The position numbers were made by a program, and so were the translations under genes. Of a DNA stretch of 64,000 nt, positions 1-64,000 are shown piece after piece; positions within the stretch are counted from its first letter, which is position 1, and every line of letters begins with the position of its first letter. The notes below the pieces were generated by a model that was not told the origin of the DNA, did not search any database, and was given only the letters and a program-made list of their open reading frames with translations. The DNA is taken from IMG/VR virus record IMGVR_UViG_3300028412_000003; one strand, written 5' to 3'. This stretch comes from a virus (Duplodnaviria; Caudoviricetes).

Positions 1-2
1 AT

Positions 3-1397
3 CAGCAAATATCTTCTTATATAAAAAGCCAAACAACAATTGACGAATTTCAAGGACCAAGAGATGTTCTAGCTCTTCAATCATATCAAAATGATTTTTC
101 TGAATTTCAAAATTTATACAATAGTTCTGAGATAGCCCAACGAAAAGCAACAGAAGCAAGAAGTAACGTTAGTAAGATGGGTAAAGAAAAGATAATAACA
201 GGATTTGAACATGCTGGAGAAATGCCTTATGCGTTACCAGATGCAACATGGGATCCTGTAAAAAAGGTTTATTTGAGATACAATTTAGATATGCAGATAA
301 GCCAGGATAATAGAAAATACACCTTTACTTCTGGTTCAAAAATTGAACACATAATACAACAAATGATTCTAATAAGTACCTTTGCTAAAACAGCAAAAGA
401 ACAATTTAGAAATTTACCATCGGATGGAATGATTACTTGGTATCGAATTGAATCACAAGTATACATGGTAAGAGATGCAGTTCAAGAAGCAAGATCAGGT
501 AGAATACCAAAAGTTTTTGTTTATAGAGTAGTTCCTTATAAGATACATCATTCTTTCTTTACAGGAGCAAATAGAGATTCGCAAGGAATGACCTTCTTAA
601 AATCTCAAGCAGCAAAAGAATATAATTATATCTATACCGGACAAAATAAAGATGTATTAGATTTCAAATTAGAATTTAATCTAGCTTTTTATGTTGCACT
701 GGAATCAAATTCATTTAATGCAAATGCAGATTCAAAAGTAGAAATTGGCAACAATGCAATACAAACTCAAAAAGAAAAATATAAAACTCAAGAAGCTGGA
801 TCCACTCAATCAGATGATGCACAACCAATTTCTCGAACAGTTAACAACCAAGAATCTAATAGCTCTACTGCAACAGGAAATGCTTATGATACAGCAGAAG
901 ATAGAAATGCAAGACAAATAAATGATGCTTTTCTTAACAGTGCAGTTGATTTATTAGAAGTTGATTTAACAATATTGGGAGATCCTTTTTATCTTCCTAA
1001 TAGTGGATTAGGAAATTATGTAGCAGAAGATTCTGGACATTTTAATATGAAAACAGATGGTTCAATTAATTACCAAAATGGTGATGTATTTGTTAATCTT
1101 TTATTTCGAACACCTATAGATTACAACGATAATGGTACAATGGATTTTGCACAAACAAGGATTGAAAATTCAGAAGTAATAGATGGATTTAGTGGAATTT
1201 ACAAAGTCATATTAATTAAACATTCTTTTTCAAAAGGTCAATTTACACAAGAATTAAAACTCTTAAGATATCGAAATCAAACAGATAGTCAAATACCTGT
1301 TCCTCCGGTTATAGAAGAAACAGATGATCCATCGGCGGATATACAAACGACATCGAATGGTGGATATACAAACGGTGAAAAATATAGTGGCTTATAA
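3..1397 (+). CDS. Baseplate hub protein (gp27/GpD-like), 5'-truncated by window edge
   Basis: Frame is open from position 3 (QQISSYIK...) into the 177 ATG, so the true start lies upstream of the window. The C-terminal ILGDP...FRTP.D...FSGIYKV..IKHSF..GQFTQEL.L.R pattern resembles hub proteins, and the gene lies directly before the gp5-like spike. Confidence 0.6.
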   Translation, partial: QQISSYIKSQTTIDEFQGPRDVLALQSYQNDFSEFQNLYNSSEIAQRKATEARSNVSKMGKEKIITGFEHAGEMPYALPDATWDPVKKVYLRYNLDMQISQDNRKYTFTSGSKIEHIIQQMILISTFAKTAKEQFRNLPSDGMITWYRIESQVYMVRDAVQEARSGRIPKVFVYRVVPYKIHHSFFTGANRDSQGMTFLKSQAAKEYNYIYTGQNKDVLDFKLEFNLAFYVALESNSFNANADSKVEIGNNAIQTQKEKYKTQEAGSTQSDDAQPISRTVNNQESNSSTATGNAYDTAEDRNARQINDAFLNSAVDLLEVDLTILGDPFYLPNSGLGNYVAEDSGHFNMKTDGSINYQNGDVFVNLLFRTPIDYNDNGTMDFAQTRIENSEVIDGFSGIYKVILIKHSFSKGQFTQELKLLRYRNQTDSQIPVPPVIEETDDPSADIQTTSNGGYTNGEKYSGL

Positions 1398-3798
1398 TAG
1401 AACTGAATCAAGAAGTTCGAGTAACATTTCTCCTAAATTAGATGGCGGCCCTTATGAGGCCATTGTTGTTTCTCATTTAGATCCAAAATACATGGGTGGA
1501 CTCGAAGTTGAATTATTAAAGAATACATCATCCGGTAATTCTCCTCAGCGAACCGGTCAAATGGTAGAAGTACGATATTTGAGTCCCTTTTATGGAACTA
1601 CGTCAAGAGATGCAACAAAGCCCGAAAAAGGATATGAATATTCTCAAAAATCTTACGGTATGTGGTTTGTTCCGCCTGATGTAGGAACAAGGGTTCTTGT
1701 TATTTTTGCAGAAGGAAATCCCGGACAAGGATTTTGGATAGGCTGTGTACAAGACGATTATATGAATTTTATGTTACCTGGTTATGCAGCAACTTCTAGA
1801 ACGATAGATGAAACACCATCGGCTCTTAAGGGATTAAAAGTTCCGGTTGCTGAATATAATAAAAAATTAGGAACCTCATCTAACTATGCCGAAAAGAAAC
1901 CTACCGTGTTTAAAAAATCATTTCATAAAGAAATGGTATTAAATTTTATAAGACAGGGATTGTTAGAAGATGAAATAAGAGGAACTACAACGTCGAGTGC
2001 AAGAAGAGAAGTTCCTTCGGCAGTATTTGGAATTTCAACCCCAGGACCGATTGACAAGAACGGTCCAAGACATAAATTAGGTCCAGTTGATTCAAAAGCA
2101 AACATCTATGTAAACAGATTGGGTGGTTCATCTTTTGTTATGGACGACGGTGACGATAAGATATTAAGAAAAGGATCTCCCGAAAACTCACCAGCAGATT
2201 ATGTTAACGTAGAACGCGGTGAAAAAGGTGGTAACACTAAATTTCCACACAATGAATTAATAAGACTTAGGACTCGAACCGGGCATCAAATATTGATGCA
2301 TAACACTGAAGACTTGATATACATAGCAAATGCTCGAGGAACTACATGGATTGAAATGACGTCAAACGGAAAAATTGATATTTTTGCACAAGATAGTGTT
2401 TCTGTTCATTCACAACAAGATTTAAATTTAACTGCTGATAGAGATATAAATTTTACAGCATACGAAAATATGAACATAGTAGTTGGTAAAGAATTAAAGA
2501 TAGACGTTGGTGATTCAATCAGCACAACAGCAGGAACTTTTATAGCATCAAATGCAGGAGATAGTATAACAGAGAATGCAAATACCTTTATAACAAATTA
2601 TGCAAAAGAAAGTATAACTCATACTGCAGAATCTGACAATATAACCATACTTTCTGGATCTACTATTAATTTAGGTGCATTAGATGAAATTGGAATAGAA
2701 GCTAATAATAATATTAAGATAACAGCAAGCCAAGCTATGCATCTAAAATCTATAAATTCAATGTTTGTTACAACTGATCAAACTTATAATCTATATTCTA
2801 AAAATGACAGTTTTCATACTTCTGAAACTAATATACATCAAAATTCTCTACTTGATACAAGATTAACACAAGGTGGAAAAATGGATGTTAAAACAACAGG
2901 ATTGAATACAACAACCGCATTAAAGATACATCGTAATGGGCCAATAGCAGTCGAAGCAGATTCTGCACTTGAAGCAATACTTGCACCAATAGCTAATCCA
3001 ATTGAACCTGTGCCTCCATTAAGGGCAGCAACTACAGCAAGAGTTCCCGAACATGAACCATGGTATGAACACGAAAATATAAATCCTTTGAACGTTACAC
3101 CGGATAAAACAAGGGCAGGTACTCAACAAACACAAAGTTTTTCAACTCCTGTATTTGATACATTTGATACTAGAACTACTGGTATTGTAACAGCATCATT
3201 CACTACTTCAACCGAAGACAATCCATATGATGCAACACGAGCACCTCGCCCTGTAACACAACCAGTACCAAGAGCAACAAGAGGAACAACCACAGTTCCG
3301 TTAGAAGCACCAGGGGAAATCACAGCTTTAGGTTCAAAAACTCAAGCATATGTTGATGCATTAGGTCAACGTGAAAGCGGCAATTCATATGATGCAGTTA
3401 ATACAATTGGTTTTATTGGAAGGTTTCAATTTGGTACGTCTGCATTAAAAGACATTGGGTACATTAAAAGAACATCAAAGAATAGGAATAGTGCATTAGA
3501 TAATCCTGTTAATTGGACTGGAAAAAATGGTATAACAAGTAAACAGGCATTTCTCGAAGCAAAAGAAGTACAAGAACAGGCCATGATTGAATATACAAAT
3601 CTTAATTATCGTTATCTTCTTTCTAAGGGAGGATTATCAAATGATTCTCCTTTAGACGAAAAAGGAGGAATGTTAGCAGGAGCACATTTACTTGGCGCAG
3701 GCGGTATGACAAATTGGCGACGTGGAAACGGAGGACGTGATGCTTATGGAACAACAGGTGATGAATATTACAATCTTGGTAGCGGAGCAGTAACATAA
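1387..3798 (+). CDS. gp5: gp5-like baseplate central spike (OB-fold, beta-helix) with C-terminal lysozyme-like domain
   Basis: ORF track 1324-3798; likely GTG start at 1387 giving MAYNRT, like MAY- starts of neighbouring structural genes. N-terminal DP..MG.L.V..., YGMWFVPPDVGTRVLVIF...G..FW.GC (gp5/VgrG OB-fold); RLRTRTGHQI; beta-helix-like repeats; C-terminal ALGQRESG.SY.AVN.IGFIGRFQFG (lysozyme-like, catalytic Glu). Confidence 0.8.
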   Translation: MAYNRTESRSSSNISPKLDGGPYEAIVVSHLDPKYMGGLEVELLKNTSSGNSPQRTGQMVEVRYLSPFYGTTSRDATKPEKGYEYSQKSYGMWFVPPDVGTRVLVIFAEGNPGQGFWIGCVQDDYMNFMLPGYAATSRTIDETPSALKGLKVPVAEYNKKLGTSSNYAEKKPTVFKKSFHKEMVLNFIRQGLLEDEIRGTTTSSARREVPSAVFGISTPGPIDKNGPRHKLGPVDSKANIYVNRLGGSSFVMDDGDDKILRKGSPENSPADYVNVERGEKGGNTKFPHNELIRLRTRTGHQILMHNTEDLIYIANARGTTWIEMTSNGKIDIFAQDSVSVHSQQDLNLTADRDINFTAYENMNIVVGKELKIDVGDSISTTAGTFIASNAGDSITENANTFITNYAKESITHTAESDNITILSGSTINLGALDEIGIEANNNIKITASQAMHLKSINSMFVTTDQTYNLYSKNDSFHTSETNIHQNSLLDTRLTQGGKMDVKTTGLNTTTALKIHRNGPIAVEADSALEAILAPIANPIEPVPPLRAATTARVPEHEPWYEHENINPLNVTPDKTRAGTQQTQSFSTPVFDTFDTRTTGIVTASFTTSTEDNPYDATRAPRPVTQPVPRATRGTTTVPLEAPGEITALGSKTQAYVDALGQRESGNSYDAVNTIGFIGRFQFGTSALKDIGYIKRTSKNRNSALDNPVNWTGKNGITSKQAFLEAKEVQEQAMIEYTNLNYRYLLSKGGLSNDSPLDEKGGMLAGAHLLGAGGMTNWRRGNGGRDAYGTTGDEYYNLGSGAVT

Positions 3799-4556
3799 TG
3801 GCTAGGATAATAATACCTACAACTCCTTGTGTTGATCCGGCAAGATTAATAACTGAAGATGAGCTTGAAGTTTTTATACCTCAAATTAATGCTGCTGCTT
3901 TAGATGCACCCGGAACTGATGTAAACGGAGTTAAGGATACAGGAGCATATCATACTGGTTCACCTGCAGGGTCAGCAAGCGAAGGTAATTCTGTAGCATA
4001 TACAAATACCATAATAGAATCAAATGGAGCAGGAAGTCTTGCTAGATTAAATACTTTGTTAGTTGAAGTAGAAAGACAAGATTGGGCAGAAAACGGATCT
4101 AATCCTCGTATACTCGAAGCACTTGCAGTAGCAGGATATGATAGAACAAATGACAGAAAAACTTCTTGGTGTGCAGCCTTTATGTCGTGGGCCTTAGTTC
4201 AAGCAGGATTTGAAGGTTTAAGAACAGGTAGTTCACAAGCATATAAATCATATGGTTCACCAGTAGACTGGAGGACTTGGTCTAATGTTCGCAAGAATGA
4301 TATAATTGTTTTCAAAAGCAGAAAAGGTCCCGGGGGACATGTTGGATTTGTAGATCGATATATTCCTTCAACTAACAGAGTTAGGGTGTTTGGTGGCAAC
4401 CAAGCTGATAGAGTAAAATATTCAAATTTTTCTGTAAATGGTAATTTATATGTAACTGACGTAAGAAGAATAACGGAAATATCCGATATACCAGATACTG
4501 GACCAACGTTTGATGAAAAAGAATTTTTATCACCGTCTAAAACCCTAAGCGCATAA
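3798..4556 (+). CDS. CHAP/NlpC-P60-like peptidoglycan hydrolase (TIGR02594-like)
   Basis: SWCAAFMSWAL (catalytic Cys), DIIVF...GGHVGF (His) and GGNQ.D.V motifs. Confidence 0.8.
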   Translation: MARIIIPTTPCVDPARLITEDELEVFIPQINAAALDAPGTDVNGVKDTGAYHTGSPAGSASEGNSVAYTNTIIESNGAGSLARLNTLLVEVERQDWAENGSNPRILEALAVAGYDRTNDRKTSWCAAFMSWALVQAGFEGLRTGSSQAYKSYGSPVDWRTWSNVRKNDIIVFKSRKGPGGHVGFVDRYIPSTNRVRVFGGNQADRVKYSNFSVNGNLYVTDVRRITEISDIPDTGPTFDEKEFLSPSKTLSA

Positions 4557-4559
4557 TGG

Positions 4560-4574
4560 ATAAGTATTAATATG
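4560..4574 (+). promoter_or_regulatory. Late-promoter-like element ATAAGTA plus short leader before gp25
   Basis: ATAAGTATTAATATG; the identical 15-mer precedes the radical SAM gene at 43330. Confidence 0.5.
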
Positions 4575-5018
4575 GCAGCGCTCGAAAAAAACTTAATCAA
4601 ACGTGTAAATGTATCATCAGGAAATTATCCTGATTCGGTAGTAAAAGGACGTGCTTACAGAGGACTTAGTACAGTTGATCCTAATCGGAGAAGTCTCCGA
4701 TTATATGATCTTGAATTAATTAAACAGGATCTTATAAATCATTTTCATATAAGACAAGGCGAAAAACTTGAAAATCCAGAATTTGGAACAATTATATGGG
4801 ATATAATATTCGAACCATTAACTGATGACTTAAAGGAAGCAGTAGCCGAAAACGTAACCACTATCGTTAACTATGATCCAAGAGTAGTAGTTAATCAAGT
4901 TACGGTTGATTCCTACGAAAGTGGAATACAAATTGAGTGTGATCTCACATATCTCCCTTATAATATTTCTGAATCTATGCAATTTCGATTTGATAGAGAA
5001 AACGGACTAATTTCTTAA
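4572..5018 (+). CDS. gp25: Baseplate wedge subunit gp25-like
   Basis: LIKQDL.NHF.IRQGEK..NPEFGT.IWD.IFEP....I...V..IV.YDPRV pattern of the gp25/GpW family; located between spike and gp6. Confidence 0.85.
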   Translation: MAALEKNLIKRVNVSSGNYPDSVVKGRAYRGLSTVDPNRRSLRLYDLELIKQDLINHFHIRQGEKLENPEFGTIIWDIIFEPLTDDLKEAVAENVTTIVNYDPRVVVNQVTVDSYESGIQIECDLTYLPYNISESMQFRFDRENGLIS

Positions 5019-5047
5019 TAGAAATAACAGAGCACTTTTCTATTCTT

Positions 5048-5056
5048 AATAAATAC
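5048..5056 (+). promoter_or_regulatory. T4-type late-promoter-like element (AATAAATAC) before gp6
   Basis: Resembles T4 TATAAATA; the same AATAAATAC occurs at 23637. Confidence 0.55.
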
Positions 5057-5078
5057 ATTATAATAGGAGAATGAGTGT

Positions 5079-8000
5079 ATGTCGGCTACAGATCGTCAAA
5101 ATAGACTCCTCGTAGCAGAGGATTGGAAAAGGGTTTATCAAACATTTCGTAATGCAGATTTTCAAAGTTATGACTTTGACAATCTTCGCAGGACGATGAT
5201 TTCATATTTGAGAGAAAACTATCCTGAAGATTTTAACGATTATATTGAAAGTAGCGAATACCTTGCGTTAATTGATCTTATTGCATTCCTTGGACAAAAT
5301 CTTTCTTTCCGTATAGATCTAAATGCAAGAGAAAACTTTATTGAATTAGCAGAAAGAAGAGAATCAATCTTAAGATTGGCTCGATTGCTATCATATAATG
5401 TTAAAAGAAACCAAGCAGCAAACGGATTATTAAAATTTGATTCTGTTAGCACAACGGAAACATTACTTGATTCTAATAATTTCAATTTAGCAGGACAAAC
5501 AATTGTATGGAATGATCCGTCTAATTCAGATTGGTACGAGCAATTTATTAAAATAATGAATTCTGCATTACCAGTTAATGGCACGTTTGGTCGCCCTGAC
5601 AAGAAAGATACAGTAGCAGGAATACCAACTGAACAATATCGTTTTAATGCTATCAACACAGATCTTCCAATTTATAAATTTTCTAAATCAGTTGAAGGAA
5701 TAGATACACCTTTTGAAATAGTTTCAACTGATTTAGAAGACGGTGAAATAAAAGAAGAATTGCCTATTCTTGCAAATAGTCTTGCTTGTTTATACAGAGA
5801 TGATGGTCGAGGAGCAGGTTCTTCTAATACAGGATTTTTCAGTCATTTCCGTCAAGGAGTATTAGATCAAGGAATTTTTACAATCAATAATACAGTACCT
5901 AATCAAATTATTGGTGTAGATGCAAGGAATATTAATAACTCTGATGTTTGGTTATATCAATTAAATGATCAAGGTTCTGAAACAGAATACTGGACTAAGG
6001 TTGAAGCAATTGAAGGAAATAACGTAATCTATAACAGTTTGAACAAAGGCATAAGAAATTTTTATTCTGTTCTTACTAGGTCAGACGATAGAATCAATCT
6101 TATTTTTAGCGACGGCGTCTTTGGTAATCTACCAAAAGGAACATTCCGTGTATATTATCGTACTTCTGCTAACCGTCGAGTAATTGTTCAAACTCCAGAT
6201 ATGCAAAATATTAGTATATCTATTCCTTATCTTTCAAGAAACGGTACAGTTGAAACATTATCAATTGGACTTTCTCTAAAGGCAACAGTTGATAACGGAG
6301 CATCAACAGAATCAAACGACAGCATTCGTTCTAATGCACCTTCTACTTATTACACACAAAATAGAATGGTAACAGCAGAAGATTATAATATTGCCCCTCT
6401 TGGAATTTCTCAAGAGATTGTAAAGGTAAAAGCAGTTAATAGGACGTCAAGTGGAATTAGTCGTTATTTTGATTTAATAGACACTAGTGGAAAATATAGC
6501 ACAGTCAATCTTTATGGAGTAGATGGTGTATTATATCGTCAAAGTATTGAAGAGAAGCAAACCTTTACTTTTGCTACACAAACAGATATTGAAGGTATAA
6601 TCTTAAACACAATTGAACCAATATTAAAAGATAGAAAAGTCTTAAATTTTTATTATAAAGAATTTCCAAGAATATTTACATCTGATTTATCTGCAACATG
6701 GGTTCAAAGTACGTCTGACACGAACCAGTCAACTGGATATCTAGAAGACGTAGATGGTCAGCCTTATACCGTTGGATCATTTACATCTAATTCTTTAAAG
6801 AGTATTGAATCCGGTACACTCTGTAAATTTATTCCACCTGCTGGTTATTATTTTAAAGCAAACGGGACTATTGATGTAGGTGACGGAACTGCTCCGGGAG
6901 CAACTCTTTATAAATGGACAAAGGTAATAAGTGTAAATGGTAGAGGTATCGCAGTTGACGAAACTGGTAAAGGTCCCATTGTTTTTAACGACGTTATACC
7001 ATCTAATGCAATATTAAGTGAATTAAAACCAAAATTAGCAACTTCGATAACTGCTCCGGTTAAAACACAGATTGTAGACCAAACATTTTCTTTTAATACT
7101 TTTGGATTAAGATATGATGTACCGTCAAGACAATGGAAATTAGTTGATAATACAAATATTGATATTAATTCAAATTTTTCAACAGGTAAAGCAGGAGACA
7201 CAAGCAATCAAAATCTTGATGCAAGTTGGTTAATTTTGTTTCAGACAAATGGAGAATCATATACATTAACTTATAGAGGGTTACGTTATATATTTGAAAG
7301 TGATAGAGAAATTAAGTTTTATTATGATTCTTCGGATACAATATATGATAATAGAACTGGTAATATAGTAAAAGATAAGATACAAATTATGTCAATTAAT
7401 ACACAACCTGATTCAAATTCTCCTTTCACTATTAATCATGATTGGGAAATTATTGAAGAATTTCGAGATAAAGAAGGATACGTAGATTCAAAGAAAATAC
7501 AAATTAGTTTCTTTGATAGCGACAACGATGGTGTAGTAGATGATATTGATATATTTGACGAAATTGTAAATCAATCAGTTAATGCCAATACTAAGTATAT
7601 TTTTGAAAAATCTTATAGGACATCAGACGGTGTAGAAGATTATCGTTATATTTCTCAGTCAGATGCAGGTATTTTGGTTGTTTCTTTTGAGCAAGACATA
7701 GGAGCGTTAAGTCAATATCAAGAGGGTGATATATTTTATGTTTCTAGTACCAATGTTTTTAAGGTAGTAGACCTAACTAACATAAGACTTGAAACTATTT
7801 CCGGATACAGAGCATATGTAGGACGTGATAATTTACGTTTCTATTATGTTCATGCAGCTGATTCAAATTCAAGAATTGATCCGGCAGTGAGTAATATAAT
7901 GGATGTTTATATGCTAACACGTCGATATGATTCTTCATTTCGCAACTACCTTGATGGAACTACATCTACTATTCCTCTACCACCTAGTTCTGATGAATTA

Positions 8001-8534
8001 TATCGTAATTTTGGACAACAGTTAAATCAAATTAAAACCATAAGTGACGAAGTAATTTATAATTCGGTTAAGTATAAGATATTGTTTGGTACAAAAGCAA
8101 AATCAGATCTAAGAGCTACATTTAAGATAGTAAAGAATCCAGACTTGGTAGTTAATGATAACGACGTTAAAACTCAAGTAATTGAAGCAATGAATCAATA
8201 TTTTGCTCTTGAAAATTGGGAATTTGGAGAGACTTTTTACTTTAGCGAATTGTCAACGTATGTAATGAATCAACTTGCTCCTGATGTAGTATCCTTTGTT
8301 ATTGTACCAATTCAAACATCACAAGCATTTGGTAGTTTGTTTGAAATTCGTTCTGAAGCAGATGAAGTTTTTATATCTGGGGCAACAGTTGACGATGTTC
8401 AAATAATTGATGCTATAACCGCAACTAGATTGCAAGCAGGAGGACTAGTGGTAACATCTAGCGTAGATCCTAATACAGGAATTCAAAGTAATACACTATC
8501 AACAATAAGCATAACTGGAGGAACTAGTTTCTAA
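5079..8534 (+). CDS. gp6: Baseplate wedge subunit gp6-like
   Basis: DFDNLR..MI.YL...YPEDFNDY.ESS....LIDL.A, A..RESILRLA..L.Y.., FSDGVFG.LP, ES..SIR..AP..Y.TQNRMVTA.DY motifs of gp6/baseplate-J-like proteins; SD GGAG upstream. Confidence 0.85.
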   Translation: MSATDRQNRLLVAEDWKRVYQTFRNADFQSYDFDNLRRTMISYLRENYPEDFNDYIESSEYLALIDLIAFLGQNLSFRIDLNARENFIELAERRESILRLARLLSYNVKRNQAANGLLKFDSVSTTETLLDSNNFNLAGQTIVWNDPSNSDWYEQFIKIMNSALPVNGTFGRPDKKDTVAGIPTEQYRFNAINTDLPIYKFSKSVEGIDTPFEIVSTDLEDGEIKEELPILANSLACLYRDDGRGAGSSNTGFFSHFRQGVLDQGIFTINNTVPNQIIGVDARNINNSDVWLYQLNDQGSETEYWTKVEAIEGNNVIYNSLNKGIRNFYSVLTRSDDRINLIFSDGVFGNLPKGTFRVYYRTSANRRVIVQTPDMQNISISIPYLSRNGTVETLSIGLSLKATVDNGASTESNDSIRSNAPSTYYTQNRMVTAEDYNIAPLGISQEIVKVKAVNRTSSGISRYFDLIDTSGKYSTVNLYGVDGVLYRQSIEEKQTFTFATQTDIEGIILNTIEPILKDRKVLNFYYKEFPRIFTSDLSATWVQSTSDTNQSTGYLEDVDGQPYTVGSFTSNSLKSIESGTLCKFIPPAGYYFKANGTIDVGDGTAPGATLYKWTKVISVNGRGIAVDETGKGPIVFNDVIPSNAILSELKPKLATSITAPVKTQIVDQTFSFNTFGLRYDVPSRQWKLVDNTNIDINSNFSTGKAGDTSNQNLDASWLILFQTNGESYTLTYRGLRYIFESDREIKFYYDSSDTIYDNRTGNIVKDKIQIMSINTQPDSNSPFTINHDWEIIEEFRDKEGYVDSKKIQISFFDSDNDGVVDDIDIFDEIVNQSVNANTKYIFEKSYRTSDGVEDYRYISQSDAGILVVSFEQDIGALSQYQEGDIFYVSSTNVFKVVDLTNIRLETISGYRAYVGRDNLRFYYVHAADSNSRIDPAVSNIMDVYMLTRRYDSSFRNYLDGTTSTIPLPPSSDELYRNFGQQLNQIKTISDEVIYNSVKYKILFGTKAKSDLRATFKIVKNPDLVVNDNDVKTQVIEAMNQYFALENWEFGETFYFSELSTYVMNQLAPDVVSFVIVPIQTSQAFGSLFEIRSEADEVFISGATVDDVQIIDAITATRLQAGGLVVTSSVDPNTGIQSNTLSTISITGGTSF

Positions 8535-11500
8535 TGGCTTACGACAATAATCAAAATGAATACCCAATAAACCCAGAAAAGCCTGATCGTAGTGTTAAAA
8601 GTACACAATTCCTCCCAAGATTTTTTCGTACACCAACTAATGAAAAATTCTTAAACGCTACCCTTGACCAAATGATACAACCCGGAGTAGCCGAAAAGCT
8701 ATCCGGATATTTTGGTCGCCGGGTTTCTAAAGCAAGAAAGAAAGATGATAGCTATGTCGGAGCAGTAACTTCTCAAAGAGAAAATTACCAATTAGAACCA
8801 GCAACAGTTATAAAAGACGATCTATCAAATGTACTCTTTTATAAAGATTACCAAGATTTTATTAATCAGACTACTGCATTCAAAGGCAATACGTCTAATC
8901 ATAATATATTAAATGCACAAGAATACTATGCTTGGAATCCAAATATTGATTGGGATAAAATTGCTAATTTTCGTGAATATTATTGGTTACCAAATGGACC
9001 ACAGCCGGTACCTGTTAGGGGTAATGCAAAAGAAGTACAATCAACTCTTACAGTAGAATTAGCAGAGCAAGGTGATAGCCTTGCCTATTTGTTTACTCCA
9101 AATGGGTTCACCCCAAACAAAACTTTAAAGTTATTTAGAGGTCAAACTTATCGTTTTCAAATTAATACCCCTAATCATCCTATAGCATTTGCTACATCTC
9201 GATCATTTACACCGGGCGAAGCCATTTTAGTTGCTACGACAGAGGGAATAAAAGCAAGTGGTCTATACGACAATGCTCCATATGACGGAGAACAATATGA
9301 TGTTGGACCTTTCGTAGTTGATCCTAATCCTGGAGGAGTAACCCCCGGAGAAGCAATTAATCGTTCACAAATATATAATGACGGTGTAACAAGATACAAC
9401 GAAGAATTTGAAGAAGTTGCTGTTGTCTATGTTGAAGAAGGATTTATTGAATTTAAAGTTCCAGAAAATGCACCAGACAAACTTTATTATATTTCAAAAA
9501 ATGATGTAAATGTAAGTGGATTTATAAAGATATATGATATTGAAGAAAATACCGAAATCAATGTAGAAGAAGAAATTATAGGAAAGCGTGCTTATAAAAC
9601 TTCAACTGGATATGATATTAGTAACGGAATGAAAATATATTTTCAAGGAGATGTAACTCCTGAAATATATTCTACAGGTGAATGGTATGTTGAAGGAGTT
9701 GGCAGTGAAATAAAGTTGATTAATTCAAATGATCTTGAAATTCCAGCTGCTTATTCAACTAATTTAGAAATACCGTTTGACACAGATGGATTTGATACAC
9801 TTCCGTATGCAAATTCGTCATCTTTTGCAGGAACGAAAGATTACATCGTTATAAACCGTGCAAGCCTTGACCGAAATGCGTGGACTCGTTATAATCGTTG
9901 GTTCCACAGAGGTGTAATAGAAACAAGTGCTATAATAAACGGAACTGAAGTAGAAGTTGACCAAGCACAGAGAGCAAAACGTCCTATTATTGAATTTGAA
10001 GCAGGATTAAAGTTATATAATTTTGGATCAGCTTCTAAAACTGATATTGCTCTTATTGATAATTTTACAACGGATGTATTTTCAACAATTGAAGGATCAA
10101 TTGGTTACAATGTAGATGGCATTGATTTAACTGAAGGACAACGTATCTTATTTACAGCAGATCCAGATAGTTTTGTTGCAAACAAAATATATGAAGTAAC
10201 CTTTGTTACTTTTGAAAACCGTCGTCAAATTGCGTTACGTGAAACTATTGATACACAACCGTTATTAAACGAAACTGTTTTGGTACAACAAGGTGTAGAA
10301 AATGCAGGACAAATTTATTTCTATAACGGGTCTAGTTGGATAAGAGGGCAAGAGAAAACAGAAATAAATCAAGAACCAAAATTTGATCTCTTTGACAAAA
10401 ACGGAATTTCTTACGCAGATCAAACTGTTTATGATGCAACAAACTTTCGTGGTAATTCTATTTTTTCCTATCGTCGAGGAACAGGAATAGTTGATACTGA
10501 ATTAGGTTTTGCCCTTTCATATCGTGCTTTTGAAAATGTAGGAGATATTGTTTTTGATTTTAATCTTTTAAATGAAAGCTATACCTATGCTCAATCAAAC
10601 ACACAAATAATGATTGATTCTAAAATAGCCTATCTTCAAAAATATTCACAGAGAGAAGAATTTAGTTATAAAAATGGCTGGACAAAAGGTCGTCGCAATA
10701 GTAGACAAAAAGTAACTAGACAATTTTTTGGTGAAGACATTGTTAATGATTTTCCTGTTGATGTCTATAACCGTAGCGGAGAGTTAAATGATCTGCGTGT
10801 TTGGGTATATGTTAACAATAACCTAAAGTTTTTTGAAATTGATTATGAAATTAATCGAATAAACGGTATTGCATATGTTCGATTTTTTACAGATTTAGTT
10901 CCGGGTGATAGAATATTAATAAAGAGTAATAGTTTAACTCCTAAAAATGATAATGGCTATTACGAAATACCAACTAACCTTGAAAGAAATCCACTTAACA
11001 ATAATATTCTTTCTTTTACACTAGGTGAAGTTAATGATCATGTTACTACGATAGTTGAAGAAGCATTTGAATTTAATGGTAATTTTCCCGGCAATTCAAA
11101 TCTAAGAGACTTGGGTGAAATAGATCAATATGGTACAAAGATAGTTAAGCATTCTGGTCCGTTTAACCTTGCTAATTTTCATATAACCGATAAAGAAAAC
11201 AATATAGTTAAGGCTTTAAGATTTAACAGAAAAGAATATGCTAAATTTAAGAGATTGTTTTTCCAAACTGCTTTTAATTTAGGATTTGATGGAACTATAA
11301 AGGAACATGTAGATAGAATTCTAGGAGAAATGAACAAGGCAAAAACCAATACTATGCCATTTTATTTCTCGGATATGTTGCCGTCTGGACCATCTAAAAA
11401 ATTAGAATATACAGTAGTAGATACAAGAAATGAATTTTTTGCTCTAACTCAGCCATTTACGCTTGGTGAACTATCACCAATTGCAGTTTTAGTTTATAAA

Positions 11501-14500
11501 AATGAATCTCAATTAATCCATGGTAAAGATTATACGTTTAATGACAATGGATTTTGTATTATTACGGCAGATAAAGAAATTGATGATATAATTGAAATAT
11601 ATGAATATGAAACAACAGATGGTTGTTTCATACCTCCTACTCCTACAAAATTAGGATTGTATCAGGCATATCGTCCTGCAATAATAAATGACACAACTTA
11701 TCGTACTCCTACAGTAATGATACAGGGTCATGATGGATCGTTAACTCGAGCATATGATGATTATAGAGATGATTTGTTACTTGAATTAGAGACTCGAATT
11801 TATAATAACCTTAAACAACCATATAGAACTGATATATTAGATATAAAAGATTTTGTCGGCGGTGAATTTCGTTCAACAAATTATACTAGAGATAGTATAA
11901 ATGATTCGATGATATATGATTTTACACAATGGTTATCTGTTGTCGGATCGGTTGATTATACCAACAATAATTTTTATGTAAACGGTGATACTTTCACTTA
12001 CAATTATAAATTTATGTCATCACCTAGCGGAAAACCATTACCGGGATTTTGGAGAGCAGTTTATAAAGAAGCTTATGATACTGATCGTCCACATACAAAT
12101 CCTTGGGAAATGCTTGGATTTACAGTTATGCCAGATTGGTGGACAGACAAGTATGGACCAGCCCCATATACTAGAGACAATTTAATATTGTGGAATGATT
12201 TAGAACAAGGTGCTATAAAAGAACCTGGAACAAATCCACAATATCTAACCAAATATGCTCGTCCAGGATTGACAACCCATATACCAGTTGACAGCCAAGG
12301 AAACTTGCTTAGTCCTTTAGATTCGAACTATGCAAAGGGTTATATTTCAAATTTAACTGTTAGAGAATTTGCATTCGGAGACGAAGCACCTGTAGAAACT
12401 GCATGGCGTAAAAGTTCTGAATATCCTTTTAGTTTAATAACTTCTTGGTTATTAAATCAGCCTTCAAAAGTGATGGGAATAGGATTTGACATTTCTCGTA
12501 TTGAAAGAGACTTAGCAGGTCATTTGGTATACACCGAATCACAAGAACAAATAAGAACAGCCGATTTGATTTTTCCTAATACAATAATGGGGAATACAAG
12601 AATTAACACAGCCGGATTAGTTAATTTTATGTATAATTATTTGGCTAGTTCTGTTTTATTAAGCTATGAAAATTATAAAGACAGGTTAACATCAATAACA
12701 ACACAACTAGGTGCAAAAATTGGTGGATTTACTGACAAGGATAAGTTTGAATTAATACTTGATTCTCGTACTCCATTTAACAAGAGTAATGTTTTAATAC
12801 CAAAAGAAAATTATAATATTTTCTTAAATACTAGTTCTCCGGTTGAAGTAATAAACTATTCCGGTGTAATAATTGAACGTCTAACTGGTGGATATGCAAT
12901 CCGCGGGTATGATCGTAATTCACCCGGGTTTAGTTATTTTAGAGCACACGAACTTAATAATGATACACTTATTAATATAGGTGGTGTGTCACAATCTTTT
13001 GTAAATTGGGATGTAAACAATAGATACTTAGTAGGACAAGTAGTTCAATACCAGTCTAAGTTCTACAGAACCAAAACAGCTCATGTAAGCGAATCATCTT
13101 TTGATATAGAAAAATTTGCGGTACTACCAAGACTACCAATAGATGGCGGCCGCGATGTTTATATAAGAAAAAGTTTTGATAAAAGAAGAGTGCTTGAAAT
13201 ACCATACGGATTTGTCTTTAAGACCATTCAAGAAGTAGCAGATTTTATATTTGGATACCAAGCATATCTTATCGATAAAGGATTTATATTTGACTATTTT
13301 GATAAAGATGCAGGAGTGGTTGAAGATTGGGTGCAATCAATTAAGGAATTTGCATTTTGGACAACACAAAATTGGCAGGAAAATTCAAGTATTACACTTA
13401 GCCCCGGAGCTGCTCAAATTAAATTTAAGAGTGAATTTTCTGTAGTTGATAATTTGTTTGATAATTTTTATGATTATAGTTTGTTTAAAGCTGATGGACA
13501 AAAACTAAAAGAAGATTTTACTAGTCGTGTTCGTAATAACGAAAATGATTTTATTGTTTCTCCTCGTGAAACAGCAGATGGAATTTACAATATTAAATTG
13601 CCATTAGTTCAAAAAGAACATGTATTGTTATTAGATAATAGAACAGTCTTTAATGATATATTGTATGATTTAGAACCAGGTTATCGCCAGGAGAGAATTC
13701 GAGTAGTTGGATATCGTTCAGATAACTGGACAGGTGGTCTTAACATACCTGGATTCATATACGACAGTGCAACGGTAACAGAATGGGAAACAAACAAAGA
13801 TTATTCAATAGGTGATCTAGTTAAGTACAAAGAATTTTATTATGTTTCGAATAATAAAATTTCTGGAACAGACAAATTCTCCACAAAAGACTGGACTCGT
13901 CTAGGCGAAAGACCAGAACCAAAACTTCGTACTAACTTTGATTTTAAAATTTCAGAATTTTCTGATTTTTATAGTTTAGACACGGATAATTTTGATGGAG
14001 AGCAACAGAGAATGGCTCAGCATCTAATTGGTTATCAAGATAGAGACTACCTAAAGAATATTATAAATGATGACATAAGTCAATACAAATTTTATCAAGG
14101 TTACATTGCTGATAAAGGTACAAAGAATTCACTTACTAAGTTGTTTGATGCACTTGCTTCGGCAGATAAAGAAAGTCTTGAATTTTACGAAGAATGGGGA
14201 GTTCGTGTAGGACAAATTGGAGCAGTTGAAAAATTTAGTGAAATTGAATATGCACTTGATGAAACAAAGTTTTTCTTAACTCCACAACCTATCGAATTAA
14301 CTAATACAATTGATACAAATGACACTCGTTTAATTTACAAGATACGAGAAAGCGAGACATATCTTAAAAATTTAAATTATGATCATACACCCTTTCCGAC
14401 AGTAGCAAATTTTACAGAATTCTTAAAGACGGCGGGTTATATTCATACAGACGATGTAGTACAGTCTTTAATTGACTACAAAAGCATTCTTAATCTTGAT

Positions 14501-17500
14501 TTTAGTGATCTAACAGAAGGTGATTATGTATGGGTAGGTAAAGAAAATAACACATGGAATGTTTATAGATTTTCTTCATCTAATTATCAAATTGAAAAGA
14601 TAACCGATTCTTATACAATAAGACAAAACGATTCAACTGCGTCTAATATAACAGATGGAACAGTCATTGTATTGAATGATTCACCTGATTTTGAACCAGG
14701 TGAAATAATAGGAATATTTGATGTTAACGAGGGTGAAGGATTTTATGAAATCCTTGATGTTAGAGCAAACGTGTTGGTTCTTGCTACAGAAGGTTTAGGT
14801 ACAGAAGAAATTTCAAAAGGACGAATCGCAAGATTTAAAAGTAAGAGATTTAGTAACCTACAGTTAGCAAATCAAACTATACAGGACCTAGGTCTTAAGA
14901 ATGGTGAAATTATATGGATTGACAATGGGTTAAACAGTAATTGGTCAGTATTCAAAAAAGATACCATTTATGCTCAACAAACTCAGATATTAAATCCAGA
15001 TGCATTTGATTCAAATGATGATCAATTTGCTACATCAGTTAGTGCATCTTCTACTAATAATGAATTAGTAGTTGGTTCTCCCGGAACATTAGATGGTAAA
15101 GTTCATGTGTACTCAAGGTCAGCAGATCTTAATAATTTAGTATTTCGCAATTCTATAACACCACCGGAAAATATAATGGATATTGGTGGAAGATTTGGTA
15201 CTTCTGTTGCACTTTCAGAAGACGGAAAGTATTTAATAATTGGTTCTCCAGAAGCATCAAACGTTAAGACACGATATAAAGGTGAATATTCAACAGTAAT
15301 AGATTATGAAAAAAATGCAGTTGTTCGTTATCTTGATAGTTTGTGGAAAGCTCGTCTAAGAATATTAGGTGCAACTGACAATATTGAATTTTCAACATTT
15401 GATTCTTATAGTCAAATTGCAGAACGTTCTGACTCTAGTCTAATTAAACTTCTAACTCTTGGTAATTATAATTTAGAAGAAACAAACGTTGATCACATAT
15501 TAGTTCGAGCACCTGCAGATATATATGCCGGTGTTGCAGTTGGAGATGATATAGTATTAAAATGGAATAGTTATACACAAGAAAACGGAGATCAATCAAC
15601 AGCAGTAGAACCTTTTGACGGAAACATAATAGGCATTGATGCAGATTACATAAGTGATAGGCACACAATTGAAGAAAAAATAGAGCATATCATCTATGTT
15701 AATAGATGGAGTGCATTGCCAGAGATAGGGGAACAAATATCTTCAGACTCTGCTTCTGGAATTGTAACCTATTTTGATAACAGTGATGCATCATTAATAA
15801 TTTATATTAAAAATTTAAATGGAACTTTTGATAGCTCGGGTGACATTTATGATAGTGAAAATACTTTAATTGGTAGTTATGTTATACCTGATTACGATGC
15901 AGGAACTGGTCTTGGTGGATACTTACAAATTTCAGCACCTTCTTATGTTAACAGTGTAGTTGACGATGTGTATACAGACGAAGGTAGAGGATTAATAATA
16001 CAAGATGTATTGCGAGCAACCGAAGCCGAATATACCGATCCACTTCGTCCTAATTTCTATTACAATGTAACTGAAATATTGCAAGATCTTGGTACAATTG
16101 CAAATCAAAACGAAGAAATATCATATCTATCTGTGCTTTCGTATAGAGGAGATCCTTACGCATTAATAGAATCTGACCAATTAGACGATCGCTGGGTAGT
16201 AAGAGCACCAAAAGCATTTACAGACACGATAACTAATACTTCATTATTAGCAGGAACAGGAAACGGAGATAAATTCCGTTTTTATCCAAATACAGAAATT
16301 CCTTTAACTAATCTTGGATTAGGTAATGTAGATTTTGATGTTGAATTAGAAGTTAAGGATCTTTGGGATGGTTATATTGATTTTGAATTTACAGAATTTC
16401 AGATAGCAGACGAAGAGCCAGACGGAGTAGTAGGGGATCCATTTGAACCAGTAGTTGGAGATGTCATATCTGATAATACAACCGGAGCAACGGCTGAAGT
16501 TGTATTCTATAAGAGAAACTTCAATGATGTTAGGGTTTATGTTAAGAATGTAACAGGAACTTGGAGACTTGGTTCATTATGGGGAGAGTCGGGTAACGTA
16601 TCAAGACAGGGTTCTCCTGTTCGTACCATAGGAGCAATACGTCAGGTATCGTTAGGAACTTCTGAAGTTGGTAAACTTATCGTAATAGAAGAAAATGATC
16701 TACTACAAATACCAAATCTACAAAGTATATCAAGTCAAGAATATTGGTTTTATACAGAAGATTTTAATATATCTGGTATTCCTAGGGACGCTAATTTACC
16801 ATCTTCTAATAACAGAGATTGGATACAAGTTTACAATATAGAAGCAACGGAATTTGGAACAGAAAGTGGATACACAAACCAAGGAATGTATTCAGTATAT
16901 GAACGTAGAGTAAGAGGTTCATACGAATACGTCAATTCGTTTGTTGTTCCAGAAGCAGAAAATGATAGAAGATTAGGAGCCCAAGTTAAAGTTTCTAAGC
17001 AAAATGATTTGTATACTTTTTATATTTCTTCAAGTGGAAACGGAACGGTTAACTTACCTGGTACTATTAATATGGTACTACACGGAAATAGAAATGGAAT
17101 AACGTATGTTTGGGAAAGAGCAAAAGATCGAAATTACCGAGGAATTTTCCAGGATAATGTTTTCTATAAAGAAAATGAAATTGTAAGAGTTGGAACAAAA
17201 ACCTACCATTCTATAACTAATTTAGCACCCGGTGTGTTTGATGAAGAAGATTGGATTGAAAGTTCTTCTGATGTATCATACACAGGATATATTCCAATAA
17301 ATGCAGAAGATAACATAAATGACGATATCTTTTCACCTGGAAATCCAGATAGCTCTGTTCCGGGAATCTTGCAATTTGCATATGATTTTGACATATCTGA
17401 CAATGGACAGATACTTGCAGTTTCTTCAAAGCTAACTGGAAATGATAGTACAAAACAATCAACTATTGAAATTTATCGTAGAGAAAATGACCATTTTAGT

Positions 17501-20500
17501 TTGTCACAAGTGATACAAGCACCTGAAGATTTTACAGGATACGGAGAATCAATAGCATTATCAAATAATGGTAATTTCTTAGCAGTGGGTGAACCATACA
17601 ATGATTCAAGACGAGTTGATCAAGGCCGTGTTCATATCTATAAACAAACAGCCGGAACTTTTGTTTCAAATCAAATATTAAAAAGTACCAGTAACGAAAA
17701 AGCTGAAAAATTTGGATACAAATTATCTTTTGACGACAACCAATTAGTTATCACAAGTTTAAATGGAGATATCAAAGCAAAAACTACTTTTGACGGAGAT
17801 TCAACATACTTTGATCAAAGATTAACACGATTTGTAAATATAGACTTTAATACAGGATTGGTACAGCTTTATGAAAAAATTAATGATACATTAGTTTATG
17901 CTGATGCATTCTCTTTTAAGGACATAGATACCGATTTAACATTCTTTGGTGAAAATGTATTAGTGAAAAATAATCATGTATACATCGGAATACCACGAGC
18001 TAGATTACAAGATGATCTGTATGAAGGATTGTTGTTAGATTACAGAAAGCCAAAAAATACAAATACATGGTCGCTTCATCGTGAACCAATAGATCCTGTA
18101 AATATAAATGATATTAAAACCGCATTTGTTTATAATAAAAGAACAAATCAATACGAATCTAATGTTGATTTTATTGATCCAATACAAGGAAAAATTGCAG
18201 GTATAGCAGATCAAGATATTACCTATAAGACATATTATGATCCTGCCATTTATAATATAGGAGATGAAGAGGTTATAGTAGATGAAACTGAACATTGGGC
18301 AGAACGTTATGTTGGAAGAGTTTGGTGGGATTTAACCAATGCGTTGTTTATAAATCCTTATCAAGGAGATATAATATATCAAACCAATTCCTGGAATAAA
18401 TTATTTCCTGGGGCTAGTATTGATGTATATGAGTGGGTAGAAACAACCTTGTTGCCATCCGAATGGGATAGTTTGTCTGACACAGACGAAGGTCTTGCAA
18501 ATAATATTTCAGGAACGACAAAATATGGTGATGCCGCATATACAACTAAACAAAAATATGATAGCATTGCACAAAGTTTTGAATCAAGGTATTATTATTG
18601 GGTTAAGAACAAAGTAACGGTACCAAATGTAGAATTTCGTACTATAAGCATTAATGATATAACAAATCTAATTGCAAATCCATTTAGACAACAGTATCGT
18701 TTTGCAAGTTTATTATCTGAAAATAGATTTTCTCTTAATAATTTAGATAGATTCCTTGAAGATAAAAATCTAATAATTAGTTTCCAATTTTGGGAATTAA
18801 ACAATAGAGATATGAACATACATAATGAATATCAATTAATTACTGATGGATTAGGAACAAGTAAACCAAAAAGAGATATTGAAACAAAATGGTTTGATTC
18901 TTTGGTCGGAAAAGATAGATTCTTCCAAGAAGTACCAAATATAGAACTAAGTCCAAAAATAAGATATGGAAACCTAAATCGACCAAGACAAAGTTGGTTT
19001 ATTAACCGCAAAGAAGCACTTAAACAAGTAGTTGAAAGAACTAATGCAGTATTGCTCGAAAATCTAATAGTGGATGATTTTGATCTATCAGCACTCGAAG
19101 ATCAAGATCCTGCACCTTCTATTGTAACCAATTTATTTGATAATATAGTTGATAATTTTGCACAATTACAGTTTGTTGGAACATCCCGATTTTCTCGAGC
19201 AATATTAACTCCTGTTATAGAAGATGGAAAAATAACAAGAATTGATATAGCAGAGCAAGGTAGAGGATATCTAAGAATACCAACATTTCAGATTATAGGA
19301 AAAGGTCAGGATGCTGATTTTGAAATCACACTTGACGGAATTGGTCGAATTTCCGGTGTAACTGTAACAAATGAAGGTTTTGGATATGATTCTACAACTT
19401 CTATAATTGTACGTCCGTTCTCTATATTAGTTGAAAATGATGAATTTATTAATAATAAATGGAGTATATATAGCTGGAATCAAACCCTAAGAGAATGGGA
19501 ACGTCGCAGAACACAAGATTATGATGTAACTTCATATTGGGAATATTCAGATTGGTATGCAACCGGTTATAATACATTTTCACAAGTTGATTATACAATT
19601 GACGAAGCATATGAATTAACTGCATTAAATGATATAATTGGAAATGTAACTAAGATTCGTAATATTGGTTCAGGTGGTTGGTTATTGCTTCTTAAAGTAG
19701 ACGATCAAGATACTATTGACTATACTGTTAATTATGAAACAATAGGTAGAGAAAATGGAACAATACAATTTAGTTCTTCTCTTTATGATCCAGCTGCTGG
19801 ACAAACAGGATTTGATGTTAACAATTATGATATTACATTATATGATAGTGAGCCAGCAATAGAGATACGTAAGATATTAGAGATAATAAGAGATGATCTG
19901 TTTGTTGATCAATTAGAAGTTGAGTATAACAAACTTTTCTTTGCAAGTCTCCGTTATGTATTTACAGAACAAGGATATGTTGATTGGGCCTTTAAAACTA
20001 GTTTTGTTAAGGCAACCCATAATGTTGGAACTTTGCAACAAAAGACTACTTATCAAAATGATAATCTTCCAAGTTACGAAGATTATATATTTGAAGTTAA
20101 ACCTTACAAAACAAAGATAAGAGAATATCTTTCAACATATGATAGCAAAGATGACACCCATTCTGTTGTAACAGATTTTGATCTACCACCTTCGTATAAC
20201 GAAGACCGTAAGAAAATACTTCCAGAAAGTGTAAAAATAAGAGATGGAGTATTAACAGGTGTAACAAATAAGACACAGTCTTATCCTTGGAAACATTGGC
20301 TTGATAATTATGCTTATTCGGTTACGGAAATAAGAATAAGCAATGGTGGAACAGGATACACAGAAAGACCTGTTGTTCGCCTAATAGGTGGCGGCGGTAC
20401 AGGAGCCACCGCAAGGGCAAATATCGGATCAGGTTCTGTAAATTCAATTACTGTATTAACTTCTGGGTCTAATTATACATCGGCACCAAAAGTTGAAATA

Positions 20501-23500
20501 GAAAGACCTCAAATCGAAGGAAGTGTACCAGCAAGAGCGTCTGCTATAATTGGAGACTCACCTGTTCGTAGTTCTCATATAGCTGTTAAATTTGATAGAG
20601 TTAATGGATCGTATTACATCCTTAATATAGATGAATCAGAATCATTTAATGGTACTGCTTCTCGTACAAACTTCAATTTAAAATGGCCTATGGATTTAAG
20701 AACCAATACAGTTTCTATAACAATAAATGGACAAGAAGTATTACGTTCTGAATACGAATTTAGCAATTTACTTGATGAAAGTAAAGGATATGATAGATAT
20801 AAAGGACAAATAAGATTTACTAATCCACCATCTAATGGTGCAGCGATTGTAATCAATTATAAGAAAAATGCTCTTATGCTCACAGCACAGGATCGTATTA
20901 ATTTCTATTATAATCCAACGTCGGGACAATTTGGTAAAGATCTTGGACAGTTAATGGATGGTATTGATTATGGTGGAGTTGAGGTTCGTTCGTTTGGATT
21001 TTCAGGCGGCGGCGGCTGGGATACCGAACCATGGTATACCGGAACATGGGACACATATGATACTACCTTTGAAGATGAAATCTTTACTTTGGATGGATCA
21101 ACTATTGTTCTTGAACTAGCACAACCATTAGAAAACGGAGTTGAATATAACATTTATAAAAATGGTATTCGTTTAGATGATCCTAGTGATTCAACTCCAT
21201 CTAATCCAAACGCTGTAACACAACCAATACAAGGAGACGGTGTAACTGATGTTATAAATCTTCAAAATATTAATATTGATGCAGGCGATGGCGATGTTAT
21301 TATAGTAAGAAAATCAACTTCTGATGGTTCGTTCCTTCCAGATCCGGATTCTTATGACACCTTGTTACAAGGTGGAGACATGGCTTATCAAACTGCAAAA
21401 GGTATTGCAGCCGATCAAATTGTAGTAGACGGTGATGGATTTGTAACTCCGACTACCAGTAAAGGACCAGAAGAATTAATTCCTGGACAAGTACTTGATA
21501 CACTTGACATACAAGTGTATGACAGAGTTGGAAACGGAGGATCTCGAATTTATTCCGCTAATTATATAACAGATGGAATAACAGAAACCTATCCATTAGT
21601 TGAAAGACCAAATAGTCAAGATGCAATATTTGTTAAAATTTCAAATCAAATTGTAAATTCTTATTCAGTAGATTGGGAAACAAACGAATTAACATTTAAT
21701 GCAATACCGGTAGCAAATCAAGAACTTAATATTGTAGTGGTAGGGGAAAGCGGAACTAGTGTTCTTGATGCAATAACCTTAACAGGAAACGGAAGCACTT
21801 CAACTTTTTCAACAGCAGCAAGATATAGTGATGGAAATATAACAGCAAATGTGATGGTTAATGGAGTTCCAACCGAAGTTACCTTAACAAAGAATGTACG
21901 TGAAAATGAAATTTCTTTGATAGCAGACGGATCAACTGTAAACTTTGAACTTCCTTACTATCCAAGTATTGATTCAGTAATAACAGTAGACGGCATTGAG
22001 CAATTACCGCAATTCTATCAATATCAAATTTTAACTGACGAATTTGGTGATAATCAATATGTTCTATCATTCTTAGATAATATTCCGTTATCCGGAAGTA
22101 GTGTAATTATATACGACAATATTGGTAATACTGATATTGAATTTGCTGTTCCTCCAGCAGAAGGCGCAACAATAAGAGTTATTGTTTATGATAGTCCAAC
22201 GACTGTTTCTAGCGTAGTTGAACTTGAACAATTAATTGGTGACGGTTCAACAGAACAATTTGAATTAAGCAATGCACCTTTCTCTCAAGATCCAACTAGG
22301 TATCGTACCTTAGTTGAAGTAGACGGACAAATGCTATCGGCAGGATATACTCAAGAATTTAATGTAACAACTGCTCGCGAATATATTATTGAAACTTGGC
22401 AAATTCCAAGAGGAACCATTGCAACTGATAATCTTAGAGTTTTCTTAAATGGAGAAGAACTTGAACAAACAATTAGTTGGAGATGGGACACTTTTAATTC
22501 TTCAGTTCTGTTGTTTACAGACATAGGTACAGTAAATGACAAACTTCTAGTTTATATAATAGACGACGGTGAATATACTATTGAAGGATCTACTCTAACA
22601 TTTGATACAGCACCTGCAATAGATGCTACTATTAAAGTTTGGCAATTTTCTAATCATGATGTACAAGATATCAATCGCAAAACATATGATATAGTTGCCC
22701 GGGAAGCAATCATAGTAGGAACAGAAGCCTATTCAACGTATAATCAATTGTCAAATGGCATAATTAAATTAAAGTCACCTGCACAAGATGCACAATATGT
22801 ATGGGTTTCTATAAATGGTGAAACACTTTCTCCAAGTGTTGATTACTATGTAACAGACGATTTGAATAGTTTTCGAATCGTACGTGAATTAGCAGAAGGG
22901 GATGTTGTTGACTATATACACTTTACAGCTGATAAGAAAACTGATACATTTGGATTTAGACAGTTCAAGGATATGTTAAACAGGACTCATTATAAGAGAC
23001 TTGATGAAACCATGACTTATATTCTAGCATCGGATCTAAATTGGTGGGATCTTCGAATTGAAGTAACCGATGGAACAACATTACCAGAACCTAATAAAGA
23101 AAAAAATATTCCAGGAGTGGTTTTCTTAGATGGTGAACGTATTGAATATTTTGTCAAGCAAGACAACACTTTGCGTCAATTACGTCGAGGCACATTAGGA
23201 ACTGGAGTAAAAGATCTTTATGTAGCAGGTACAAAGGTGTACGAGCAAGGCCCTGGACAAACAATACCGTACAAGGATCAAACAAGAACTCAAGTTTTTC
23301 AATCCGATGGAACTACTAACCTTTACACGCTTGATTTTGTTGCATCAAATGTAGATGAAATAGAGGTTTTTGTTGGAGGAAGACGTTTAAGGAAAACAGA
23401 GATACAATCATTTGATAAAACAATTGATCAAGATTCTCCAGAAGCAGACATTACCCTTCCTGTAGAATTTTCAGTAGACGGTACAACTTTAACACTAACT

Positions 23501-23641
23501 GAAGATCCATTAGAAAATTCAAACATTGTTGTAGTACGAAAAATAGGAAAAACTTGGACAGACCAAGGAATATCCATTCGTTATGCAGATAATGACATAT
23601 CACGCTTTATCCGAGCAAGATCGGTTGAGCTACCAGAATAA
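8534..23641 (+). CDS. Giant (5035 aa) baseplate wedge/virion structural protein with FG-GAP-like, CBM5/12-like and Ig-like repeats
   Basis: Single uninterrupted 15.1-kb ORF directly after gp6 (the gp7 position in T4-like order). N-terminal LPRFFRT..NEKFL.ATLDQ; repeated F[GA]..V..S.....L.VG.P motifs; repeated W...Y..G..V.Y motifs; repeated GDG.T..F.L motifs near the C-terminus. Confidence 0.75.
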   Translation: MAYDNNQNEYPINPEKPDRSVKSTQFLPRFFRTPTNEKFLNATLDQMIQPGVAEKLSGYFGRRVSKARKKDDSYVGAVTSQRENYQLEPATVIKDDLSNVLFYKDYQDFINQTTAFKGNTSNHNILNAQEYYAWNPNIDWDKIANFREYYWLPNGPQPVPVRGNAKEVQSTLTVELAEQGDSLAYLFTPNGFTPNKTLKLFRGQTYRFQINTPNHPIAFATSRSFTPGEAILVATTEGIKASGLYDNAPYDGEQYDVGPFVVDPNPGGVTPGEAINRSQIYNDGVTRYNEEFEEVAVVYVEEGFIEFKVPENAPDKLYYISKNDVNVSGFIKIYDIEENTEINVEEEIIGKRAYKTSTGYDISNGMKIYFQGDVTPEIYSTGEWYVEGVGSEIKLINSNDLEIPAAYSTNLEIPFDTDGFDTLPYANSSSFAGTKDYIVINRASLDRNAWTRYNRWFHRGVIETSAIINGTEVEVDQAQRAKRPIIEFEAGLKLYNFGSASKTDIALIDNFTTDVFSTIEGSIGYNVDGIDLTEGQRILFTADPDSFVANKIYEVTFVTFENRRQIALRETIDTQPLLNETVLVQQGVENAGQIYFYNGSSWIRGQEKTEINQEPKFDLFDKNGISYADQTVYDATNFRGNSIFSYRRGTGIVDTELGFALSYRAFENVGDIVFDFNLLNESYTYAQSNTQIMIDSKIAYLQKYSQREEFSYKNGWTKGRRNSRQKVTRQFFGEDIVNDFPVDVYNRSGELNDLRVWVYVNNNLKFFEIDYEINRINGIAYVRFFTDLVPGDRILIKSNSLTPKNDNGYYEIPTNLERNPLNNNILSFTLGEVNDHVTTIVEEAFEFNGNFPGNSNLRDLGEIDQYGTKIVKHSGPFNLANFHITDKENNIVKALRFNRKEYAKFKRLFFQTAFNLGFDGTIKEHVDRILGEMNKAKTNTMPFYFSDMLPSGPSKKLEYTVVDTRNEFFALTQPFTLGELSPIAVLVYKNESQLIHGKDYTFNDNGFCIITADKEIDDIIEIYEYETTDGCFIPPTPTKLGLYQAYRPAIINDTTYRTPTVMIQGHDGSLTRAYDDYRDDLLLELETRIYNNLKQPYRTDILDIKDFVGGEFRSTNYTRDSINDSMIYDFTQWLSVVGSVDYTNNNFYVNGDTFTYNYKFMSSPSGKPLPGFWRAVYKEAYDTDRPHTNPWEMLGFTVMPDWWTDKYGPAPYTRDNLILWNDLEQGAIKEPGTNPQYLTKYARPGLTTHIPVDSQGNLLSPLDSNYAKGYISNLTVREFAFGDEAPVETAWRKSSEYPFSLITSWLLNQPSKVMGIGFDISRIERDLAGHLVYTESQEQIRTADLIFPNTIMGNTRINTAGLVNFMYNYLASSVLLSYENYKDRLTSITTQLGAKIGGFTDKDKFELILDSRTPFNKSNVLIPKENYNIFLNTSSPVEVINYSGVIIERLTGGYAIRGYDRNSPGFSYFRAHELNNDTLINIGGVSQSFVNWDVNNRYLVGQVVQYQSKFYRTKTAHVSESSFDIEKFAVLPRLPIDGGRDVYIRKSFDKRRVLEIPYGFVFKTIQEVADFIFGYQAYLIDKGFIFDYFDKDAGVVEDWVQSIKEFAFWTTQNWQENSSITLSPGAAQIKFKSEFSVVDNLFDNFYDYSLFKADGQKLKEDFTSRVRNNENDFIVSPRETADGIYNIKLPLVQKEHVLLLDNRTVFNDILYDLEPGYRQERIRVVGYRSDNWTGGLNIPGFIYDSATVTEWETNKDYSIGDLVKYKEFYYVSNNKISGTDKFSTKDWTRLGERPEPKLRTNFDFKISEFSDFYSLDTDNFDGEQQRMAQHLIGYQDRDYLKNIINDDISQYKFYQGYIADKGTKNSLTKLFDALASADKESLEFYEEWGVRVGQIGAVEKFSEIEYALDETKFFLTPQPIELTNTIDTNDTRLIYKIRESETYLKNLNYDHTPFPTVANFTEFLKTAGYIHTDDVVQSLIDYKSILNLDFSDLTEGDYVWVGKENNTWNVYRFSSSNYQIEKITDSYTIRQNDSTASNITDGTVIVLNDSPDFEPGEIIGIFDVNEGEGFYEILDVRANVLVLATEGLGTEEISKGRIARFKSKRFSNLQLANQTIQDLGLKNGEIIWIDNGLNSNWSVFKKDTIYAQQTQILNPDAFDSNDDQFATSVSASSTNNELVVGSPGTLDGKVHVYSRSADLNNLVFRNSITPPENIMDIGGRFGTSVALSEDGKYLIIGSPEASNVKTRYKGEYSTVIDYEKNAVVRYLDSLWKARLRILGATDNIEFSTFDSYSQIAERSDSSLIKLLTLGNYNLEETNVDHILVRAPADIYAGVAVGDDIVLKWNSYTQENGDQSTAVEPFDGNIIGIDADYISDRHTIEEKIEHIIYVNRWSALPEIGEQISSDSASGIVTYFDNSDASLIIYIKNLNGTFDSSGDIYDSENTLIGSYVIPDYDAGTGLGGYLQISAPSYVNSVVDDVYTDEGRGLIIQDVLRATEAEYTDPLRPNFYYNVTEILQDLGTIANQNEEISYLSVLSYRGDPYALIESDQLDDRWVVRAPKAFTDTITNTSLLAGTGNGDKFRFYPNTEIPLTNLGLGNVDFDVELEVKDLWDGYIDFEFTEFQIADEEPDGVVGDPFEPVVGDVISDNTTGATAEVVFYKRNFNDVRVYVKNVTGTWRLGSLWGESGNVSRQGSPVRTIGAIRQVSLGTSEVGKLIVIEENDLLQIPNLQSISSQEYWFYTEDFNISGIPRDANLPSSNNRDWIQVYNIEATEFGTESGYTNQGMYSVYERRVRGSYEYVNSFVVPEAENDRRLGAQVKVSKQNDLYTFYISSSGNGTVNLPGTINMVLHGNRNGITYVWERAKDRNYRGIFQDNVFYKENEIVRVGTKTYHSITNLAPGVFDEEDWIESSSDVSYTGYIPINAEDNINDDIFSPGNPDSSVPGILQFAYDFDISDNGQILAVSSKLTGNDSTKQSTIEIYRRENDHFSLSQVIQAPEDFTGYGESIALSNNGNFLAVGEPYNDSRRVDQGRVHIYKQTAGTFVSNQILKSTSNEKAEKFGYKLSFDDNQLVITSLNGDIKAKTTFDGDSTYFDQRLTRFVNIDFNTGLVQLYEKINDTLVYADAFSFKDIDTDLTFFGENVLVKNNHVYIGIPRARLQDDLYEGLLLDYRKPKNTNTWSLHREPIDPVNINDIKTAFVYNKRTNQYESNVDFIDPIQGKIAGIADQDITYKTYYDPAIYNIGDEEVIVDETEHWAERYVGRVWWDLTNALFINPYQGDIIYQTNSWNKLFPGASIDVYEWVETTLLPSEWDSLSDTDEGLANNISGTTKYGDAAYTTKQKYDSIAQSFESRYYYWVKNKVTVPNVEFRTISINDITNLIANPFRQQYRFASLLSENRFSLNNLDRFLEDKNLIISFQFWELNNRDMNIHNEYQLITDGLGTSKPKRDIETKWFDSLVGKDRFFQEVPNIELSPKIRYGNLNRPRQSWFINRKEALKQVVERTNAVLLENLIVDDFDLSALEDQDPAPSIVTNLFDNIVDNFAQLQFVGTSRFSRAILTPVIEDGKITRIDIAEQGRGYLRIPTFQIIGKGQDADFEITLDGIGRISGVTVTNEGFGYDSTTSIIVRPFSILVENDEFINNKWSIYSWNQTLREWERRRTQDYDVTSYWEYSDWYATGYNTFSQVDYTIDEAYELTALNDIIGNVTKIRNIGSGGWLLLLKVDDQDTIDYTVNYETIGRENGTIQFSSSLYDPAAGQTGFDVNNYDITLYDSEPAIEIRKILEIIRDDLFVDQLEVEYNKLFFASLRYVFTEQGYVDWAFKTSFVKATHNVGTLQQKTTYQNDNLPSYEDYIFEVKPYKTKIREYLSTYDSKDDTHSVVTDFDLPPSYNEDRKKILPESVKIRDGVLTGVTNKTQSYPWKHWLDNYAYSVTEIRISNGGTGYTERPVVRLIGGGGTGATARANIGSGSVNSITVLTSGSNYTSAPKVEIERPQIEGSVPARASAIIGDSPVRSSHIAVKFDRVNGSYYILNIDESESFNGTASRTNFNLKWPMDLRTNTVSITINGQEVLRSEYEFSNLLDESKGYDRYKGQIRFTNPPSNGAAIVINYKKNALMLTAQDRINFYYNPTSGQFGKDLGQLMDGIDYGGVEVRSFGFSGGGGWDTEPWYTGTWDTYDTTFEDEIFTLDGSTIVLELAQPLENGVEYNIYKNGIRLDDPSDSTPSNPNAVTQPIQGDGVTDVINLQNINIDAGDGDVIIVRKSTSDGSFLPDPDSYDTLLQGGDMAYQTAKGIAADQIVVDGDGFVTPTTSKGPEELIPGQVLDTLDIQVYDRVGNGGSRIYSANYITDGITETYPLVERPNSQDAIFVKISNQIVNSYSVDWETNELTFNAIPVANQELNIVVVGESGTSVLDAITLTGNGSTSTFSTAARYSDGNITANVMVNGVPTEVTLTKNVRENEISLIADGSTVNFELPYYPSIDSVITVDGIEQLPQFYQYQILTDEFGDNQYVLSFLDNIPLSGSSVIIYDNIGNTDIEFAVPPAEGATIRVIVYDSPTTVSSVVELEQLIGDGSTEQFELSNAPFSQDPTRYRTLVEVDGQMLSAGYTQEFNVTTAREYIIETWQIPRGTIATDNLRVFLNGEELEQTISWRWDTFNSSVLLFTDIGTVNDKLLVYIIDDGEYTIEGSTLTFDTAPAIDATIKVWQFSNHDVQDINRKTYDIVAREAIIVGTEAYSTYNQLSNGIIKLKSPAQDAQYVWVSINGETLSPSVDYYVTDDLNSFRIVRELAEGDVVDYIHFTADKKTDTFGFRQFKDMLNRTHYKRLDETMTYILASDLNWWDLRIEVTDGTTLPEPNKEKNIPGVVFLDGERIEYFVKQDNTLRQLRRGTLGTGVKDLYVAGTKVYEQGPGQTIPYKDQTRTQVFQSDGTTNLYTLDFVASNVDEIEVFVGGRRLRKTEIQSFDKTIDQDSPEADITLPVEFSVDGTTLTLTEDPLENSNIVVVRKIGKTWTDQGISIRYADNDISRFIRARSVELPE

Positions 23642-23645
23642 ATAC
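23637..23645 (+). promoter_or_regulatory. Late-promoter-like element (AATAAATAC)
   Basis: Overlaps the stop codon of the giant gene, upstream of 23663. Confidence 0.5.
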
Positions 23646-23662
23646 AATTGAAGGTAGAATAA

Positions 23663-24271
23663 ATGACATCATTTTTAGACAAACCAGGAGTGTTAATACA
23701 AGGACACATTCATATTTTTAACCCAGAATCTGGCGAAACAATAGTGAATAAAAGAAACGCCATACATTACGAAAACATGTCAATTTCATTAGCAGAGAGT
23801 CTTGCTAATGCAGGACAAGGTTTTATATATGAAATGACTTTTGGCAATGGAGGAACAAGTGTCGATCCAACTGGAATCATAACTTATCTAACTCCAAATA
23901 GTACAGGAACTAATGCTAGTTTGTACAATGAAACTTTTACAAAGATAGTAGATGATAGAAGTGTGAACAATTTAGATCCAGTTCGAAATAAGACAGAAAC
24001 ACGTCATGTAAGCGGAACAAATTATACAGATATATTGATAACATGTTTACTTGATTATGGGGAGCCTAATGGACAAGATGCGTTTGATACAGCAACAGAA
24101 TCTAACAGTCTTTATGTTTTTGATGAATTAGGACTGAGGGCATATTCAACGTCTGGCACCGGTCGTTTGATCACTCATGTTATATTTCATCCGGTTCAAA
24201 AAAGTTTAAACAGACTTATACAAGTTGATTACACTGTAAGAGTACAAAGTTTGACGGGGTTTAATGAATAA
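23663..24271 (+). CDS. Baseplate/tail-fibre attachment structural protein (putative)
   Basis: 202-aa ORF between the giant wedge protein and the fibre genes, behind a TAAATA element. FDELGL...L.THVIFHPVQKSLNR.I...Y.+R resembles tail-collar-fibre attachment proteins. Function inferred from context. Confidence 0.45.
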   Translation: MTSFLDKPGVLIQGHIHIFNPESGETIVNKRNAIHYENMSISLAESLANAGQGFIYEMTFGNGGTSVDPTGIITYLTPNSTGTNASLYNETFTKIVDDRSVNNLDPVRNKTETRHVSGTNYTDILITCLLDYGEPNGQDAFDTATESNSLYVFDELGLRAYSTSGTGRLITHVIFHPVQKSLNRLIQVDYTVRVQSLTGFNE

Positions 24272-26358
24272 TGGCATATGAAATTGAATTTACAGATGTA
24301 GCCAACAAAGGTACAATTTCGATTGAAGACAATACAATCAATCAAGAACTTAGTATTGGTTTAGTTGGAAGAAGAAATACCAGCTTCGGCGCAGTCATTG
24401 CAGAAAATTCTCTTCAAATGTTAGAACATTTTGCATCCGATGAATCACCTAATAATCCTATTGAGGGACAACTTTGGTATGACACAAGTATTGGATCCGA
24501 ACAACTTAAAGTTTATAATGGAACTAATTGGGTTGGTGCAGGTGGACTTAAAAAAGCAACGACTGAACCCGATGTAAGTTCTTCGGTTGCAGGAGATTTA
24601 TGGGCAGATACAGATAACCAACAGCTTTATTTGTTTACTGGATCTGGCTGGTTATTAGTTGGTCCTCAATTTTCCGAAGGATTAACGACAGGGGCTAATC
24701 CAACAACTTTAACTGATACAGGTAATATTAATCATACAGTAATTGAGATTATAGTTGATGCTCAAACAGTTGGAATTATAGCAACCGATCAGTTTATTCC
24801 AAAAACGGCTATAGCTGGATTTAGTACAATTAAACCAGGTATCAATCTTTCTAATTTAGACGTAACAGGAGATGGGGTAACTAAGTTTCGAGGAACAGCT
24901 GAACAAGCAGAAAATTTGGTAATTGTTAATGAAACGATTGCAGCTTCAAATTTCTTAAGAAGTGATGTAGTTTCAACTACAAATAACACTTTTAGAATTA
25001 AAACAAACAGCGGATTAGTACTTGGTTCTTCTTTGCCTCTTAGCATAAGTATTGAAGGAGAAGCGGCAGTACTTACTCATAATACAACCGGTTCAAATAT
25101 TGATTTTCGTATTAATGATAATGGTACAGTTAAGACTGCAATTAGAATTAATTCAGACACAACGGTTGGTATTAACAATTCAAATCCTGAAGAATCATTA
25201 GACGTAGTTGGAAACATACAAACCGATTCATCTATAATTGTAAACGGAATTACTCAAAGTTCTACATTTGGAACCGGCGCAATTGTTACAAGAGGTGGGG
25301 CCGGCATTGCTAAAAACTTAAATGTAGGGGGAACATCTAGATTAATTGGTACTACTACTTTAGCAGACGCAATACCAGATACAGTAACAACTTCTACAAA
25401 TAGAGATTTAGGTTCAACATCTGCAAAATGGAATAACGTTTATGCGAATAATTTTCGTGGTAACTTAGTTGGAAACGTAACCGGTACAGTTTCAGGCAGA
25501 TCAGGGTCTGCAGATAAATTAACTTCATCTACTAATTTTAGATTGTCAGGTGATGTTAGTGCTCCGGAATTTATATTTGATGGCCAGACCGGCGGAACCA
25601 CTAAAACCTTTACTACAACCATAAGTAATACCTTTATATCAAATAAAACAGGAGTAACATCTTCGTTAATCGATGACGAAATATTAATTAATCGCGTATC
25701 TGGAACAACAGGATTATTTCGAATAAGTAGAGCTAATTTGTTTTCTTCTATTCCAACTAATCCCCCGGGAATGATTGTTCCTTATGGTGGAGCAACAGCT
25801 CCACCGGGTTGGTTCTTATGTGACGGAGCAGAATACAGCCAGGTTACATATTCTAATCTATTTAACGTTATCGCTTTTAATTTTAAAGATCCTCTATTAA
25901 TATCAGATGGCGGAGTAACATTATTTGGCATACCAGATTTACGTGGAAGATTTCCATTAGGTCTTGATGATATGGGAACAGATGAAGGTGCAGCTAACAG
26001 AAATACTTCAAATGCAGCAGACTCAATAGGAGCAAGCGAAGGAAATGAATCAAAAGATATTACCACTGCTAATTTACCAGAACATGAACACGATCTACGA
26101 GCTCCAAACGGAGATCAATTTTATGCTATAGCAGATATTGCAATAAGTGGTAGTTCGGATCCAACTGCTATATCGTATGATGCTCCAACCGGTACTAGTG
26201 CAGGTTCGTCTATTGCAACTTCTGGAGGAATTCTAGAAGGAGGATTAACAGGTAACAGTGATTACCGTTCAGTTGATGGAGAATCACTTGGATCAAAACT
26301 TGATGTTATGAACCCGTACCAAACAGTTAATTATATCATCTATCATGGGGTAACATAA
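24271..26358 (+). CDS. Tail fibre protein with phage tail-collar domain (short-fibre-like)
   Basis: PPGMIVPYGGATAPPGWFLCDG.EYS...Y.NLF.VI and F.IPDLRGRFPLG, followed by NLPEH.H and NPYQTVNYII, the typical collar/receptor-binding C-terminus. Confidence 0.85.
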   Translation: MAYEIEFTDVANKGTISIEDNTINQELSIGLVGRRNTSFGAVIAENSLQMLEHFASDESPNNPIEGQLWYDTSIGSEQLKVYNGTNWVGAGGLKKATTEPDVSSSVAGDLWADTDNQQLYLFTGSGWLLVGPQFSEGLTTGANPTTLTDTGNINHTVIEIIVDAQTVGIIATDQFIPKTAIAGFSTIKPGINLSNLDVTGDGVTKFRGTAEQAENLVIVNETIAASNFLRSDVVSTTNNTFRIKTNSGLVLGSSLPLSISIEGEAAVLTHNTTGSNIDFRINDNGTVKTAIRINSDTTVGINNSNPEESLDVVGNIQTDSSIIVNGITQSSTFGTGAIVTRGGAGIAKNLNVGGTSRLIGTTTLADAIPDTVTTSTNRDLGSTSAKWNNVYANNFRGNLVGNVTGTVSGRSGSADKLTSSTNFRLSGDVSAPEFIFDGQTGGTTKTFTTTISNTFISNKTGVTSSLIDDEILINRVSGTTGLFRISRANLFSSIPTNPPGMIVPYGGATAPPGWFLCDGAEYSQVTYSNLFNVIAFNFKDPLLISDGGVTLFGIPDLRGRFPLGLDDMGTDEGAANRNTSNAADSIGASEGNESKDITTANLPEHEHDLRAPNGDQFYAIADIAISGSSDPTAISYDAPTGTSAGSSIATSGGILEGGLTGNSDYRSVDGESLGSKLDVMNPYQTVNYIIYHGVT

Positions 26359-28193
26359 TGAGTTATAGATTAAACAGAACAGACGGAACACTTTTAGTTG
26401 ATCTTATTGACGGAGAAATTGATACAGATTCAAGCGATTTAATATTTGTTGGAAAAAATTATAAAGGTTGGGGAGAACAATTTAATGAGAATTTTATTGC
26501 TCTACTTGAAAATTTTGCTAATTCGGCAGCACCAACCAAACCACTAGAAGGTCAGCTTTGGTATAATACTAGTTCTGGTAGACTTGAAGTTTATGATGGC
26601 GCAGGTTTTAAAGCAGCCGGTGGCCCGTCTGTTCAAAGTACCTTCCCAAATAATCCAGTAGCAGGCGACCTTTTTATTAATACGCAAGATAATCAGTTAT
26701 TTTTCTACGATGGTAATTTGTGGACATTAGTAGGACCATTGTGGACTACAGGACAAGGTAAAACAGGTTTTGAAACTTCTTCAATCCTTGATATTCTTGG
26801 ACGATCACGAGTAATATTAAGACAGTTTATCCAAGGAACTCTTGTAGGAATATGGAGTAATACTTCTTTTACACCTAGATCGGGAGCAGAGATTACAGGA
26901 ATATCATCACCTATATTAAAAGGATTTACTCCTGTAGATGAAGATACTTTTGAATTTAACGGAACAGCACTTAACTCAAGAAATTTGATAGATAATGTAG
27001 GCACGGTTCGTAATTCTTCATCATTTCTACCTGCAGATAGTGACGGTGTTACAGTTGGTACTTTAACGATACAAAACACAGGTGGCCTAACTATTGGTAC
27101 CGCACAAAATAATGTTCAAAAAATAGTAGGAACCACTGTTGTTACAGAGATGGGTCTATTAGATAATGATTATAAGATTCGGGTTCGCTCTAGTAATTTT
27201 GGATCTCTTTTGGTTGATGCAATAGTAGTTGATGCTTCGACTGGTAGAATTGGTATATTTGAATCAAATCCTGCTTACACTCTTGACGTTGATGGAGATG
27301 CAAGAATAAGTGGTAATCTAATAGTAGAAGGATCTACTACAAATATTGATGTTGCTACCCTACAAGTTCAAGATAAGAATATTGAACTTGCTATTACTTC
27401 TGATAGTACATTATTAGATGATGTAGATGTAGACGGTGGCGGCATTATATTAAGAGCGTCAGGTAGAGAAAAAACATTAACATGGAGTAATGCAAACACA
27501 GCGTGGACTTCGAGTGAAAATTTTGACTTAGATGCAAGCCGTACTTATAAAATAGACGGAACAACAGTTCTTTCTTCCACTGCTATAGGTACTGGGATTA
27601 CATCAGCAGACGGATTGACTTCGATCGGTACATTAGACGAACTTGATGTAGATAGTATTAATTTAAATGGTGTAACTATAACTTCAACTGGTTCGGGATT
27701 AAACCTTATTTCAGCTGGTACTATAACAGTTAATTCTCAAAAAATAACAGGAGTATCAACACCAACGGTTCCAACAGATGTAGTTAACAAATCTTATGCA
27801 GATTCTTTAATTTCTAGTAATCCGGTTTATCTCAGTCTTGATATTTCAGGATTGTCAAACGCACAAATTGCTACAGTTATTGAATCTCTTGTTTCAGCAT
27901 CAACTAAAACAGAAGGCACTGTAGCAAAGATAGTAACTACTTCGTTCTCAGGAACCACTGTTACTGGTATTGTAATTGACGTGGCTGTGTCACCGGCAAC
28001 TACAGAAGTGCTTGAAATTTCAAGAGTTGCAGTTGATTCAAATGGAACACAAAATGAATCCGTGATACAGGATATTGCGGCAAATAATACAGCTTCGGGT
28101 AATGTTACCCTTACTACTACTCGTGGATTAAAACAATTTACGGTAAGCAGCGGCGCATGGACTTTTGACCAAGACCTGCCAACAGGGCTGTGA
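26358..28193 (+). CDS. Tail fibre/virion structural protein (paralog of 24271 and 28227 N-termini)
   Basis: Shares VGKNY.G+GE..NENF..LLENF...P..GQ+W and GDL..T.DNQL.FY.G..W.LVGP with its neighbours; Thr/Gly/Asp-rich fibre shaft. Confidence 0.7.
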   Translation: MSYRLNRTDGTLLVDLIDGEIDTDSSDLIFVGKNYKGWGEQFNENFIALLENFANSAAPTKPLEGQLWYNTSSGRLEVYDGAGFKAAGGPSVQSTFPNNPVAGDLFINTQDNQLFFYDGNLWTLVGPLWTTGQGKTGFETSSILDILGRSRVILRQFIQGTLVGIWSNTSFTPRSGAEITGISSPILKGFTPVDEDTFEFNGTALNSRNLIDNVGTVRNSSSFLPADSDGVTVGTLTIQNTGGLTIGTAQNNVQKIVGTTVVTEMGLLDNDYKIRVRSSNFGSLLVDAIVVDASTGRIGIFESNPAYTLDVDGDARISGNLIVEGSTTNIDVATLQVQDKNIELAITSDSTLLDDVDVDGGGIILRASGREKTLTWSNANTAWTSSENFDLDASRTYKIDGTTVLSSTAIGTGITSADGLTSIGTLDELDVDSINLNGVTITSTGSGLNLISAGTITVNSQKITGVSTPTVPTDVVNKSYADSLISSNPVYLSLDISGLSNAQIATVIESLVSASTKTEGTVAKIVTTSFSGTTVTGIVIDVAVSPATTEVLEISRVAVDSNGTQNESVIQDIAANNTASGNVTLTTTRGLKQFTVSSGAWTFDQDLPTGL

Positions 28194-28194
28194 T

Positions 28195-28202
28195 GATAAA
28201 TA
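28195..28202 (+). promoter_or_regulatory. Late-promoter-like element (GATAAATA)
   Basis: In the short gap before fibre gene 28227. Confidence 0.5.
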
Positions 28203-28226
28203 TTACCAGCTAGGGGTTAAAACAAT

Positions 28227-29708
28227 ATGGCATATCAGGTTAATAGATACGATAATACACTAATTACTACGGTTGAAGATGGAACAATTGATCAAACAAC
28301 CGACATAAAGCTTGTTGGAAAGAATTATGCAGGCTATGGTGAGATACAGAATGAAAATTTCTTATTCTTACTTGAAAACTTTTCAGGAGCAAATCAGCCA
28401 CCAAGGGCAGTTTCTGGACAGGTTTGGTTTGATAGTTCAGCAAATAAACTAAAATTTTATGATGGAAATAAATTCCGTACTACTGGAGGTTCTGAAATTT
28501 CAACCTCTGAACCAACTGGATTAACAACCGGTGATTTTTGGTGGGACACAGGAAATGATCAACTTTATGTTTACAACGGAACTGCATTTGTCCTAATTGG
28601 ACCACAAACAGCAGGAGACGGCGTAACCCAAATACAATCGAGAAATATCAAAGATACACTTAATGTTAATCATTCTGTTATTGTTTCTGTTGTTGATGAT
28701 GAAGTTATCCAGGTTATTTCAGCAGACGAATTCACATCAAAACCTGGTGATCCAACAGAGATAGATGGTTTTGATGTAATTAAAAAAGGGTTAACCTTAA
28801 AGAATACAAAAGCAGCAACAAATGGTGTTACAACAACCGATCATGTATATTGGGGAACAAGCTCAAATGCACTAAGATTAGGTGGTGCATTAGCAAGTGA
28901 TTATGTTTTGGCAAATACTGCAAATTTCTCAGCAATCGTTAATTTTGCGGATTCTGGAATTACAATTGGTGATTCACAAGATCTTAAGATTGGTATTGAA
29001 AACGGAAATGAAGGTTATATATCAAATACTGTTGGTGCTTCTAACATTATCAAGCTAAAAGCCAATAATTCAGGAGGAACATTAACTCATTCATTAACAG
29101 TTACCGCAACAGGAATGAATCCTTCGGCTGATTCTACATTTAATTTAGGTACAAGTGGTATAAAGTATGCTACGGTTTATGCTGACGTATTTGATGGCGC
29201 AGCAACTCAAGCAGATACATTAAAAGAAGGTAGTAATTATCGTTCGGGTGATACTAGCGCAACAGCAAATACGGTTGCAGTTCGTACAGCATCCGGAAAT
29301 ATAGCAGCTAATCTTTTTCAGGGTGTTGCAACATCTGCTCGCTATGCAGACTTGGCAGAAAAATATCTTACAAATGGTAACCTCGAACCAGGTACAGTTG
29401 TTGAAGTTTGCTCACACAGTGATCATACAGATCATGAAGTTTGCGAAGCGTGTGGTTTGCATATGCCAGTGGGTGTTGTGTCGACAAATCCAGCAATGAT
29501 GTTGAATAGTGAGGCAGAAGGGCAATATATTGCACTTGTTGGACGTGTTCCGGTTAAAATTTCCGGCGCAGTAAACAAAGGGCAACCCATTTATGCTAGT
29601 CATTCAGGCATCGCTACAGTAAATAAAGCATCATACTTAATTGGTATTGCACTTGAGTCAAACTACGACGATGGTGTTAAATTAGTTGAGTGTGTATTAA
29701 AGGTATAA
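28227..29708 (+). CDS. Tail fibre/spike with C-terminal Peptidase_G2-like intramolecular chaperone domain
   Basis: ATSARYADLAEKY...PGTVV...GVVST.PA..LN....IALVGRVPVK+.G.V.KG..+....G.A...IG.ALE pattern of autocleaving chaperone domains. Confidence 0.75.
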   Translation: MAYQVNRYDNTLITTVEDGTIDQTTDIKLVGKNYAGYGEIQNENFLFLLENFSGANQPPRAVSGQVWFDSSANKLKFYDGNKFRTTGGSEISTSEPTGLTTGDFWWDTGNDQLYVYNGTAFVLIGPQTAGDGVTQIQSRNIKDTLNVNHSVIVSVVDDEVIQVISADEFTSKPGDPTEIDGFDVIKKGLTLKNTKAATNGVTTTDHVYWGTSSNALRLGGALASDYVLANTANFSAIVNFADSGITIGDSQDLKIGIENGNEGYISNTVGASNIIKLKANNSGGTLTHSLTVTATGMNPSADSTFNLGTSGIKYATVYADVFDGAATQADTLKEGSNYRSGDTSATANTVAVRTASGNIAANLFQGVATSARYADLAEKYLTNGNLEPGTVVEVCSHSDHTDHEVCEACGLHMPVGVVSTNPAMMLNSEAEGQYIALVGRVPVKISGAVNKGQPIYASHSGIATVNKASYLIGIALESNYDDGVKLVECVLKV

Positions 29709-29712
29709 AAAA

Positions 29713-30603
29713 ATGGCAGTCGGAGATACAATAACCGCGGCGCGGTATAATAATATACAGGCAAGAATAGCAACTGTTCTAGGAATAGGTTCCGGCACAG
29801 ACGGATACGGACAAACATTAAATAGTTCAACAGTTAGTGTCGGTGCAACAGTTACGGCTCAGGATATGCAAAACTTATATGATGATATGGTTGCAGCTCG
29901 TGTGCACCAAAATGGAACTATTCCAACATCAATTGCAAGTATATCAATAGCAGATGTAATAGCAGAGGATGTTTCAACGGATCCAAATGGTGCAGCTAAG
30001 GGATATGCAGATTTCGAATCATTAATGCCAAATATTGAAACAGATAAGTTTCTTGTAGATGTAACTCAAGCATCTCTTGAATCGGCTATTAGTTCAACAA
30101 GGGTATCGGCTTGGAATGGTACATTAACTCATGAATTTAGCATTACCTTTAATAGTGCAGACGATCGCCGGCATTTTTTTAATGCAGGTGGTGAAATAAG
30201 ACTTACTGCATCATTAACTAGTCCATCGGGATCAAAAAGTACAGATTGGGCAACTATGTTGTCAAATATGGGAATAGTTAAATTAGGTTACACAAATACA
30301 ATTTCAACAGGATCAGGAACTGGGTCTGCTATTGGAAATTATGATTTAACTGGTTCTTATCAAAATATTTTTAATAAAACTGGTTCCGGCCTTTACACCG
30401 AAAATGATTATAACGTTCAAGCTAGGGAAGTCTCTCCGAGTGTAATACAGATTAGAGTTCTATTCCAAGATGATGATACGGGAGATCCAGGAACTGACGA
30501 AAATGTAAGTGGAACATTAACTAGTACCATTCAGCAATATCGTGCAACCGGTATATATGTTGAAGTAGATACACCTTCTTACTCAAACGATACCACTCTA
30601 TAA
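29713..30603 (+). CDS. Virion structural protein (putative fibre/baseplate-associated)
   Basis: Thr/Ser/Gly-rich 296-aa ORF at the end of the structural block (MAVGDTITAARYN; F.S.DDRRHFFNAGGEIR). No catalytic motif recognised. Confidence 0.5.
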   Translation: MAVGDTITAARYNNIQARIATVLGIGSGTDGYGQTLNSSTVSVGATVTAQDMQNLYDDMVAARVHQNGTIPTSIASISIADVIAEDVSTDPNGAAKGYADFESLMPNIETDKFLVDVTQASLESAISSTRVSAWNGTLTHEFSITFNSADDRRHFFNAGGEIRLTASLTSPSGSKSTDWATMLSNMGIVKLGYTNTISTGSGTGSAIGNYDLTGSYQNIFNKTGSGLYTENDYNVQAREVSPSVIQIRVLFQDDDTGDPGTDENVSGTLTSTIQQYRATGIYVEVDTPSYSNDTTL

Positions 30604-30614
30604 TACTTTTACGG

Positions 30615-30620
30615 TAAGTA
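30615..30620 (+). promoter_or_regulatory. Possible late-promoter-like element (TAAGTA) at head of the enzyme cluster
   Basis: In the only sizeable gap before the 30-gene cluster, upstream of AGGAGG SD; weaker match. Confidence 0.35.
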
Positions 30621-30639
30621 GTTCAGTAGGAGGTTCCTC

Positions 30640-30987
30640 ATGGACGAAAGACTTGAAAAGGCGTTAGAATTTTCTAACTATACTGTCACTTTAAATAATC
30701 AGATACGATTATTAAGTGAAAAATTTGCAGAAAATAATATCTACTATTACGGCGGTGGACAATTTACTGCCACCGAACAACGTATGACTTTTTGTGATAT
30801 GTTGGTTAATAGAGGACTTGAATCTGTTACGTTAATAGACGATAATGGAACACCAATTGATATAACTGATATTTCCCAGTTTCTTCAAGAAATTATGGAT
30901 CTTTATTTTTCATCAACTAACGAATTTAGAACAGAATATGATAAGCTTCGAAAGAATCGCTCAGTTAAAGGAATAACCGAACTGTGA
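30640..30987 (+). CDS. Hypothetical protein, possibly a tail fibre assembly chaperone
   Basis: 115-aa ORF with AGGAGG SD and TAAGTA element upstream. GGQF.A...LIDDN..P..I.D loosely recalls fibre chaperones; weak. Confidence 0.35.
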   Translation: MDERLEKALEFSNYTVTLNNQIRLLSEKFAENNIYYYGGGQFTATEQRMTFCDMLVNRGLESVTLIDDNGTPIDITDISQFLQEIMDLYFSSTNEFRTEYDKLRKNRSVKGITEL

Positions 30988-31817
30988 GCAAAGGTATATT
31001 AGTTTTTGCTAGGAATAATAGTCAGGTTGATTATGTTAAACAAGCAGTATTTTTGGCAATAAGGGCAAAAGAATATTTAAACTTACCAGTTTCGATAGCA
31101 ACCGATGCAATTGACTATGTTAACACATTTCCAAAAGTTTTTGATCAAATCATTTCTGTTCCGTTTAGAGAAGGCAAATCATTAAAGAGATATCACAATG
31201 GAACACTAGTTCAAAAACAACTTGAATTTAAAAATGATGATAGGGTTAGGGCTTATGACCTAACCCCTTACGACGAAACATTAGTATTAGACACCGACAT
31301 AATAATAGGTGATGACAAATATCTTCATTGCTTTACTCAAATCGAAGATTTGTTGATGTATAAAACAGCATATGACTTGGCAAACTTTCGTGATTATTCA
31401 GAATTTAAATATCTTTATGATGCAGGGATAGATTTCTATTGGGCAACTTGTGTGTTCTTTCGTAAAACTAAAACTAATAAAATCTTTTTTGATCTCCTTC
31501 AACATATACAAGACAACTGGTACCATTACAGAACTATATTCCAAATAAGACAATCTACTTTTAGAAACGACCATGCTTTTAGTATAGGTGTACACATAAT
31601 GAACGGATATCAAAGTGGAAATTTTGCATCAGCTATGCCCGGAAAGTTATTTTACACAGCGGATAGAGATATATTGTGGGAATTAAAGGGCAATCAATAT
31701 TTGTTTCTAATTGAAAAACCAAATTATTTAGGAGAATATACTCCTATCAAATTTAAAGGTACTATACACGTTATGAATAAATTTAGTCTAAGTGATGTGA
31801 TTGATAAGGAAATCTAA
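30984..31817 (+). CDS. GT-A-fold glycosyltransferase-like protein (family A, copy 1)
   Basis: AYDLTPYDETLVLDTD (DxD motif in GT8/GT71-like context), YWATCVFF, RNDHAFSI. Confidence 0.65.
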   Translation: MSKGILVFARNNSQVDYVKQAVFLAIRAKEYLNLPVSIATDAIDYVNTFPKVFDQIISVPFREGKSLKRYHNGTLVQKQLEFKNDDRVRAYDLTPYDETLVLDTDIIIGDDKYLHCFTQIEDLLMYKTAYDLANFRDYSEFKYLYDAGIDFYWATCVFFRKTKTNKIFFDLLQHIQDNWYHYRTIFQIRQSTFRNDHAFSIGVHIMNGYQSGNFASAMPGKLFYTADRDILWELKGNQYLFLIEKPNYLGEYTPIKFKGTIHVMNKFSLSDVIDKEI

Positions 31818-32653
31818 TGAAAGGATATTTGGTATTAGCTCAAAATTCAGAATATGATTATGTCCTCCAAGCATGTTTATTAGCAATGAGTTTGCATGCC
31901 ACAAATCAAGATCCAAAAATTTCTATTGTAACTGATGATGTTGTACCTTCTAAATATGTTAAATATTTTGATCAGATTATTTCAATTCCTTGGGGGGACA
32001 GTGCAATCGACAGCACATGGAAGGTAGAAAACAGATGGAAGTTATATCATGTTAGTCCATATGAAGAAACTATTGTTATGGATACTGATATGCTCGTGCT
32101 ACAAGACCTTACAGCGTGGTGGAATTTTTTAAGCAGTTACAGCGTGTATTTTGTAAGCAACCCCTGTACATACCGCGCACAAACGGTTACAAGCATGTAT
32201 TATCGTGGGGGCTTTGTTGCTAATGACCTCGCTAATTTGTACTCAGGATTTCATTATTTTAAAAAGTGTGATCAAGCTAAATTACTTTATAAATGGATAG
32301 AGTTTATAACACAAAATTGGGAAAGATTTTATGGAGAATTTCATTCTGAAAAATATCCCAATAGAGTATCAATGGATGTAACCGCAGCAATAGCAGCTAA
32401 GATACTTAATATTGAAAATGAAATAATAAATTCGTTAGCAAAATATCCAACTTTTACACATATGAAACCTCATTGTCAAGACTGGCAGTTTCCTAAAGAT
32501 TCGTGGCGCAAAGTTGTTGATGTTCATTTAACTCCTGAACTTGATTTGTTTATAGGTAATTTTAGACAAAGTGGAATTTTTCATTACACAGAAAAAGAAT
32601 TTGTAACAGATAAAATAATTAAAATTTATGAGGATTATTTGAATGAACTTTAA
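31817..32653 (+). CDS. GT-A-fold glycosyltransferase-like protein (family A, copy 2)
   Basis: LYHVSPYEETIVMDTDML (DxD), LYSGFHYFKK, FTHMKP; paralog of 30984. Confidence 0.65.
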   Translation: MKGYLVLAQNSEYDYVLQACLLAMSLHATNQDPKISIVTDDVVPSKYVKYFDQIISIPWGDSAIDSTWKVENRWKLYHVSPYEETIVMDTDMLVLQDLTAWWNFLSSYSVYFVSNPCTYRAQTVTSMYYRGGFVANDLANLYSGFHYFKKCDQAKLLYKWIEFITQNWERFYGEFHSEKYPNRVSMDVTAAIAAKILNIENEIINSLAKYPTFTHMKPHCQDWQFPKDSWRKVVDVHLTPELDLFIGNFRQSGIFHYTEKEFVTDKIIKIYEDYLNEL

Positions 32654-33254
32654 GATAGGGAAATATAAATTAGAACAACGAACAATAGAACCAACTAGTT
32701 TCTATGTCTATTTTGATCCTGCAAAATTAAAAATTGAGAAGATAACAAATTTACCTGCGGAAAATTATGAAGAGATTTCTTTTTTTCTAACTACACATGA
32801 TGTAGTTAAAAACTTTTTAGACGGAACAAGAAAAATCGAAGATGCTAAAATTTCTTTTAATCCAGAATTAAAAGAATTTGAGATTGTAAAACTCAATCAA
32901 AAAGAATTAACAGTACACGATTATATATATGAATTACTTGAGTGTGAGGATGCAGACATTTCTCTCATACTTGATTATTCTAATACATGTTGGAAGATAT
33001 TGCTAAGTGAAAGATTTATGATATCGCTTTCTCTTAATAATGTTATAATCGATTCATTGTTGCAGTTTTCGGTAACAGAAAAAGGAAATCCTAATATACT
33101 TCATAAGATGATAAAAGTTCCTTTTGACCATTTGGGATCGAATAATTATTATATTATTCCGTTTGATTCTCAATTTGAACTTGACAAAACACCGGTTTCA
33201 ATTTACACTATGAAGAAGTTTAATTCGTATTCTTTTGAGGTAATAGATGAGTAA
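32643..33254 (+). CDS. Hypothetical protein
   Basis: 203-aa ORF overlapping both neighbours; no motif recognised. Confidence 0.6.
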   Translation: MNFKIGKYKLEQRTIEPTSFYVYFDPAKLKIEKITNLPAENYEEISFFLTTHDVVKNFLDGTRKIEDAKISFNPELKEFEIVKLNQKELTVHDYIYELLECEDADISLILDYSNTCWKILLSERFMISLSLNNVIIDSLLQFSVTEKGNPNILHKMIKVPFDHLGSNNYYIIPFDSQFELDKTPVSIYTMKKFNSYSFEVIDE

Positions 33255-34170
33255 AAAATTTCGAGTAATAGATTATGACATAATATATCTAAGTTATGAT
33301 GAACCAAATGCTGAAAAAAATTATAATGATTTGTGTCGTAAAGTGCCCTGGGCAAAAAGAGTACACGGAGTAAAAGGGTCTGATGCTGCTCACAAGGCTT
33401 GTGCAGAGTTATCAGAAACCGATCGGTTTATAACAGTAGACGGGGACAATATAATTCGAGCAGACTTTCTTAGCCAAGAGATAGATTTTGAAGAACATCG
33501 AGATTTAGAAAAGTCTGTTATATCTTGGTGCGGAAATAATGTAGTAAATGGATTAATGTATGGCAATGGTGGATTAAAATGTTGGTCAAAGCAATATGTA
33601 TTAGATATGAAGACACACGAAAATGCAGATCAGGATAATCCACATGCACAAGTTGATTTTTGTTGGGACGTAGAGTACATACAAATGAATTCATGTTATT
33701 CGGATGTGTATAATAATTCTACTCCCCATCAGGCATGGAGAGCAGGATTTCGTGAAGGTGTTAAGATGAGTTTAGATCGTGGCATTCGACCTACAAAAGA
33801 AGAATTCTTAAAGAATCACTGGAAGAATTTACATCGGCTTTATATATGGTTAATGGTAGGAAAAGATATAAAGAATGGTAACTGGGCAATAATGGGCGCA
33901 AGACACGGATTATATATGACAATGTGTACTGGTAACAATTGGGATTATATACAGGTAAGAGATTTTGAATATCTTAATGAGTTATGGGAACAAACAAAAA
34001 CAGAATACGAAGTTAATGAGTTTTCAGAAGAATTAGGAAAAATGATAATTAAAGAATTAGAAATTCCTATATCAGCAATTCCTCTAAATTCAGAACAGAG
34101 TTTGTTCTTTAAAGAAGTTTATCAAAATCCAGCTAGGTCGTCAACTCAGCAATTTATAGACAAGGAATAG
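33247..34170 (+). CDS. GT-A-fold glycosyltransferase-like protein (family B, copy 1)
   Basis: YDIIYLSYDEPNAE.NY, AH.ACA..S.TD.FITVDGDN (DxD), YGNGGLK.W, AWRAGFREGVK. Confidence 0.6.
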   Translation: MSKKFRVIDYDIIYLSYDEPNAEKNYNDLCRKVPWAKRVHGVKGSDAAHKACAELSETDRFITVDGDNIIRADFLSQEIDFEEHRDLEKSVISWCGNNVVNGLMYGNGGLKCWSKQYVLDMKTHENADQDNPHAQVDFCWDVEYIQMNSCYSDVYNNSTPHQAWRAGFREGVKMSLDRGIRPTKEEFLKNHWKNLHRLYIWLMVGKDIKNGNWAIMGARHGLYMTMCTGNNWDYIQVRDFEYLNELWEQTKTEYEVNEFSEELGKMIIKELEIPISAIPLNSEQSLFFKEVYQNPARSSTQQFIDKE

Positions 34171-34171
34171 T

Positions 34172-35461
34172 ATGGAATCAAAAACATTTTGCGCAATGCC
34201 TTTTATAGGTATTATGCTCAACACAGATACATTTATACGATTTTGTTGTATAGCTTCTGGTCCAGAAGCTATACTTAGAGACGAAAATGGAAAAAAGTTA
34301 GCAGTTGGAACATCTAGTATTGAGGAAGCCTGGAACAGCGAAAGCATGGTAGAAGTAAGGCGTGCAATGATAGAGGGTAAAAAGGTTACAGCTTGTAGTC
34401 ATTGTTATAAGCAAGAAGATATTGGCAAAACAAGTTTTCGTGAAATGATGACAAACGAATGGAAGCATCGTTTAGGCGAATCATTTTATGATTATGTGCA
34501 AGAAGCTGTCGAAAATGATATGAAGATTAAATTGCCTCCTGTATATTTAGATTTGCGACTAGGTAACCTTTGTAATTTAAAATGTCGTATGTGTAATCCA
34601 TTTAATAGTAGCCAAATTGCTAAAGAACATTTTCCTTTGTATGAACAAGATGAAGGATATAAATCCGTTTGGACTTCTGAATTTGGAAATAATCCAATAC
34701 ATTTAAAAGAAGAAGAAGTTGTTTTTGATAGTAATTTTTTATGGAATGAAATTATAGGAATGATACCTAAGCTTCAAAAAGTTTATATGACAGGTGGAGA
34801 ACCTACTCTTATTAAGAACAATTACAGATTTATGGAAGAGTGTGTTGCAGCAGGATATAACGATCAAATAGAATTATTCTTTAACATCAATTGCACTAAC
34901 GTAACTGATAAATTTCTTGACTTAGTTTCAAAATTTAAAAGTATAAAGATTAATTGCAGTATTGACGGTATAGGATCAGTAAATGATTATATTAGATCTC
35001 CTAGTAATTGGAACAAAGTTGATACTAATTTTAGAAAATTAGCATCCTTGTCTAATGTAAGACTTGGAATGAGTCCAGTAATTCAAGTCTATAATATCTT
35101 AGATTGTCATAACATACTTGAGTATGCTAATCAAGTATCAAAAGAATATAATAAATCTATTAGTGTTGATTTTTTGATAAATGATCATCCAACATATTTA
35201 GATGTAACTATTATACCTTTAGAAATACGAAAAAAAGGAATAGAAAACCTTTTAGCCTTTAAACAACAGAATAAAATTGAAGACCATATAACACAAAATA
35301 GTATAAATGGAATAGTAAATTTATTTGGAAGACCATTGAGAGATAATCACAAAGAGATTTATCAAAATTTTATAACTATGACAAAAGCATTAGACAAATC
35401 AAGGAAAGAAAATTTTACTAATTCTATACCAGATCTAGCAAAGGAGTTAAATTTTGAATAA
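34172..35461 (+). CDS. Radical SAM protein with N-terminal SPASM/twitch domain (#1)
   Basis: CNLKCRMC (CxxxCxxC), YMTGGEP; N-terminal CAMPF...CC...CSHC. Confidence 0.9.
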   Translation: MESKTFCAMPFIGIMLNTDTFIRFCCIASGPEAILRDENGKKLAVGTSSIEEAWNSESMVEVRRAMIEGKKVTACSHCYKQEDIGKTSFREMMTNEWKHRLGESFYDYVQEAVENDMKIKLPPVYLDLRLGNLCNLKCRMCNPFNSSQIAKEHFPLYEQDEGYKSVWTSEFGNNPIHLKEEEVVFDSNFLWNEIIGMIPKLQKVYMTGGEPTLIKNNYRFMEECVAAGYNDQIELFFNINCTNVTDKFLDLVSKFKSIKINCSIDGIGSVNDYIRSPSNWNKVDTNFRKLASLSNVRLGMSPVIQVYNILDCHNILEYANQVSKEYNKSISVDFLINDHPTYLDVTIIPLEIRKKGIENLLAFKQQNKIEDHITQNSINGIVNLFGRPLRDNHKEIYQNFITMTKALDKSRKENFTNSIPDLAKELNFE

Positions 35462-36707
35462 CTCAAAAACTTTTTGCGTTCTACCTTGGACACATATGGC
35501 AACATGGACAGATGGTAGCGCCTTACTTTGTTGTGTAGCAAAGAATAGTCATAAGTTAAATCTTAATGATAACACTGTTTCTGAAATCTGGAATAGTGAT
35601 CATTTTAAAGAAGCCCGTGTTAAGATGTTAAACGGAGAAAAAGTTTCAGCATGTGAATCTTGTTACAAGGAAGAAGCAGTTGGAATTAGAAGCCATCGTA
35701 TAAATGAAAATAATCTATGGATTAAAAAATTAGGGCAAGAAAAGATTGATAGTCTAATTGAAGCAACCGACGTTGACGGAACGTTAAATGAAGATTTAGT
35801 TACGTTAGATTTTAGATTAGGTAATACCTGTAATTTACAATGTGTGATGTGCCGTCCTCAAGATAGCAGTATGTGGTTAAACAATGCTAAAAAACTAAAG
35901 GATATACTTGAAACTGAAGCTAAATGGGATTGGCAACACAAAGCAGACATTGATACAACAAGATTTGATTGGTATAAAAATGAAAAATTATGGGCTGATT
36001 TTAACGGTATGTTTTCTAATATACGCCACATTATATTTGCCGGCGGAGAACCATTATTAATTAAAGAACATCTTCGATTAATAAAAAAATTAGTTGAATC
36101 AGGGCATAGTAAAAATATTGAATTACGTTATCACACAAATGGAACTACATTAACTGAAGAAATAATAGATCTTTGGAAAGAATTTAAGTTTGTTGAATTG
36201 ATGGTAAGTATTGATGCATGGGGAAAACATCATGATTATGTTAGATATCCGGCAGACTGGCAGCAAATAATAACTAATCTAAATAGATTAGATAATACAC
36301 CAGATAATATCGATGTTAAGATTTTAGCAACCATACATGCTATGAATATATATTATATTCCGGATTTTGCAACTGAGTTACTTAAACAGGATTTTAAGAA
36401 GATAGGAAAGTTGCATCATGAAGGGTTGTTTCACGCAGGAACCGTACACTGGCCTCGTTATCTTAATATACAAATCTTCCCACAGTGTATTAAACATAAA
36501 ATAAGAGAAAAATGGGAAAGTTATATCGAGTTAAATAAAAATTACCAATGGACTAGTAAAATTAAAAGTCAATTAGAATTTATGGATTCTGAAGATCATT
36601 CAGATTTGTTCCTTCAATATATTGATTATATTGACAAACTTGACAAAATAAGGCATACAGATTTTAGTAAAGTTTTTCCAGAATTTAAGGATATATTAGA
36701 TGGATGA
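35454..36707 (+). CDS. Radical SAM protein with N-terminal SPASM/twitch domain (#2)
   Basis: CNLQCVMC, FAGGEP; N-terminal CVLPW...CC...CESC. Confidence 0.9.
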   Translation: MNNSKTFCVLPWTHMATWTDGSALLCCVAKNSHKLNLNDNTVSEIWNSDHFKEARVKMLNGEKVSACESCYKEEAVGIRSHRINENNLWIKKLGQEKIDSLIEATDVDGTLNEDLVTLDFRLGNTCNLQCVMCRPQDSSMWLNNAKKLKDILETEAKWDWQHKADIDTTRFDWYKNEKLWADFNGMFSNIRHIIFAGGEPLLIKEHLRLIKKLVESGHSKNIELRYHTNGTTLTEEIIDLWKEFKFVELMVSIDAWGKHHDYVRYPADWQQIITNLNRLDNTPDNIDVKILATIHAMNIYYIPDFATELLKQDFKKIGKLHHEGLFHAGTVHWPRYLNIQIFPQCIKHKIREKWESYIELNKNYQWTSKIKSQLEFMDSEDHSDLFLQYIDYIDKLDKIRHTDFSKVFPEFKDILDG

Positions 36708-38067
36708 ATTAGATAAGTTAAGAAGAGATATATTAGAGAGTGAAACATTCTGTTTTTATCCGTTTCTTGAAGTAAGCACAAGACCAAATGGAGTAGTTTT
36801 TCCATGTTGTTATTGGAATGAAAATGATCATTTATCTTTAGAAAAAAGATTAGATGATAAAAATTCTCTTGATACATTCTGGAACAACAAAAAAGTAATT
36901 GATACTAGAAATAAAATATCAAACGGAACTAAAGTTAAGGGTTGTAAAATATGTTATAGAGATGGTGCATCTAGCATGAGGGCTAGAAGTATAAAGGAGC
37001 ATATAAATGATAGAGATAAATTACAGATAGTAAAAGATACTTTAAACAATGAAGGTGTAGCAAAACATTCACCAAAAAAGATAGAACTTAAACCAAGCAA
37101 TCTTTGTAATTTGAAATGTCTAATTTGCAATGCTTATGATTCTTCTCAGATTGAAAAAGAGTTGTCAGACTTAGATGAAAAGTTTAATGGAATTAAAACA
37201 ATAGGTGGAACATTCTCAAGAATAGTAGGAAATCAGTCTGGTGTGTGGGAAGGTAATGTAGGACAATATGTTTTGAATGCTAATTCTAAATCTAAATGGG
37301 CAGAGTCAGATCGATTCTGGGAAGAATTAAAGATATTGCTACCAAAGATAGAAGTTTTAAGTTTTGCAGGAGGCGAACCAACTCTTAATCCTATAGTCAA
37401 TAAAATACTAACCTATTGTGTTGAAACAAAAATATCTAAAAATATCACCGTTTTTATCAGTAGTAATTTTACCAATCTTAATCCTAAATTTCTTTCAAAT
37501 ATGAATAACTTTAAAAAGTTTGAATTAATTGCTAGTATAGATGGTACAGAAAAGGTACAAGAATATACACGGTTTCCTTCTAATTGGAATAAAATAAAAG
37601 AAAACTTTGAAGAAGCTAAGACCTATATGCAAGGCACGGAAATTAAGATATTAACGAATATAACGGTAAGCATAATGAATATATTTCAATTACATGATTT
37701 GTTTTGGTATATTGATGAACAAAGTAGTAAACATCCTTATTACAACGAATGGCCATTTAATATTAATTTAATTAATTTTCCGGAACAGCAACGCATATCG
37801 ATTATACCTCCGGAATTTAGACAAGAGATAATTGATAATCTTAATCATTATCTTGAAAATGGAGATATCATTAAATTCTTTCCTGATTTAAAGATTAAAA
37901 TTGAAATGTTAATACATGAATTAAATAATGAATGGGACAAAGAAGATTCCGTTTTCCAATTAACTAAATTAAAAACTATGTTGGTTACTTTAGATGAGCA
38001 TAGAAAAGTGTCCTATAAGGATGCAATACCAAAACTAGATGAAATATTTAAGGAATACGTAAAATGA
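36700..38067 (+). CDS. Radical SAM protein with N-terminal SPASM/twitch domain (#3)
   Basis: CNLKCLIC, FAGGEP; N-terminal CFYPF...PCC...CKIC. Confidence 0.9.
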   Translation: MDELDKLRRDILESETFCFYPFLEVSTRPNGVVFPCCYWNENDHLSLEKRLDDKNSLDTFWNNKKVIDTRNKISNGTKVKGCKICYRDGASSMRARSIKEHINDRDKLQIVKDTLNNEGVAKHSPKKIELKPSNLCNLKCLICNAYDSSQIEKELSDLDEKFNGIKTIGGTFSRIVGNQSGVWEGNVGQYVLNANSKSKWAESDRFWEELKILLPKIEVLSFAGGEPTLNPIVNKILTYCVETKISKNITVFISSNFTNLNPKFLSNMNNFKKFELIASIDGTEKVQEYTRFPSNWNKIKENFEEAKTYMQGTEIKILTNITVSIMNIFQLHDLFWYIDEQSSKHPYYNEWPFNINLINFPEQQRISIIPPEFRQEIIDNLNHYLENGDIIKFFPDLKIKIEMLIHELNNEWDKEDSVFQLTKLKTMLVTLDEHRKVSYKDAIPKLDEIFKEYVK

Positions 38068-39047
38068 AAAAACCAGTAACATTAAGTGGAATTGAATATA
38101 CAAAGATTGAGAATAGATCAAATAGTTTGTATCTTACATGGGTGATGAATAATATCTGTACTAATAGTTGTTCTTATTGTCCTGAAGATTTACACACTGG
38201 AAAAAATCATCATTATGAATGGAATCATGCTAAAAAGTTTCTGAAAGATTGCTTCGATCGTTATGGTAAAGTGCAATGTAGCATCTCCGGCGGCGAACCA
38301 ACAGTTAGTCCTTTTTTTAAAGAAATAGTAGATCTTATATACGACAATGGTGGATTGGTAGTATTAACTACCAATTTTGCAAGGTCTGTTTCGTGGTGGA
38401 AAGATGTGGCCCCAAAGATCAGTAGTTTATCATGTAGCTATCATCCAGAGTTTATGCCCACAAAAGAATTTGACGACAGTCTAATTGAGAAAATAACAGA
38501 AGCAGCGAAGGTAACTTGTGTTACGGTTCGAGTGATGATGCATCCAGATTATTGGGATCAATGTATGAATTTTTTTAAACGTATACAAGATTCCGGTATA
38601 GAATGTTCTGCAGAAATTGTCCGTATATTGGACAATTTTGGAATAGGAGAGGCTTTTTGTGTTATTAATTACACCGAAGAACAAGAACGCATCTTACGTG
38701 AAGTAAAACCCTACATAAATTGGCCAAATAACCTTCCGGATACATATCGACATAATGTACTGAATTCTTATTTGATTTCAGAAACTAACGAAATAATGTT
38801 AGATTTCCCGATAGCGTCGGAAATATCTAATACTATGAATAATGACTTTAATGGTTGGAATTGTAAAATTGGACTGGAAAGTCTATTTGTGCATTATGAT
38901 GGAAATGTGCAAAGGGGCAACTGTGGAGTAGGAGGTCATCTTGGCAATATTACCACCAAAATAAACTGGCCGACTGAAAGTATTATCTGTAATAAAACAG
39001 TTTGTCATTGTTTAGCAGACGTATTGATGTCAAAGGAGATAACATGA
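38064..39047 (+). CDS. Radical SAM protein with C-terminal Cys-rich (SPASM/twitch) domain (#4)
   Basis: CTNSCSYC, ISGGEP; C-terminal WNCKIG...GNC...ICNKTVCHC. Confidence 0.9.
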   Translation: MKKPVTLSGIEYTKIENRSNSLYLTWVMNNICTNSCSYCPEDLHTGKNHHYEWNHAKKFLKDCFDRYGKVQCSISGGEPTVSPFFKEIVDLIYDNGGLVVLTTNFARSVSWWKDVAPKISSLSCSYHPEFMPTKEFDDSLIEKITEAAKVTCVTVRVMMHPDYWDQCMNFFKRIQDSGIECSAEIVRILDNFGIGEAFCVINYTEEQERILREVKPYINWPNNLPDTYRHNVLNSYLISETNEIMLDFPIASEISNTMNNDFNGWNCKIGLESLFVHYDGNVQRGNCGVGGHLGNITTKINWPTESIICNKTVCHCLADVLMSKEIT

Positions 39048-39805
39048 CAAAAATATTATTAGTTGCTGGATGTAGTCATTCTAATGGCTCCGAAATAACA
39101 GCACCGGGATCTCATAGAGATCCTAATGATTTAGAAAGATGTTTTGGAAATAAAATTGCACAACGGAATAACATGACAATGGTAAACATTGCATATGCCG
39201 GAGCATCAAATAAATTAATTGAATCTAGTATAGTAAAGAATCTCAATAAGCTAATATCAGAAGGACATAAATCAGAAGATATCATAGTGTTAATTGGATG
39301 GACTAGTCATCCGAGAGAATATGTGGTAGAGAACGGAAAGTATTACGGATTTACTCTTAATCAACATAACATGTCATCGTGGAAAAGATTTGCAACTTTA
39401 AATCTTAGGAAGTTTTATAAAGTATGGTTGAGGTTTGTAAATTATGAATTATTGTCGATTGAACATGTTATTCGACATTTAACAATAACCGGATACCTTA
39501 AGAATAAAGGTATAAAATATTATGCTTTTAACGCAGTTGACAGAATAGTTCCGCCGGCAAACGAATTTGATCCTATTAATTTTTTTAATAATTACAAAAT
39601 AGACGAAGTAGGATATAACGAAATAGAAAAAGATATTTATTATAGAAAACCTTTTTCTTATAATGATTCTTATTTCCAAACTTTAATGCTTGATTATAAA
39701 TTAGATCCAACGGATAATAACCGTTGGTATCATTATGCGGAAAATGGTCATGAGATATGGGCAACCATATTAGAAAAAGAAATGAAGTTACTTGGATTAT
39801 TATGA
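39044..39805 (+). CDS. SGNH/GDSL-like hydrolase or acyltransferase (copy 1)
   Basis: Start refined from 39002 to ATG 39044 (GGAG SD). AGCSHS (block I Ser), NIAYAGASN (block II), terminal HY..NGH..WA. Confidence 0.55.
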   Translation: MTKILLVAGCSHSNGSEITAPGSHRDPNDLERCFGNKIAQRNNMTMVNIAYAGASNKLIESSIVKNLNKLISEGHKSEDIIVLIGWTSHPREYVVENGKYYGFTLNQHNMSSWKRFATLNLRKFYKVWLRFVNYELLSIEHVIRHLTITGYLKNKGIKYYAFNAVDRIVPPANEFDPINFFNNYKIDEVGYNEIEKDIYYRKPFSYNDSYFQTLMLDYKLDPTDNNRWYHYAENGHEIWATILEKEMKLLGLL

Positions 39806-40578
39806 TGAAAATAAAATCATCTTTTTCTAATATAAAATTAAATGATTTAAAAGATCTAACAACACCGGGTCTAAAAAATACTAGACCTGTATTTCTAGGA
39901 AGGTGGGAAGAACATGCAACTACTATTGATAAAAAATGGACTTATTATATAAATGAAATAGGATTTAGAAATTCTTGGCCGGAAAAAATGAAAGATCATA
40001 TTGTTGGAATATATGGATGTAGTAATATCTTTGGTGTTGGAGTTCCAGACGACCTTGTTTGTACTTCTCTATTACAAGAGAAATTTCCCGAAAAAACATT
40101 ATTAAACTTTGGAGTAATGGGCGCTTCTGTCTCGCATATAGCTAGGATATTTCTTATATCTAGTCAACTATTTAAAATTAAAACGGCATTTTTTAGTCTT
40201 CCTAGTATATATAGGATTCTAATGGTAAATGAAGCTGGATATTATAATCTACATCCGGGAACTAATTCCTTAAACAAAGATGGATTAGAAAAAAGAAGAA
40301 AACAATACTATCAATCGATAAACGAAGAAACCTTATTAATGAATTATTTAGACATAGTGGATCATATTATATTAATTGGAAAAGAATTTGGAATTAGGAT
40401 ATATTTTAGTTCATACGAAGAAATAGTACACAAAATATTAATAGAAAATTATAATGACAGTTATATAACAAAACCGATGTATAATAGTAGAAAGGCTACA
40501 GATAATAATCATCCTTGTTATCTTTGTCATAAGGATTATGCAACGATAATTGAAAAGAAATTATTAACTAATGTATGA
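39802..40578 (+). CDS. SGNH/GDSL-like hydrolase or acyltransferase (copy 2)
   Basis: Start refined from 39757 to ATG 39802 (ATGA overlap). YGCSNIFG, NFGVMGAS, DNNHP (block V DxxH). Confidence 0.55.
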   Translation: MMKIKSSFSNIKLNDLKDLTTPGLKNTRPVFLGRWEEHATTIDKKWTYYINEIGFRNSWPEKMKDHIVGIYGCSNIFGVGVPDDLVCTSLLQEKFPEKTLLNFGVMGASVSHIARIFLISSQLFKIKTAFFSLPSIYRILMVNEAGYYNLHPGTNSLNKDGLEKRRKQYYQSINEETLLMNYLDIVDHIILIGKEFGIRIYFSSYEEIVHKILIENYNDSYITKPMYNSRKATDNNHPCYLCHKDYATIIEKKLLTNV

Positions 40579-41596
40579 TATTGTATTCTTTGGAGAAAGA
40601 AATAATAATTGGGATATTCTTAAAGAAAGATTTCCAACGGCAAAAAATATAACTAATTTAGAAAATATCAACAAGATAACATTCACTAAAATGTATTGGT
40701 TAGTTTATGATGATCTAATTATAAACGAAGACTTTAATTTTGATTATAAAATAGAAGAATGGGATCAAAAATATGTTCATTCTTTTCTCAATAATGGAAA
40801 TTATAATGGAATATCTTTAATACCTAAAACGAAAAATATATCAAAACGAGAAGCAGAATATAGGTTTTTCGTAGACAAGAAAGAAATTCCAATTGAAGCA
40901 TCAACTCCAAATCCATATGATGTAGTTTTTATATCATACAATGAACCTAATGCTGATAAGAATTATAAGAAATTACTTGAGATCGTTCCTTGCGCAAAAA
41001 GAGTAAACGGGATAAACGGGATACACCAAGCTCATATAGAAGCAGCAAAAATATCAGATACTAAAATGTTATGGATTGTTGATGCTGATGCTATAGTTGT
41101 AAATGAATTTAATTTCTCTTATTTGCCATCCGTTTGGGAACAAGACGCCGTTCATGTCTGGAGGTCAAAAAATCCTATTAATGGATTATCTTACGGATAT
41201 GGTGGAATAAAACTTTTTCCGAGAGATCTTACTTTGTCACTTGATATTAACACACCAGATATGACTACTAGCATAAGTGATAGATTTAGAATACACGAAG
41301 ATATTTCTAATCTAACAGAATTTAATACTGATCCTTTTAACACTTGGAAATCAGCTTTTCGTGAATGTGTAAAATTGTCATCTCGAACAATAACAAGACA
41401 AAATGAAAAAGAAACACAAGACCGTTTACAAATCTGGATGACGGTTGGTGCTGATATGCAATATGGTATATATTGTATAGACGGAGCTCGTAGTGGAAAC
41501 GAGTACGGAATAAAAAACAAGGATGATAAAAAGGCCCTTGCAATGATTAACAATTTTGATTGGTTAAAAGAAAAATTTGATGAGCAATGTAATTAA
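40571..41596 (+). CDS. GT-A-fold glycosyltransferase-like protein (family B, copy 2) with degenerate N-terminal repeat
   Basis: YDVVFISYNEPNADKNY, WIVDADA (DxD), YGYGGIKLFP, TWKSAFRECVK; paralog of 33247. The first ~115 aa repeat the start of the domain (YDIVFF...TKMYWLVYDD...WDQKYVH). Confidence 0.6.
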   Translation: MYDIVFFGERNNNWDILKERFPTAKNITNLENINKITFTKMYWLVYDDLIINEDFNFDYKIEEWDQKYVHSFLNNGNYNGISLIPKTKNISKREAEYRFFVDKKEIPIEASTPNPYDVVFISYNEPNADKNYKKLLEIVPCAKRVNGINGIHQAHIEAAKISDTKMLWIVDADAIVVNEFNFSYLPSVWEQDAVHVWRSKNPINGLSYGYGGIKLFPRDLTLSLDINTPDMTTSISDRFRIHEDISNLTEFNTDPFNTWKSAFRECVKLSSRTITRQNEKETQDRLQIWMTVGADMQYGIYCIDGARSGNEYGIKNKDDKKALAMINNFDWLKEKFDEQCN

Positions 41597-42257
41597 GATA
41601 TTAAATGGATTAGAAGAAATTTATCAAGACAATTTTATAATTCACCTAAAACGAACATTAGAAAAGAATCCAGAGGTAGAAGATGCAATGTCTGATGCAC
41701 TTAGCATTGGACAAATAAAAAGTAAAGAATGGTTGATTGATCATTTACCAAAAGAACTTGGAAAAGTTTTTATTTGTGCAGGTTGGTACGGAACTCTTGC
41801 AGCAATGATGTTCCGAGCTAACCTTAATATAACAGAGATAAGGACGTTTGATGTTGACCCAAGTTGTGCTGTCATAGCAGAAAATATGAATAGAACAGAA
41901 GTGCAACAAGAATGGAAGTTTAAAGCCAGTACATTAGACATATTAGATATGACATATCCAACAAAATATGTTACTTATAGGGCAAACGGAACTTCGGTAC
42001 TACTTGAAGAAATGCCAGACACTATTATCAATACTAGTTGTGAACATATTAAATATTTTCAAGAATGGTATGATCATATACCAACAGGAACAACATTAGT
42101 TCTTCAAAGTAACAATTACTTTGAACACAATCAACATATAAATTGTGTTCCTTGTTTAAAGGAATTTAAAAAGAGGGCACCTATGTCGGAGATATTTTAC
42201 GCAGGAGAATTATTTCTTCCAAAATATACTAGGTTTATGTTAATAGGAAAAAAGTAA
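41580..42257 (+). CDS. Class I SAM-dependent methyltransferase
   Basis: ICAGWYG (motif I-like), FDVDP (acidic motif II), DTIINTSCEH. Confidence 0.7.
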   Translation: MSNVIKILNGLEEIYQDNFIIHLKRTLEKNPEVEDAMSDALSIGQIKSKEWLIDHLPKELGKVFICAGWYGTLAAMMFRANLNITEIRTFDVDPSCAVIAENMNRTEVQQEWKFKASTLDILDMTYPTKYVTYRANGTSVLLEEMPDTIINTSCEHIKYFQEWYDHIPTGTTLVLQSNNYFEHNQHINCVPCLKEFKKRAPMSEIFYAGELFLPKYTRFMLIGKK

Positions 42258-43321
42258 TGTATCAAATACAAGACATACGAACTATTCATCTTGAAGTGAC
42301 ACAAAAATGCCAAGCAGCTTGTCCAATGTGTGATAGAAATATGCGCGGTGAAGGAATAAATCCTCACATTAATTTAGACGAACTAACACTTGAAGATTGT
42401 AAAAAGATATTTTTACCCGAATTTATTAAACAACTCAATACTATGTATATGTGTGGCAACTTAGGAGATCCAATCATAGCAAAGGATACCCTTGCAATAT
42501 TTTCGTATTTTCGAGATCATAATCCTACCATGTGGCTTAGTATGAATACAAACGGAGGCGCAAGAGATGTTCGGTGGTGGCAAGAGCTTGCTGACACAAT
42601 AGGTAAAAATGGTGCAGTTATATTTTCAGTCGATGGACTAAGAGACACTAACCATTTATATCGTCAGGGTGTAAATTGGGATTTAGTACAACGAAATATG
42701 AATGCTTATATAAATCATGGTGGCCGAGCAAGGTGGGATTTTTTAGTTTTTGAATATAATCAACATCAAGTAGAAGAAGCAAGACAGCTCTCGTTACGGT
42801 GGGGAGTAGAAAGGTTTATTGCAAAAAAGACTGCCCGATTTGTTAAATCAAATTCGGAAGCTAAAGAAGAACACCAAGCTAAAGATCACAAAGGTAATGA
42901 TACCACAAATATTAAGAAACCAGAACCTCAATACCAAAATGAAGAATTAAAGAAACAAGCATTGCTAATTGAACAATATGGATCAATGGATGCGTATTAT
43001 GAGCAGGTCCCTATAAAATGTAAGGTAAAAGACGAAGGAAGTTTGTTTATAACAGCCGAGGGATTAGTTATGCCATGTTGTTGGACTGCAGGTCGAATGT
43101 ACAAATGGTGGCATAAAGATCCTAAAGTAGAACAAATTTGGGCATTTATTGAGATGTCCGGAGGAAAAGAAGCATTAGATGCACGACAAGGGTTAGATAA
43201 AGTATTTCAAACTGGAATATTTGATCGAATTGAAAATGCTTGGAATAAGAATGATCGATTAAAAGTTTGTGCTATGAAATGTGGGATCGCCTTTGATCCC
43301 TTTACTGCTCAATTTCAATAA
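42257..43321 (+). CDS. Radical SAM protein with C-terminal SPASM/twitch domain (#5)
   Basis: CQAACPMC; CGNLGDP replaces GGEP; C-terminal KC...PCC...CAMKC. Confidence 0.9.
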   Translation: MYQIQDIRTIHLEVTQKCQAACPMCDRNMRGEGINPHINLDELTLEDCKKIFLPEFIKQLNTMYMCGNLGDPIIAKDTLAIFSYFRDHNPTMWLSMNTNGGARDVRWWQELADTIGKNGAVIFSVDGLRDTNHLYRQGVNWDLVQRNMNAYINHGGRARWDFLVFEYNQHQVEEARQLSLRWGVERFIAKKTARFVKSNSEAKEEHQAKDHKGNDTTNIKKPEPQYQNEELKKQALLIEQYGSMDAYYEQVPIKCKVKDEGSLFITAEGLVMPCCWTAGRMYKWWHKDPKVEQIWAFIEMSGGKEALDARQGLDKVFQTGIFDRIENAWNKNDRLKVCAMKCGIAFDPFTAQFQ

Positions 43322-43332
43322 GTATTAATATG
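43318..43332 (+). promoter_or_regulatory. Internal late-promoter-like element ATAAGTATTAATATG
   Basis: Exact 15-nt match to 4560-4574; sits in the largest (8-nt) gap of the enzyme cluster. Confidence 0.5.
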
Positions 43333-44718
43333 ACATTACCATCTAATACATTTTGTATCCTTCCGTGGATACACCTTTCTTCTCGACCAGACGGAAAGAT
43401 GCGAACTTGTTGTACCAGTAACGCATCATCGGTTCAAGATCCAGATTCAAATAAAAAAATAGGAGGGGGAGAAGTAGGCGTAGTTAAAACCGATGCAGGA
43501 ATACCAGCTAATTTTAATCATACTACTCTAGAAGAAGCATGGAATTCAGAATACATGAGAAACGTTCGAAAAACAATGTTGCGTGGAGAAAAACCTGCAC
43601 CATGTTTAAAGTGTTATAAAGAAGAAGAATCTGGACATCTTTCAAAGCGTAATTGGGAAACAGCATATTGGGAAAAGAGATACAGTGTAGATGAGTTAGT
43701 TAATTCTACAAATGAAGATGGATCTTTGCCAACAAAAATACGTTATATCGATTTGAGATTAGGATCTAAATGTCAATTGGCTTGTGTGATGTGTTCACCA
43801 CATGATAGCTCAGGTTGGATTAAGGAATGGCAAACTATACATCCGCAAATACAAAATGAACGATTAAAGAATACAAGTAAGTGGGAAAACAAAGGTCGTA
43901 ATAACGGAGCAAGTTACAACTGGCATAAAAATAACCCAAGGTTCTGGAATGAACTTATGGATCAAATACCACATATGTACCAATTGTATTTTGCCGGAGG
44001 CGAAAGCCTCATTATAGACGAACATTATGAGTTACTTGAAGAATGTATAAAACGTGGATATGCTAAAGATATTGAACTACGCTATAATTCAAATGCAGTA
44101 GAATGGAGAGATGACCTTTTTGATCTATGGGCAGAATTTAAACGAGTAAGATTTCATTATTCTATTGATGCATATGGAAAACAAAATGATTATATTAGAT
44201 TCCCTTCAAAATGGGAACATCAAGAAAAGATATTTTGGCAACTTGACCAAACTACTGACAATGTAGAGATAACAACTGCAACAACGGTGATGGCATTAAA
44301 CGTTGGATATTTGCCCGAATTAGTTAAATGGAAAGTTGAACAAGGATTTAAAAAAATTAATAAGTGGCCATTTGGTGCGGGATTGATTAATATGCACTTC
44401 GCATACTGGCCACCTCAACTTAATGTAAAAACATTACCAAAAGATTATAAGAATTGGGTACAAAAAAAATATGAGAATGAATTCTATCCTTGGCTTGAAG
44501 ATAACTGGCAAAAATCTACAGGTGTTGAGGATGTTTCATACGATCAATGGAAAGATGCTCCGTATGGAATAAAAAGATATAAAGGAATTATTAATTTTAT
44601 GCAAAGTGAAGATTGGAGCGAACGTGTTCCTGAATTACAAGAATGGTTAAAATTAATAGACCAAAGTAGAGGATTAGACAGTGGGGAGATCTTTCCAGAT
44701 CTACGAAAGTATATATGA
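43330..44718 (+). CDS. Radical SAM protein with N-terminal SPASM/twitch domain (#6)
   Basis: CQLACVMC, FAGGES; N-terminal CILPW...CC...CLKC. Confidence 0.9.
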   Translation: MTLPSNTFCILPWIHLSSRPDGKMRTCCTSNASSVQDPDSNKKIGGGEVGVVKTDAGIPANFNHTTLEEAWNSEYMRNVRKTMLRGEKPAPCLKCYKEEESGHLSKRNWETAYWEKRYSVDELVNSTNEDGSLPTKIRYIDLRLGSKCQLACVMCSPHDSSGWIKEWQTIHPQIQNERLKNTSKWENKGRNNGASYNWHKNNPRFWNELMDQIPHMYQLYFAGGESLIIDEHYELLEECIKRGYAKDIELRYNSNAVEWRDDLFDLWAEFKRVRFHYSIDAYGKQNDYIRFPSKWEHQEKIFWQLDQTTDNVEITTATTVMALNVGYLPELVKWKVEQGFKKINKWPFGAGLINMHFAYWPPQLNVKTLPKDYKNWVQKKYENEFYPWLEDNWQKSTGVEDVSYDQWKDAPYGIKRYKGIINFMQSEDWSERVPELQEWLKLIDQSRGLDSGEIFPDLRKYI

Positions 44719-45686
44719 CAGAATTAGTTCGAATTGAGCATATTGATAAGAAATATAAAGAATGGGTTCGTGTAGAATGGAATCTTGGTAAAAGATGTAA
44801 CTTTGATTGTAGTTATTGCCCACCTGATCTACATGACAATTCAAGCGGTCACGCAGATCTAAAAAGCTTTGACAATACTATTCAAAAAATAAGAGAATCA
44901 TATATTGATAAAAAAGTAAGAATGAGTATAACAGGTGGAGAACCATTTGTGCATCCTCGCATTCTTGAAATACTTTCTTTGTTTTCAAAATATAATATAG
45001 ATGAAGTTTCTACTATTACTAATGGTAGTTTACCATTAGTAAAATATGAAGCCTCTTTTGAACATCTTGATCATTTAATTTTTAGTTGGCATTATGAACA
45101 TTTAAAAGAAGAACATATGAGGAATGTTTTATATGGATTAAAGGATCGACCAATACATGTACATCTTATGTTTTTACCTGGACGTTTAGAAGAGATTAAA
45201 AATACGGTTAGTTGGTTAGAAGATAACGGAATTAGATATAACATAAGAAGGATCAGACCTTTATTTACACCAGTTGGTGGATTTAATCTTCCTGGCTCAA
45301 GTGGAATGGAAGGAATACATTCAAAACAATCACCTGATGGTTATTATTCTCAAGAAGAGTTAGAATATTTAGATACCTTTTCAAAAGCAGGTACAAGTCA
45401 AGATAATGCTGAATTTTTTACAACAGAATCTAGTTGGTTTGATAATGTAAACACGTTATTAAAGAATAGGCAAAATTCTTTTGTAGGATGGAAATGCATG
45501 GCAGGAATTGAAACATTGTATATAGAGAATGATGGAAATATTTTTAGGGCAACTTGCAAACAAGGTGGTCCGATTGGAAACATAAGTGAAGATTTTAAAA
45601 TTCCAAATAATCCAATTATTTGTGCTAAACAATGGTGTAATTGTGCAGCTGATCTAAACACAACAAAATGGAATAAAAATGGCTAG
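44715..45686 (+). CDS. Radical SAM protein with C-terminal Cys-rich domain (#7)
   Basis: CNFDCSYC, ITGGEP; C-terminal WKCMAG...ATC...ICAKQWCNC; paralog of 38064 and 50494. Confidence 0.9.
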   Translation: MTELVRIEHIDKKYKEWVRVEWNLGKRCNFDCSYCPPDLHDNSSGHADLKSFDNTIQKIRESYIDKKVRMSITGGEPFVHPRILEILSLFSKYNIDEVSTITNGSLPLVKYEASFEHLDHLIFSWHYEHLKEEHMRNVLYGLKDRPIHVHLMFLPGRLEEIKNTVSWLEDNGIRYNIRRIRPLFTPVGGFNLPGSSGMEGIHSKQSPDGYYSQEELEYLDTFSKAGTSQDNAEFFTTESSWFDNVNTLLKNRQNSFVGWKCMAGIETLYIENDGNIFRATCKQGGPIGNISEDFKIPNNPIICAKQWCNCAADLNTTKWNKNG

Positions 45687-46761
45687 TTTTTGCAAAGCAA
45701 TCGATCATCATGTGTCAATTAATAGTCAAGGGTTAGTTCGTCCTTGTTGTTGGTTTAAGGGCGGAACAAATAGCGACATAAGTGAAGCAAGATCTAATTT
45801 TAAAAAAGAAATTAAAAGTATTGATCATCCAGGTTGTATCAAATGTAAAAATTCTGAATTAATCGGAGTAAAAAGTCGGCGCATTTTTTATGAAGAAAGT
45901 TGGCCTGCTTCTTCGGGATTGAATTATTTAGATATAAGTTTCGCTAACACTTGCAATCTTGAATGTTTGATGTGTAATTCAAGTAATTCAAGTAAATTGT
46001 ATAAAAGAGATATAGAACTAAAGGGCAATGATTTTCCTGTTTCGGCACACAAACATGCTACGATGGATTTTAATCGCATCAAAGAATTAGCAGAAATATG
46101 TAATAGCTCAATTGGAGAATTTTTAATTGATGTAAAAGGAGGAGAACCAATGGTAACTCCAGAATTTGTATTATTTTTGTCTATGCTTGATATAGAATTT
46201 AAAAAAAGATGCACGTTAAAGATTATTACAAATGGAACTAGGATAATGAAAGAACTTCCTTCAAATTTTAAAAAGGTAAAATATCTTTTTAGCATAGAAG
46301 CATTAGGGCAATTATATCAATATATAAGAGGTGGTAAAGAATTTACATCAGATCAAATGTTTGATATTATAGAAATGATAAAAACTGAAAATATTAAAAA
46401 CTTTCAAGATGCTTCATATAATTTTAGCATAACCGTTATGTCCTACAATCTTTTTAATCTTGTAGAATTAGATAATGAGATTGCAGATAGAGGATTTTGG
46501 CCTCCTACTTATAACACCATATTAGTAAATCCAGATTTTTTAAGTTTTGGGATTTTACCACAACAGTTATCAAATATGATGATAGAAAAATTAAAAGAAG
46601 AAGATGTAAAATTCAAACCAGTTATTACTGCATTAAAGAACATGGAAAAACTTGACAATAATAAAGTTGAGATGTTTATTAGATATACTCGTATGATGGA
46701 AAAAAGAAATAAAATGCCACCAATTGAAGAAATAGTGCCAGAGTTTAGGACTATGTTATGA
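45679..46761 (+). CDS. Radical SAM protein with N-terminal SPASM/twitch domain (#8)
   Basis: CNLECLMC, VKGGEP; N-terminal FCKA...PCC...CIKC. Confidence 0.9.
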   Translation: MASFCKAIDHHVSINSQGLVRPCCWFKGGTNSDISEARSNFKKEIKSIDHPGCIKCKNSELIGVKSRRIFYEESWPASSGLNYLDISFANTCNLECLMCNSSNSSKLYKRDIELKGNDFPVSAHKHATMDFNRIKELAEICNSSIGEFLIDVKGGEPMVTPEFVLFLSMLDIEFKKRCTLKIITNGTRIMKELPSNFKKVKYLFSIEALGQLYQYIRGGKEFTSDQMFDIIEMIKTENIKNFQDASYNFSITVMSYNLFNLVELDNEIADRGFWPPTYNTILVNPDFLSFGILPQQLSNMMIEKLKEEDVKFKPVITALKNMEKLDNNKVEMFIRYTRMMEKRNKMPPIEEIVPEFRTML

Positions 46762-47936
46762 GTAATTTTTGTTCCCTGCCATTTACACATTTTAGCACAC
46801 GTCCGAATGGCGACGTTCTTCCTTGTTGTAGATATCCTGGAAAATTAGGAAATATAAAAGATAATTCATTAGAAGAAATATGGAACGGAGAACAGATGAA
46901 AGAACTCCGAAAGCAATTTCTTGCAAATGAAAGACCAGAAAAATGCTGGCCTTGTTGGCAACTTGAGGACTCAGGCGGAACAAGTATGAGACAAACTATG
47001 AATCAAAATCGAAATTATGAGTTTGAACTTTTACCGGAACAACCATTTAAGATTCCAGTCATTGAACTTAAACTTAGTAACCTTTGTAATTTTCGTTGTC
47101 GTACATGTAAACCTGATTTGAGTACTACATGGCTCAAAGATTGGCATACTGTCTCTAATATGTACTATGACAGCAATATCTCTATAAACACTGAAAAAGC
47201 TAATTTTTTCGATACAGAAGAGTTCCTCTACAACATGTTGCGCCTTGCACCTACCATAGAGATACTAGAGTTTGCGGGTGGGGAACCTTTAATGGATCCA
47301 TTGCATTATATGGTTCTTAATGCACTAAAGAGCGAAGCAAGTCATATAGAAATTAAATATTCTACTAACCTAAGCAGATTGCAGATAGGTAAATGGGACG
47401 TGTTTGATTATTGGAAAGATTATAAAAGTGTTGATGTATCTTTGTCAATGGATGGATATCCGGATCTCAATGATTACATACGATCAGAATCAAATACAAA
47501 GTCAATAGAAGAAAACTTAAAATTAGTAAGAAAAGAATTAGGTGATAAATTTAAAGGAAGGATTGCATTATGTTTTTCGGCATTTAATGCTTATTACCTA
47601 CCCGAGAGTTATTCTTATTTTGTTAGAGAATTAGATATGCCAGTTCATGGAAACATAGCATACGATCCACCGTTTATTAATCCTCAATTATTACCAATTG
47701 ACATTAAACAAAAAATTATCACTAGATACAATGTATTTAGAGAAACAATAAATGATATGAGTAAGTATCATCAAAAAAGGATTGATCGATTCTTAACAAC
47801 TAATGGAAATTATATGATGAGTGAAGACAAGTCTCATTTGTTAGATCAATTCTTAAAATATACTTCAATATTAGATAAGTCAAGAAATACTAATTTTTTG
47901 ACAATAGCAAAGGAATTTTTAAATGACATGGGATAA
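46758..47936 (+). CDS. Radical SAM protein with N-terminal SPASM/twitch domain (#9)
   Basis: CNFRCRTC, FAGGEP; N-terminal CSLPF...PCC...CWPC. Confidence 0.9.
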   Translation: MSNFCSLPFTHFSTRPNGDVLPCCRYPGKLGNIKDNSLEEIWNGEQMKELRKQFLANERPEKCWPCWQLEDSGGTSMRQTMNQNRNYEFELLPEQPFKIPVIELKLSNLCNFRCRTCKPDLSTTWLKDWHTVSNMYYDSNISINTEKANFFDTEEFLYNMLRLAPTIEILEFAGGEPLMDPLHYMVLNALKSEASHIEIKYSTNLSRLQIGKWDVFDYWKDYKSVDVSLSMDGYPDLNDYIRSESNTKSIEENLKLVRKELGDKFKGRIALCFSAFNAYYLPESYSYFVRELDMPVHGNIAYDPPFINPQLLPIDIKQKIITRYNVFRETINDMSKYHQKRIDRFLTTNGNYMMSEDKSHLLDQFLKYTSILDKSRNTNFLTIAKEFLNDMG

Positions 47937-49194
47937 ATCAAAAGCAGAACAAACATATTGTCCATTACCTTGGTTGCATTTAGCAACTAATGCAACTGGT
48001 AGATTGCGAGTATGTTGCAATAGCTTTACCGGAAACAACAAATTATTACATGATAATGGATCTTTCGTAAAAGCAACAGACATTAAACAAGTAAGTGACT
48101 TGGATAAAAACAAGACATTAATGGAATTAAGAAGACAAATGTTAAATGGTGAAAGACCAGACACTTGCAGAAGATGTTTCCATGAAGAAGATAATGGAAT
48201 TATTAGTTCTAGAATGGTTTATAATGAACAATTTGGAGAAATTGATGTTGCTCTCAAAGAGACTAAGTCTACCGGTGAAGCTCCGCATAAATTTCAATAT
48301 CTTGATCTAAGGTTAGGCAACTTGTGCAATTTAAGATGCCGGATGTGTAATCCTTATACCAGTAGCCAATTAGTTGACGAATCTGCAGAACTTGGAATAA
48401 TTTCTGCAGAAGATGTAGCATTTCTTAAGAATATGGATTGGCCAGAGTCTACTAAATTATGGGATTTATTAGAAAGTAATCTATCTACAATAGATCTAAT
48501 ATACCTAACAGGTGGAGAACCAACATTAATATTGGAACAACTCCGTCTTCTTAAAGCTTGTATAGATAGAGGTTATGCAAAGAATATCACTTTGAAATAT
48601 AATACCAATGTTACAAATATTCCAAAGAAATTCCTTGATTATTGGAAAGAATTTAAGAAGGTAAAAATTAATTGTTCAGTTGACGGATTAGATGATGTAT
48701 GTCGTTATATAAGAAATCCAAGTAACTGGAAAGCGATTGATAAAAATTTAAAGATGATTGATCAAATTGCAGGTACACATTCTAATATAGATGTTGAAAT
48801 ACACACAACGGTACAAGTTGCAAATATAACAAGGTTGATTGAAATATTTGATTATTTTTCAAAATTTAAGAATATCACTAATTTTCCTTTTTTAAACTTG
48901 CTTACTAATCCACCTTATTACAATATAAAGATTTTACCACAACACATTAAGGATGAAGTGTCTAATGAGTTATTAACTTGGTACGAAGAAAACAAAAGCA
49001 AATATGAAGGAACACATGCATCTTCTCCAAACAAGATACATAAAATACCAGGTCTAATAAGTTATATGAAAATGGATGATTGGTCTCACCATGCTAAAGA
49101 ATTTAAGAAATACACAGTATGGTTTGATAAAAGTAGAGATGAAGAGTTTGTTTCAGTTGCTCCTCGATTAAAGGATTGGTATGAATCAATATAA
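47923..49194 (+). CDS. Radical SAM protein with N-terminal SPASM/twitch domain (#10)
   Basis: CNLRCRMC, YLTGGEP; N-terminal CPLPW...CC...CRRC; close to 34172 around the core. Confidence 0.9.
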   Translation: MTWDKSKAEQTYCPLPWLHLATNATGRLRVCCNSFTGNNKLLHDNGSFVKATDIKQVSDLDKNKTLMELRRQMLNGERPDTCRRCFHEEDNGIISSRMVYNEQFGEIDVALKETKSTGEAPHKFQYLDLRLGNLCNLRCRMCNPYTSSQLVDESAELGIISAEDVAFLKNMDWPESTKLWDLLESNLSTIDLIYLTGGEPTLILEQLRLLKACIDRGYAKNITLKYNTNVTNIPKKFLDYWKEFKKVKINCSVDGLDDVCRYIRNPSNWKAIDKNLKMIDQIAGTHSNIDVEIHTTVQVANITRLIEIFDYFSKFKNITNFPFLNLLTNPPYYNIKILPQHIKDEVSNELLTWYEENKSKYEGTHASSPNKIHKIPGLISYMKMDDWSHHAKEFKKYTVWFDKSRDEEFVSVAPRLKDWYESI

Positions 49195-49375
49195 GAAACT
49201 TTGTTCTCAGCCATTTTTAAATTTAACAATAGACAAGACGGGTAAACTAAGTCCTTGTTGTCGAATTCCCTCTTTTTTGAATAGCAACATTAATGAATTT
49301 AGAGAACAAGAAAAAGAAAAGAACATAAAATTTTTAGATTATTGTCCTGAATTTAAGGAATGGTTTGATGTCTAA
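49181..49375 (+). pseudogene. 64-aa internally deleted radical SAM remnant (SPASM N-terminus fused to family C-terminus)
   Basis: LCSQPF.NL.I...G...PCCR matches the family N-terminus; KFLDYCPEFKEWF matches the C-terminus of 49368-50504 (INDYCPEFKEWF). No CxxxCxxC. It may still be translated. Confidence 0.65.
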
Positions 49376-50504
49376 GTATAATTCAAATACCCTTTGTCCT
49401 TTTCCTTTTTCTGGTTTCTGTATAGAACCATCAGGAGTAGCAAAAATGTGTTGCCGGTCAATGCCTTTAACTGATGATAATGGAAAGTTTATCAATATAA
49501 AGGATTATTCTTTTGAAGAAATAAAAAATTTAAAACAAATAAAAGAAGTTCAAGAGTCTATGTTAAAAGGAGAAAAACCCCAAGCATGTCAAAAATGTTG
49601 GAATCAGGAAGCAAAAGGGGTAAAATCTCTCAGGAACTTTATAAGAGGAAGGTCCTGGCATGGAGATTATATATACGATAAAAAAGAATTAATTTATTTA
49701 GATTTAAGACTGAGTAATAAATGTAACCTCAAATGTATTATGTGTTCTCCTGATTCAAGTGATCAAATTGGGATTGAACAAGGAATAGAAAGTGCTTATC
49801 AATCAGCAGAGGTTGCCGAAGAGGTTATTAAACATAGCCCTTATTTAAAAGAAATTTATTTTGCCGGCGGCGAACCTATGCTAGATAACGATCATTTTAA
49901 GATAATAGAACATCTAGTGAAAACTGGAGAAGCAAAGAACGTTGAATTAAAATATAGTACCAATTGTACGACAATAAGAGATAAGTGGTTTGACTTAGCC
50001 AAACACTTTAAGACGATAAAGATGCAACTTAGTATTGATTCAATCGGTTCTAGAGCATTCTATGTTCGGCATCCTAGCAAATGGGATATAATAGAAAAAA
50101 ACATTGATAGGTTGTTGTTAGAAAAACCCAAAAACACTAGACTTTCGATAGATACTGCATTGCATAATATGACGTTATTTGGAATACCAGAATTAATGTT
50201 ATGGGCGGAAAATAAAGGAATAAAACAGAACTTTATAGAAGTAACTTCTCCTAGATATCTACAGATACATATATTACCTAATATTCAAAAAGAAATAATA
50301 ATAGAGCAATTACATAATTCAAATAAAACAAAAAATTTAGTTGATAATAAATGGTTATCTCGTATAGAAGAGATGATAAAGAAAGACCCAACAGTGGAAG
50401 AGGTTCGGCAGTTTAAAGAATATATAAAATATACTGAGAATTTTCGTAATATAAAGATTAATGATTATTGTCCGGAATTTAAGGAATGGTTTAATGAGTT
50501 ATGA
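49368..50504 (+). CDS. Radical SAM protein with N-terminal SPASM/twitch domain (#11)
   Basis: CNLKCIMC, FAGGEP; N-terminal CPFPF...CC...CQKC. Confidence 0.9.
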   Translation: MSKYNSNTLCPFPFSGFCIEPSGVAKMCCRSMPLTDDNGKFINIKDYSFEEIKNLKQIKEVQESMLKGEKPQACQKCWNQEAKGVKSLRNFIRGRSWHGDYIYDKKELIYLDLRLSNKCNLKCIMCSPDSSDQIGIEQGIESAYQSAEVAEEVIKHSPYLKEIYFAGGEPMLDNDHFKIIEHLVKTGEAKNVELKYSTNCTTIRDKWFDLAKHFKTIKMQLSIDSIGSRAFYVRHPSKWDIIEKNIDRLLLEKPKNTRLSIDTALHNMTLFGIPELMLWAENKGIKQNFIEVTSPRYLQIHILPNIQKEIIIEQLHNSNKTKNLVDNKWLSRIEEMIKKDPTVEEVRQFKEYIKYTENFRNIKINDYCPEFKEWFNEL

Positions 50505-51570
50505 TTTTACAAAGATCCCGTTTGAAGATATAGTACGGCTTGGGCAACGCACTATGATACACCGTGACCTTTTTACAGTGAGTTGGTTACTTGGTCGTTT
50601 TTGTAATTATCGTTGTTCATATTGTTGGCCGTATGCCAGGAGTGATCGAAAAGATCACCGTCCTACAGAACTCTGTTTAACAACAATAGATGAGATTAAA
50701 CGACAAGCTAGAAACAATGGATTTAATTCTTTTCATTTTAGTTTTAGTGGAGGTGAACCAACCTTTCATCCGGGTTATTTAGATATATTAAAATACCTAG
50801 CAGATGATGTTTCTAATACAAACGGAACAACAATTCATATGACATCAAATTGTTCTCGTAATATGAAATGGTTTGAGGAATATACAGAAACAGCAAAGTC
50901 TTTTCAGCGTGCTAGTATCACAGCAAGTTTACACACCGAACATGTTAATACTCCGGAAAAGATGCAAGACTTTGCAGACAAATTGATATTTGCTCAAGAA
51001 CAAGATATACAAGTAACTATCAATATGGTAATGGTACCAGAATGGTTTGAACAATCATGGGAAAACGCATTATTCTTTCACAATCAAAATATCAATGTTA
51101 CACTTAAACCACAAAGCGATCCGACCGCATCTCGTATAGTAGATGGATATACAGATGACATGCTTGATAAACTTCATAACGGAATGCCTCAAGAAAATTT
51201 TACAACAATAAAGAGTAAATTTTACAATCGTCCTAAACAGAAAATCTCTATCCCTCAAGACGTTCCTTCTAATATGCAAGTAGAAATGGAAGATTCTAAT
51301 GGAAAGAAATGGTATATAGATCAAGCAGAAAGATTTAATGCTTTTAATTTTAACAAATTTGAAGGCTGGAGTTGTAATGCAGGATATCAGGGTATCATAA
51401 TAAGAGAACCGGATGGTAGTGTTAAGCGTTCATATTCATGTAAAGATCAACCATTAGGTAATATCAAAACAGGATTTAAAATATTTGATACACCTATGCC
51501 GTGTATTACACCGACTTGTGTTTCAAGTGCAGATAGCAAAATACCAAAGAAGAAGAAGAAGAAGATATGA
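50494..51570 (+). CDS. Radical SAM protein with C-terminal Cys-rich domain (#12)
   Basis: Start refined from 50461 to ATG 50494. CNYRCSYC, FSGGEP; C-terminal WSCNAG...SC...CITPTCVS. Confidence 0.9.
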   Translation: MSYDFTKIPFEDIVRLGQRTMIHRDLFTVSWLLGRFCNYRCSYCWPYARSDRKDHRPTELCLTTIDEIKRQARNNGFNSFHFSFSGGEPTFHPGYLDILKYLADDVSNTNGTTIHMTSNCSRNMKWFEEYTETAKSFQRASITASLHTEHVNTPEKMQDFADKLIFAQEQDIQVTINMVMVPEWFEQSWENALFFHNQNINVTLKPQSDPTASRIVDGYTDDMLDKLHNGMPQENFTTIKSKFYNRPKQKISIPQDVPSNMQVEMEDSNGKKWYIDQAERFNAFNFNKFEGWSCNAGYQGIIIREPDGSVKRSYSCKDQPLGNIKTGFKIFDTPMPCITPTCVSSADSKIPKKKKKKI

Positions 51571-52427
51571 TTATAAATGTAAACGAAGTACCTCAAGATA
51601 AAGAAATACTTAGTTTTATAAAGAAACAATTACCAGGAAACGAAGAGGATAGAGTTGGTCCTTTTATTTTTGAAGAGTTAGATGTTTGTGAACTCGGAGT
51701 TAAAACGTCTAATCTTTTAACTTCAGTTGAACAGATTGAAAGATTACATGGGCTTGAAGGATGGCAAAAACAACACGGATATTCAACTCCGCATTATAGA
51801 GGGTTTTCATTAACTTACAACAAGGAGTTTAATGATAAAAGCAGGAGCCAATATCATCAAACTTTTGGATCTAAATTTATAAAAGATTCCTTCTCTCGAG
51901 AAGCGTCTGGAGTAGTTACTATGAAAAATACATATTATGATACATATGCTTTCCGACATTTAAATTCAACAATAAAAGAACATTTTAGCGGGTTATTTTC
52001 TCGCATAAAAGGGGCAATATTACGAAGTCGTGTTGCGTATTTATATTCCGGAGAAATTGACTTAAATACATTTAAAGGAGGATGGCATATAGATGAACCT
52101 CAGTATATGATGTTGAGGTTAGTTATACCCCTTAAGACAAATGAAAATTATTATTTAAGATTTGATGGAGATGATAATCTAGGTAATCAAGCATCGTTTG
52201 ATAAGATACTCGAATACGACAAAGCATACATCTGGAATAACCGTATTCCACATGAGGTTGGGTGTTATAAAAGTGATCCACTTACAGACCCCCGGATTAA
52301 TATGATTGTTGGGTTTTCTCCGTGGTTTGACTACGATGAAGAAAATGATAGATTCGTTTCAAATAGTAATTTTGGAATACCAGTTTCTAGAATAATAAAG
52401 GATAGGTTATTTTTAAATGACAGCTGA
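51567..52427 (+). CDS. Fe(II)/2-oxoglutarate oxygenase, AspH-like cupin (diverged copy)
   Basis: RSRV.YL..G, WHID (HxD), RLVIPL.TN, PHEV (distal His), PRIN; N-terminal Y.GFSLT shared with 54638 and 55390. Confidence 0.65.
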   Translation: MIINVNEVPQDKEILSFIKKQLPGNEEDRVGPFIFEELDVCELGVKTSNLLTSVEQIERLHGLEGWQKQHGYSTPHYRGFSLTYNKEFNDKSRSQYHQTFGSKFIKDSFSREASGVVTMKNTYYDTYAFRHLNSTIKEHFSGLFSRIKGAILRSRVAYLYSGEIDLNTFKGGWHIDEPQYMMLRLVIPLKTNENYYLRFDGDDNLGNQASFDKILEYDKAYIWNNRIPHEVGCYKSDPLTDPRINMIVGFSPWFDYDEENDRFVSNSNFGIPVSRIIKDRLFLNDS

Positions 52428-53136
52428 CACAAAAATTAAGTTATTAGCTATACTGAATCACCTACTCTTTATAGGAGGAGTAGTATATTCATTTTCATGG
52501 ACAGGATTATTATATGGATTTATCATTTACTTGTTAATAGTCACGATTGGAACAAGCATTGGCTATCATAGGTATTACACTCACAAATCATTTAATACCA
52601 ATAAGACATGGGAATTAATTTTCCTTTTCTTCGGAAGCATAGCTTTTTTAGGTCCAGTTATAGCTTGGTCTGGAATACATCGTATACATCATGCTAAGTC
52701 TGATACAAATGAAGATCCACACAGTCCTTTGAATGGGTTTTTTAACACCTGGTTCCATATATTTCCTAATAAGAACATATCACCGAAGTACATAGCAGAT
52801 CTTATAAAAGATCCATGGCTAAAGTTCCAACACAAATGGTATTTTTGCATGGTCACGATTTATTTGGTGTTAGGATATCTAGCAATCGGACATTGGGCAG
52901 TTTATATAATCTCAATGCCAGCTGTGTTGATGTATCATGTAACTGGATTTATCAATAGCGTTAACCATATGATAGGAGAACAAAAATCAAAACATGATCG
53001 ATCAACTAATATTCCTATCTTATCTTTAGTTACTGGAGGAGAATCTTATCATTCTAATCATCATGTGCGTCCAGGAAGTTCGGTTTTTGGTAAGTACGAT
53101 ATAGCTAAGATTTTTTTACCGTGGATTATAAAATGA
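52417..53136 (+). CDS. Membrane-bound fatty acid desaturase (delta-9-like His-box family, copy 1)
   Basis: GYHRYYTH, IHRIHH, DPHSP and YHSNHH His boxes; hydrophobic transmembrane segments. Confidence 0.85.
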   Translation: MTADTKIKLLAILNHLLFIGGVVYSFSWTGLLYGFIIYLLIVTIGTSIGYHRYYTHKSFNTNKTWELIFLFFGSIAFLGPVIAWSGIHRIHHAKSDTNEDPHSPLNGFFNTWFHIFPNKNISPKYIADLIKDPWLKFQHKWYFCMVTIYLVLGYLAIGHWAVYIISMPAVLMYHVTGFINSVNHMIGEQKSKHDRSTNIPILSLVTGGESYHSNHHVRPGSSVFGKYDIAKIFLPWIIK

Positions 53137-54020
53137 ATTATTATGAACTTGAACCAGAAGAAAATACATTTAAAACACTTGTAGTGGACATTACTCATAA
53201 GTGTAATATGGAATGTGCCAATTGTTATATTCCAAATAGAGATATTCCAGATATGGATCTAGATCGTCTTTATGATCTAGCGAAGAGGCTACCTCGGCGC
53301 ACAGAGTTTCGATTGATGGGAGGAGAACCGACTATGCACAAAGATCTACCAGACATAATTTCTACTCTCCGCACGCTAGGTCACAGGCCTACAATACTTA
53401 CTAACGGACTCAGGCTAGGCAATTTAGACTACTGTAAGACGCTTAAAAACGCGGGCTTGCACAGTTTAAACATAAGTCTCAACGGCGCTGATGACGACAA
53501 CATCTATGTTATAACAGATGAACTTAAATGTGCAGAACGTAAAATGAAAGCATTAAGGAATGTCGTTTCTTTAAATATGTTCATCAATATCAATTGTATC
53601 ATACAAAAAGGCGTAAGTGAACCCGTGCCTGGACGGTTAATTGATATATTCCAAAATGAGTTAAACTATCCCGGTGTATTACGATTCCGCAATGTTGGAC
53701 AGATTGGCCGGTTTTCTTTAGGAAAAGAAGACAATTATACCTTTGATGAATTGATAGAGTTCATGGGTAAAGTTACTGGAAAAGATCCTGATTGGATACG
53801 TCAATGGAAACAAGTTGAAGGTTACGACGAAGAACACAACGTACTCTTTCCATTAGATGAAACAAAGAAGAGATCGACCCAGTGGATTAAAATTACGGAT
53901 TGGAGCCCTTCTTTATCTGATATTCCTGATCCAAATAGTATTAGGAGAGGAAGGATCACTCAAGATTTTAAGCTGGCACCTTTCTTTGAGCACGTTAAGG
54001 AAAACGAATTTGGATACTAA
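53133..54020 (+). CDS. Radical SAM protein, MoaA-like core without N-terminal SPASM (#13)
   Basis: Start refined from 53121 to ATG 53133. CNMECANC, LMGGEPT, LTNG.RL, LNISL.G. Confidence 0.85.
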   Translation: MNYYELEPEENTFKTLVVDITHKCNMECANCYIPNRDIPDMDLDRLYDLAKRLPRRTEFRLMGGEPTMHKDLPDIISTLRTLGHRPTILTNGLRLGNLDYCKTLKNAGLHSLNISLNGADDDNIYVITDELKCAERKMKALRNVVSLNMFININCIIQKGVSEPVPGRLIDIFQNELNYPGVLRFRNVGQIGRFSLGKEDNYTFDELIEFMGKVTGKDPDWIRQWKQVEGYDEEHNVLFPLDETKKRSTQWIKITDWSPSLSDIPDPNSIRRGRITQDFKLAPFFEHVKENEFGY

Positions 54021-54645
54021 TTTTAAGAAATATAGAGGAAAGGTGATACTAGCCATAAGCTATTTTTCTTTTGTTATAGGATTTTTTTTCTATAATTGGA
54101 TGTGGATATTTCCTGCGATAGTAGCTGGGTATCTCAGTGTAGCGATCAGTCATTATATTTTGCATTTACATTTTGGCCACAAGACATATAAAGACACCAT
54201 ACAAAATAAATTATTGAGTTTAAGTTGCTTGTTTACTGGGATCGGCACTCCTCTCGAATACGCACTGATACACCGACAGCATCACAAATATAGTGATAAA
54301 AAAGGTGATCCACATTCTCCTGTGCTTGAAGGATTTTGGAACGTGTTATTCTTAAAGATGAATTCAACTAAAATGGAACTTAATTTGATTAGAGATTTCA
54401 TCAAGAGTGAATTCCAACGGAAATTAAATTTACATTTTTTTAAGATATGGATTCTAATTTTTCTTTCAGTATTGATAATTTATCCTCCTGTGGCTTTGTT
54501 TATTATCGCACCAATGTGTATACATGCAACTACGTCAGCTCAACTAATAACAGCGTGTTGTCATAGTAATGGATACGCTGAAAATGTCCCATGGATAGCA
54601 ATTATCAATCCATGGGCGTGGAATCATGGAGATCATCATGAATGA
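54010..54645 (+). CDS. Membrane-bound fatty acid desaturase (His-box family, copy 2)
   Basis: ORF track start 53857 overlaps the upstream gene; likely TTG start at 54010. LHLHFGH, IHRQHH, GDPHSP and NHGDHH boxes; TM segments. Confidence 0.8.
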   Translation: MDTNFKKYRGKVILAISYFSFVIGFFFYNWMWIFPAIVAGYLSVAISHYILHLHFGHKTYKDTIQNKLLSLSCLFTGIGTPLEYALIHRQHHKYSDKKGDPHSPVLEGFWNVLFLKMNSTKMELNLIRDFIKSEFQRKLNLHFFKIWILIFLSVLIIYPPVALFIIAPMCIHATTSAQLITACCHSNGYAENVPWIAIINPWAWNHGDHHE

Positions 54646-55390
54646 TACAATTAAACCAGATCTTAATAAATGGTATGAGCCTTATACAAGTTGGAAAATT
54701 CCAACTAAAAATTGGGCAAAACTAAACGAAAAATATAGTTTTGATCTTGATCTTATGAGATCAAATATAATAGACATAATGCAAAATTATGAACTTAAAC
54801 CGTTTCCTAGTTTCGCTGCGGGACGTTGGGGCCACAACGAGAAAACTAGATTTGATTATAATGGCATTGGGCTTACTTGTAGAGAGGATGCCACAGATCC
54901 TCTCTACGATGCCTTAAATACTTTTAATAGAAGAGAAGTAAAAGACAAGAAATATACAGAAAACGGAATAGTTAATACGTTAACATATGAACGCAATTTT
55001 ACTCAGCGTACTGATGCTTGCACTCCGTATCTAAGTGAGATATTAGATAGATTCAGTTCAACTATGTGTAAAGCCCGTATATTAGAACTTAAACCCGGAG
55101 GGATAATATTTCCACATGTAGATTTTCCTTATTATGAACAAGTGAGATTACATGCACCGATATTCTCAAATGAAGAAACTTTTTGGGAGGTGAATGGTGA
55201 AAGATTTCAGATACCAGAAGATGGAAATTTTTATTGGTTTGACACCGGCAAATATCATTCAGTTGTAAACAAAGGAACCAACCCAAGGATTATGCTATCT
55301 GTAAATTTGTCTATCTACAAAGATAGAAATGATAATTTAATTAACACAGAAGAAAATATAGATGAAATTATAATATCGGATAAAATATAA
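54638..55390 (+). CDS. Fe(II)/2OG oxygenase, aspartyl/asparaginyl beta-hydroxylase (AspH/LpxO)-like
   Basis: Start refined to ATG 54638 (GGAG SD). ARILELKPGG.IFPHVD, VRLHAPI, WFDTGKYHSVVN...PRI.L. Confidence 0.8.
   Translation: MNDTIKPDLNKWYEPYTSWKIPTKNWAKLNEKYSFDLDLMRSNIIDIMQNYELKPFPSFAAGRWGHNEKTRFDYNGIGLTCREDATDPLYDALNTFNRREVKDKKYTENGIVNTLTYERNFTQRTDACTPYLSEILDRFSSTMCKARILELKPGGIIFPHVDFPYYEQVRLHAPIFSNEETFWEVNGERFQIPEDGNFYWFDTGKYHSVVNKGTNPRIMLSVNLSIYKDRNDNLINTEENIDEIIISDKI
54998..55277 (+). repeat. 280-bp exact direct repeat, copy 1
   Basis: Base-by-base comparison shows identity with 55777-56056 (offset 779); flanks diverge on both sides. Confidence 0.9.
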
Positions 55391-56169
55391 TGAGTATAGA
55401 TAAATTTGACACTTCAACAAAGGACATAGGCGATTACAATAATTGGTATCAACCACACACTAAATGGAAAATTCCAGATAGAAATTGGTGTAAGACCCAT
55501 AAGAAATTTAGCTTTGATTTAGATCGTATTCGAGAAGATGTATTGGAAATAAAAGAAACTTTTGGATTTAAAGGATTTCCAATAAAAGGAAAAAAACGTA
55601 GATGGGCATATCAAGGTATTGGATTAACTACACGTCCAGAAGCATCAGATCCTTTGTATGATGCGTTACATACTTATAATAAAGATGACGAAGTTTGTAT
55701 TGATAAGTTTTTTGTTGATCAAGCAACATATGTAAAAGAAGATGAAAAATATGCTCGTTATACCTACGAAAAAAACTTTACTCAGCGTACTGATGCTTGC
55801 ACTCCGTATCTAAGTGAGATATTAGATAGATTCAGTTCAACTATGTGTAAAGCCCGTATATTAGAACTTAAACCCGGAGGGATAATATTTCCACATGTAG
55901 ATTTTCCTTATTATGAACAAGTGAGATTACATGCACCGATATTCTCAAATGAAGAAACTTTTTGGGAGGTGAATGGTGAAAGATTTCAGATACCAGAAGA
56001 TGGAAATTTTTATTGGTTTGACACCGGCAAATATCATTCAGTTGTAAACAAAGGAAAAGAGAGTCGTTTTGTTTTAAGTATAAACCTTTCTTTGTATTAT
56101 GACAAAGACGAAAACCCAACTAATCATGAGATAGATATAGATGAATTCCTTTCTTCAGACAGATTATAA
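55390..56169 (+). CDS. Fe(II)/2OG oxygenase, AspH/LpxO-like (paralog of 54638)
   Basis: Same HVD...H...R motifs; catalytic core identical at nucleotide level to the upstream paralog. Confidence 0.8.
   Translation: MSIDKFDTSTKDIGDYNNWYQPHTKWKIPDRNWCKTHKKFSFDLDRIREDVLEIKETFGFKGFPIKGKKRRWAYQGIGLTTRPEASDPLYDALHTYNKDDEVCIDKFFVDQATYVKEDEKYARYTYEKNFTQRTDACTPYLSEILDRFSSTMCKARILELKPGGIIFPHVDFPYYEQVRLHAPIFSNEETFWEVNGERFQIPEDGNFYWFDTGKYHSVVNKGKESRFVLSINLSLYYDKDENPTNHEIDIDEFLSSDRL
55777..56056 (+). repeat. 280-bp exact direct repeat, copy 2
   Basis: Identical to 54998-55277. Confidence 0.9.
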
Positions 56170-56788
56170 AACTATTGATATAAAAAAAGATGATAATTGG
56201 AGAGAGATCTTTGAAAATTACCGCAATGAAATTTTACAAGCAGATGATGCATTAATAAGGAATTATGCTAAAGACAGGCTTAAAGTTGATGACCATTCTG
56301 GCTTCTTTATCACAATAAATAATTCTTTGGATATTGTTGCTTTCTATGGTGTCTATAAAAGAGACTGGTGGCCCGAAGGATTTTTTAGGATAGGAAATAG
56401 GACTTGGGTTGATCCTCGTTATCGTTCAAAATCTGCAAGGCATCACACAGGATATCCTTTTAGGTTAGGATGGTTATTTACACATGGGCATGATCCTATG
56501 ATTGAATGCTGTAAAGAAAACGGTGGTCTGATTGCGTTTGCATCAAAAGAAAATACCGGACGTAAAAAGAATGTGTTTGTTTATACCGCAGGAATAGAAT
56601 TACCAAAATTAAGACCAGAATGGAGTTTACTTGATGGATACTATAATGTAGTTGGAGTAAACGATACTAAAGATTGCTGGCAGAAAATAACATATAGACA
56701 ACTAACAAATAATGATATTTCCTTTGTTGGATTTGATCATATAAGCGACGAAGAATTTGAAGAGAGATTTATTAATGAAAGTATATAA
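56141..56788 (+). CDS. Putative GNAT-fold acyltransferase
   Basis: IVAFYGV...FRIGNRTWVDPRYR resembles GNAT beta-strand/motif A (V.P.YR). The glycine-rich continuation is not canonical. Confidence 0.4.
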   Translation: MNSFLQTDYKTIDIKKDDNWREIFENYRNEILQADDALIRNYAKDRLKVDDHSGFFITINNSLDIVAFYGVYKRDWWPEGFFRIGNRTWVDPRYRSKSARHHTGYPFRLGWLFTHGHDPMIECCKENGGLIAFASKENTGRKKNVFVYTAGIELPKLRPEWSLLDGYYNVVGVNDTKDCWQKITYRQLTNNDISFVGFDHISDEEFEERFINESI

Positions 56789-57629
56789 TGAAAATTTTGC
56801 AGGATTAGATTATAAGTCTTGGGAATTTGAACAAGTTGGATTAAAAGGTGTTGGAACAAATCACATTCCTATTTTAGGAATGGACAAATACATAGACACT
56901 TCTATGAACGAAGAATTACATGCTGAATGTAGCATTGGATTAGCGTTATGTAACACAATGAAAATGGGAGGATTTTCTGGATCGATTCCTCCTTTTGAAC
57001 AAGAAAAATATGATGGGTTGAACACATGGACTGAGTTGTTAAGAGAAATAGAAAAGTATGATCCAACTGGTTTCCATACAAAGAACATTGAGGAAATATT
57101 AAGGCGTACTAGTAAGAACAACGTTAAAGCGGTTTATCGTTATGTGTATTTTGCAATGGGTGCTCCAATTCCGTGGTTCTTTGCTGTGTATCTTTTAAAT
57201 AATAGCTTTGGTAATAAGACAAATGAAAGTAAAGATTATACCGAAGATGCAAAATATTTTCCTAAGTTAATTGAGTATATAAACAGTTTACCTTTTAAAC
57301 AAATTGGAAGGATACTTTTCTTTACAACATTTCCACATGCTGAAGTAGTGACACACAGAGATGGTCCTATGATAGCACACCGGGATCATAACATAAATCT
57401 ATTCTTTGTTGAATCACGTAAATCATTTGTGTGGAATGATACCGCCAACGAACGGCATTACCTAGACCTTGACCAAAGAAGTTATTTTTTTAATAATAGA
57501 GATTACCATGGTGTAGAAGCAGAAAAAAAGTTCCGTTACACTTTGCGAGTAGACGGAACTTTTGAAGATTGGTTACAAGAGGATTTAGGACTTGTAGATG
57601 GATACACTTGGCATCCATCTTATGACTGA
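56775..57629 (+). CDS. Fe(II)/2OG oxygenase-like cupin protein
   Basis: Start refined from 56757 to ATG 56775. GRILFF...VVTHRD (HxD), YFFNNRDYHGV (His), RY.LRVDG. Confidence 0.65.
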   Translation: MKVYNENFAGLDYKSWEFEQVGLKGVGTNHIPILGMDKYIDTSMNEELHAECSIGLALCNTMKMGGFSGSIPPFEQEKYDGLNTWTELLREIEKYDPTGFHTKNIEEILRRTSKNNVKAVYRYVYFAMGAPIPWFFAVYLLNNSFGNKTNESKDYTEDAKYFPKLIEYINSLPFKQIGRILFFTTFPHAEVVTHRDGPMIAHRDHNINLFFVESRKSFVWNDTANERHYLDLDQRSYFFNNRDYHGVEAEKKFRYTLRVDGTFEDWLQEDLGLVDGYTWHPSYD

Positions 57630-58853
57630 TTATGCAGCAGTACCATCGTCTAAGTTAATCCATGCACTGTTTTGATAACCATTAAATCTATTAGTTGTGG
57701 TGTTATAAACTATCATGCCGTTTGCAGCAGCTATTTCATCTCTTGTAGTTGTAGTATAAGAACCAAACTGTATGTATCCTCCTGATGTTATCGTATTATT
57801 AATTGCATCAATCATTATAGTTGAATCATCCGAAACAAGCGATCCACGGAAAGAAGCAGCATCAATTGTTCCGGAGATTATAGCATCCCCTACAATTTCA
57901 AGTCCTGCTTGCGGATTTACAGTACCCCATCCGATACCTGTATTGGTGATATTGAAAGTTTCTTCGGCTACTACGATTCCGTCGTTAGTAACAGAAAATA
58001 ACATACGTTCGTTACCACCAAGTATTAATGAAGTAGTTACATTATTAACGTCATCTTCTCTTTCAAAGTAGATAGCACCATAATATGCACCAATTCCTGA
58101 AATGTCACCGGTTGACTGTCTTGATAATTTAAGAATACTTCGATTGTCGTCTGATAAGATTCTTAATTCAGAACGAGCTTGGTCAGTTAATATCGTAATT
58201 TCGTTTGTTGATTTTATTTTTTCTGTGTAAACAGTTCTTTGATTAGCATCGTAAAATACAGTACTATCACCAGTTAGTATTCTAGAGACAGTTATGTTTC
58301 CGGTTACCATGTCTCCGGATGTAACATCAACCATTGCTCCAATATTTGGAGAGTTAACGTTACCATTCAACTCCCCAAACACATTGCCTGTTAGGTCACC
58401 TGTAAAAGTTCCAACACCTGCATTAACTAAGATAGTACTTCCGTCTGCTGATATAACATTACCAAATAAATTTCCAGTAATATCACCAAATAAATCGCCA
58501 ATTATAGTATTAGTAGTAGTATCAACTATAACGCTGCTATCGTCTCCAACTATATTAATTCTATAGTTTGATCCTTCAACAACACCCGAGCTTGTTGCGG
58601 TTTCTTCGGCAGGTATCCAATTAGAACCATCCCATTTTAATACCCATCCTGTAACAGGTGATATACTCTGGGTGTCTACATCTTGTAATGAATTAATACT
58701 TTGAAGTGAGTTAGCATCAACTGGAATTCCTCCTGCAGTGGTGCCATCACCAACATAGAGATTTTTTGTATCTGATGTATAATAAGGCTCACCCGCAGCC
58801 AGCGTAATAATTTGCCTTTCTGCATCGGTGCCTCTTCTTAAGCGTAGCGCCAT
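57630..58853 (-). CDS. Fibre-like virion protein with Mtd_N/hyaluronidase-type N-terminal domain
   Basis: MALRLRRGT.AER...LAAGEP.Y.SDT..LYVGDG.T.GG N-terminus; G.L.GN+ shaft repeats; C-terminal GMIVYNTT..RF.GY...W. GAGGAG SD and TAAATA upstream. Confidence 0.7.
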   Translation of the reverse strand: MALRLRRGTDAERQIITLAAGEPYYTSDTKNLYVGDGTTAGGIPVDANSLQSINSLQDVDTQSISPVTGWVLKWDGSNWIPAEETATSSGVVEGSNYRINIVGDDSSVIVDTTTNTIIGDLFGDITGNLFGNVISADGSTILVNAGVGTFTGDLTGNVFGELNGNVNSPNIGAMVDVTSGDMVTGNITVSRILTGDSTVFYDANQRTVYTEKIKSTNEITILTDQARSELRILSDDNRSILKLSRQSTGDISGIGAYYGAIYFEREDDVNNVTTSLILGGNERMLFSVTNDGIVVAEETFNITNTGIGWGTVNPQAGLEIVGDAIISGTIDAASFRGSLVSDDSTIMIDAINNTITSGGYIQFGSYTTTTRDEIAAANGMIVYNTTTNRFNGYQNSAWINLDDGTAA

Positions 58854-58884
58854 TTAGAACTCCTCGTTAACCTTTTTGTTACTT

Positions 58885-58893
58885 GTATTTATG
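58885..58893 (-). promoter_or_regulatory. Late-promoter-like element (CATAAATAC) before Mtd_N fibre gene
   Basis: Minus-strand TAAATA about 33 nt upstream of the 58853 start. Confidence 0.5.
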
Positions 58894-59214
58894 TCATTTC
58901 TGTTTCTTCATGAAGATCCTAGTTCGTCGTTTTATATCATTTTTAACGCGTTCGGTATCTAAACGAAAATCAACATGTACGATGACATCTTCAAATTCTG
59001 CAAAAAGTTCTTCGAGGTCGTCTTCGATTGCTCTAGCTACATCTTCTGTGTTTTTGTTAAGTTTTCGATTATCAAATTCAATTTCCCAAACTCGACCATC
59101 ATCAAATGTAACGTAAATGGCATGAAGATACTCAACGGGTATAACACTTATTTCTACATCCGCAAGTACTTCAGGCCATTGTTCTATAGCTTCGTCAGGC
59201 AGTTTGCGAGACAT
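58894..59214 (-). CDS. Hypothetical protein
   Basis: 106-aa acidic ORF coupled to 59214-59843. Confidence 0.6.
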   Translation of the reverse strand: MSRKLPDEAIEQWPEVLADVEISVIPVEYLHAIYVTFDDGRVWEIEFDNRKLNKNTEDVARAIEDDLEELFAEFEDVIVHVDFRLDTERVKNDIKRRTRIFMKKQK

Positions 59215-59843
59215 TAGCCCGTTTCTTCAACGGTGTCGGCTGTGTCAGATAGCTCTTTAGCCATCTTTCTTAAACGTTGTGCCTCTTTAAACATAGCATC
59301 CGCTTGAGAACGATAAGACTTAGCAAGGTCTTCATCCGACAAAGGCTTCTCTTCAATTGTTATAGCTTCGTCAACTGTTCCATCTGGCTTGATTGCATAT
59401 TCTGCAGCAGACTGACTAGCATCCATTTTAGGAGAGGAGTCTTCTGCCTTCTTTTTTACTTGATCCGCACCTAATGCTAGATCGGCAACAGTTACACCTT
59501 TTTGTTCGGCTATGAGTTTGTTAAGCTCATTCAACATAATCGAAGTTTGATTGTTTGGAATCATTTCAACTATATTAGTTGGCAACTTTGTTAGCTTACC
59601 TTCCTTGTGAAAGGCACGAAGCATATTGCGTCCATCAGGAATAGTAGAACGATTCATTGCTTCTGCAAACTCGTATACCGTTTGTCCTGTGTTAGACTCT
59701 AACACACGCATCATCGCATCATGATAATCTGAATTTAAGCTATCAGTTTGTACTACAAGACAGCTATCAGCATCACCCGGAATAACTCGATAAGCCACTA
59801 CTAGCTTACGTCGGTTATTTTTTAGTCTTCCTACATGCTTCAT
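59214..59843 (-). CDS. Hypothetical protein
   Basis: 209-aa ORF with predicted coiled C-terminus (AKSYRSQADAMFKEAQRLRK); ATGA overlap with upstream gene. Confidence 0.65.
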   Translation of the reverse strand: MKHVGRLKNNRRKLVVAYRVIPGDADSCLVVQTDSLNSDYHDAMMRVLESNTGQTVYEFAEAMNRSTIPDGRNMLRAFHKEGKLTKLPTNIVEMIPNNQTSIMLNELNKLIAEQKGVTVADLALGADQVKKKAEDSSPKMDASQSAAEYAIKPDGTVDEAITIEEKPLSDEDLAKSYRSQADAMFKEAQRLRKMAKELSDTADTVEETG

Positions 59844-60073
59844 TGTGCTGCTCCTCCATTTTGTTGAGCAGTCAGTGCATTGATTATTGCATCTATCTTG
59901 TTATAAACTTGTCCAACTGATTCAAGTTCGCCTGCTTTAAATGCTCCGCGTTGTGACGCTACGTCAATTATACTACGGATAGTAGCTAGGTCTTTTATAC
60001 TGATGTCGGAGTGATTTCCGCTTTCAGTTTGAGAAACAGGTTGTTCCTCTTTTGTAGTTTCTTTTGTTGACAT
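59840..60073 (-). CDS. Hypothetical protein
   Basis: 77-aa ORF with AGGAGG SD; DL..IRSIIDVASQRGAFKA.EL..VG..YNK helical motif. Confidence 0.65.
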   Translation of the reverse strand: MSTKETTKEEQPVSQTESGNHSDISIKDLATIRSIIDVASQRGAFKAGELESVGQVYNKIDAIINALTAQQNGGAAQ

Positions 60074-60083
60074 CTATGCCTCC

Positions 60084-60117
60084 TAATATGCGTCATTTAG
60101 TACGCATATTATTTATC
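60084..60117 (-). promoter_or_regulatory. Late-promoter-like GATAAATA overlapping a 10-bp hairpin abutting the SD of 60073
   Basis: Inverted repeat TAATATGCGT (60084-60093) / ACGCATATTA (60102-60111); AGGAGG begins at the stem end. Confidence 0.55.
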
Positions 60118-60124
60118 ACATAGA

Positions 60125-60394
60125 TTAATTTGGATATGAAATTATGAAGTAGCTTAATTCACTAGGCTTTTCAAATCCTATTTTTTTAGTGGTGATTATG
60201 TTACCATCTATTATTTCAGTAGTGTCATCAAAATAATAACGTCCGGATAGTTTACGTTCAATCCATTCAATTACATTAGATTCCCAATACTTTAAAATAA
60301 CAGTATTAAGGATTTCGTATTCGAAGTGAGGAGGGGCAACCGGCACCCTCCTCACTCCAAAGTAATCCAATGGATTAGGTTTCTTAAGCTTCAT
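60125..60394 (-). CDS. Hypothetical protein
   Basis: 89-aa ORF directly downstream of the vWA gene. Confidence 0.55.
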   Translation of the reverse strand: MKLKKPNPLDYFGVRRVPVAPPHFEYEILNTVILKYWESNVIEWIERKLSGRYYFDDTTEIIDGNIITTKKIGFEKPSELSYFIISYPN

Positions 60395-60395
60395 C

Positions 60396-61649
60396 TTATT
60401 CTTCGTAATGAGCAGTTACACCAAACGGTGCTTGCAGAGATTTATTTGAATTACCATGAATGATAAACAATGTATCACAGTATTCAGGATCACCCCATGA
60501 ATTATAAGGATACCCGTCAGTAAACATGATAAACAATTTAGGTGCAATTTCTTTGTTTTTCATAAAACTCCAATTTGCATCAAAATCAGTTCCGCCGCCG
60601 CCTTTAATAGAATAGCTACCAATGTCACGACCGTCGTCACCGTTAAACTTATCATGGTTATAAACAGCAGTATCAAAACACCATACGTCAATTTCGTAGT
60701 CTTGAAACTCTTCAACAATGCCTTTTATTTCTGACATAAAATCAGAAGCTTGTTTGTCACCAATAGATCCAGACATGTCAATGCCAATTGCAACCTCGAT
60801 ACGAGTTTGATTGGCACTACCTGGAAGAATAGCACCGCTCTGTTGACCTTTTCGACTTGGTCGCATAAACGTAAAGTCATCCTTTCGAAGACTTTTGATC
60901 TGTTGTTGAATCAATTCTCTCCAATTTATCTTAGGTTCGGTTAACTCACGGATCATACGCTGTATCCCTGCTGGGGTATTTCCAGCACCTGCTCCCATTG
61001 CAGCAGCAATCATATCCTTTTTAATTTCGTCTCGGATCCGACGTAATTCTTCTCTGGTATAACGAGGCTGACCGTTTGCATCAATTCGACCACCACCTTT
61101 ACCGGTTTCGTCTTCCCAATCTAGATGATCATCTAGCAATTGACCAAGTGCGTCTAGTTCGGCGTCGTCCATCTTATTAAAAATATCATCATATACTTCT
61201 TCAGAAGTCCAGTTGTCATATTTCTTATCAATATAGATTTGAATCTGATCAACCATGTCACCAATTCTATCACGAACGAGCAATCCGTTGATTACATAGT
61301 CCGATGCAATATTAAAGATTCGGTGATCACGATCTTCTTTACGCAATCCGTGTTCAAACATGCAATGATAAATCTCATGTGCGATAACAAATTCAGTCTG
61401 CTTAATACTAAGCTGATTAAAGAACTCGACATTATAGTAAAGATTTTTACCGTCTGTTGCAGCAGTATTGCAAAATGCACCACCTTCTTGAATTTTCAAT
61501 CGAGTTGACATATTGCCAAAAAATGGATGTCGAAGCAAGAGTGCAATCCGCGCCGTGATAATCTTATCAACTACTTCTGGTCGCATTGCTTCAATTTCAG
61601 CTTCGGTAATATCGGGATTAGGCTTCCAACTCTTAATATTGACAGTCAT
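60396..61649 (-). CDS. Metallopeptidase-like (HExxH) plus vWA domain protein (DUF2201-type)
   Basis: Start refined from 61706 to ATG 61649 (GAGGAG SD). TAATDG, AHEIYH (HExxH), N.A.D..IN; MIDAS DMSGS, GGGT, FTDG. Confidence 0.85.
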   Translation of the reverse strand: MTVNIKSWKPNPDITEAEIEAMRPEVVDKIITARIALLLRHPFFGNMSTRLKIQEGGAFCNTAATDGKNLYYNVEFFNQLSIKQTEFVIAHEIYHCMFEHGLRKEDRDHRIFNIASDYVINGLLVRDRIGDMVDQIQIYIDKKYDNWTSEEVYDDIFNKMDDAELDALGQLLDDHLDWEDETGKGGGRIDANGQPRYTREELRRIRDEIKKDMIAAAMGAGAGNTPAGIQRMIRELTEPKINWRELIQQQIKSLRKDDFTFMRPSRKGQQSGAILPGSANQTRIEVAIGIDMSGSIGDKQASDFMSEIKGIVEEFQDYEIDVWCFDTAVYNHDKFNGDDGRDIGSYSIKGGGGTDFDANWSFMKNKEIAPKLFIMFTDGYPYNSWGDPEYCDTLFIIHGNSNKSLQAPFGVTAHYEE

Positions 61650-61677
61650 AGAACACTCCTCTGTTACTTTATATTTA

Positions 61678-61706
61678 ATTATAAAGCAAATTTCGCAATT
61701 AATCAA
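61678..61706 (-). promoter_or_regulatory. sigma70-type promoter TTGATT-N17-TATAAT before vWA gene
   Basis: -35 at 61706-61701, -10 at 61683-61678, 17-nt spacer. Confidence 0.65.
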
Positions 61707-61709
61707 GAG

Positions 61710-61742
61710 AAAAGACGGATGTTTTTCAACACCCGTCTTTTT
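61710..61742 (-). terminator. Intrinsic terminator after AAA+ ATPase gene
   Basis: Minus strand GACGGGTGTT-GAAA-AACATCCGTC-TTTT (one G-U pair, GNRA loop). A-tract on the other side suggests it may be bidirectional. Confidence 0.75.
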
Positions 61743-61745
61743 AGT

Positions 61746-62840
61746 TTATGCTCGATTTGCAGCCGTGATGTACTTACCGTACTTATTGTGAAACTTCTCA
61801 AAGTGCGGTGCTTCATCAACGTCTACTACTAGACCGTATTGAGTCATAGCAATCTTGACTCCCATAACAACCATTTCTGTATCAAAGTTGTCCATGGAAA
61901 ACTTTAGGAAGCGATCAAACTTTTTAGCGAAGACCTTTTCGTCGTCTTTCTCGTTTGAGTCTTTTAGTTCGTAGCAAAGAGCTACTGTTAAGGAGTACAT
62001 AGCACTGACTTCCTTAGTAGAAATCTTCTCTACCTTCCCGCTCAAGATATCAGTTGGGTTAGGAAGTCCTGCGGAATTCCTACGGTGACCCATGAATTTA
62101 ATAGCAAGCCCCTCACCAATTGAACCGCTCACGAGGTCCATAGTTGTCTCTTCGTTGTCGTCGTCGTAAATCAATTCACTAACAAACGACCAAGAACGAG
62201 GAGTTGCAAAAGAACGACCACTGTTAGGACGGAAATCGTTCAACGAAGCCTTGTCAAATGTAATGTAACCAATAACATCTGGATGTTCACCGTTCTTAAC
62301 AGCCCATTCAAACCAATCATCATAAGATGAAATCATCTCAATGTGAACGAATCGATTAGCAAGAGGAGCAGGCATACGGTTAACAACACCGCGATCACCT
62401 TCGCGGTTACCTGCTGCAATAATGTAAACATTATCGGGCAAAGTGTAAGTACCAACCTTTCGATTAAGAATAAGCTGGTAAGCAGCAGCCTGCACAGAAG
62501 GTGCAGCTGAATTCATCTCGTCTAAAAACAAGATGATATTCTTGTGTTGAGAAGCAAGTTCTTGATCTGGAAGTTCAACCGGGGAACCCCATACCATCTT
62601 CTTAATCTCTGGATCAAAATATGGGATACCCTTAATATCAGTTGGTTCCCACAAAGACAACCGAACGTCAATGACATGAGCATTAAGATCGTCACCTAGT
62701 TGATTAACAATGTCAGACTTACCAATACCTGGCTGACCCCACAAGAAGATAGGACGCTTGCGTCGGTGTGCCCGTAGAATTGCTCGCTTGGCACCCTTAG
62801 GGGTAACCTGACGAACGTTAATATCAATATCTGTAGCCAT
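61746..62840 (-). CDS. MoxR-type AAA+ ATPase
   Basis: Walker A GQPGIGKS, Walker B ILFLDE, MPAPLANRF (arginine finger), ATPRSW; adjacent to vWA gene. Confidence 0.88.
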   Translation of the reverse strand: MATDIDINVRQVTPKGAKRAILRAHRRKRPIFLWGQPGIGKSDIVNQLGDDLNAHVIDVRLSLWEPTDIKGIPYFDPEIKKMVWGSPVELPDQELASQHKNIILFLDEMNSAAPSVQAAAYQLILNRKVGTYTLPDNVYIIAAGNREGDRGVVNRMPAPLANRFVHIEMISSYDDWFEWAVKNGEHPDVIGYITFDKASLNDFRPNSGRSFATPRSWSFVSELIYDDDNEETTMDLVSGSIGEGLAIKFMGHRRNSAGLPNPTDILSGKVEKISTKEVSAMYSLTVALCYELKDSNEKDDEKVFAKKFDRFLKFSMDNFDTEMVVMGVKIAMTQYGLVVDVDEAPHFEKFHNKYGKYITAANRA

Positions 62841-62885
62841 TTGTGTCTCCTTAAATTTTAAACGTCAGTGCTTAATTGTTTTAAA

Positions 62886-62914
62886 ATTATAACAGCACAT
62901 TCTAAGGTTGTCAA
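62886..62914 (-). promoter_or_regulatory. Consensus sigma70 promoter TTGACA-N17-TATAAT with extended -10 before AAA+ gene
   Basis: -35 at 62914-62909, TG-n-TATAAT at 62894-62886, 17-nt spacer. Confidence 0.8.
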
Positions 62915-63354
62915 GTGTCTTTATTGATATCTTCGATATCTATGTCTACATTTTCACCTAATGTTTTTTTCATAGCTTTGTTTAGACCGTATTTGAGAAG
63001 GTTTCCTGAAAACATTGTTAATTCTACTGCCTTTCGCTCTCCTGCTACATATATAGATCTCTCATTAACATAATACGGACAATCAATAAATTTATCAAGG
63101 AATATTAAAACTTGAGTAGTCATTTTTAGTTTATCATAAAATGGGATTTCATAAAGTCTTAAATCAAGATCTCTAACCATGTTAAGTCCATCTTCTGTCA
63201 GACGTAATCCACCCATAGTTTCTCGATGACGTGTGTTCTTAAACCACCTATGGTGATGTTCTTTTATAGACGGTTCATTAACTGCTATATTATTGGCTTT
63301 AAGAAAAATCTTCGTATATGTTTCAGAGTTCATCTCGAAGCATGATTCCTTCAA
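62911..63354 (-). CDS. Hypothetical protein
   Basis: 147-aa ORF (GGLRLT..G; FLD+FIDCPYY); no function recognised. Confidence 0.6.
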   Translation of the reverse strand: MKESCFEMNSETYTKIFLKANNIAVNEPSIKEHHHRWFKNTRHRETMGGLRLTEDGLNMVRDLDLRLYEIPFYDKLKMTTQVLIFLDKFIDCPYYVNERSIYVAGERKAVELTMFSGNLLKYGLNKAMKKTLGENVDIDIEDINKDT

Positions 63355-63616
63355 CTAGTTGATAGACACTAAACTCTGTTGTTTTAAAAAGATCATTCAT
63401 CTTTTTAGCTAAATTTCTAGCATGTCCTGGATTAGAAAAGGAAACCTTCTTATACTTTGGACCAGGATAACTGGTTAACATATTAGATGATTTTAAATTG
63501 AAAGGTTTTCCTTTATAGTAGACTGCCCATATAGCATCTGCTTCTAATATCTGTTCTACTTTGTATGTTTCTCGGTCAGTGTGTTCTAATAATATTGTAG
63601 GCTTTGGTCTTGACAT
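63323..63616 (-). CDS. Hypothetical protein
   Basis: 97-aa ORF (MSRPKP..LLE; PGPKYKKVSFSNPGHA.NLA.K.N) with SD in an upstream hairpin. Confidence 0.65.
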   Translation of the reverse strand: MSRPKPTILLEHTDRETYKVEQILEADAIWAVYYKGKPFNLKSSNMLTSYPGPKYKKVSFSNPGHARNLAKKMNDLFKTTEFSVYQLVEGIMLRDEL

Positions 63617-63617
63617 T

Positions 63618-63649
63618 TGCGTAGTCCCCTTTAACTACGCATATTTATC
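63618..63649 (-). promoter_or_regulatory. Late-promoter-like GATAAATA followed by hairpin enclosing the SD of 63616
   Basis: Minus strand GATAAATA-TGCGTAGT-TAAAGGGG-ACTACGCA-A-ATG; 8-bp perfect stem. Confidence 0.6.
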
Positions 63650-63667
63650 ATTTTTATATTCGTATTT

Positions 63668-63907
63668 TTACCATCCTGTTTTACTTCCTACTTCAACCTT
63701 AATTATTTCAGTTGCAGTTTCATTTGATTCTTTTACAAGTCTCTCTAAGTCACCTTCCATTCGCGACATAACTAGACCAATTGTAAATGCAAGGTCTTTG
63801 GCTTCGTTCATCGAAAGCTTAACTTCCTTTGCATTTGAACGATCAGCCGTTTTAACACGTTGCAGGTATTGTTGTAATGGTAATGTATTAAGTGGTTCTA
63901 TTGGCAT
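63668..63907 (-). CDS. Hypothetical protein
   Basis: 79-aa ORF ending EVGSKTGW. Confidence 0.55.
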   Translation of the reverse strand: MPIEPLNTLPLQQYLQRVKTADRSNAKEVKLSMNEAKDLAFTIGLVMSRMEGDLERLVKESNETATEIIKVEVGSKTGW

Positions 63908-63998
63908 TCTTCAACGCTGCTTTCATTTCAATTTCTGTCTTAAAAGGACCTTTGTATTCATATCCTTCAATTGTTGATACTTTTGGACAAAAAGATTT
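63888..63998 (-). CDS. Hypothetical protein, 5'-truncated by window edge
   Basis: Open frame KSFCPKVSTIEGYEYKGPFKTEIEMKAALKNANRTT* read manually; overlaps start of 63907 gene. Confidence 0.5.
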   Translation of the reverse strand, partial: KSFCPKVSTIEGYEYKGPFKTEIEMKAALKNANRTT

Positions 63999-64000
63999 AA

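Follow-up and report, generated by a model that had tools for sequence, protein, structure and literature searches.

The window analyzed here is a 64,000-nucleotide stretch of an uncultured lake-water giant phage (jumbo myovirus). Between positions 30640 and 57629, its plus strand carries 29 ORFs of 115 to 462 aa, to which a 64-aa ORF can be added for an array of 30 genes; most neighbors overlap by 1 to 8 nucleotides from 30984 to 49194. A preliminary description had reported a 27-kb, 30-gene, same-strand cluster behind the fiber genes, and these coordinates hold, with the thirtieth gene being a remnant. No terminator-like site was found between the preceding fiber gene and the first gene of the array (o01), and the strand changes at 57629/57630. 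The features of this island and its flanks are as follows.

29713 to 30603, plus strand: last fiber-like virion gene before the island (24% Ser + Thr, no Cys)
30640 to 30987, plus strand: o01, conserved 115-aa protein opening the island (72 of 80 related loci; ORF354 of RsoM2USA)
30984 to 31817, plus strand: o02, GT8-like (glycogenin-like) retaining GT-A glycosyltransferase (profile and model; 76 of 80 loci)
31817 to 32653, plus strand: o03, GT8-like paralogue of o02 (27% identical, E 3e-13; 76 of 80 loci)
32643 to 33254, plus strand: o04, poorly conserved 203-aa protein (detected in 32 of 80 loci)
33247 to 34170, plus strand: o05, GT-A domain (GT2-like) plus helical C-terminal domain (model, Atlas cluster)
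34172 to 38067, plus strand: o06, o07, and o08, N-terminal-twitch radical SAM proteins (NF033640; o06, 360 bits; o07, 401 bits)
38064 to 39047, plus strand: o09, group B radical SAM protein, no twitch domain (weakly like the STM4011, viperin, and MoaA families)
39002 to 40578, plus strand: o10 and o11, once labeled SGNH-like (o10, subthreshold DUF6071 match only)
40571 to 41596, plus strand: o12, N-terminal part plus C-terminal GT2-like domain paralogous to o05
41577 to 42257, plus strand: o13, class I SAM-dependent methyltransferase fold (Atlas structure search)
42257 to 43321, plus strand: o14, radical SAM protein without N-terminal twitch domain (relative in 42 of 80 loci)
43330 to 44718, plus strand: o15, N-terminal-twitch radical SAM protein (61% identical orthologue in related contigs L009/L069)
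44715 to 45686, plus strand: o16, group B radical SAM protein
45679 to 49194, plus strand: o17, o18, and o19, N-terminal-twitch radical SAM paralogues (o18, 341 bits to NF033640)
49181 to 49375, plus strand: 64-aa remnant ORF, joining the first part of a twitch domain to the C-terminal end of the same family
49365 to 50504, plus strand: o20, N-terminal-twitch radical SAM protein
50461 to 51570, plus strand: o21, group B radical SAM protein
51567 to 52427, plus strand: o22, distant AspH-like protein of cupin/2OG type (BLASTP to o26 and o27, E 5e-5 and 2e-4)
52417 to 53136, plus strand: o23, membrane His-box desaturase/hydroxylase (FA_desaturase, E 1e-16)
53121 to 54020, plus strand: o24, MoaA/TrsS-like radical SAM protein between both desaturases (Radical_SAM, E 3e-18)
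53857 to 54645, plus strand: o25, second His-box desaturase
54626 to 56169, plus strand: o26 and o27, tandem Asp/Asn beta-hydroxylase-like oxygenases (Asp_Arg_Hydrox, E 7e-12 and 4e-12)
56141 to 56788, plus strand: o28, once labeled GNAT
56757 to 57629, plus strand: o29, distant AspH-like protein, last island gene
57630 to 58853, minus strand: convergent Ser/Thr-rich fiber-like gene closing the island (weak tail-fiber PHROG match; composition)

That the contig is a chimera, a possibility named earlier for 30600 and 57630, is ruled out by three observations: all 61 related loci that could be tested share the left junction between fiber gene and o01, three data sets yielded identical assemblies of the o05-to-o09 stretch, and the minus-strand block to the right recurs in 13 related loci. 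This conserved block starts at 58894, and in 13 minimal islands its counterpart (58894 to 63616) lies directly behind o12.

Four genes encode GT-A-like glycosyltransferases, all invisible to Pfam: this earlier assignment is sustained by a glycogenin profile match, by two AlphaFold models with GT-A matches, and by paralogy. The profile of o02 matches glycogenin among PDB sequences (E 5e-6), and its model (pLDDT 86.5) best fits the folds of glycogenin, LARGE1, the UGGT catalytic domain, and GlyE, enzymes that glycosylate proteins or protein-bound glycans; o03 keeps the DxD column in the alignment. The model of o05 (pLDDT 80) has its best PDB matches in ThuS/SunS, RmlT, TarP, and PBCV-1 A64R, with probabilities of 0.97 to 0.99 but TM scores of only about 0.3, and the Atlas cluster containing o05 is named GT2-like. 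ThuS and SunS are peptide S-glycosyltransferases, and A64R is a PBCV-1 capsid glycosyltransferase. With more than 586 relatives in IMG/VR, o05 is the best-conserved island gene; o12, 33% identical to it over 216 aa (BLASTP, E 1e-30), occurs in 69 of 80 loci and also in minimal islands free of radical SAM genes. The one predicted methyltransferase, o13, has no match in Pfam or among PDB sequences, and its fold is supported by the Atlas search (TM of 0.65 to 0.78 against methyltransferase clusters, sugar O-methyltransferases among the matches); it is present in 53 of 80 loci, with inverted orientation in the minimal islands. Searches of Pfam, PHROGs, and PDB sequences returned no match for o01, which may be a fiber chaperone, and family searches (including Pfam and PHROGs) none for o04.

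All 13 radical SAM enzymes previously counted are confirmed as intact genes with a CX3CX2C motif. Eight are paralogues of a single family, marked by a Cys-rich twitch/SPASM domain at the N terminus, and the three members scanned against NCBIfam (o06, o07, and o18) score 341 to 401 bits for NF033640, whose cutoff is 170 bits; the NCBIfam matches of o24 all lie far under the cutoffs. The o06-o07 pair is conserved and is adjacent also in Bdellovibrionales chromosomes (36 to 50% identity), with o09 orthologues behind it in both phages and Bdellovibrionales, and the orthologue of o14 in contig L009 is 71% identical. To judge from its sequence and from a 71-nt repeat (49322 to 49392 and 50448 to 50518), the 64-aa ORF is an internal-deletion relic of an N-twitch radical SAM gene.

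Toward the far end, the four Fe/2OG oxygenases proposed earlier resolve into two Asp_Arg_Hydrox proteins (o26 and o27) and two weaker AspH-like relatives: o22, which carries an HxD motif and has no Pfam hit, and o29, which lacks a direct Pfam hit but whose match in related contig L011 (35% identity, E 5e-7) is assigned to Asp_Arg_Hydrox by Pfam. The tandem genes o26 and o27 are 63% identical and share a 295-nt block at 98 to 100% identity (54983 to 55277 and 55762 to 56056). Both desaturases stand, with FA_desaturase matches, three His boxes, and transmembrane segments; o23 has four hydrophobic segments and a 32%-identical relative in pelagiphage Mosig, and o25, whose listed start gives a 164-nt overlap with o24, probably begins farther downstream. 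Outside these two, no island ORF has a strongly hydrophobic segment. Three labels gained no support: the SGNH-like o10 reaches DUF6071 only below threshold (E 5e-5, 23.4 bits, cutoff of 27) and has a weak relative in Mosig, its neighbor o11 is matchless in family searches (including Pfam and PHROGs), and searches of Pfam, PHROGs, and PDB sequences returned nothing for o28, the probable GNAT.

Among 80 related viral contigs, the fiber-gene position could be tested in 61 loci, and in all of them a homologue of the 29713-to-30603 gene directly precedes a core of o01, the two GT8-like genes (o02 and o03), the GT2-like o05 and o12, and the methyltransferase o13. The proposed attachment to the tail-fiber module is therefore borne out, with the island head linked to it in every relative examined, RsoM2USA included. 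This constancy within one clade may reflect common descent, not function; the end of an operon is also a permissive site for accessory genes. The added genes vary in number and kind, with radical SAM cassettes between and after core genes and oxygenases and desaturases at the far end. Within the available stretches, radical SAM genes number 0 to 10 per relative; 13 relatives have a minimal island of about 5.3 kb with the glycosyltransferase/methyltransferase core and none of them, and a 70%-identical relative has 13, in a partly different set, without desaturase or AspH genes. No counterpart of the distal block (o22 to o29) turned up in the 80 loci. Since the core occurs without radical SAM genes and their number varies so widely, we reject the earlier view of a single pathway; the stretch is best read as a modular, hypervariable accessory island that would end a late baseplate and fiber operon.

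The enzyme classes fit a glycan-type toolkit, and our preferred, still tentative, reading of sequences and models is a glycan-building and tailoring island acting on late virion fiber proteins. Soluble transferases would use host nucleotide sugars to place a short methylated glycan on a late-made acceptor, most likely the Ser/Thr-rich, Cys-free fiber proteins encoded just upstream. The product of 29713 to 30603 is a candidate: it aligns along its whole length with PA5oct gp360 (30% identity), annotated as virion-found by ESI-MS/MS. Twitch-type radical SAM and other tailoring enzymes might then modify the sugars by oxygen-independent radical chemistry (possibly oxidation, epimerization, deoxygenation, or C-C or C-methyl changes). 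Were this so, tailoring by varying cassettes would give closely related phages different glycans on the host-binding apparatus. The fiber linkage, the modular gene content, the protein-directed activity of the structures nearest to o02/o03, and the repeated pairing of N-twitch radical SAM and glycosyltransferase genes in unrelated settings support the fiber-glycan reading; the low TM scores of o05 speak against it, as do the desaturases, membrane enzymes acting on lipids. The AspH-like proteins, given a weak LpxO match, could likewise act on lipids, and the distal desaturase/AspH-like/MoaA-like block may be a separate cassette with such substrates.

The main rival, which we consider unlikely though still a serious contender, is remodeling of the host envelope, with LPS O-chain, core, lipid A, or membrane lipids altered during infection to block superinfection by competing phages or to change the envelope for release. 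The GT8 family includes LPS core transferases, and TM helices are missing from peripheral LPS and O-unit transferases as well, so a lipid-linked acceptor is compatible with soluble glycosyltransferases. The distal block fits such a role, as do the PagP gene near the radical SAM cluster of Vibrio phage K566 and the patatin-like phospholipase adjoining the o06-o07 pair in Bdellovibrionales; the same role has been proposed for the GT8-rich fiber (host-recognition) clusters of pelagimyophages (PMC7029224). However, the Pfam searches of the island revealed no family of priming transferases, flippases, polymerases, ligases, or sugar-nucleotide synthesis enzymes, o02 and o05 have their nearest structures among protein or peptide glycosyltransferases and not among LgtC/Waa-type enzymes, the conserved core includes no membrane protein, and a strictly lytic jumbo phage presumably has less to gain from seroconversion than a temperate phage.

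It is improbable, in our estimate, that the genes have no common product, being either a hyperplastic pool of unrelated accessory genes or a source of a free small molecule, glycolipid, modified nucleotide, or DNA base that might serve in host-defense conflict and not on a surface. Gene content does turn over fast between relatives, and the weak viperin, MoaA, and QueE-like matches of group B point to families that act on nucleotides; cyanomyoviruses, too, are known to have hyperplastic regions (Millard 2009). Yet core order and overlap are kept across phages as distant as RsoM2USA, which argues for a common function, at least of the core; the island has no PKS, NRPS, or carrier-protein genes, and no thymidylate-synthase-like hydroxymethylase was found in three related contigs, a weak point, as these are only 35 to 47% complete. 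More doubtful still is direct RiPP-like modification of fiber or other virion proteins by the radical SAM enzymes (cross-links, epimerization, or C-methylation), with the glycosyltransferases as a separate decoration. Among solved sequences, the peptide maturases TvgB (8VPO) and SkfB come closest to the N-twitch family, and RiPP maturases lie behind many weak NCBIfam matches of the radical SAM proteins, but no precursor-like small ORF exists among the overlapping genes, the sole intergenic ORF being the radical SAM remnant. With 0 to 4 Cys in the neighboring fiber proteins and 2 in the 5035-aa protein, thioether chemistry is unlikely, and 13 relatives dispense with the radical SAM genes. Just five Cys are conserved in the auxiliary domain, which is of the twitch-like type typical of small-molecule enzymes, e.g., BtrN and MoaA (PMC4326806).

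Known systems share parts of this arrangement. Phage PA5oct has the fiber homologue and no island, so the fiber does not need the island enzymes, whereas a minimal island, with fiber gene and core in the same order, occurs in RsoM2USA, a cultured Ralstonia phage. N-twitch radical SAM genes accompany two GT2 genes in Bdellovibrionales loci, adjoin a GT1 gene in KVP40, and in Sphingomonas lie in a natural-product-type PKS and B12-rSAM cluster with an EryCIII-like glycosyltransferase, a setting that would also fit a free product. The Bdellovibrionales trio of the o06-o07 pair and a group B gene also sits beside housekeeping genes with no glycosyltransferase nearby and can thus use a substrate that these transferases do not make. 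The island is less novel than the preliminary description supposed, as similar islands of marine phages are published: pelagimyophages carry GT8 genes and radical SAM cassettes in hypervariable clusters beside their fiber genes (PMC7029224). A 2017 paper had also noted 12 radical SAM genes in the genome of a marine T4-like phage (PMC5332604).

The window is part of a contig of ~228 kb from an uncultured myovirus recovered in lake-water metagenomes; its GC content is ~33%, with GC skew positive throughout as far as 57.6 kb. The features on which the following analysis depends are arranged as follows.

Ahead of the giant ORF, plus strand: gp5-, gp25- and gp6-like baseplate genes
8534-23641, plus strand: single ORF of 5,035 amino acids with just two Cys, preceded by the gp6-like wedge gene and followed by the fibre genes
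After the 5,035-amino-acid ORF, plus strand: four fibre-like genes with a common N-terminal module
30640-57629, plus strand: the island, an array of 29 ORFs (o01 to o29, in order) following the fibre-like genes
49181-49375, plus strand: ORF of 64 amino acids within the array

Overlaps of 1 to 8 nt join the array genes in a nearly unbroken series from 30984 to 49194, and a strand switch at 57629/57630 marks the end of the island. The giant ORF has counterparts in Ralstonia phage RsoM2USA (ORF361, 2,540 amino acids) and in PA5oct (gp355, 3,857 amino acids), both of which are virion proteins by mass spectrometry (MS), and the gp6 homologue of the window is ~35% identical to gp6 of PA5oct, Atu_ph07, SCTP-2 and related jumbo phages. 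The phage is a PA5oct/RsoM2USA-type jumbo phage and not a T4-like member of the Kyanoviridae; a megablast search with 20 kb of the window against cultured phages returned zero matches.

Convergent on the island, with no gap, lies a Ser/Thr-rich fibre-like gene without Cys (57630-58853, minus strand), such that fibre-type genes stand on both flanks; relatives of this gene sit within the island in two of the related loci (L092 and L093). As listed, the start of o25 overlaps o24 by 164 nt (53857-54020), and the gene probably begins downstream of the listed position. Sigma-70 promoter-like sites do not exceed their frequency in shuffled sequence, terminator-like sites show at most a marginal excess over shuffles, in the first half (13 versus 6.8, SD of 2.7), none of the latter falls between the last fibre gene and o01, and a search for the motif TATAAATA found none. 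An identical 15-mer, ATAAGTATTAATATG, is present at 4560-4574 and 43318-43332, ending in the start codons of the gp25-like gene and of o15, and AATAAATAC occurs upstream of both the gp6-like gene and the gene at 23663; the two sequences are candidates for late-promoter or leader elements.

To place the island among its relatives, we searched IMG/VR with an alignment of o05 orthologues, which returned >586 relatives, and mapped the best 80 loci. The preliminary description had attached the cluster to the tail-fibre genes, and this linkage recurs: among these 80 loci, a fibre gene like that at 29713-30603 (the last before the island) precedes the core in all 61 with at least 5 kb of upstream sequence. 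Gene order is constant among the mapped loci (fibres, o01, o02, o03, at times o04, and o05). Among the best 80 of the >586 loci, o05 is present in 80, o02 and o03 in 76 each, o01 in 72, o12 in 69, and o13 in 53, with o14-like genes in 42 and o07-like genes in 41. In 13 loci (within L102 to L124), the complete island spans just 5.2 to 5.7 kb and consists of o01, o02, o03, o05 and o12; these minimal islands hold no radical SAM genes and lead directly into a minus-strand block that matches the window from 58894. The o13 gene is on the opposite strand in these loci, which argues that it was moved or inverted during island expansion. In the minimal islands, the o13-like gene is embedded in this conserved minus-strand block, where a relative of 60125-60394 flanks it on one side and a relative of 60396-61706 on the other.

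Other loci carry 1 to 10 radical SAM genes within the 10 kb of available downstream sequence. A relative whose o07 orthologue is ~70% identical has 13 radical SAM genes as well, and the orthologues that it holds in common with the window are only o06 to o08 and o12 to o15; its called genes include no desaturase or AspH family. Relatives of the distal genes o22 to o29 are absent from the best 80 of the >586 loci, and a scan of viral contigs with the desaturase o23 found no relative. The window contains a five-fold expanded form of a small conserved island, and the comparison supports a conserved glycosyltransferase core joined to exchangeable tailoring cassettes. The 30 genes had been proposed to form one pathway; because the core is present without any radical SAM gene in 13 relatives, one fixed pathway is ruled out. 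Both junctions of the island recur in independent contigs, and the window is therefore not a phage/bacterium chimera. The natural series of 0 to 13 radical SAM genes on one core amounts to a ready-made comparative experiment.

Relatives of o02 and o05 among 50,697 phage records are confined to RsoM2USA (MG752970), a soil phage of a beta-proteobacterium, whereas the window phage derives from lake water. In RsoM2USA, ORF355 (a fibre gene) and ORF361 (encoding the giant virion protein) are directly followed by ORF354 to ORF347, which encode o01, o02, o03, an o04-like protein, o05, one radical SAM protein of the N-twitch family described below, an o12-like glycosyltransferase and an o13-like methyltransferase, all at 22 to 45% identity to the window. 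Its version has 8 genes, with one radical SAM enzyme and no oxygenases or desaturases, in contrast to the 30 genes of the window island; ORF347 to ORF354 all carry the annotation hypothetical, and the publication on this phage passes over them (PMC8504454). PA5oct-type phages have a homologue of the last fibre gene (30% identical), which in PA5oct (gp360) is annotated as detected in virions by ESI-MS/MS and ends the structural operon, with no island after it; this fibre protein is thus a virion component and can exist without the island enzymes. RsoM2USA, with its minimal 8-gene version, is a cultured phage in which the question of the acceptor can be settled on purified virions. Fibre genes and o01 to o07, in phage order, also occur on a 108-kb contig (L021, NZGL01000008.1) of the MAG “Gammaproteobacteria bacterium MED685”; this contig most likely comes from a jumbo phage and was placed in the bacterial MAG by binning.

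The first annotation of the array, made from the sequence alone, proved largely correct. Its 13 radical SAM enzymes are borne out by Pfam and NCBIfam, and each of the 13 proteins contains the CX3CX2C motif (4Fe-4S, SAM-cleaving) once. Twelve score 30.8 to 67.1 bits on PF04055 (gathering cut-off of 29.5); the thirteenth, o15, scores 25.6 bits, under the cut-off, but its alignment with the N-twitch paralogues is full-length. These paralogues number eight (o06, o07, o08, o15 and o17 to o20), are 21 to 32% identical to one another, and share an N-terminal Cys-rich domain, a CX3CX2C core and a C-terminal extension. The three members scanned against NF033640 (“twitch domain-containing radical SAM protein,” N_Twi_rSAM; curated cut-off of 170 bits) score 360 (o06), 401 (o07) and 341 bits (o18), and the other five align end to end with these scored paralogues (E values of 1e-9 to 1e-85). 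The N-terminal domain contains five invariant Cys (C7, C25, C26, C75 and C78 in o06 numbering), and in six of the eight a SPASM Pfam match falls at residues 5 to 96, ahead of the radical SAM core. In the solved twitch enzymes BtrN and MoaA, whose match to the family is marginal, the twitch domain is C-terminal, whereas in NF033640 proteins it is N-terminal. A second group, o09, o16 and o21 (group B), has weak likeness to the STM4011, viperin and MoaA families, and o14 and o24 belong to neither group. Our literature search found no characterised NF033640 member or paper on the family, and nothing specific on an N-terminal SPASM/twitch family in phages. With 13 enzymes of three architectures and no characterised relative found, the island is a dense source of unexplored radical SAM chemistry. 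The 64-amino-acid ORF at 49181-49375 joins the first residues of the twitch domain (CSQPF...PCC) to the C-terminal end of the family (PEFKEWF), and a 71-nt repeat (49322-49392 and 50448-50518) flanks it; its predicted product marks it as an internal-deletion relic of a radical SAM paralogue.

The four GT-A-like glycosyltransferases of the preliminary description hold up on a profile match, structural models and the paralogy of o05 and o12, even as Pfam gave no family for any of the four up to an E value of 5 (and nothing usable, at the same limit, for the ten ORFs without an assigned family). A profile of 10 orthologues of the GT8-like proteins o02 and o03 matches glycogenin over its N-terminal 100 residues (E value of 5e-6), and the o02 model (pLDDT of 86.5) has glycogenin as its top match (E value of 3e-6, TM score of 0.44 to 0.50), its nearest folds being glycogenin, LARGE1, the UGGT catalytic domain and the adhesin glycosyltransferase GlyE. 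The alignment of o02 and o03 contains a DxD site in which D105 is invariant and D103 nearly so. The o05 model (pLDDT of 80) combines a probable GT-A domain with a helical domain; its best fold matches are all GT-A (ThuS, SunS, RmlT, TarP and PBCV-1 A64R; probability of 0.97 to 0.99, but a TM score of just ~0.3), D65 and D67 are invariant, and its Atlas cluster is named GT2-like. ThuS and SunS are peptide S-glycosyltransferases, and RmlT and TarP are teichoic-acid transferases. The C terminus of o12 is a paralogue of o05.

Among the other enzymes, an Atlas structure search upheld the methyltransferase, with o13 having a class I methyltransferase fold, and both His-box desaturases passed Pfam, His-box and transmembrane tests: o23 and o25 score 61.8 and 37.9 bits on PF00487 (cut-off of 29.7), each has three His boxes and transmembrane segments, and they are the only membrane proteins in the array. 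The four Fe/2OG oxygenases divide. Two are solid, o26 and o27 scoring 45.9 and 46.8 bits on PF05118 (HxD...H iron site; cut-off of 22.6) with the HVD and downstream His present, and the other two, o22 and o29, are only weaker relatives, tied to this AspH-like group through weak BLASTP matches. The tandem o26 and o27 share a 295-nt block (54983-55277 and 55762-56056) that is 98 to 100% identical, against 63% elsewhere, a pattern suggestive of a recent gene conversion that spanned the catalytic core. Two labels were not sustained: SGNH for o10 and o11, where the catalytic Ser and Asp-x-x-His motifs had been read by eye only (o10 has a DUF6071 match below the cut-off and o11 no match), and GNAT for o28, which has no match in Pfam, PHROGs or PDB sequences. 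PDB sequence searches with o01, o05, o10, o13 and o28 gave nothing significant, PHROGs has no family for any core gene, and the literature search found no paper on the o01-to-o05 core.

Outside this phage group, relatives of o07 in species-representative genomes come mainly from Bdellovibrionales, at up to 50% identity and on contigs of up to 2.2 Mb. In these bacteria (L017 to L046), o06-like and o07-like genes are adjacent (e.g., L024 6587-10252 and L027 5355-11664), are 36 to 50% identical to those of the window, and are usually accompanied by a group B radical SAM gene. The pair occurs either among housekeeping genes (Lon, patatin-like lipase, class V aminotransferase and Nuo) or with two GT2 genes plus a class II aaRS-like gene immediately ahead of it; the context free of glycosyltransferases shows that the pair is not bound to these transferases. 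Sphingomonas sp. 37zxx (L053, NZ_JROH01000020.1, 658-17239) has a natural-product-type cluster that includes two N-twitch genes alongside a PPTase, two B12-radical SAM genes, an EryCIII-like glycosyltransferase and a large PKS whose domains are KS-AT-ACP-KR plus NMO, and KVP40-type vibriophages have three or four N-twitch copies, one of which adjoins a GT1 gene. In four settings that are unrelated to one another, N-twitch genes therefore adjoin glycosyltransferases, a pattern that favours a glycoconjugate as their putative substrate. In Vibrio phage K566 (L005, OZ196521.1), a gene annotated as PagP (lipid A palmitoyltransferase; 15724-16173) lies ~4.5 kb from the N-twitch cluster.

We propose that the soluble GT8-like and GT2-like transferases would assemble a short glycan from host nucleotide sugars, that o13 would methylate it, and that the twitch-type radical SAM enzymes and other tailoring genes would edit its sugars. 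The Ser/Thr-rich (18 to 24%) fibre proteins are our candidate acceptor, tentatively and at somewhat short of an even chance. The fibres are favoured because the closest structural matches of o02 and o05 are glycosyltransferases that use proteins or peptides as acceptors, because the core has no membrane protein and Pfam shows no lipid-carrier, export or sugar-nucleotide genes, and because the island is contiguous with the fibre operon, unbroken by a terminator-like site. Against them, accessory genes land readily at the end of an operon, PA5oct does without the island, and peripheral LPS transferases also have no transmembrane helices. Remodelling of the host envelope, which fits both a published proposal (PMC7029224) and the distal desaturase and AspH-like block, appears rather unlikely. 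A classical O-antigen locus is ruled out by the lack of priming, export or polymerase genes: in Pfam and NCBIfam, the 29 ORFs include no family for a priming phosphoglycosyl transferase, flippase or ABC exporter, polymerase or ligase, or sugar-nucleotide synthesis.

The radical SAM enzymes might instead modify the fibres directly, as in RiPP maturation, which we regard as very improbable: a precursor ORF is absent, the fibres are almost Cys-free, and the enzymes carry a twitch-type auxiliary domain. With no precursor gene and Cys-poor fibres, a classical RiPP cluster is ruled out; the sole free intergenic stretch (49195-49364) holds, in place of a precursor gene, only the radical SAM remnant. 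A free small-molecule product, modification of nucleotides or DNA, or the lack of any common product is, taken together, unlikely; three related contigs, each only 35 to 47% complete, yielded no thymidylate-synthase-like hydroxymethylase. Were a glycan carried on the fibres, these phages would have a programmable sugar-tailoring system on their host-binding organ, with bearing on host range, evasion of receptor-based defence and virion recognition. A broader proposal, doubtful at present, is that the N-twitch enzymes are a large class of oxygen-independent glycan-editing enzymes that jumbo phages shuffle as cassettes, yielding a rapidly diversifying, heavily tailored sugar coat on the fibres, with the o06-o07 pair serving related chemistry in predatory Bdellovibrionales; if true, this coat would be a virus-encoded counterpart of O-antigen variation.

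Several known systems resemble parts of the island. In the chlorovirus and mycobacteriophage systems of virion glycosylation, as in the window, soluble GT-A enzymes and a methyltransferase are encoded with structural genes, and PBCV-1 A64R (PDB accession numbers 2P6W, 2P72 and 2P73) is among the fold matches of o05; glycosylation of mycobacteriophage capsids and tails was reportedly described by Freeman and colleagues in 2023. We know of no radical SAM enzymes in either system, and their virion glycoproteins are demonstrated by MS and structure, whereas those of the window phage are putative. The cultured pelagiphage Mosig carries, beside its fibre genes, AspH-like, N-acetyltransferase, methylase and desaturase genes, three MoaA-like radical SAM genes, and sugar aminotransferase and carbamoyltransferase genes, and six families of the window have relatives in this phage (o10, o13, o14, o16/o24, o23/o25 and o26/o27). 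The marine T4-like environmental genome TARA_ERS488813_N000010 likewise comes from a large uncultured myovirus and has 12 radical SAM genes, which its description treats solely as Fe-S cluster clients, giving neither their gene context nor a family for them (Nishimura et al. 2017, PMC5332604).

The closest published likeness is the “host recognition cluster” (HRC) of pelagimyophages, a hypervariable stretch of the structural region with tail fibres and many glycosyltransferases, of which GT8 is the commonest; radical SAM cassettes distinguish one relative from another, and modification of the host O-chain has been proposed as the role of the cluster (Zaragoza-Solas et al. 2020, PMC7029224); a similar hyperplastic region of cyanomyoviruses is cited there (Millard et al. 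2009, via PMC7029224). The window island, too, is large, hypervariable and rich in glycosyltransferases, it lies beside the tail-fibre module, and its cassettes, radical SAM ones included, are gained and lost between close relatives. In T4-like (Kyanoviridae-type) genomes, the HRC has VrlC on one side and gp14 on the other, whereas the window island follows gp5, gp25, gp6, the giant protein and the fibres and ends at the strand switch; HRC islands also carry sugar-nucleotide genes, of which none were found in the window island, and the core of o01 to o05, o12 and o13 is not described in PMC7029224. The value of the island is raised by its extreme radical SAM load, its wholly uncharacterised enzyme family and the availability of a cultured phage for a test of the acceptor, and it is best seen as a new form, in another jumbo-phage lineage, of the fibre-adjacent glycosyltransferase and radical SAM islands known from aquatic myoviruses.

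Follow-up and report, generated by a model that had tools for sequence, protein, structure and literature searches.

The window, a stretch of 64,000 nucleotides from a freshwater jumbo phage (IMG/VR record IMGVR_UViG_3300028412_000003), carries a block of 13 radical SAM open reading frames (R01 to R13), all on the + strand, co-directional, and located beside tail-fibre genes. All 13 lie where a preliminary description of this DNA had placed them, and each contains exactly one CxxxCxxC motif, intact in every case, with the cluster ligands and the GGE motif complete in 13 of 13. Their starts were as described, except that the ATGs at 49368, 50494, and 53133 lie inside longer possible ORFs, with alternative upstream starts at 49365 (TTG), 50461 (ATG), and 53121 (GTG). 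Every ORF matched Pfam Radical_SAM and 12 passed the gathering score; R06 (ORF 43330) reached 25.6 bits against a gathering score of 29.5, yet scored 417.7 bits on the NCBIfam model NF033640. The density of radical SAM genes in this phage block is far above chance: when such genes were counted per ≤21 kb in 82 viral loci carrying an R02-type gene, 3 was the commonest count and 8 the highest.

Where three architectures had been distinguished before, we found four families: eight N-terminal-twitch (N-twitch) enzymes, three C1-type enzymes, one enzyme with a possible C-terminal twitch, and one MoaA/GDGT-MAS-like enzyme. The N-twitch ORFs, given here with their NF033640 scores, are R01 (34172..35461, 360 bits over 3-424), R02 (35454..36707, 401 bits), R03 (36700..38067, 283 bits), R06 (43330..44718, 418 bits), R08 (45679..46761, 150 bits), R09 (46758..47936, 341 bits, with Pfam SPASM at 58 bits over residues 5-67), R10 (47923..49194, 375 bits), and R11 (49365..50504, 312 bits). 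All eight carry a cysteine domain before the core, as had been noticed, with five cysteines arranged as C-x17-CC-x28-63-CxxC (in R01, residues 7, 25/26, 75, and 78, then C134xxxC138xxC141). The accompanying motif recorded as C-x-P[WF] exists but really reads C-x-x-P-[WF], and it is missing from R08. NF033640 (N_Twi_rSAM) aligned with all eight ORFs end to end, from profile position 1-3, and seven passed its cut-off of 170 bits (283-418 bits). The short, divergent R08, which sits on a long branch in the tree, scored 150.3 bits, under the cut-off; it aligned at profile positions 3-396 and keeps all eight invariant cysteines. The permuted architecture is not new, being already curated as NF033640 and having its fold in many AlphaFold DB clusters.

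Six of the eight N-twitch ORFs matched Pfam SPASM at their N-termini, five of them above the cut-off. A SPASM domain holds two auxiliary clusters and a seven-cysteine motif, with a CX2CX5CX3C block and the seventh cysteine after the first half-motif. The phage N-terminal domain has five cysteines only and lacks CX2CX5CX3C, so it is probably twitch-like, with one cluster at most; of the SPASM/twitch domain originally proposed, the twitch part stands and the full SPASM identity was rejected. Of the five cysteines, C26, C67, and C70 never vary across 101 homologues, and conservation of C8 and C27 is 90% or higher. R02 has over 120 homologues with ≥50% identity. Its AF2 model (pLDDT 96.9) folds the N-terminal domain as a beta-hairpin plus helices, and the core (residues 114-384) aligns to anSME and BlsE with a Z of 12.7.

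The four ORFs at 38064, 42257, 44715, and 50494 do have C-terminal cysteine groups, as first described, but fall into two families, unrelated to each other, rather than into one architecture. R04 (38064..39047, Pfam Radical_SAM 34.6 bits), R07 (44715..45686, 47.6 bits), and R12 (50461..51570, 53.4 bits) are C1-type, with C-terminal cysteines at 267, 287, 309, 314, and 316 in R04 and at 261, 281, 303, 308, and 310 in R07. R04 is 26% identical to R07 and 23% to R12, and R12 is 58% identical to the c1 protein of a cellular locus (L067). When tested as viperin (27-47 bits against a cut-off of 180) or STM4011 (34-50 bits against 200), all three were rejected; they form a separate family (c1), found in 22 of 78 cellular loci. 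R05 (42257..43321) has an N-terminal core and a C-terminus reading C255-x18-CC-x62-CxxxC; its best NCBIfam match is the core region of NF033640 (50 bits), residues 262-300 match the N-twitch HMM weakly (E 0.02), and the C-terminal region is possibly an unpermuted twitch. The ORF described as MoaA-like, R13 (53121..54020, Pfam 67 bits), is so in its core but not beyond it: TIGR02666 gave 74.9 bits against a cut-off of 284, the C-terminal auxiliary cysteine cluster is missing, and the cysteines outside the core are C105, C137, and C159 only. Its best solved relative is the tetraether synthase GDGT-MAS (PDB 7TOL, E 3e-16). Anaerobic sulfatase maturase (TIGR03942) was likewise rejected for the block, at 19.6-22.9 bits against 349.

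Directly upstream of R01 lies U6 (33247..34170, +), a GT-A-fold transferase-like protein (AF2 pLDDT 88) in which D65-x-D67 is invariant. Its top Foldseek and VIA matches all have GT-A or nucleotidyl-transferase folds (PBCV-1 A64R, SunS/ThuS, and B4GALNT1 with Z 10), at E 1.6e-4, TM 0.22-0.35, and Z ~10, values that nucleotidyl-transferases fit too. No Pfam family matched U6, and profile-profile alignment (hhalign) with a bona fide GT2 profile gave a non-significant 4% probability; the GT-A assignment, made from the predicted fold, is a putative one. A paralogue 31% identical to U6, U9 (40571..41596, +), precedes U10 (41577..42257, +), which in an Atlas structure search showed a class I SAM-dependent methyltransferase fold (TM 0.66-0.78 to Methyltransf_11/31 clusters). 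Further upstream is the conserved paralogous pair U3 and U4 (30984..32653, +), without a Pfam or PHROG match and with a weak Atlas lead to Mannosyl_trans3, which makes GT-A a possible lead for this pair. In the 82 viral loci with an R02-type gene, U6 was present in 57, U3/U4 in 51, a C1-type gene in 50, and U10 in 32. At the 3' end, two FA_desaturase-family genes (52417-53136 and 53857-54645, +; PF00487, 61.8 and 37.9 bits) bracket R13, followed by two Asp/Asn beta-hydroxylase (LpxO-like) genes (54626..56169, +; PF05118, 45.9 and 46.8 bits) with a common 295-nt repeat of 98% identity. The block adjoins fibre genes and a 5035-aa ORF, is co-directional with baseplate and fibre genes, and has before R06 a 15-nt leader identical to that before the gp25 gene. 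In the cultured Ralstonia phage RsoM2USA, a giant virion protein and other structural genes lie upstream of U2-U6 and a single N-twitch gene (PMC8504454).

The radical SAM genes are arranged in three cassettes of one to four N-twitch genes and then one C1-type gene: R01-R03 with R04, R05-R06 with R07, and R08-R11 with R12. R04 and the N-twitch gene before it overlap at the latter's stop. This rule holds for 3 of 3 C1 genes in the window and extends to cells, where 13 of 25 C1 genes have a same-strand N-twitch gene immediately upstream, against a base rate of 18%. The cellular N-twitch genes have recurrent neighbours: a GT2 gene directly upstream of an N-twitch pair (13 loci), a carbamoyltransferase (15 loci), Asn synthase (6 loci), a B12 radical SAM gene (10 loci), and, in 6-8 loci of Bdellovibrionota, WWE3, Bacteroidota, and Actinomycetes, an ABC_tran + ABC2_membrane pair of Wzt/Wzm size, a naming that follows Pfam family and protein size alone. 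Homologues of U10 (c27) adjoin N-twitch genes in five cellular loci, and homologues of U9 do so in four Bdellovibrionota loci (L033, L041, L043, and L067).

The radical SAM genes had been taken for a viral paralog expansion. Polyphyly, set out beforehand as an observation that would count against this, is what the phylogeny gave: the eight copies fall at eight separate places in the tree, accompanied at each by orthologues from phages and relatives from Bdellovibrionota, and close characterised bacterial orthologues were not among them. Orthologues of R01 are 46-64% identical in L001, L002, L004, L005, and L008; those of R03 are 40-46% identical in L005 and L008, and the R03 clade includes Bdellovibrionota proteins; R05 has a 71% orthologue in L008; R06 is sister to L008 and to a Pseudobdellovibrionaceae protein; and the R10 clade takes in proteins of Bdellovibrionota, WWE3, and Alphaproteobacteria. 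Some "Bdellovibrionota" contigs may be misbinned phage. NF033640, not found in 14 model genomes, has undergone massive expansion both in aquatic jumbo phages and in Bdellovibrio-like bacteria, with 15-16 copies in some cellular genomes (16 in one 1.9-Mb Bdellovibrionales genome). Judged by these trees, the copies represent ancient subfamilies common to phages and predatory Bdellovibrio-like bacteria rather than a recent viral expansion.

Could the copies instead be decaying or redundant duplicates without separate functions? Turnover is evidently ongoing, as seen in the two AspH genes, between which gene conversion has recently taken place, and in a 64-aa remnant of a further N-twitch paralogue (49181..49375, +), in which the first ~30 and last ~13 residues are fused; a 71-nt repeat lies at 49322/50448. 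Against decay, however, every cluster ligand and GGE is kept in all 13 ORFs, orthologues of each copy in related phages are 40-72% identical with dN/dS of 0.10-0.41, far from the value near 1 expected of relaxed selection, and paralogues within the block are 21-32% identical only and fall in separate old clades. The tree placements and dN/dS effectively refute this explanation. With every copy intact, well separated in sequence, and conserved in its own right, a different position or substrate for each enzyme is probable, as the preliminary description had supposed.

We consider the block most plausibly, at a probability of roughly 45%, a late-expressed island for glycan (glycoconjugate) assembly and tailoring that is joined to the tail-fibre module of this freshwater jumbo myovirus. 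The gene content, family membership, folds, phylogeny, purifying selection, and co-occurrence on which we build are direct observations; from these we infer a sugar substrate, its chemistry, late timing, and a virion target. Assembly or attachment of a sugar chain would fall to the GT-A-fold proteins (U6, U9, and perhaps U3/U4) and its methylation to U10, and each radical SAM enzyme would perform a distinct radical C-H functionalisation of a sugar or sugar-linked substrate. In the N-twitch enzymes, the core cluster (CxxxCxxC + GGE) would generate a 5'-deoxyadenosyl radical by cleaving SAM, and a single auxiliary [4Fe-4S] cluster, bound in the twitch domain, would accept the electron or position the substrate, as in BtrN or anSME. 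The cassettes are ancient and common to phage and Bdellovibrionota polysaccharide loci, with the phage's own fibre or virion proteins as the likeliest target. The U6 fold with its invariant DxD, the U10 fold, the co-occurrence in the 82 viral loci, the gene set of RsoM2USA, and the recurrent neighbours of the cellular genes support the glycan reading; co-direction with baseplate and fibre genes and the leader common to R06 and gp25 support a late, structural link, late expression being suggested by that single 15-mer. Against the glycan reading, no gene for sugar-nucleotide synthesis and no glycan exporter was found in the window, and the 3' AspH-like and desaturase-like genes fit protein or lipid targets too. 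A more specific version, which we regard as rather doubtful, is that N-twitch and C1 cassettes form an uncharacterised radical carbohydrate-tailoring system of Bdellovibrionota and widespread aquatic jumbo phages, and that this phage's three cassettes, with the late genes, furnish its own fibres with a hypermodified glycan.

Between the two chemistries named in the preliminary description, sugar modification and protein cross-linking, the former is better supported, by GT-A-like, methyltransferase, and polysaccharide-type neighbours. That the enzymes are protein or peptide maturases, introducing cross-links, epimerisations, or oxidations, along with AspH-like hydroxylation, into the giant fibre, other virion proteins, or an unrecognised precursor peptide, is unlikely. 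SPASM/twitch enzymes of established function mostly modify peptides, which speaks for a maturase and against a glycan, as do the fold matches, which include SuiB and, among the best, CteB, SkfB, and anSME; the Asp/Asn beta-hydroxylase genes, the adjoining fibre genes and 5035-aa ORF, and weak NCBIfam matches to PapB, YhhB, and DynA point the same way. On the other hand, Pfam detected a PqqD/RRE domain in 0 of 13 ORFs, and no precursor peptide gene was found in the block, where genes overlap, leaving no free small ORF, and the sole short ORF is the gene remnant. Membership in the RiPP maturase families was rejected (PapB, YhhB, DynA, SkfB, and similar at 17-52 bits against 300-450, PapB itself at 52 against 340), and the recurrent cellular neighbours are of polysaccharide type, not peptides or proteases.

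A soluble small molecule (a modified nucleotide, an NDP-sugar, or an antibiotic-like compound) serving host takeover or anti-defence independently of the virion seems quite improbable. Its case lies in weak likeness to viperin, QueE, MoaA, and BlsE, which have nucleotide or nucleoside substrates, and in relatives that sit with AMP-binding, carbamoyltransferase, and APS-kinase-like genes; all four scores, however, are far under the family cut-offs, and the position and orientation in the structural module, with a fibre-gene linkage kept in many phages, fit a structural role better. Remodelling of host membrane lipids or lipid A during infection, through desaturation, hydroxylation, and radical C-C or C-H chemistry, we hold very unlikely. 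It would account for the two FA_desaturase-family genes and the two LpxO-like hydroxylases, for GDGT-MAS as the best solved relative of R13, and for the weak Tes matches of several copies, but these desaturase and hydroxylase genes are confined to 51.5-57.6 kb, and in the viral loci with R02-type genes desaturase-like genes occur in 4 of 82 and AspH-like genes in 7 of 82. The companions of the N-twitch genes are instead GT-A-like and methyltransferase genes, and the Tes and HpnH scores are far under their cut-offs.

Compared with known systems, the phage ORFs have the NF033640 domain order of twitch, core, and helical C-terminal domain, and the fold of AlphaFold DB clusters named for that family, but differ from the family in general in having eight members in a single phage locus. 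NF033640 is large, with thousands of metagenomic members, and no characterised member was found in the searchable literature; it now gains a testable context of GT-A-like transferase, methyltransferase, and polysaccharide loci, and a tractable minimal system in ORF349/350 of the cultured RsoM2USA. BtrN, anSME, and BlsE have the radical SAM core in common with the N-twitch enzymes and, like them, one auxiliary-cluster domain (C-x17/18-C...CxxC, a beta-hairpin plus helix), the N-twitch cysteine spacing presumably resembling that of BtrN, and BtrN and BlsE act on sugar-like substrates. In those three the auxiliary cluster is C-terminal, whereas the phage domain precedes the core, and the phage ORFs score far under the cut-offs of every named family. 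As in ABC-transporter-dependent polysaccharide loci of bacteria (Wzm/Wzt type), the neighbours of cellular NF033640 genes are GT2, an ABC-2 permease with its ATPase, carbamoyltransferase, Asn synthase, and B12 radical SAM genes, whereas an exporter is missing from the phage block.

The T4-like marine viral genome TARA_ERS488813_N000010 is likewise a large phage genome with a dozen radical SAM genes; its 12 genes were noted with regard to Fe-S demand, and the paper gives the gene count without families, arrangement, or function (Nishimura et al. 2017, PMC5332604). The capsid glycosyltransferase A64R of PBCV-1 is the best Foldseek match of U6, a weak one at TM 0.22-0.30. Virus-encoded virion glycosylation, in PBCV-1 and in actinophages with glycosylated virions, places a GT-A-fold protein beside structural genes, a position that the putative GT-A protein U6 would share. 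If the enzymes act on proteins, they would make up a novel RiPP-like class that lacks the RRE domain; if they tailor virion sugars, radical chemistry would be added to phage surface glycosylation and host recognition biology. To our knowledge, none of the known virion glycosylation systems includes radical SAM enzymes, and a hypermodified fibre glycan, if real, would be the first case of virion glycosylation that depends on radical SAM enzymes and would offer new sugar chemistry.

All 13 radical SAM ORFs claimed in the preliminary description are present, each with a single CxxxCxxC motif, and the observation of so many such genes is real and striking. The Pfam Radical_SAM model matched every one of them (12 of the 13 above the gathering score), and membership in the MoaA, viperin, and anSME families was rejected on scores below the cut-offs. 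Eight ORFs, the N-twitch group (R01-R03, R06, and R08-R11, at 34172, 35454, 36700, 43330, 45679, 46758, 47923, and 49365), carry five cysteines ahead of the core in the arrangement C-x17-CC-x28..63-CxxC, and C8, C26, C27, C67, C70, C126, C130, C133, and G197-G198-E199 are invariant in their alignment. R04, R07, and R12 (38064, 44715, and 50461; mutual identity 23-26%) have a C-terminal Cys group in common, C-x19-21-C-x20-21-C-x4-C, and are called the C1 type; R05 (42257) ends in C255-x18-CC-x62-CxxxC, and R13 (53121) has a MoaA/GDGT-MAS-like core without an auxiliary Cys group. Because these five ORFs split three ways, there are four families overall rather than the three architectures originally described.

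The permuted domain order reported for the eight N-twitch ORFs was borne out, but the architecture is not novel: it is already catalogued as the curated NCBIfam family NF033640 ("N_Twi_rSAM, twitch domain-containing radical SAM protein"), which matches all eight end to end, seven at 283-418 bits and R08 at 150 bits, against a cut-off of 170 bits. No description of this family turned up in literature searches on N-terminal twitch or SPASM domains, or on radical SAM enzymes together with O-antigen or polysaccharide. The earlier label of SPASM/twitch must also be narrowed, since five cysteines and no CX2CX5CX3C block leave at most one auxiliary cluster, so that the domain is a twitch and not a complete SPASM. 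In the AlphaFold2 model of R02 (pLDDT 96.9, based on 101 homologues), a beta-hairpin and helices (10-75) are followed by linker helices, the radical SAM core from 114, and a C-terminal helical domain. Against solved structures the core alone aligns (anSME and BlsE at Z 12.7, then CteB, viperin, SkfB, MoaA, and DesII), and phmmer searches of PDB sequences with R02 and R05 returned no useful relative; the whole R02-type fold is found in many cellular AlphaFold DB clusters (TM 0.75-0.87), some of them named "Twitch domain-containing radical SAM protein." A weak match (E 0.02) between the C-terminus of R05 and an HMM of the N-terminal domains is suggestive of R05 being an unpermuted cousin of the N-twitch enzymes. 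Actinobacterial N-twitch homologues also lie inside 900-1456-aa proteins on an Aquihabitans sp. chromosome (L088) and at two Microthrixaceae/Acidimicrobiales loci (L062/L063), the remainder being without a Pfam match; where long homologues of up to 1456 aa have fusion partners, Pfam found no extra domain in these.

The eight N-twitch paralogues are 21-32% identical to one another, and in related uncultured phages each has its own orthologue in conserved order (U1-U6, which are non-radical-SAM ORFs, then R01, R02, R03, R04, and so on), at identities of 46-64% for R01, 52-72% for R02, 40-46% for R03, 71% for R05, and 61% for R06. Against phage orthologues, dN/dS is 0.10-0.41, values that are rough because dS is saturated. 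Selection on the window copies is clearly purifying, and decay of the copies, raised initially as relaxed selection with dN/dS near 1, was rejected. In a 95-protein tree, the eight copies take eight separate placements, and phage orthologues and Bdellovibrionota proteins occur together in each of the clades of R01, R02, R03, R06, and R10. A recent expansion within the phage was rejected on this tree, and the "viral expansion" first proposed should be replaced by ancient cassettes common to phage and Bdellovibrionota. Turnover does occur, since a 64-aa ORF at 49181-49375 joins the N-terminal ~30 residues of an N-twitch protein, up to and including the PCC motif, to the C-terminal ~13 (DYCPEFKEWF); it is the deletion remnant of a ninth N-twitch paralogue.

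Among one genome per prokaryote species, the closest cellular homologues (<=50% identity) come overwhelmingly from Bdellovibrionota MAGs, some of them on Mb-scale contigs, and some MAG contigs are possibly misbinned phage (L067, for example, has phage-like genes); further homologues occur in Microthrixaceae/Acidimicrobiales and Bacteroidales. The scan used an R02-subfamily alignment, that of the eight paralogues being too divergent, so the cellular loci are biased towards this subfamily. Whole-genome searches found 16 full-length NF033640 members in a 1.9-Mb Bdellovibrionales genome (G004) and 15 in another, and none above the cut-off in 14 model genomes. The 16 genes of G004 form two large arrays and a single gene (C1:792-803 kb, 1068-1092 kb, and 1532 kb). 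This genome is low in GC (32% in the locus read), and it is conceivable, if speculative, that low-GC Bdellovibrionales are hosts of the phage, whose GC is 34%.

Ten unknown ORFs gave no match in PHROGs or relaxed Pfam searches. U6 (33247), directly upstream of R01, has no Pfam or PHROG match and at least 8000 close metagenomic homologues. Its AlphaFold2 model (pLDDT 88) matches GT-A or nucleotidyl-transferase folds only, including PBCV-1 A64R (E 1.6e-4), SunS/ThuS, TarP, and RmlT, as well as B4GALNT1, a Leptospira GT, and STIV A197 (VIA Z 9.4-10); D65-x-D67 is invariant, and hhalign of the U6 family against a GT2 family was not significant. U9 (40571) is a U6 paralogue, and the fold of U10 (41577) is that of a class I methyltransferase. 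The 82 viral loci with an R02-type gene include 57 with U6, 51 with U3/U4, 50 with a C1-type radical SAM, and 32 with U10; the count of radical SAM genes in at most 21 kb has a mode of three and a maximum of eight. Relatives also encode several fusions (L001:8944-11028, L005:4133-6586, and P0123-type proteins), namely, a 694-aa protein whose C-terminal half is a C1-type radical SAM, an 817-aa protein with a U9-like part, and a group of abundant ~536-aa versions of U6; no partner domain of these fusions has a Pfam match.

The three cassettes of the window follow one pattern: R01-R03 then R04, R05-R06 then R07, and R08-R11 then R12. An N-twitch gene lies immediately upstream on the same strand of 13 of 25 cellular C1 genes, against a base rate of 18%. 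Neighbour clustering in 78 cellular loci seeded with the R02 subfamily, where many 250-330-aa neighbours are unannotated, recovered a C1-type radical SAM (22 loci), a carbamoyltransferase (15), a GT2 glycosyltransferase directly upstream of an N-twitch pair (13), a B12-binding radical SAM (10), an Asn synthase (6), and, in four phyla, a Wzt/Wzm-type pair of ABC_tran (393 aa) and ABC2_membrane (6-8). Homologues of U6/U9 and U10 also recur beside cellular N-twitch genes. Such a set of partners is what polysaccharide loci contain.

The source of the window is a large myovirus, encoding a VgrG-like spike, a CHAP lysin, gp25, a baseplate wedge protein of 1151 aa that shares 35-37% identity with those of PA5oct- and Rak2-like jumbo phages, and fibre proteins bearing Collar and Peptidase_G2 domains. 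The window's own proteins are recorded on a 228,322-bp contig, and near-identical DNA is present in lake-water metagenomes; the 20-kb block had no megablast match among 50,697 phage records, and the sequence was not found in the RNA runs searched. About 30 genes between 29.7 and 57.6 kb are on the + strand with mostly overlapping stop and start codons, and promoter and terminator scans stayed at chance level. A link to the virion is drawn because the cassettes follow the fibre genes, are co-oriented with them, and share an exact 15-nt leader through R06 and gp25: ATAAGTATTAATATG occurs at 4560-4574 and 43318-43332, each copy ending in a start codon (of gp25 and R06, respectively), and may be a shared late leader. 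A candidate acceptor of modifications is the 5035-aa ORF (8534-23641, + strand) between the baseplate and fibre genes, with weak FG-GAP and CBM_5_12 matches only and counterparts of 4135 aa (locus L004) and 2541 aa (ORF361 of phage RsoM2USA). Convergent with the island end, a 407-aa protein with an Mtd_N domain (39 bits; major tropism determinant N-terminus; 57630-58853, - strand) is a possible receptor-binding protein or diversity-generating retroelement target, and a MoxR-type AAA+ ATPase adjoins a DUF2201 metallopeptidase/VWA protein at 60396-62840 (- strand).

What the analysis establishes is which families the enzymes belong to, the folds, the selection acting on the copies, and the co-occurrence with other genes. 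Among possible functions, glycan tailoring has the best support, at a probability of about 0.45. The N-twitch enzymes would (i) cleave SAM at the core cluster, with a single auxiliary cluster serving oxidation or substrate handling, and (ii) have as substrates the sugars or glycoconjugates that the GT-A-like proteins make, each old subfamily presumably being responsible for a different step. Peptide or protein maturation by the radical SAM enzymes is less likely: neither an RRE domain nor a precursor ORF was found, the scores of all maturase models fell far short of the cut-offs, and the neighbours in cellular genomes are genes for glycans. Lipid remodelling would suit the 3' sub-block alone. 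That sub-block comprises two desaturase-like genes, R13, and AspH/LpxO-like genes, may have a lipid or protein target, and is found with R02-type genes in few other phages; a soluble product is a further, less likely possibility. Within two otherwise diverged AspH/LpxO-like genes of this sub-block, a 295-nt direct repeat (54983-55277 and 55762-56056) is 98% identical, which points to recent gene conversion over the catalytic core.

Phages rich in radical SAM genes have been seen before. Nishimura et al. 2017 reported, without further analysis, 12 radical SAM genes alongside Fe-S assembly genes in a T4-like marine viral genome of 183 kb (PMC5332604), and KVP40-like vibriophages carry 3-4 N-twitch genes under generic annotations only. 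In the cultured Ralstonia jumbo phage RsoM2USA, U2-U6 and one N-twitch gene lie downstream of other structural genes and the giant ORF361, which is listed as a virion protein in the paper on that phage (PMC8504454).
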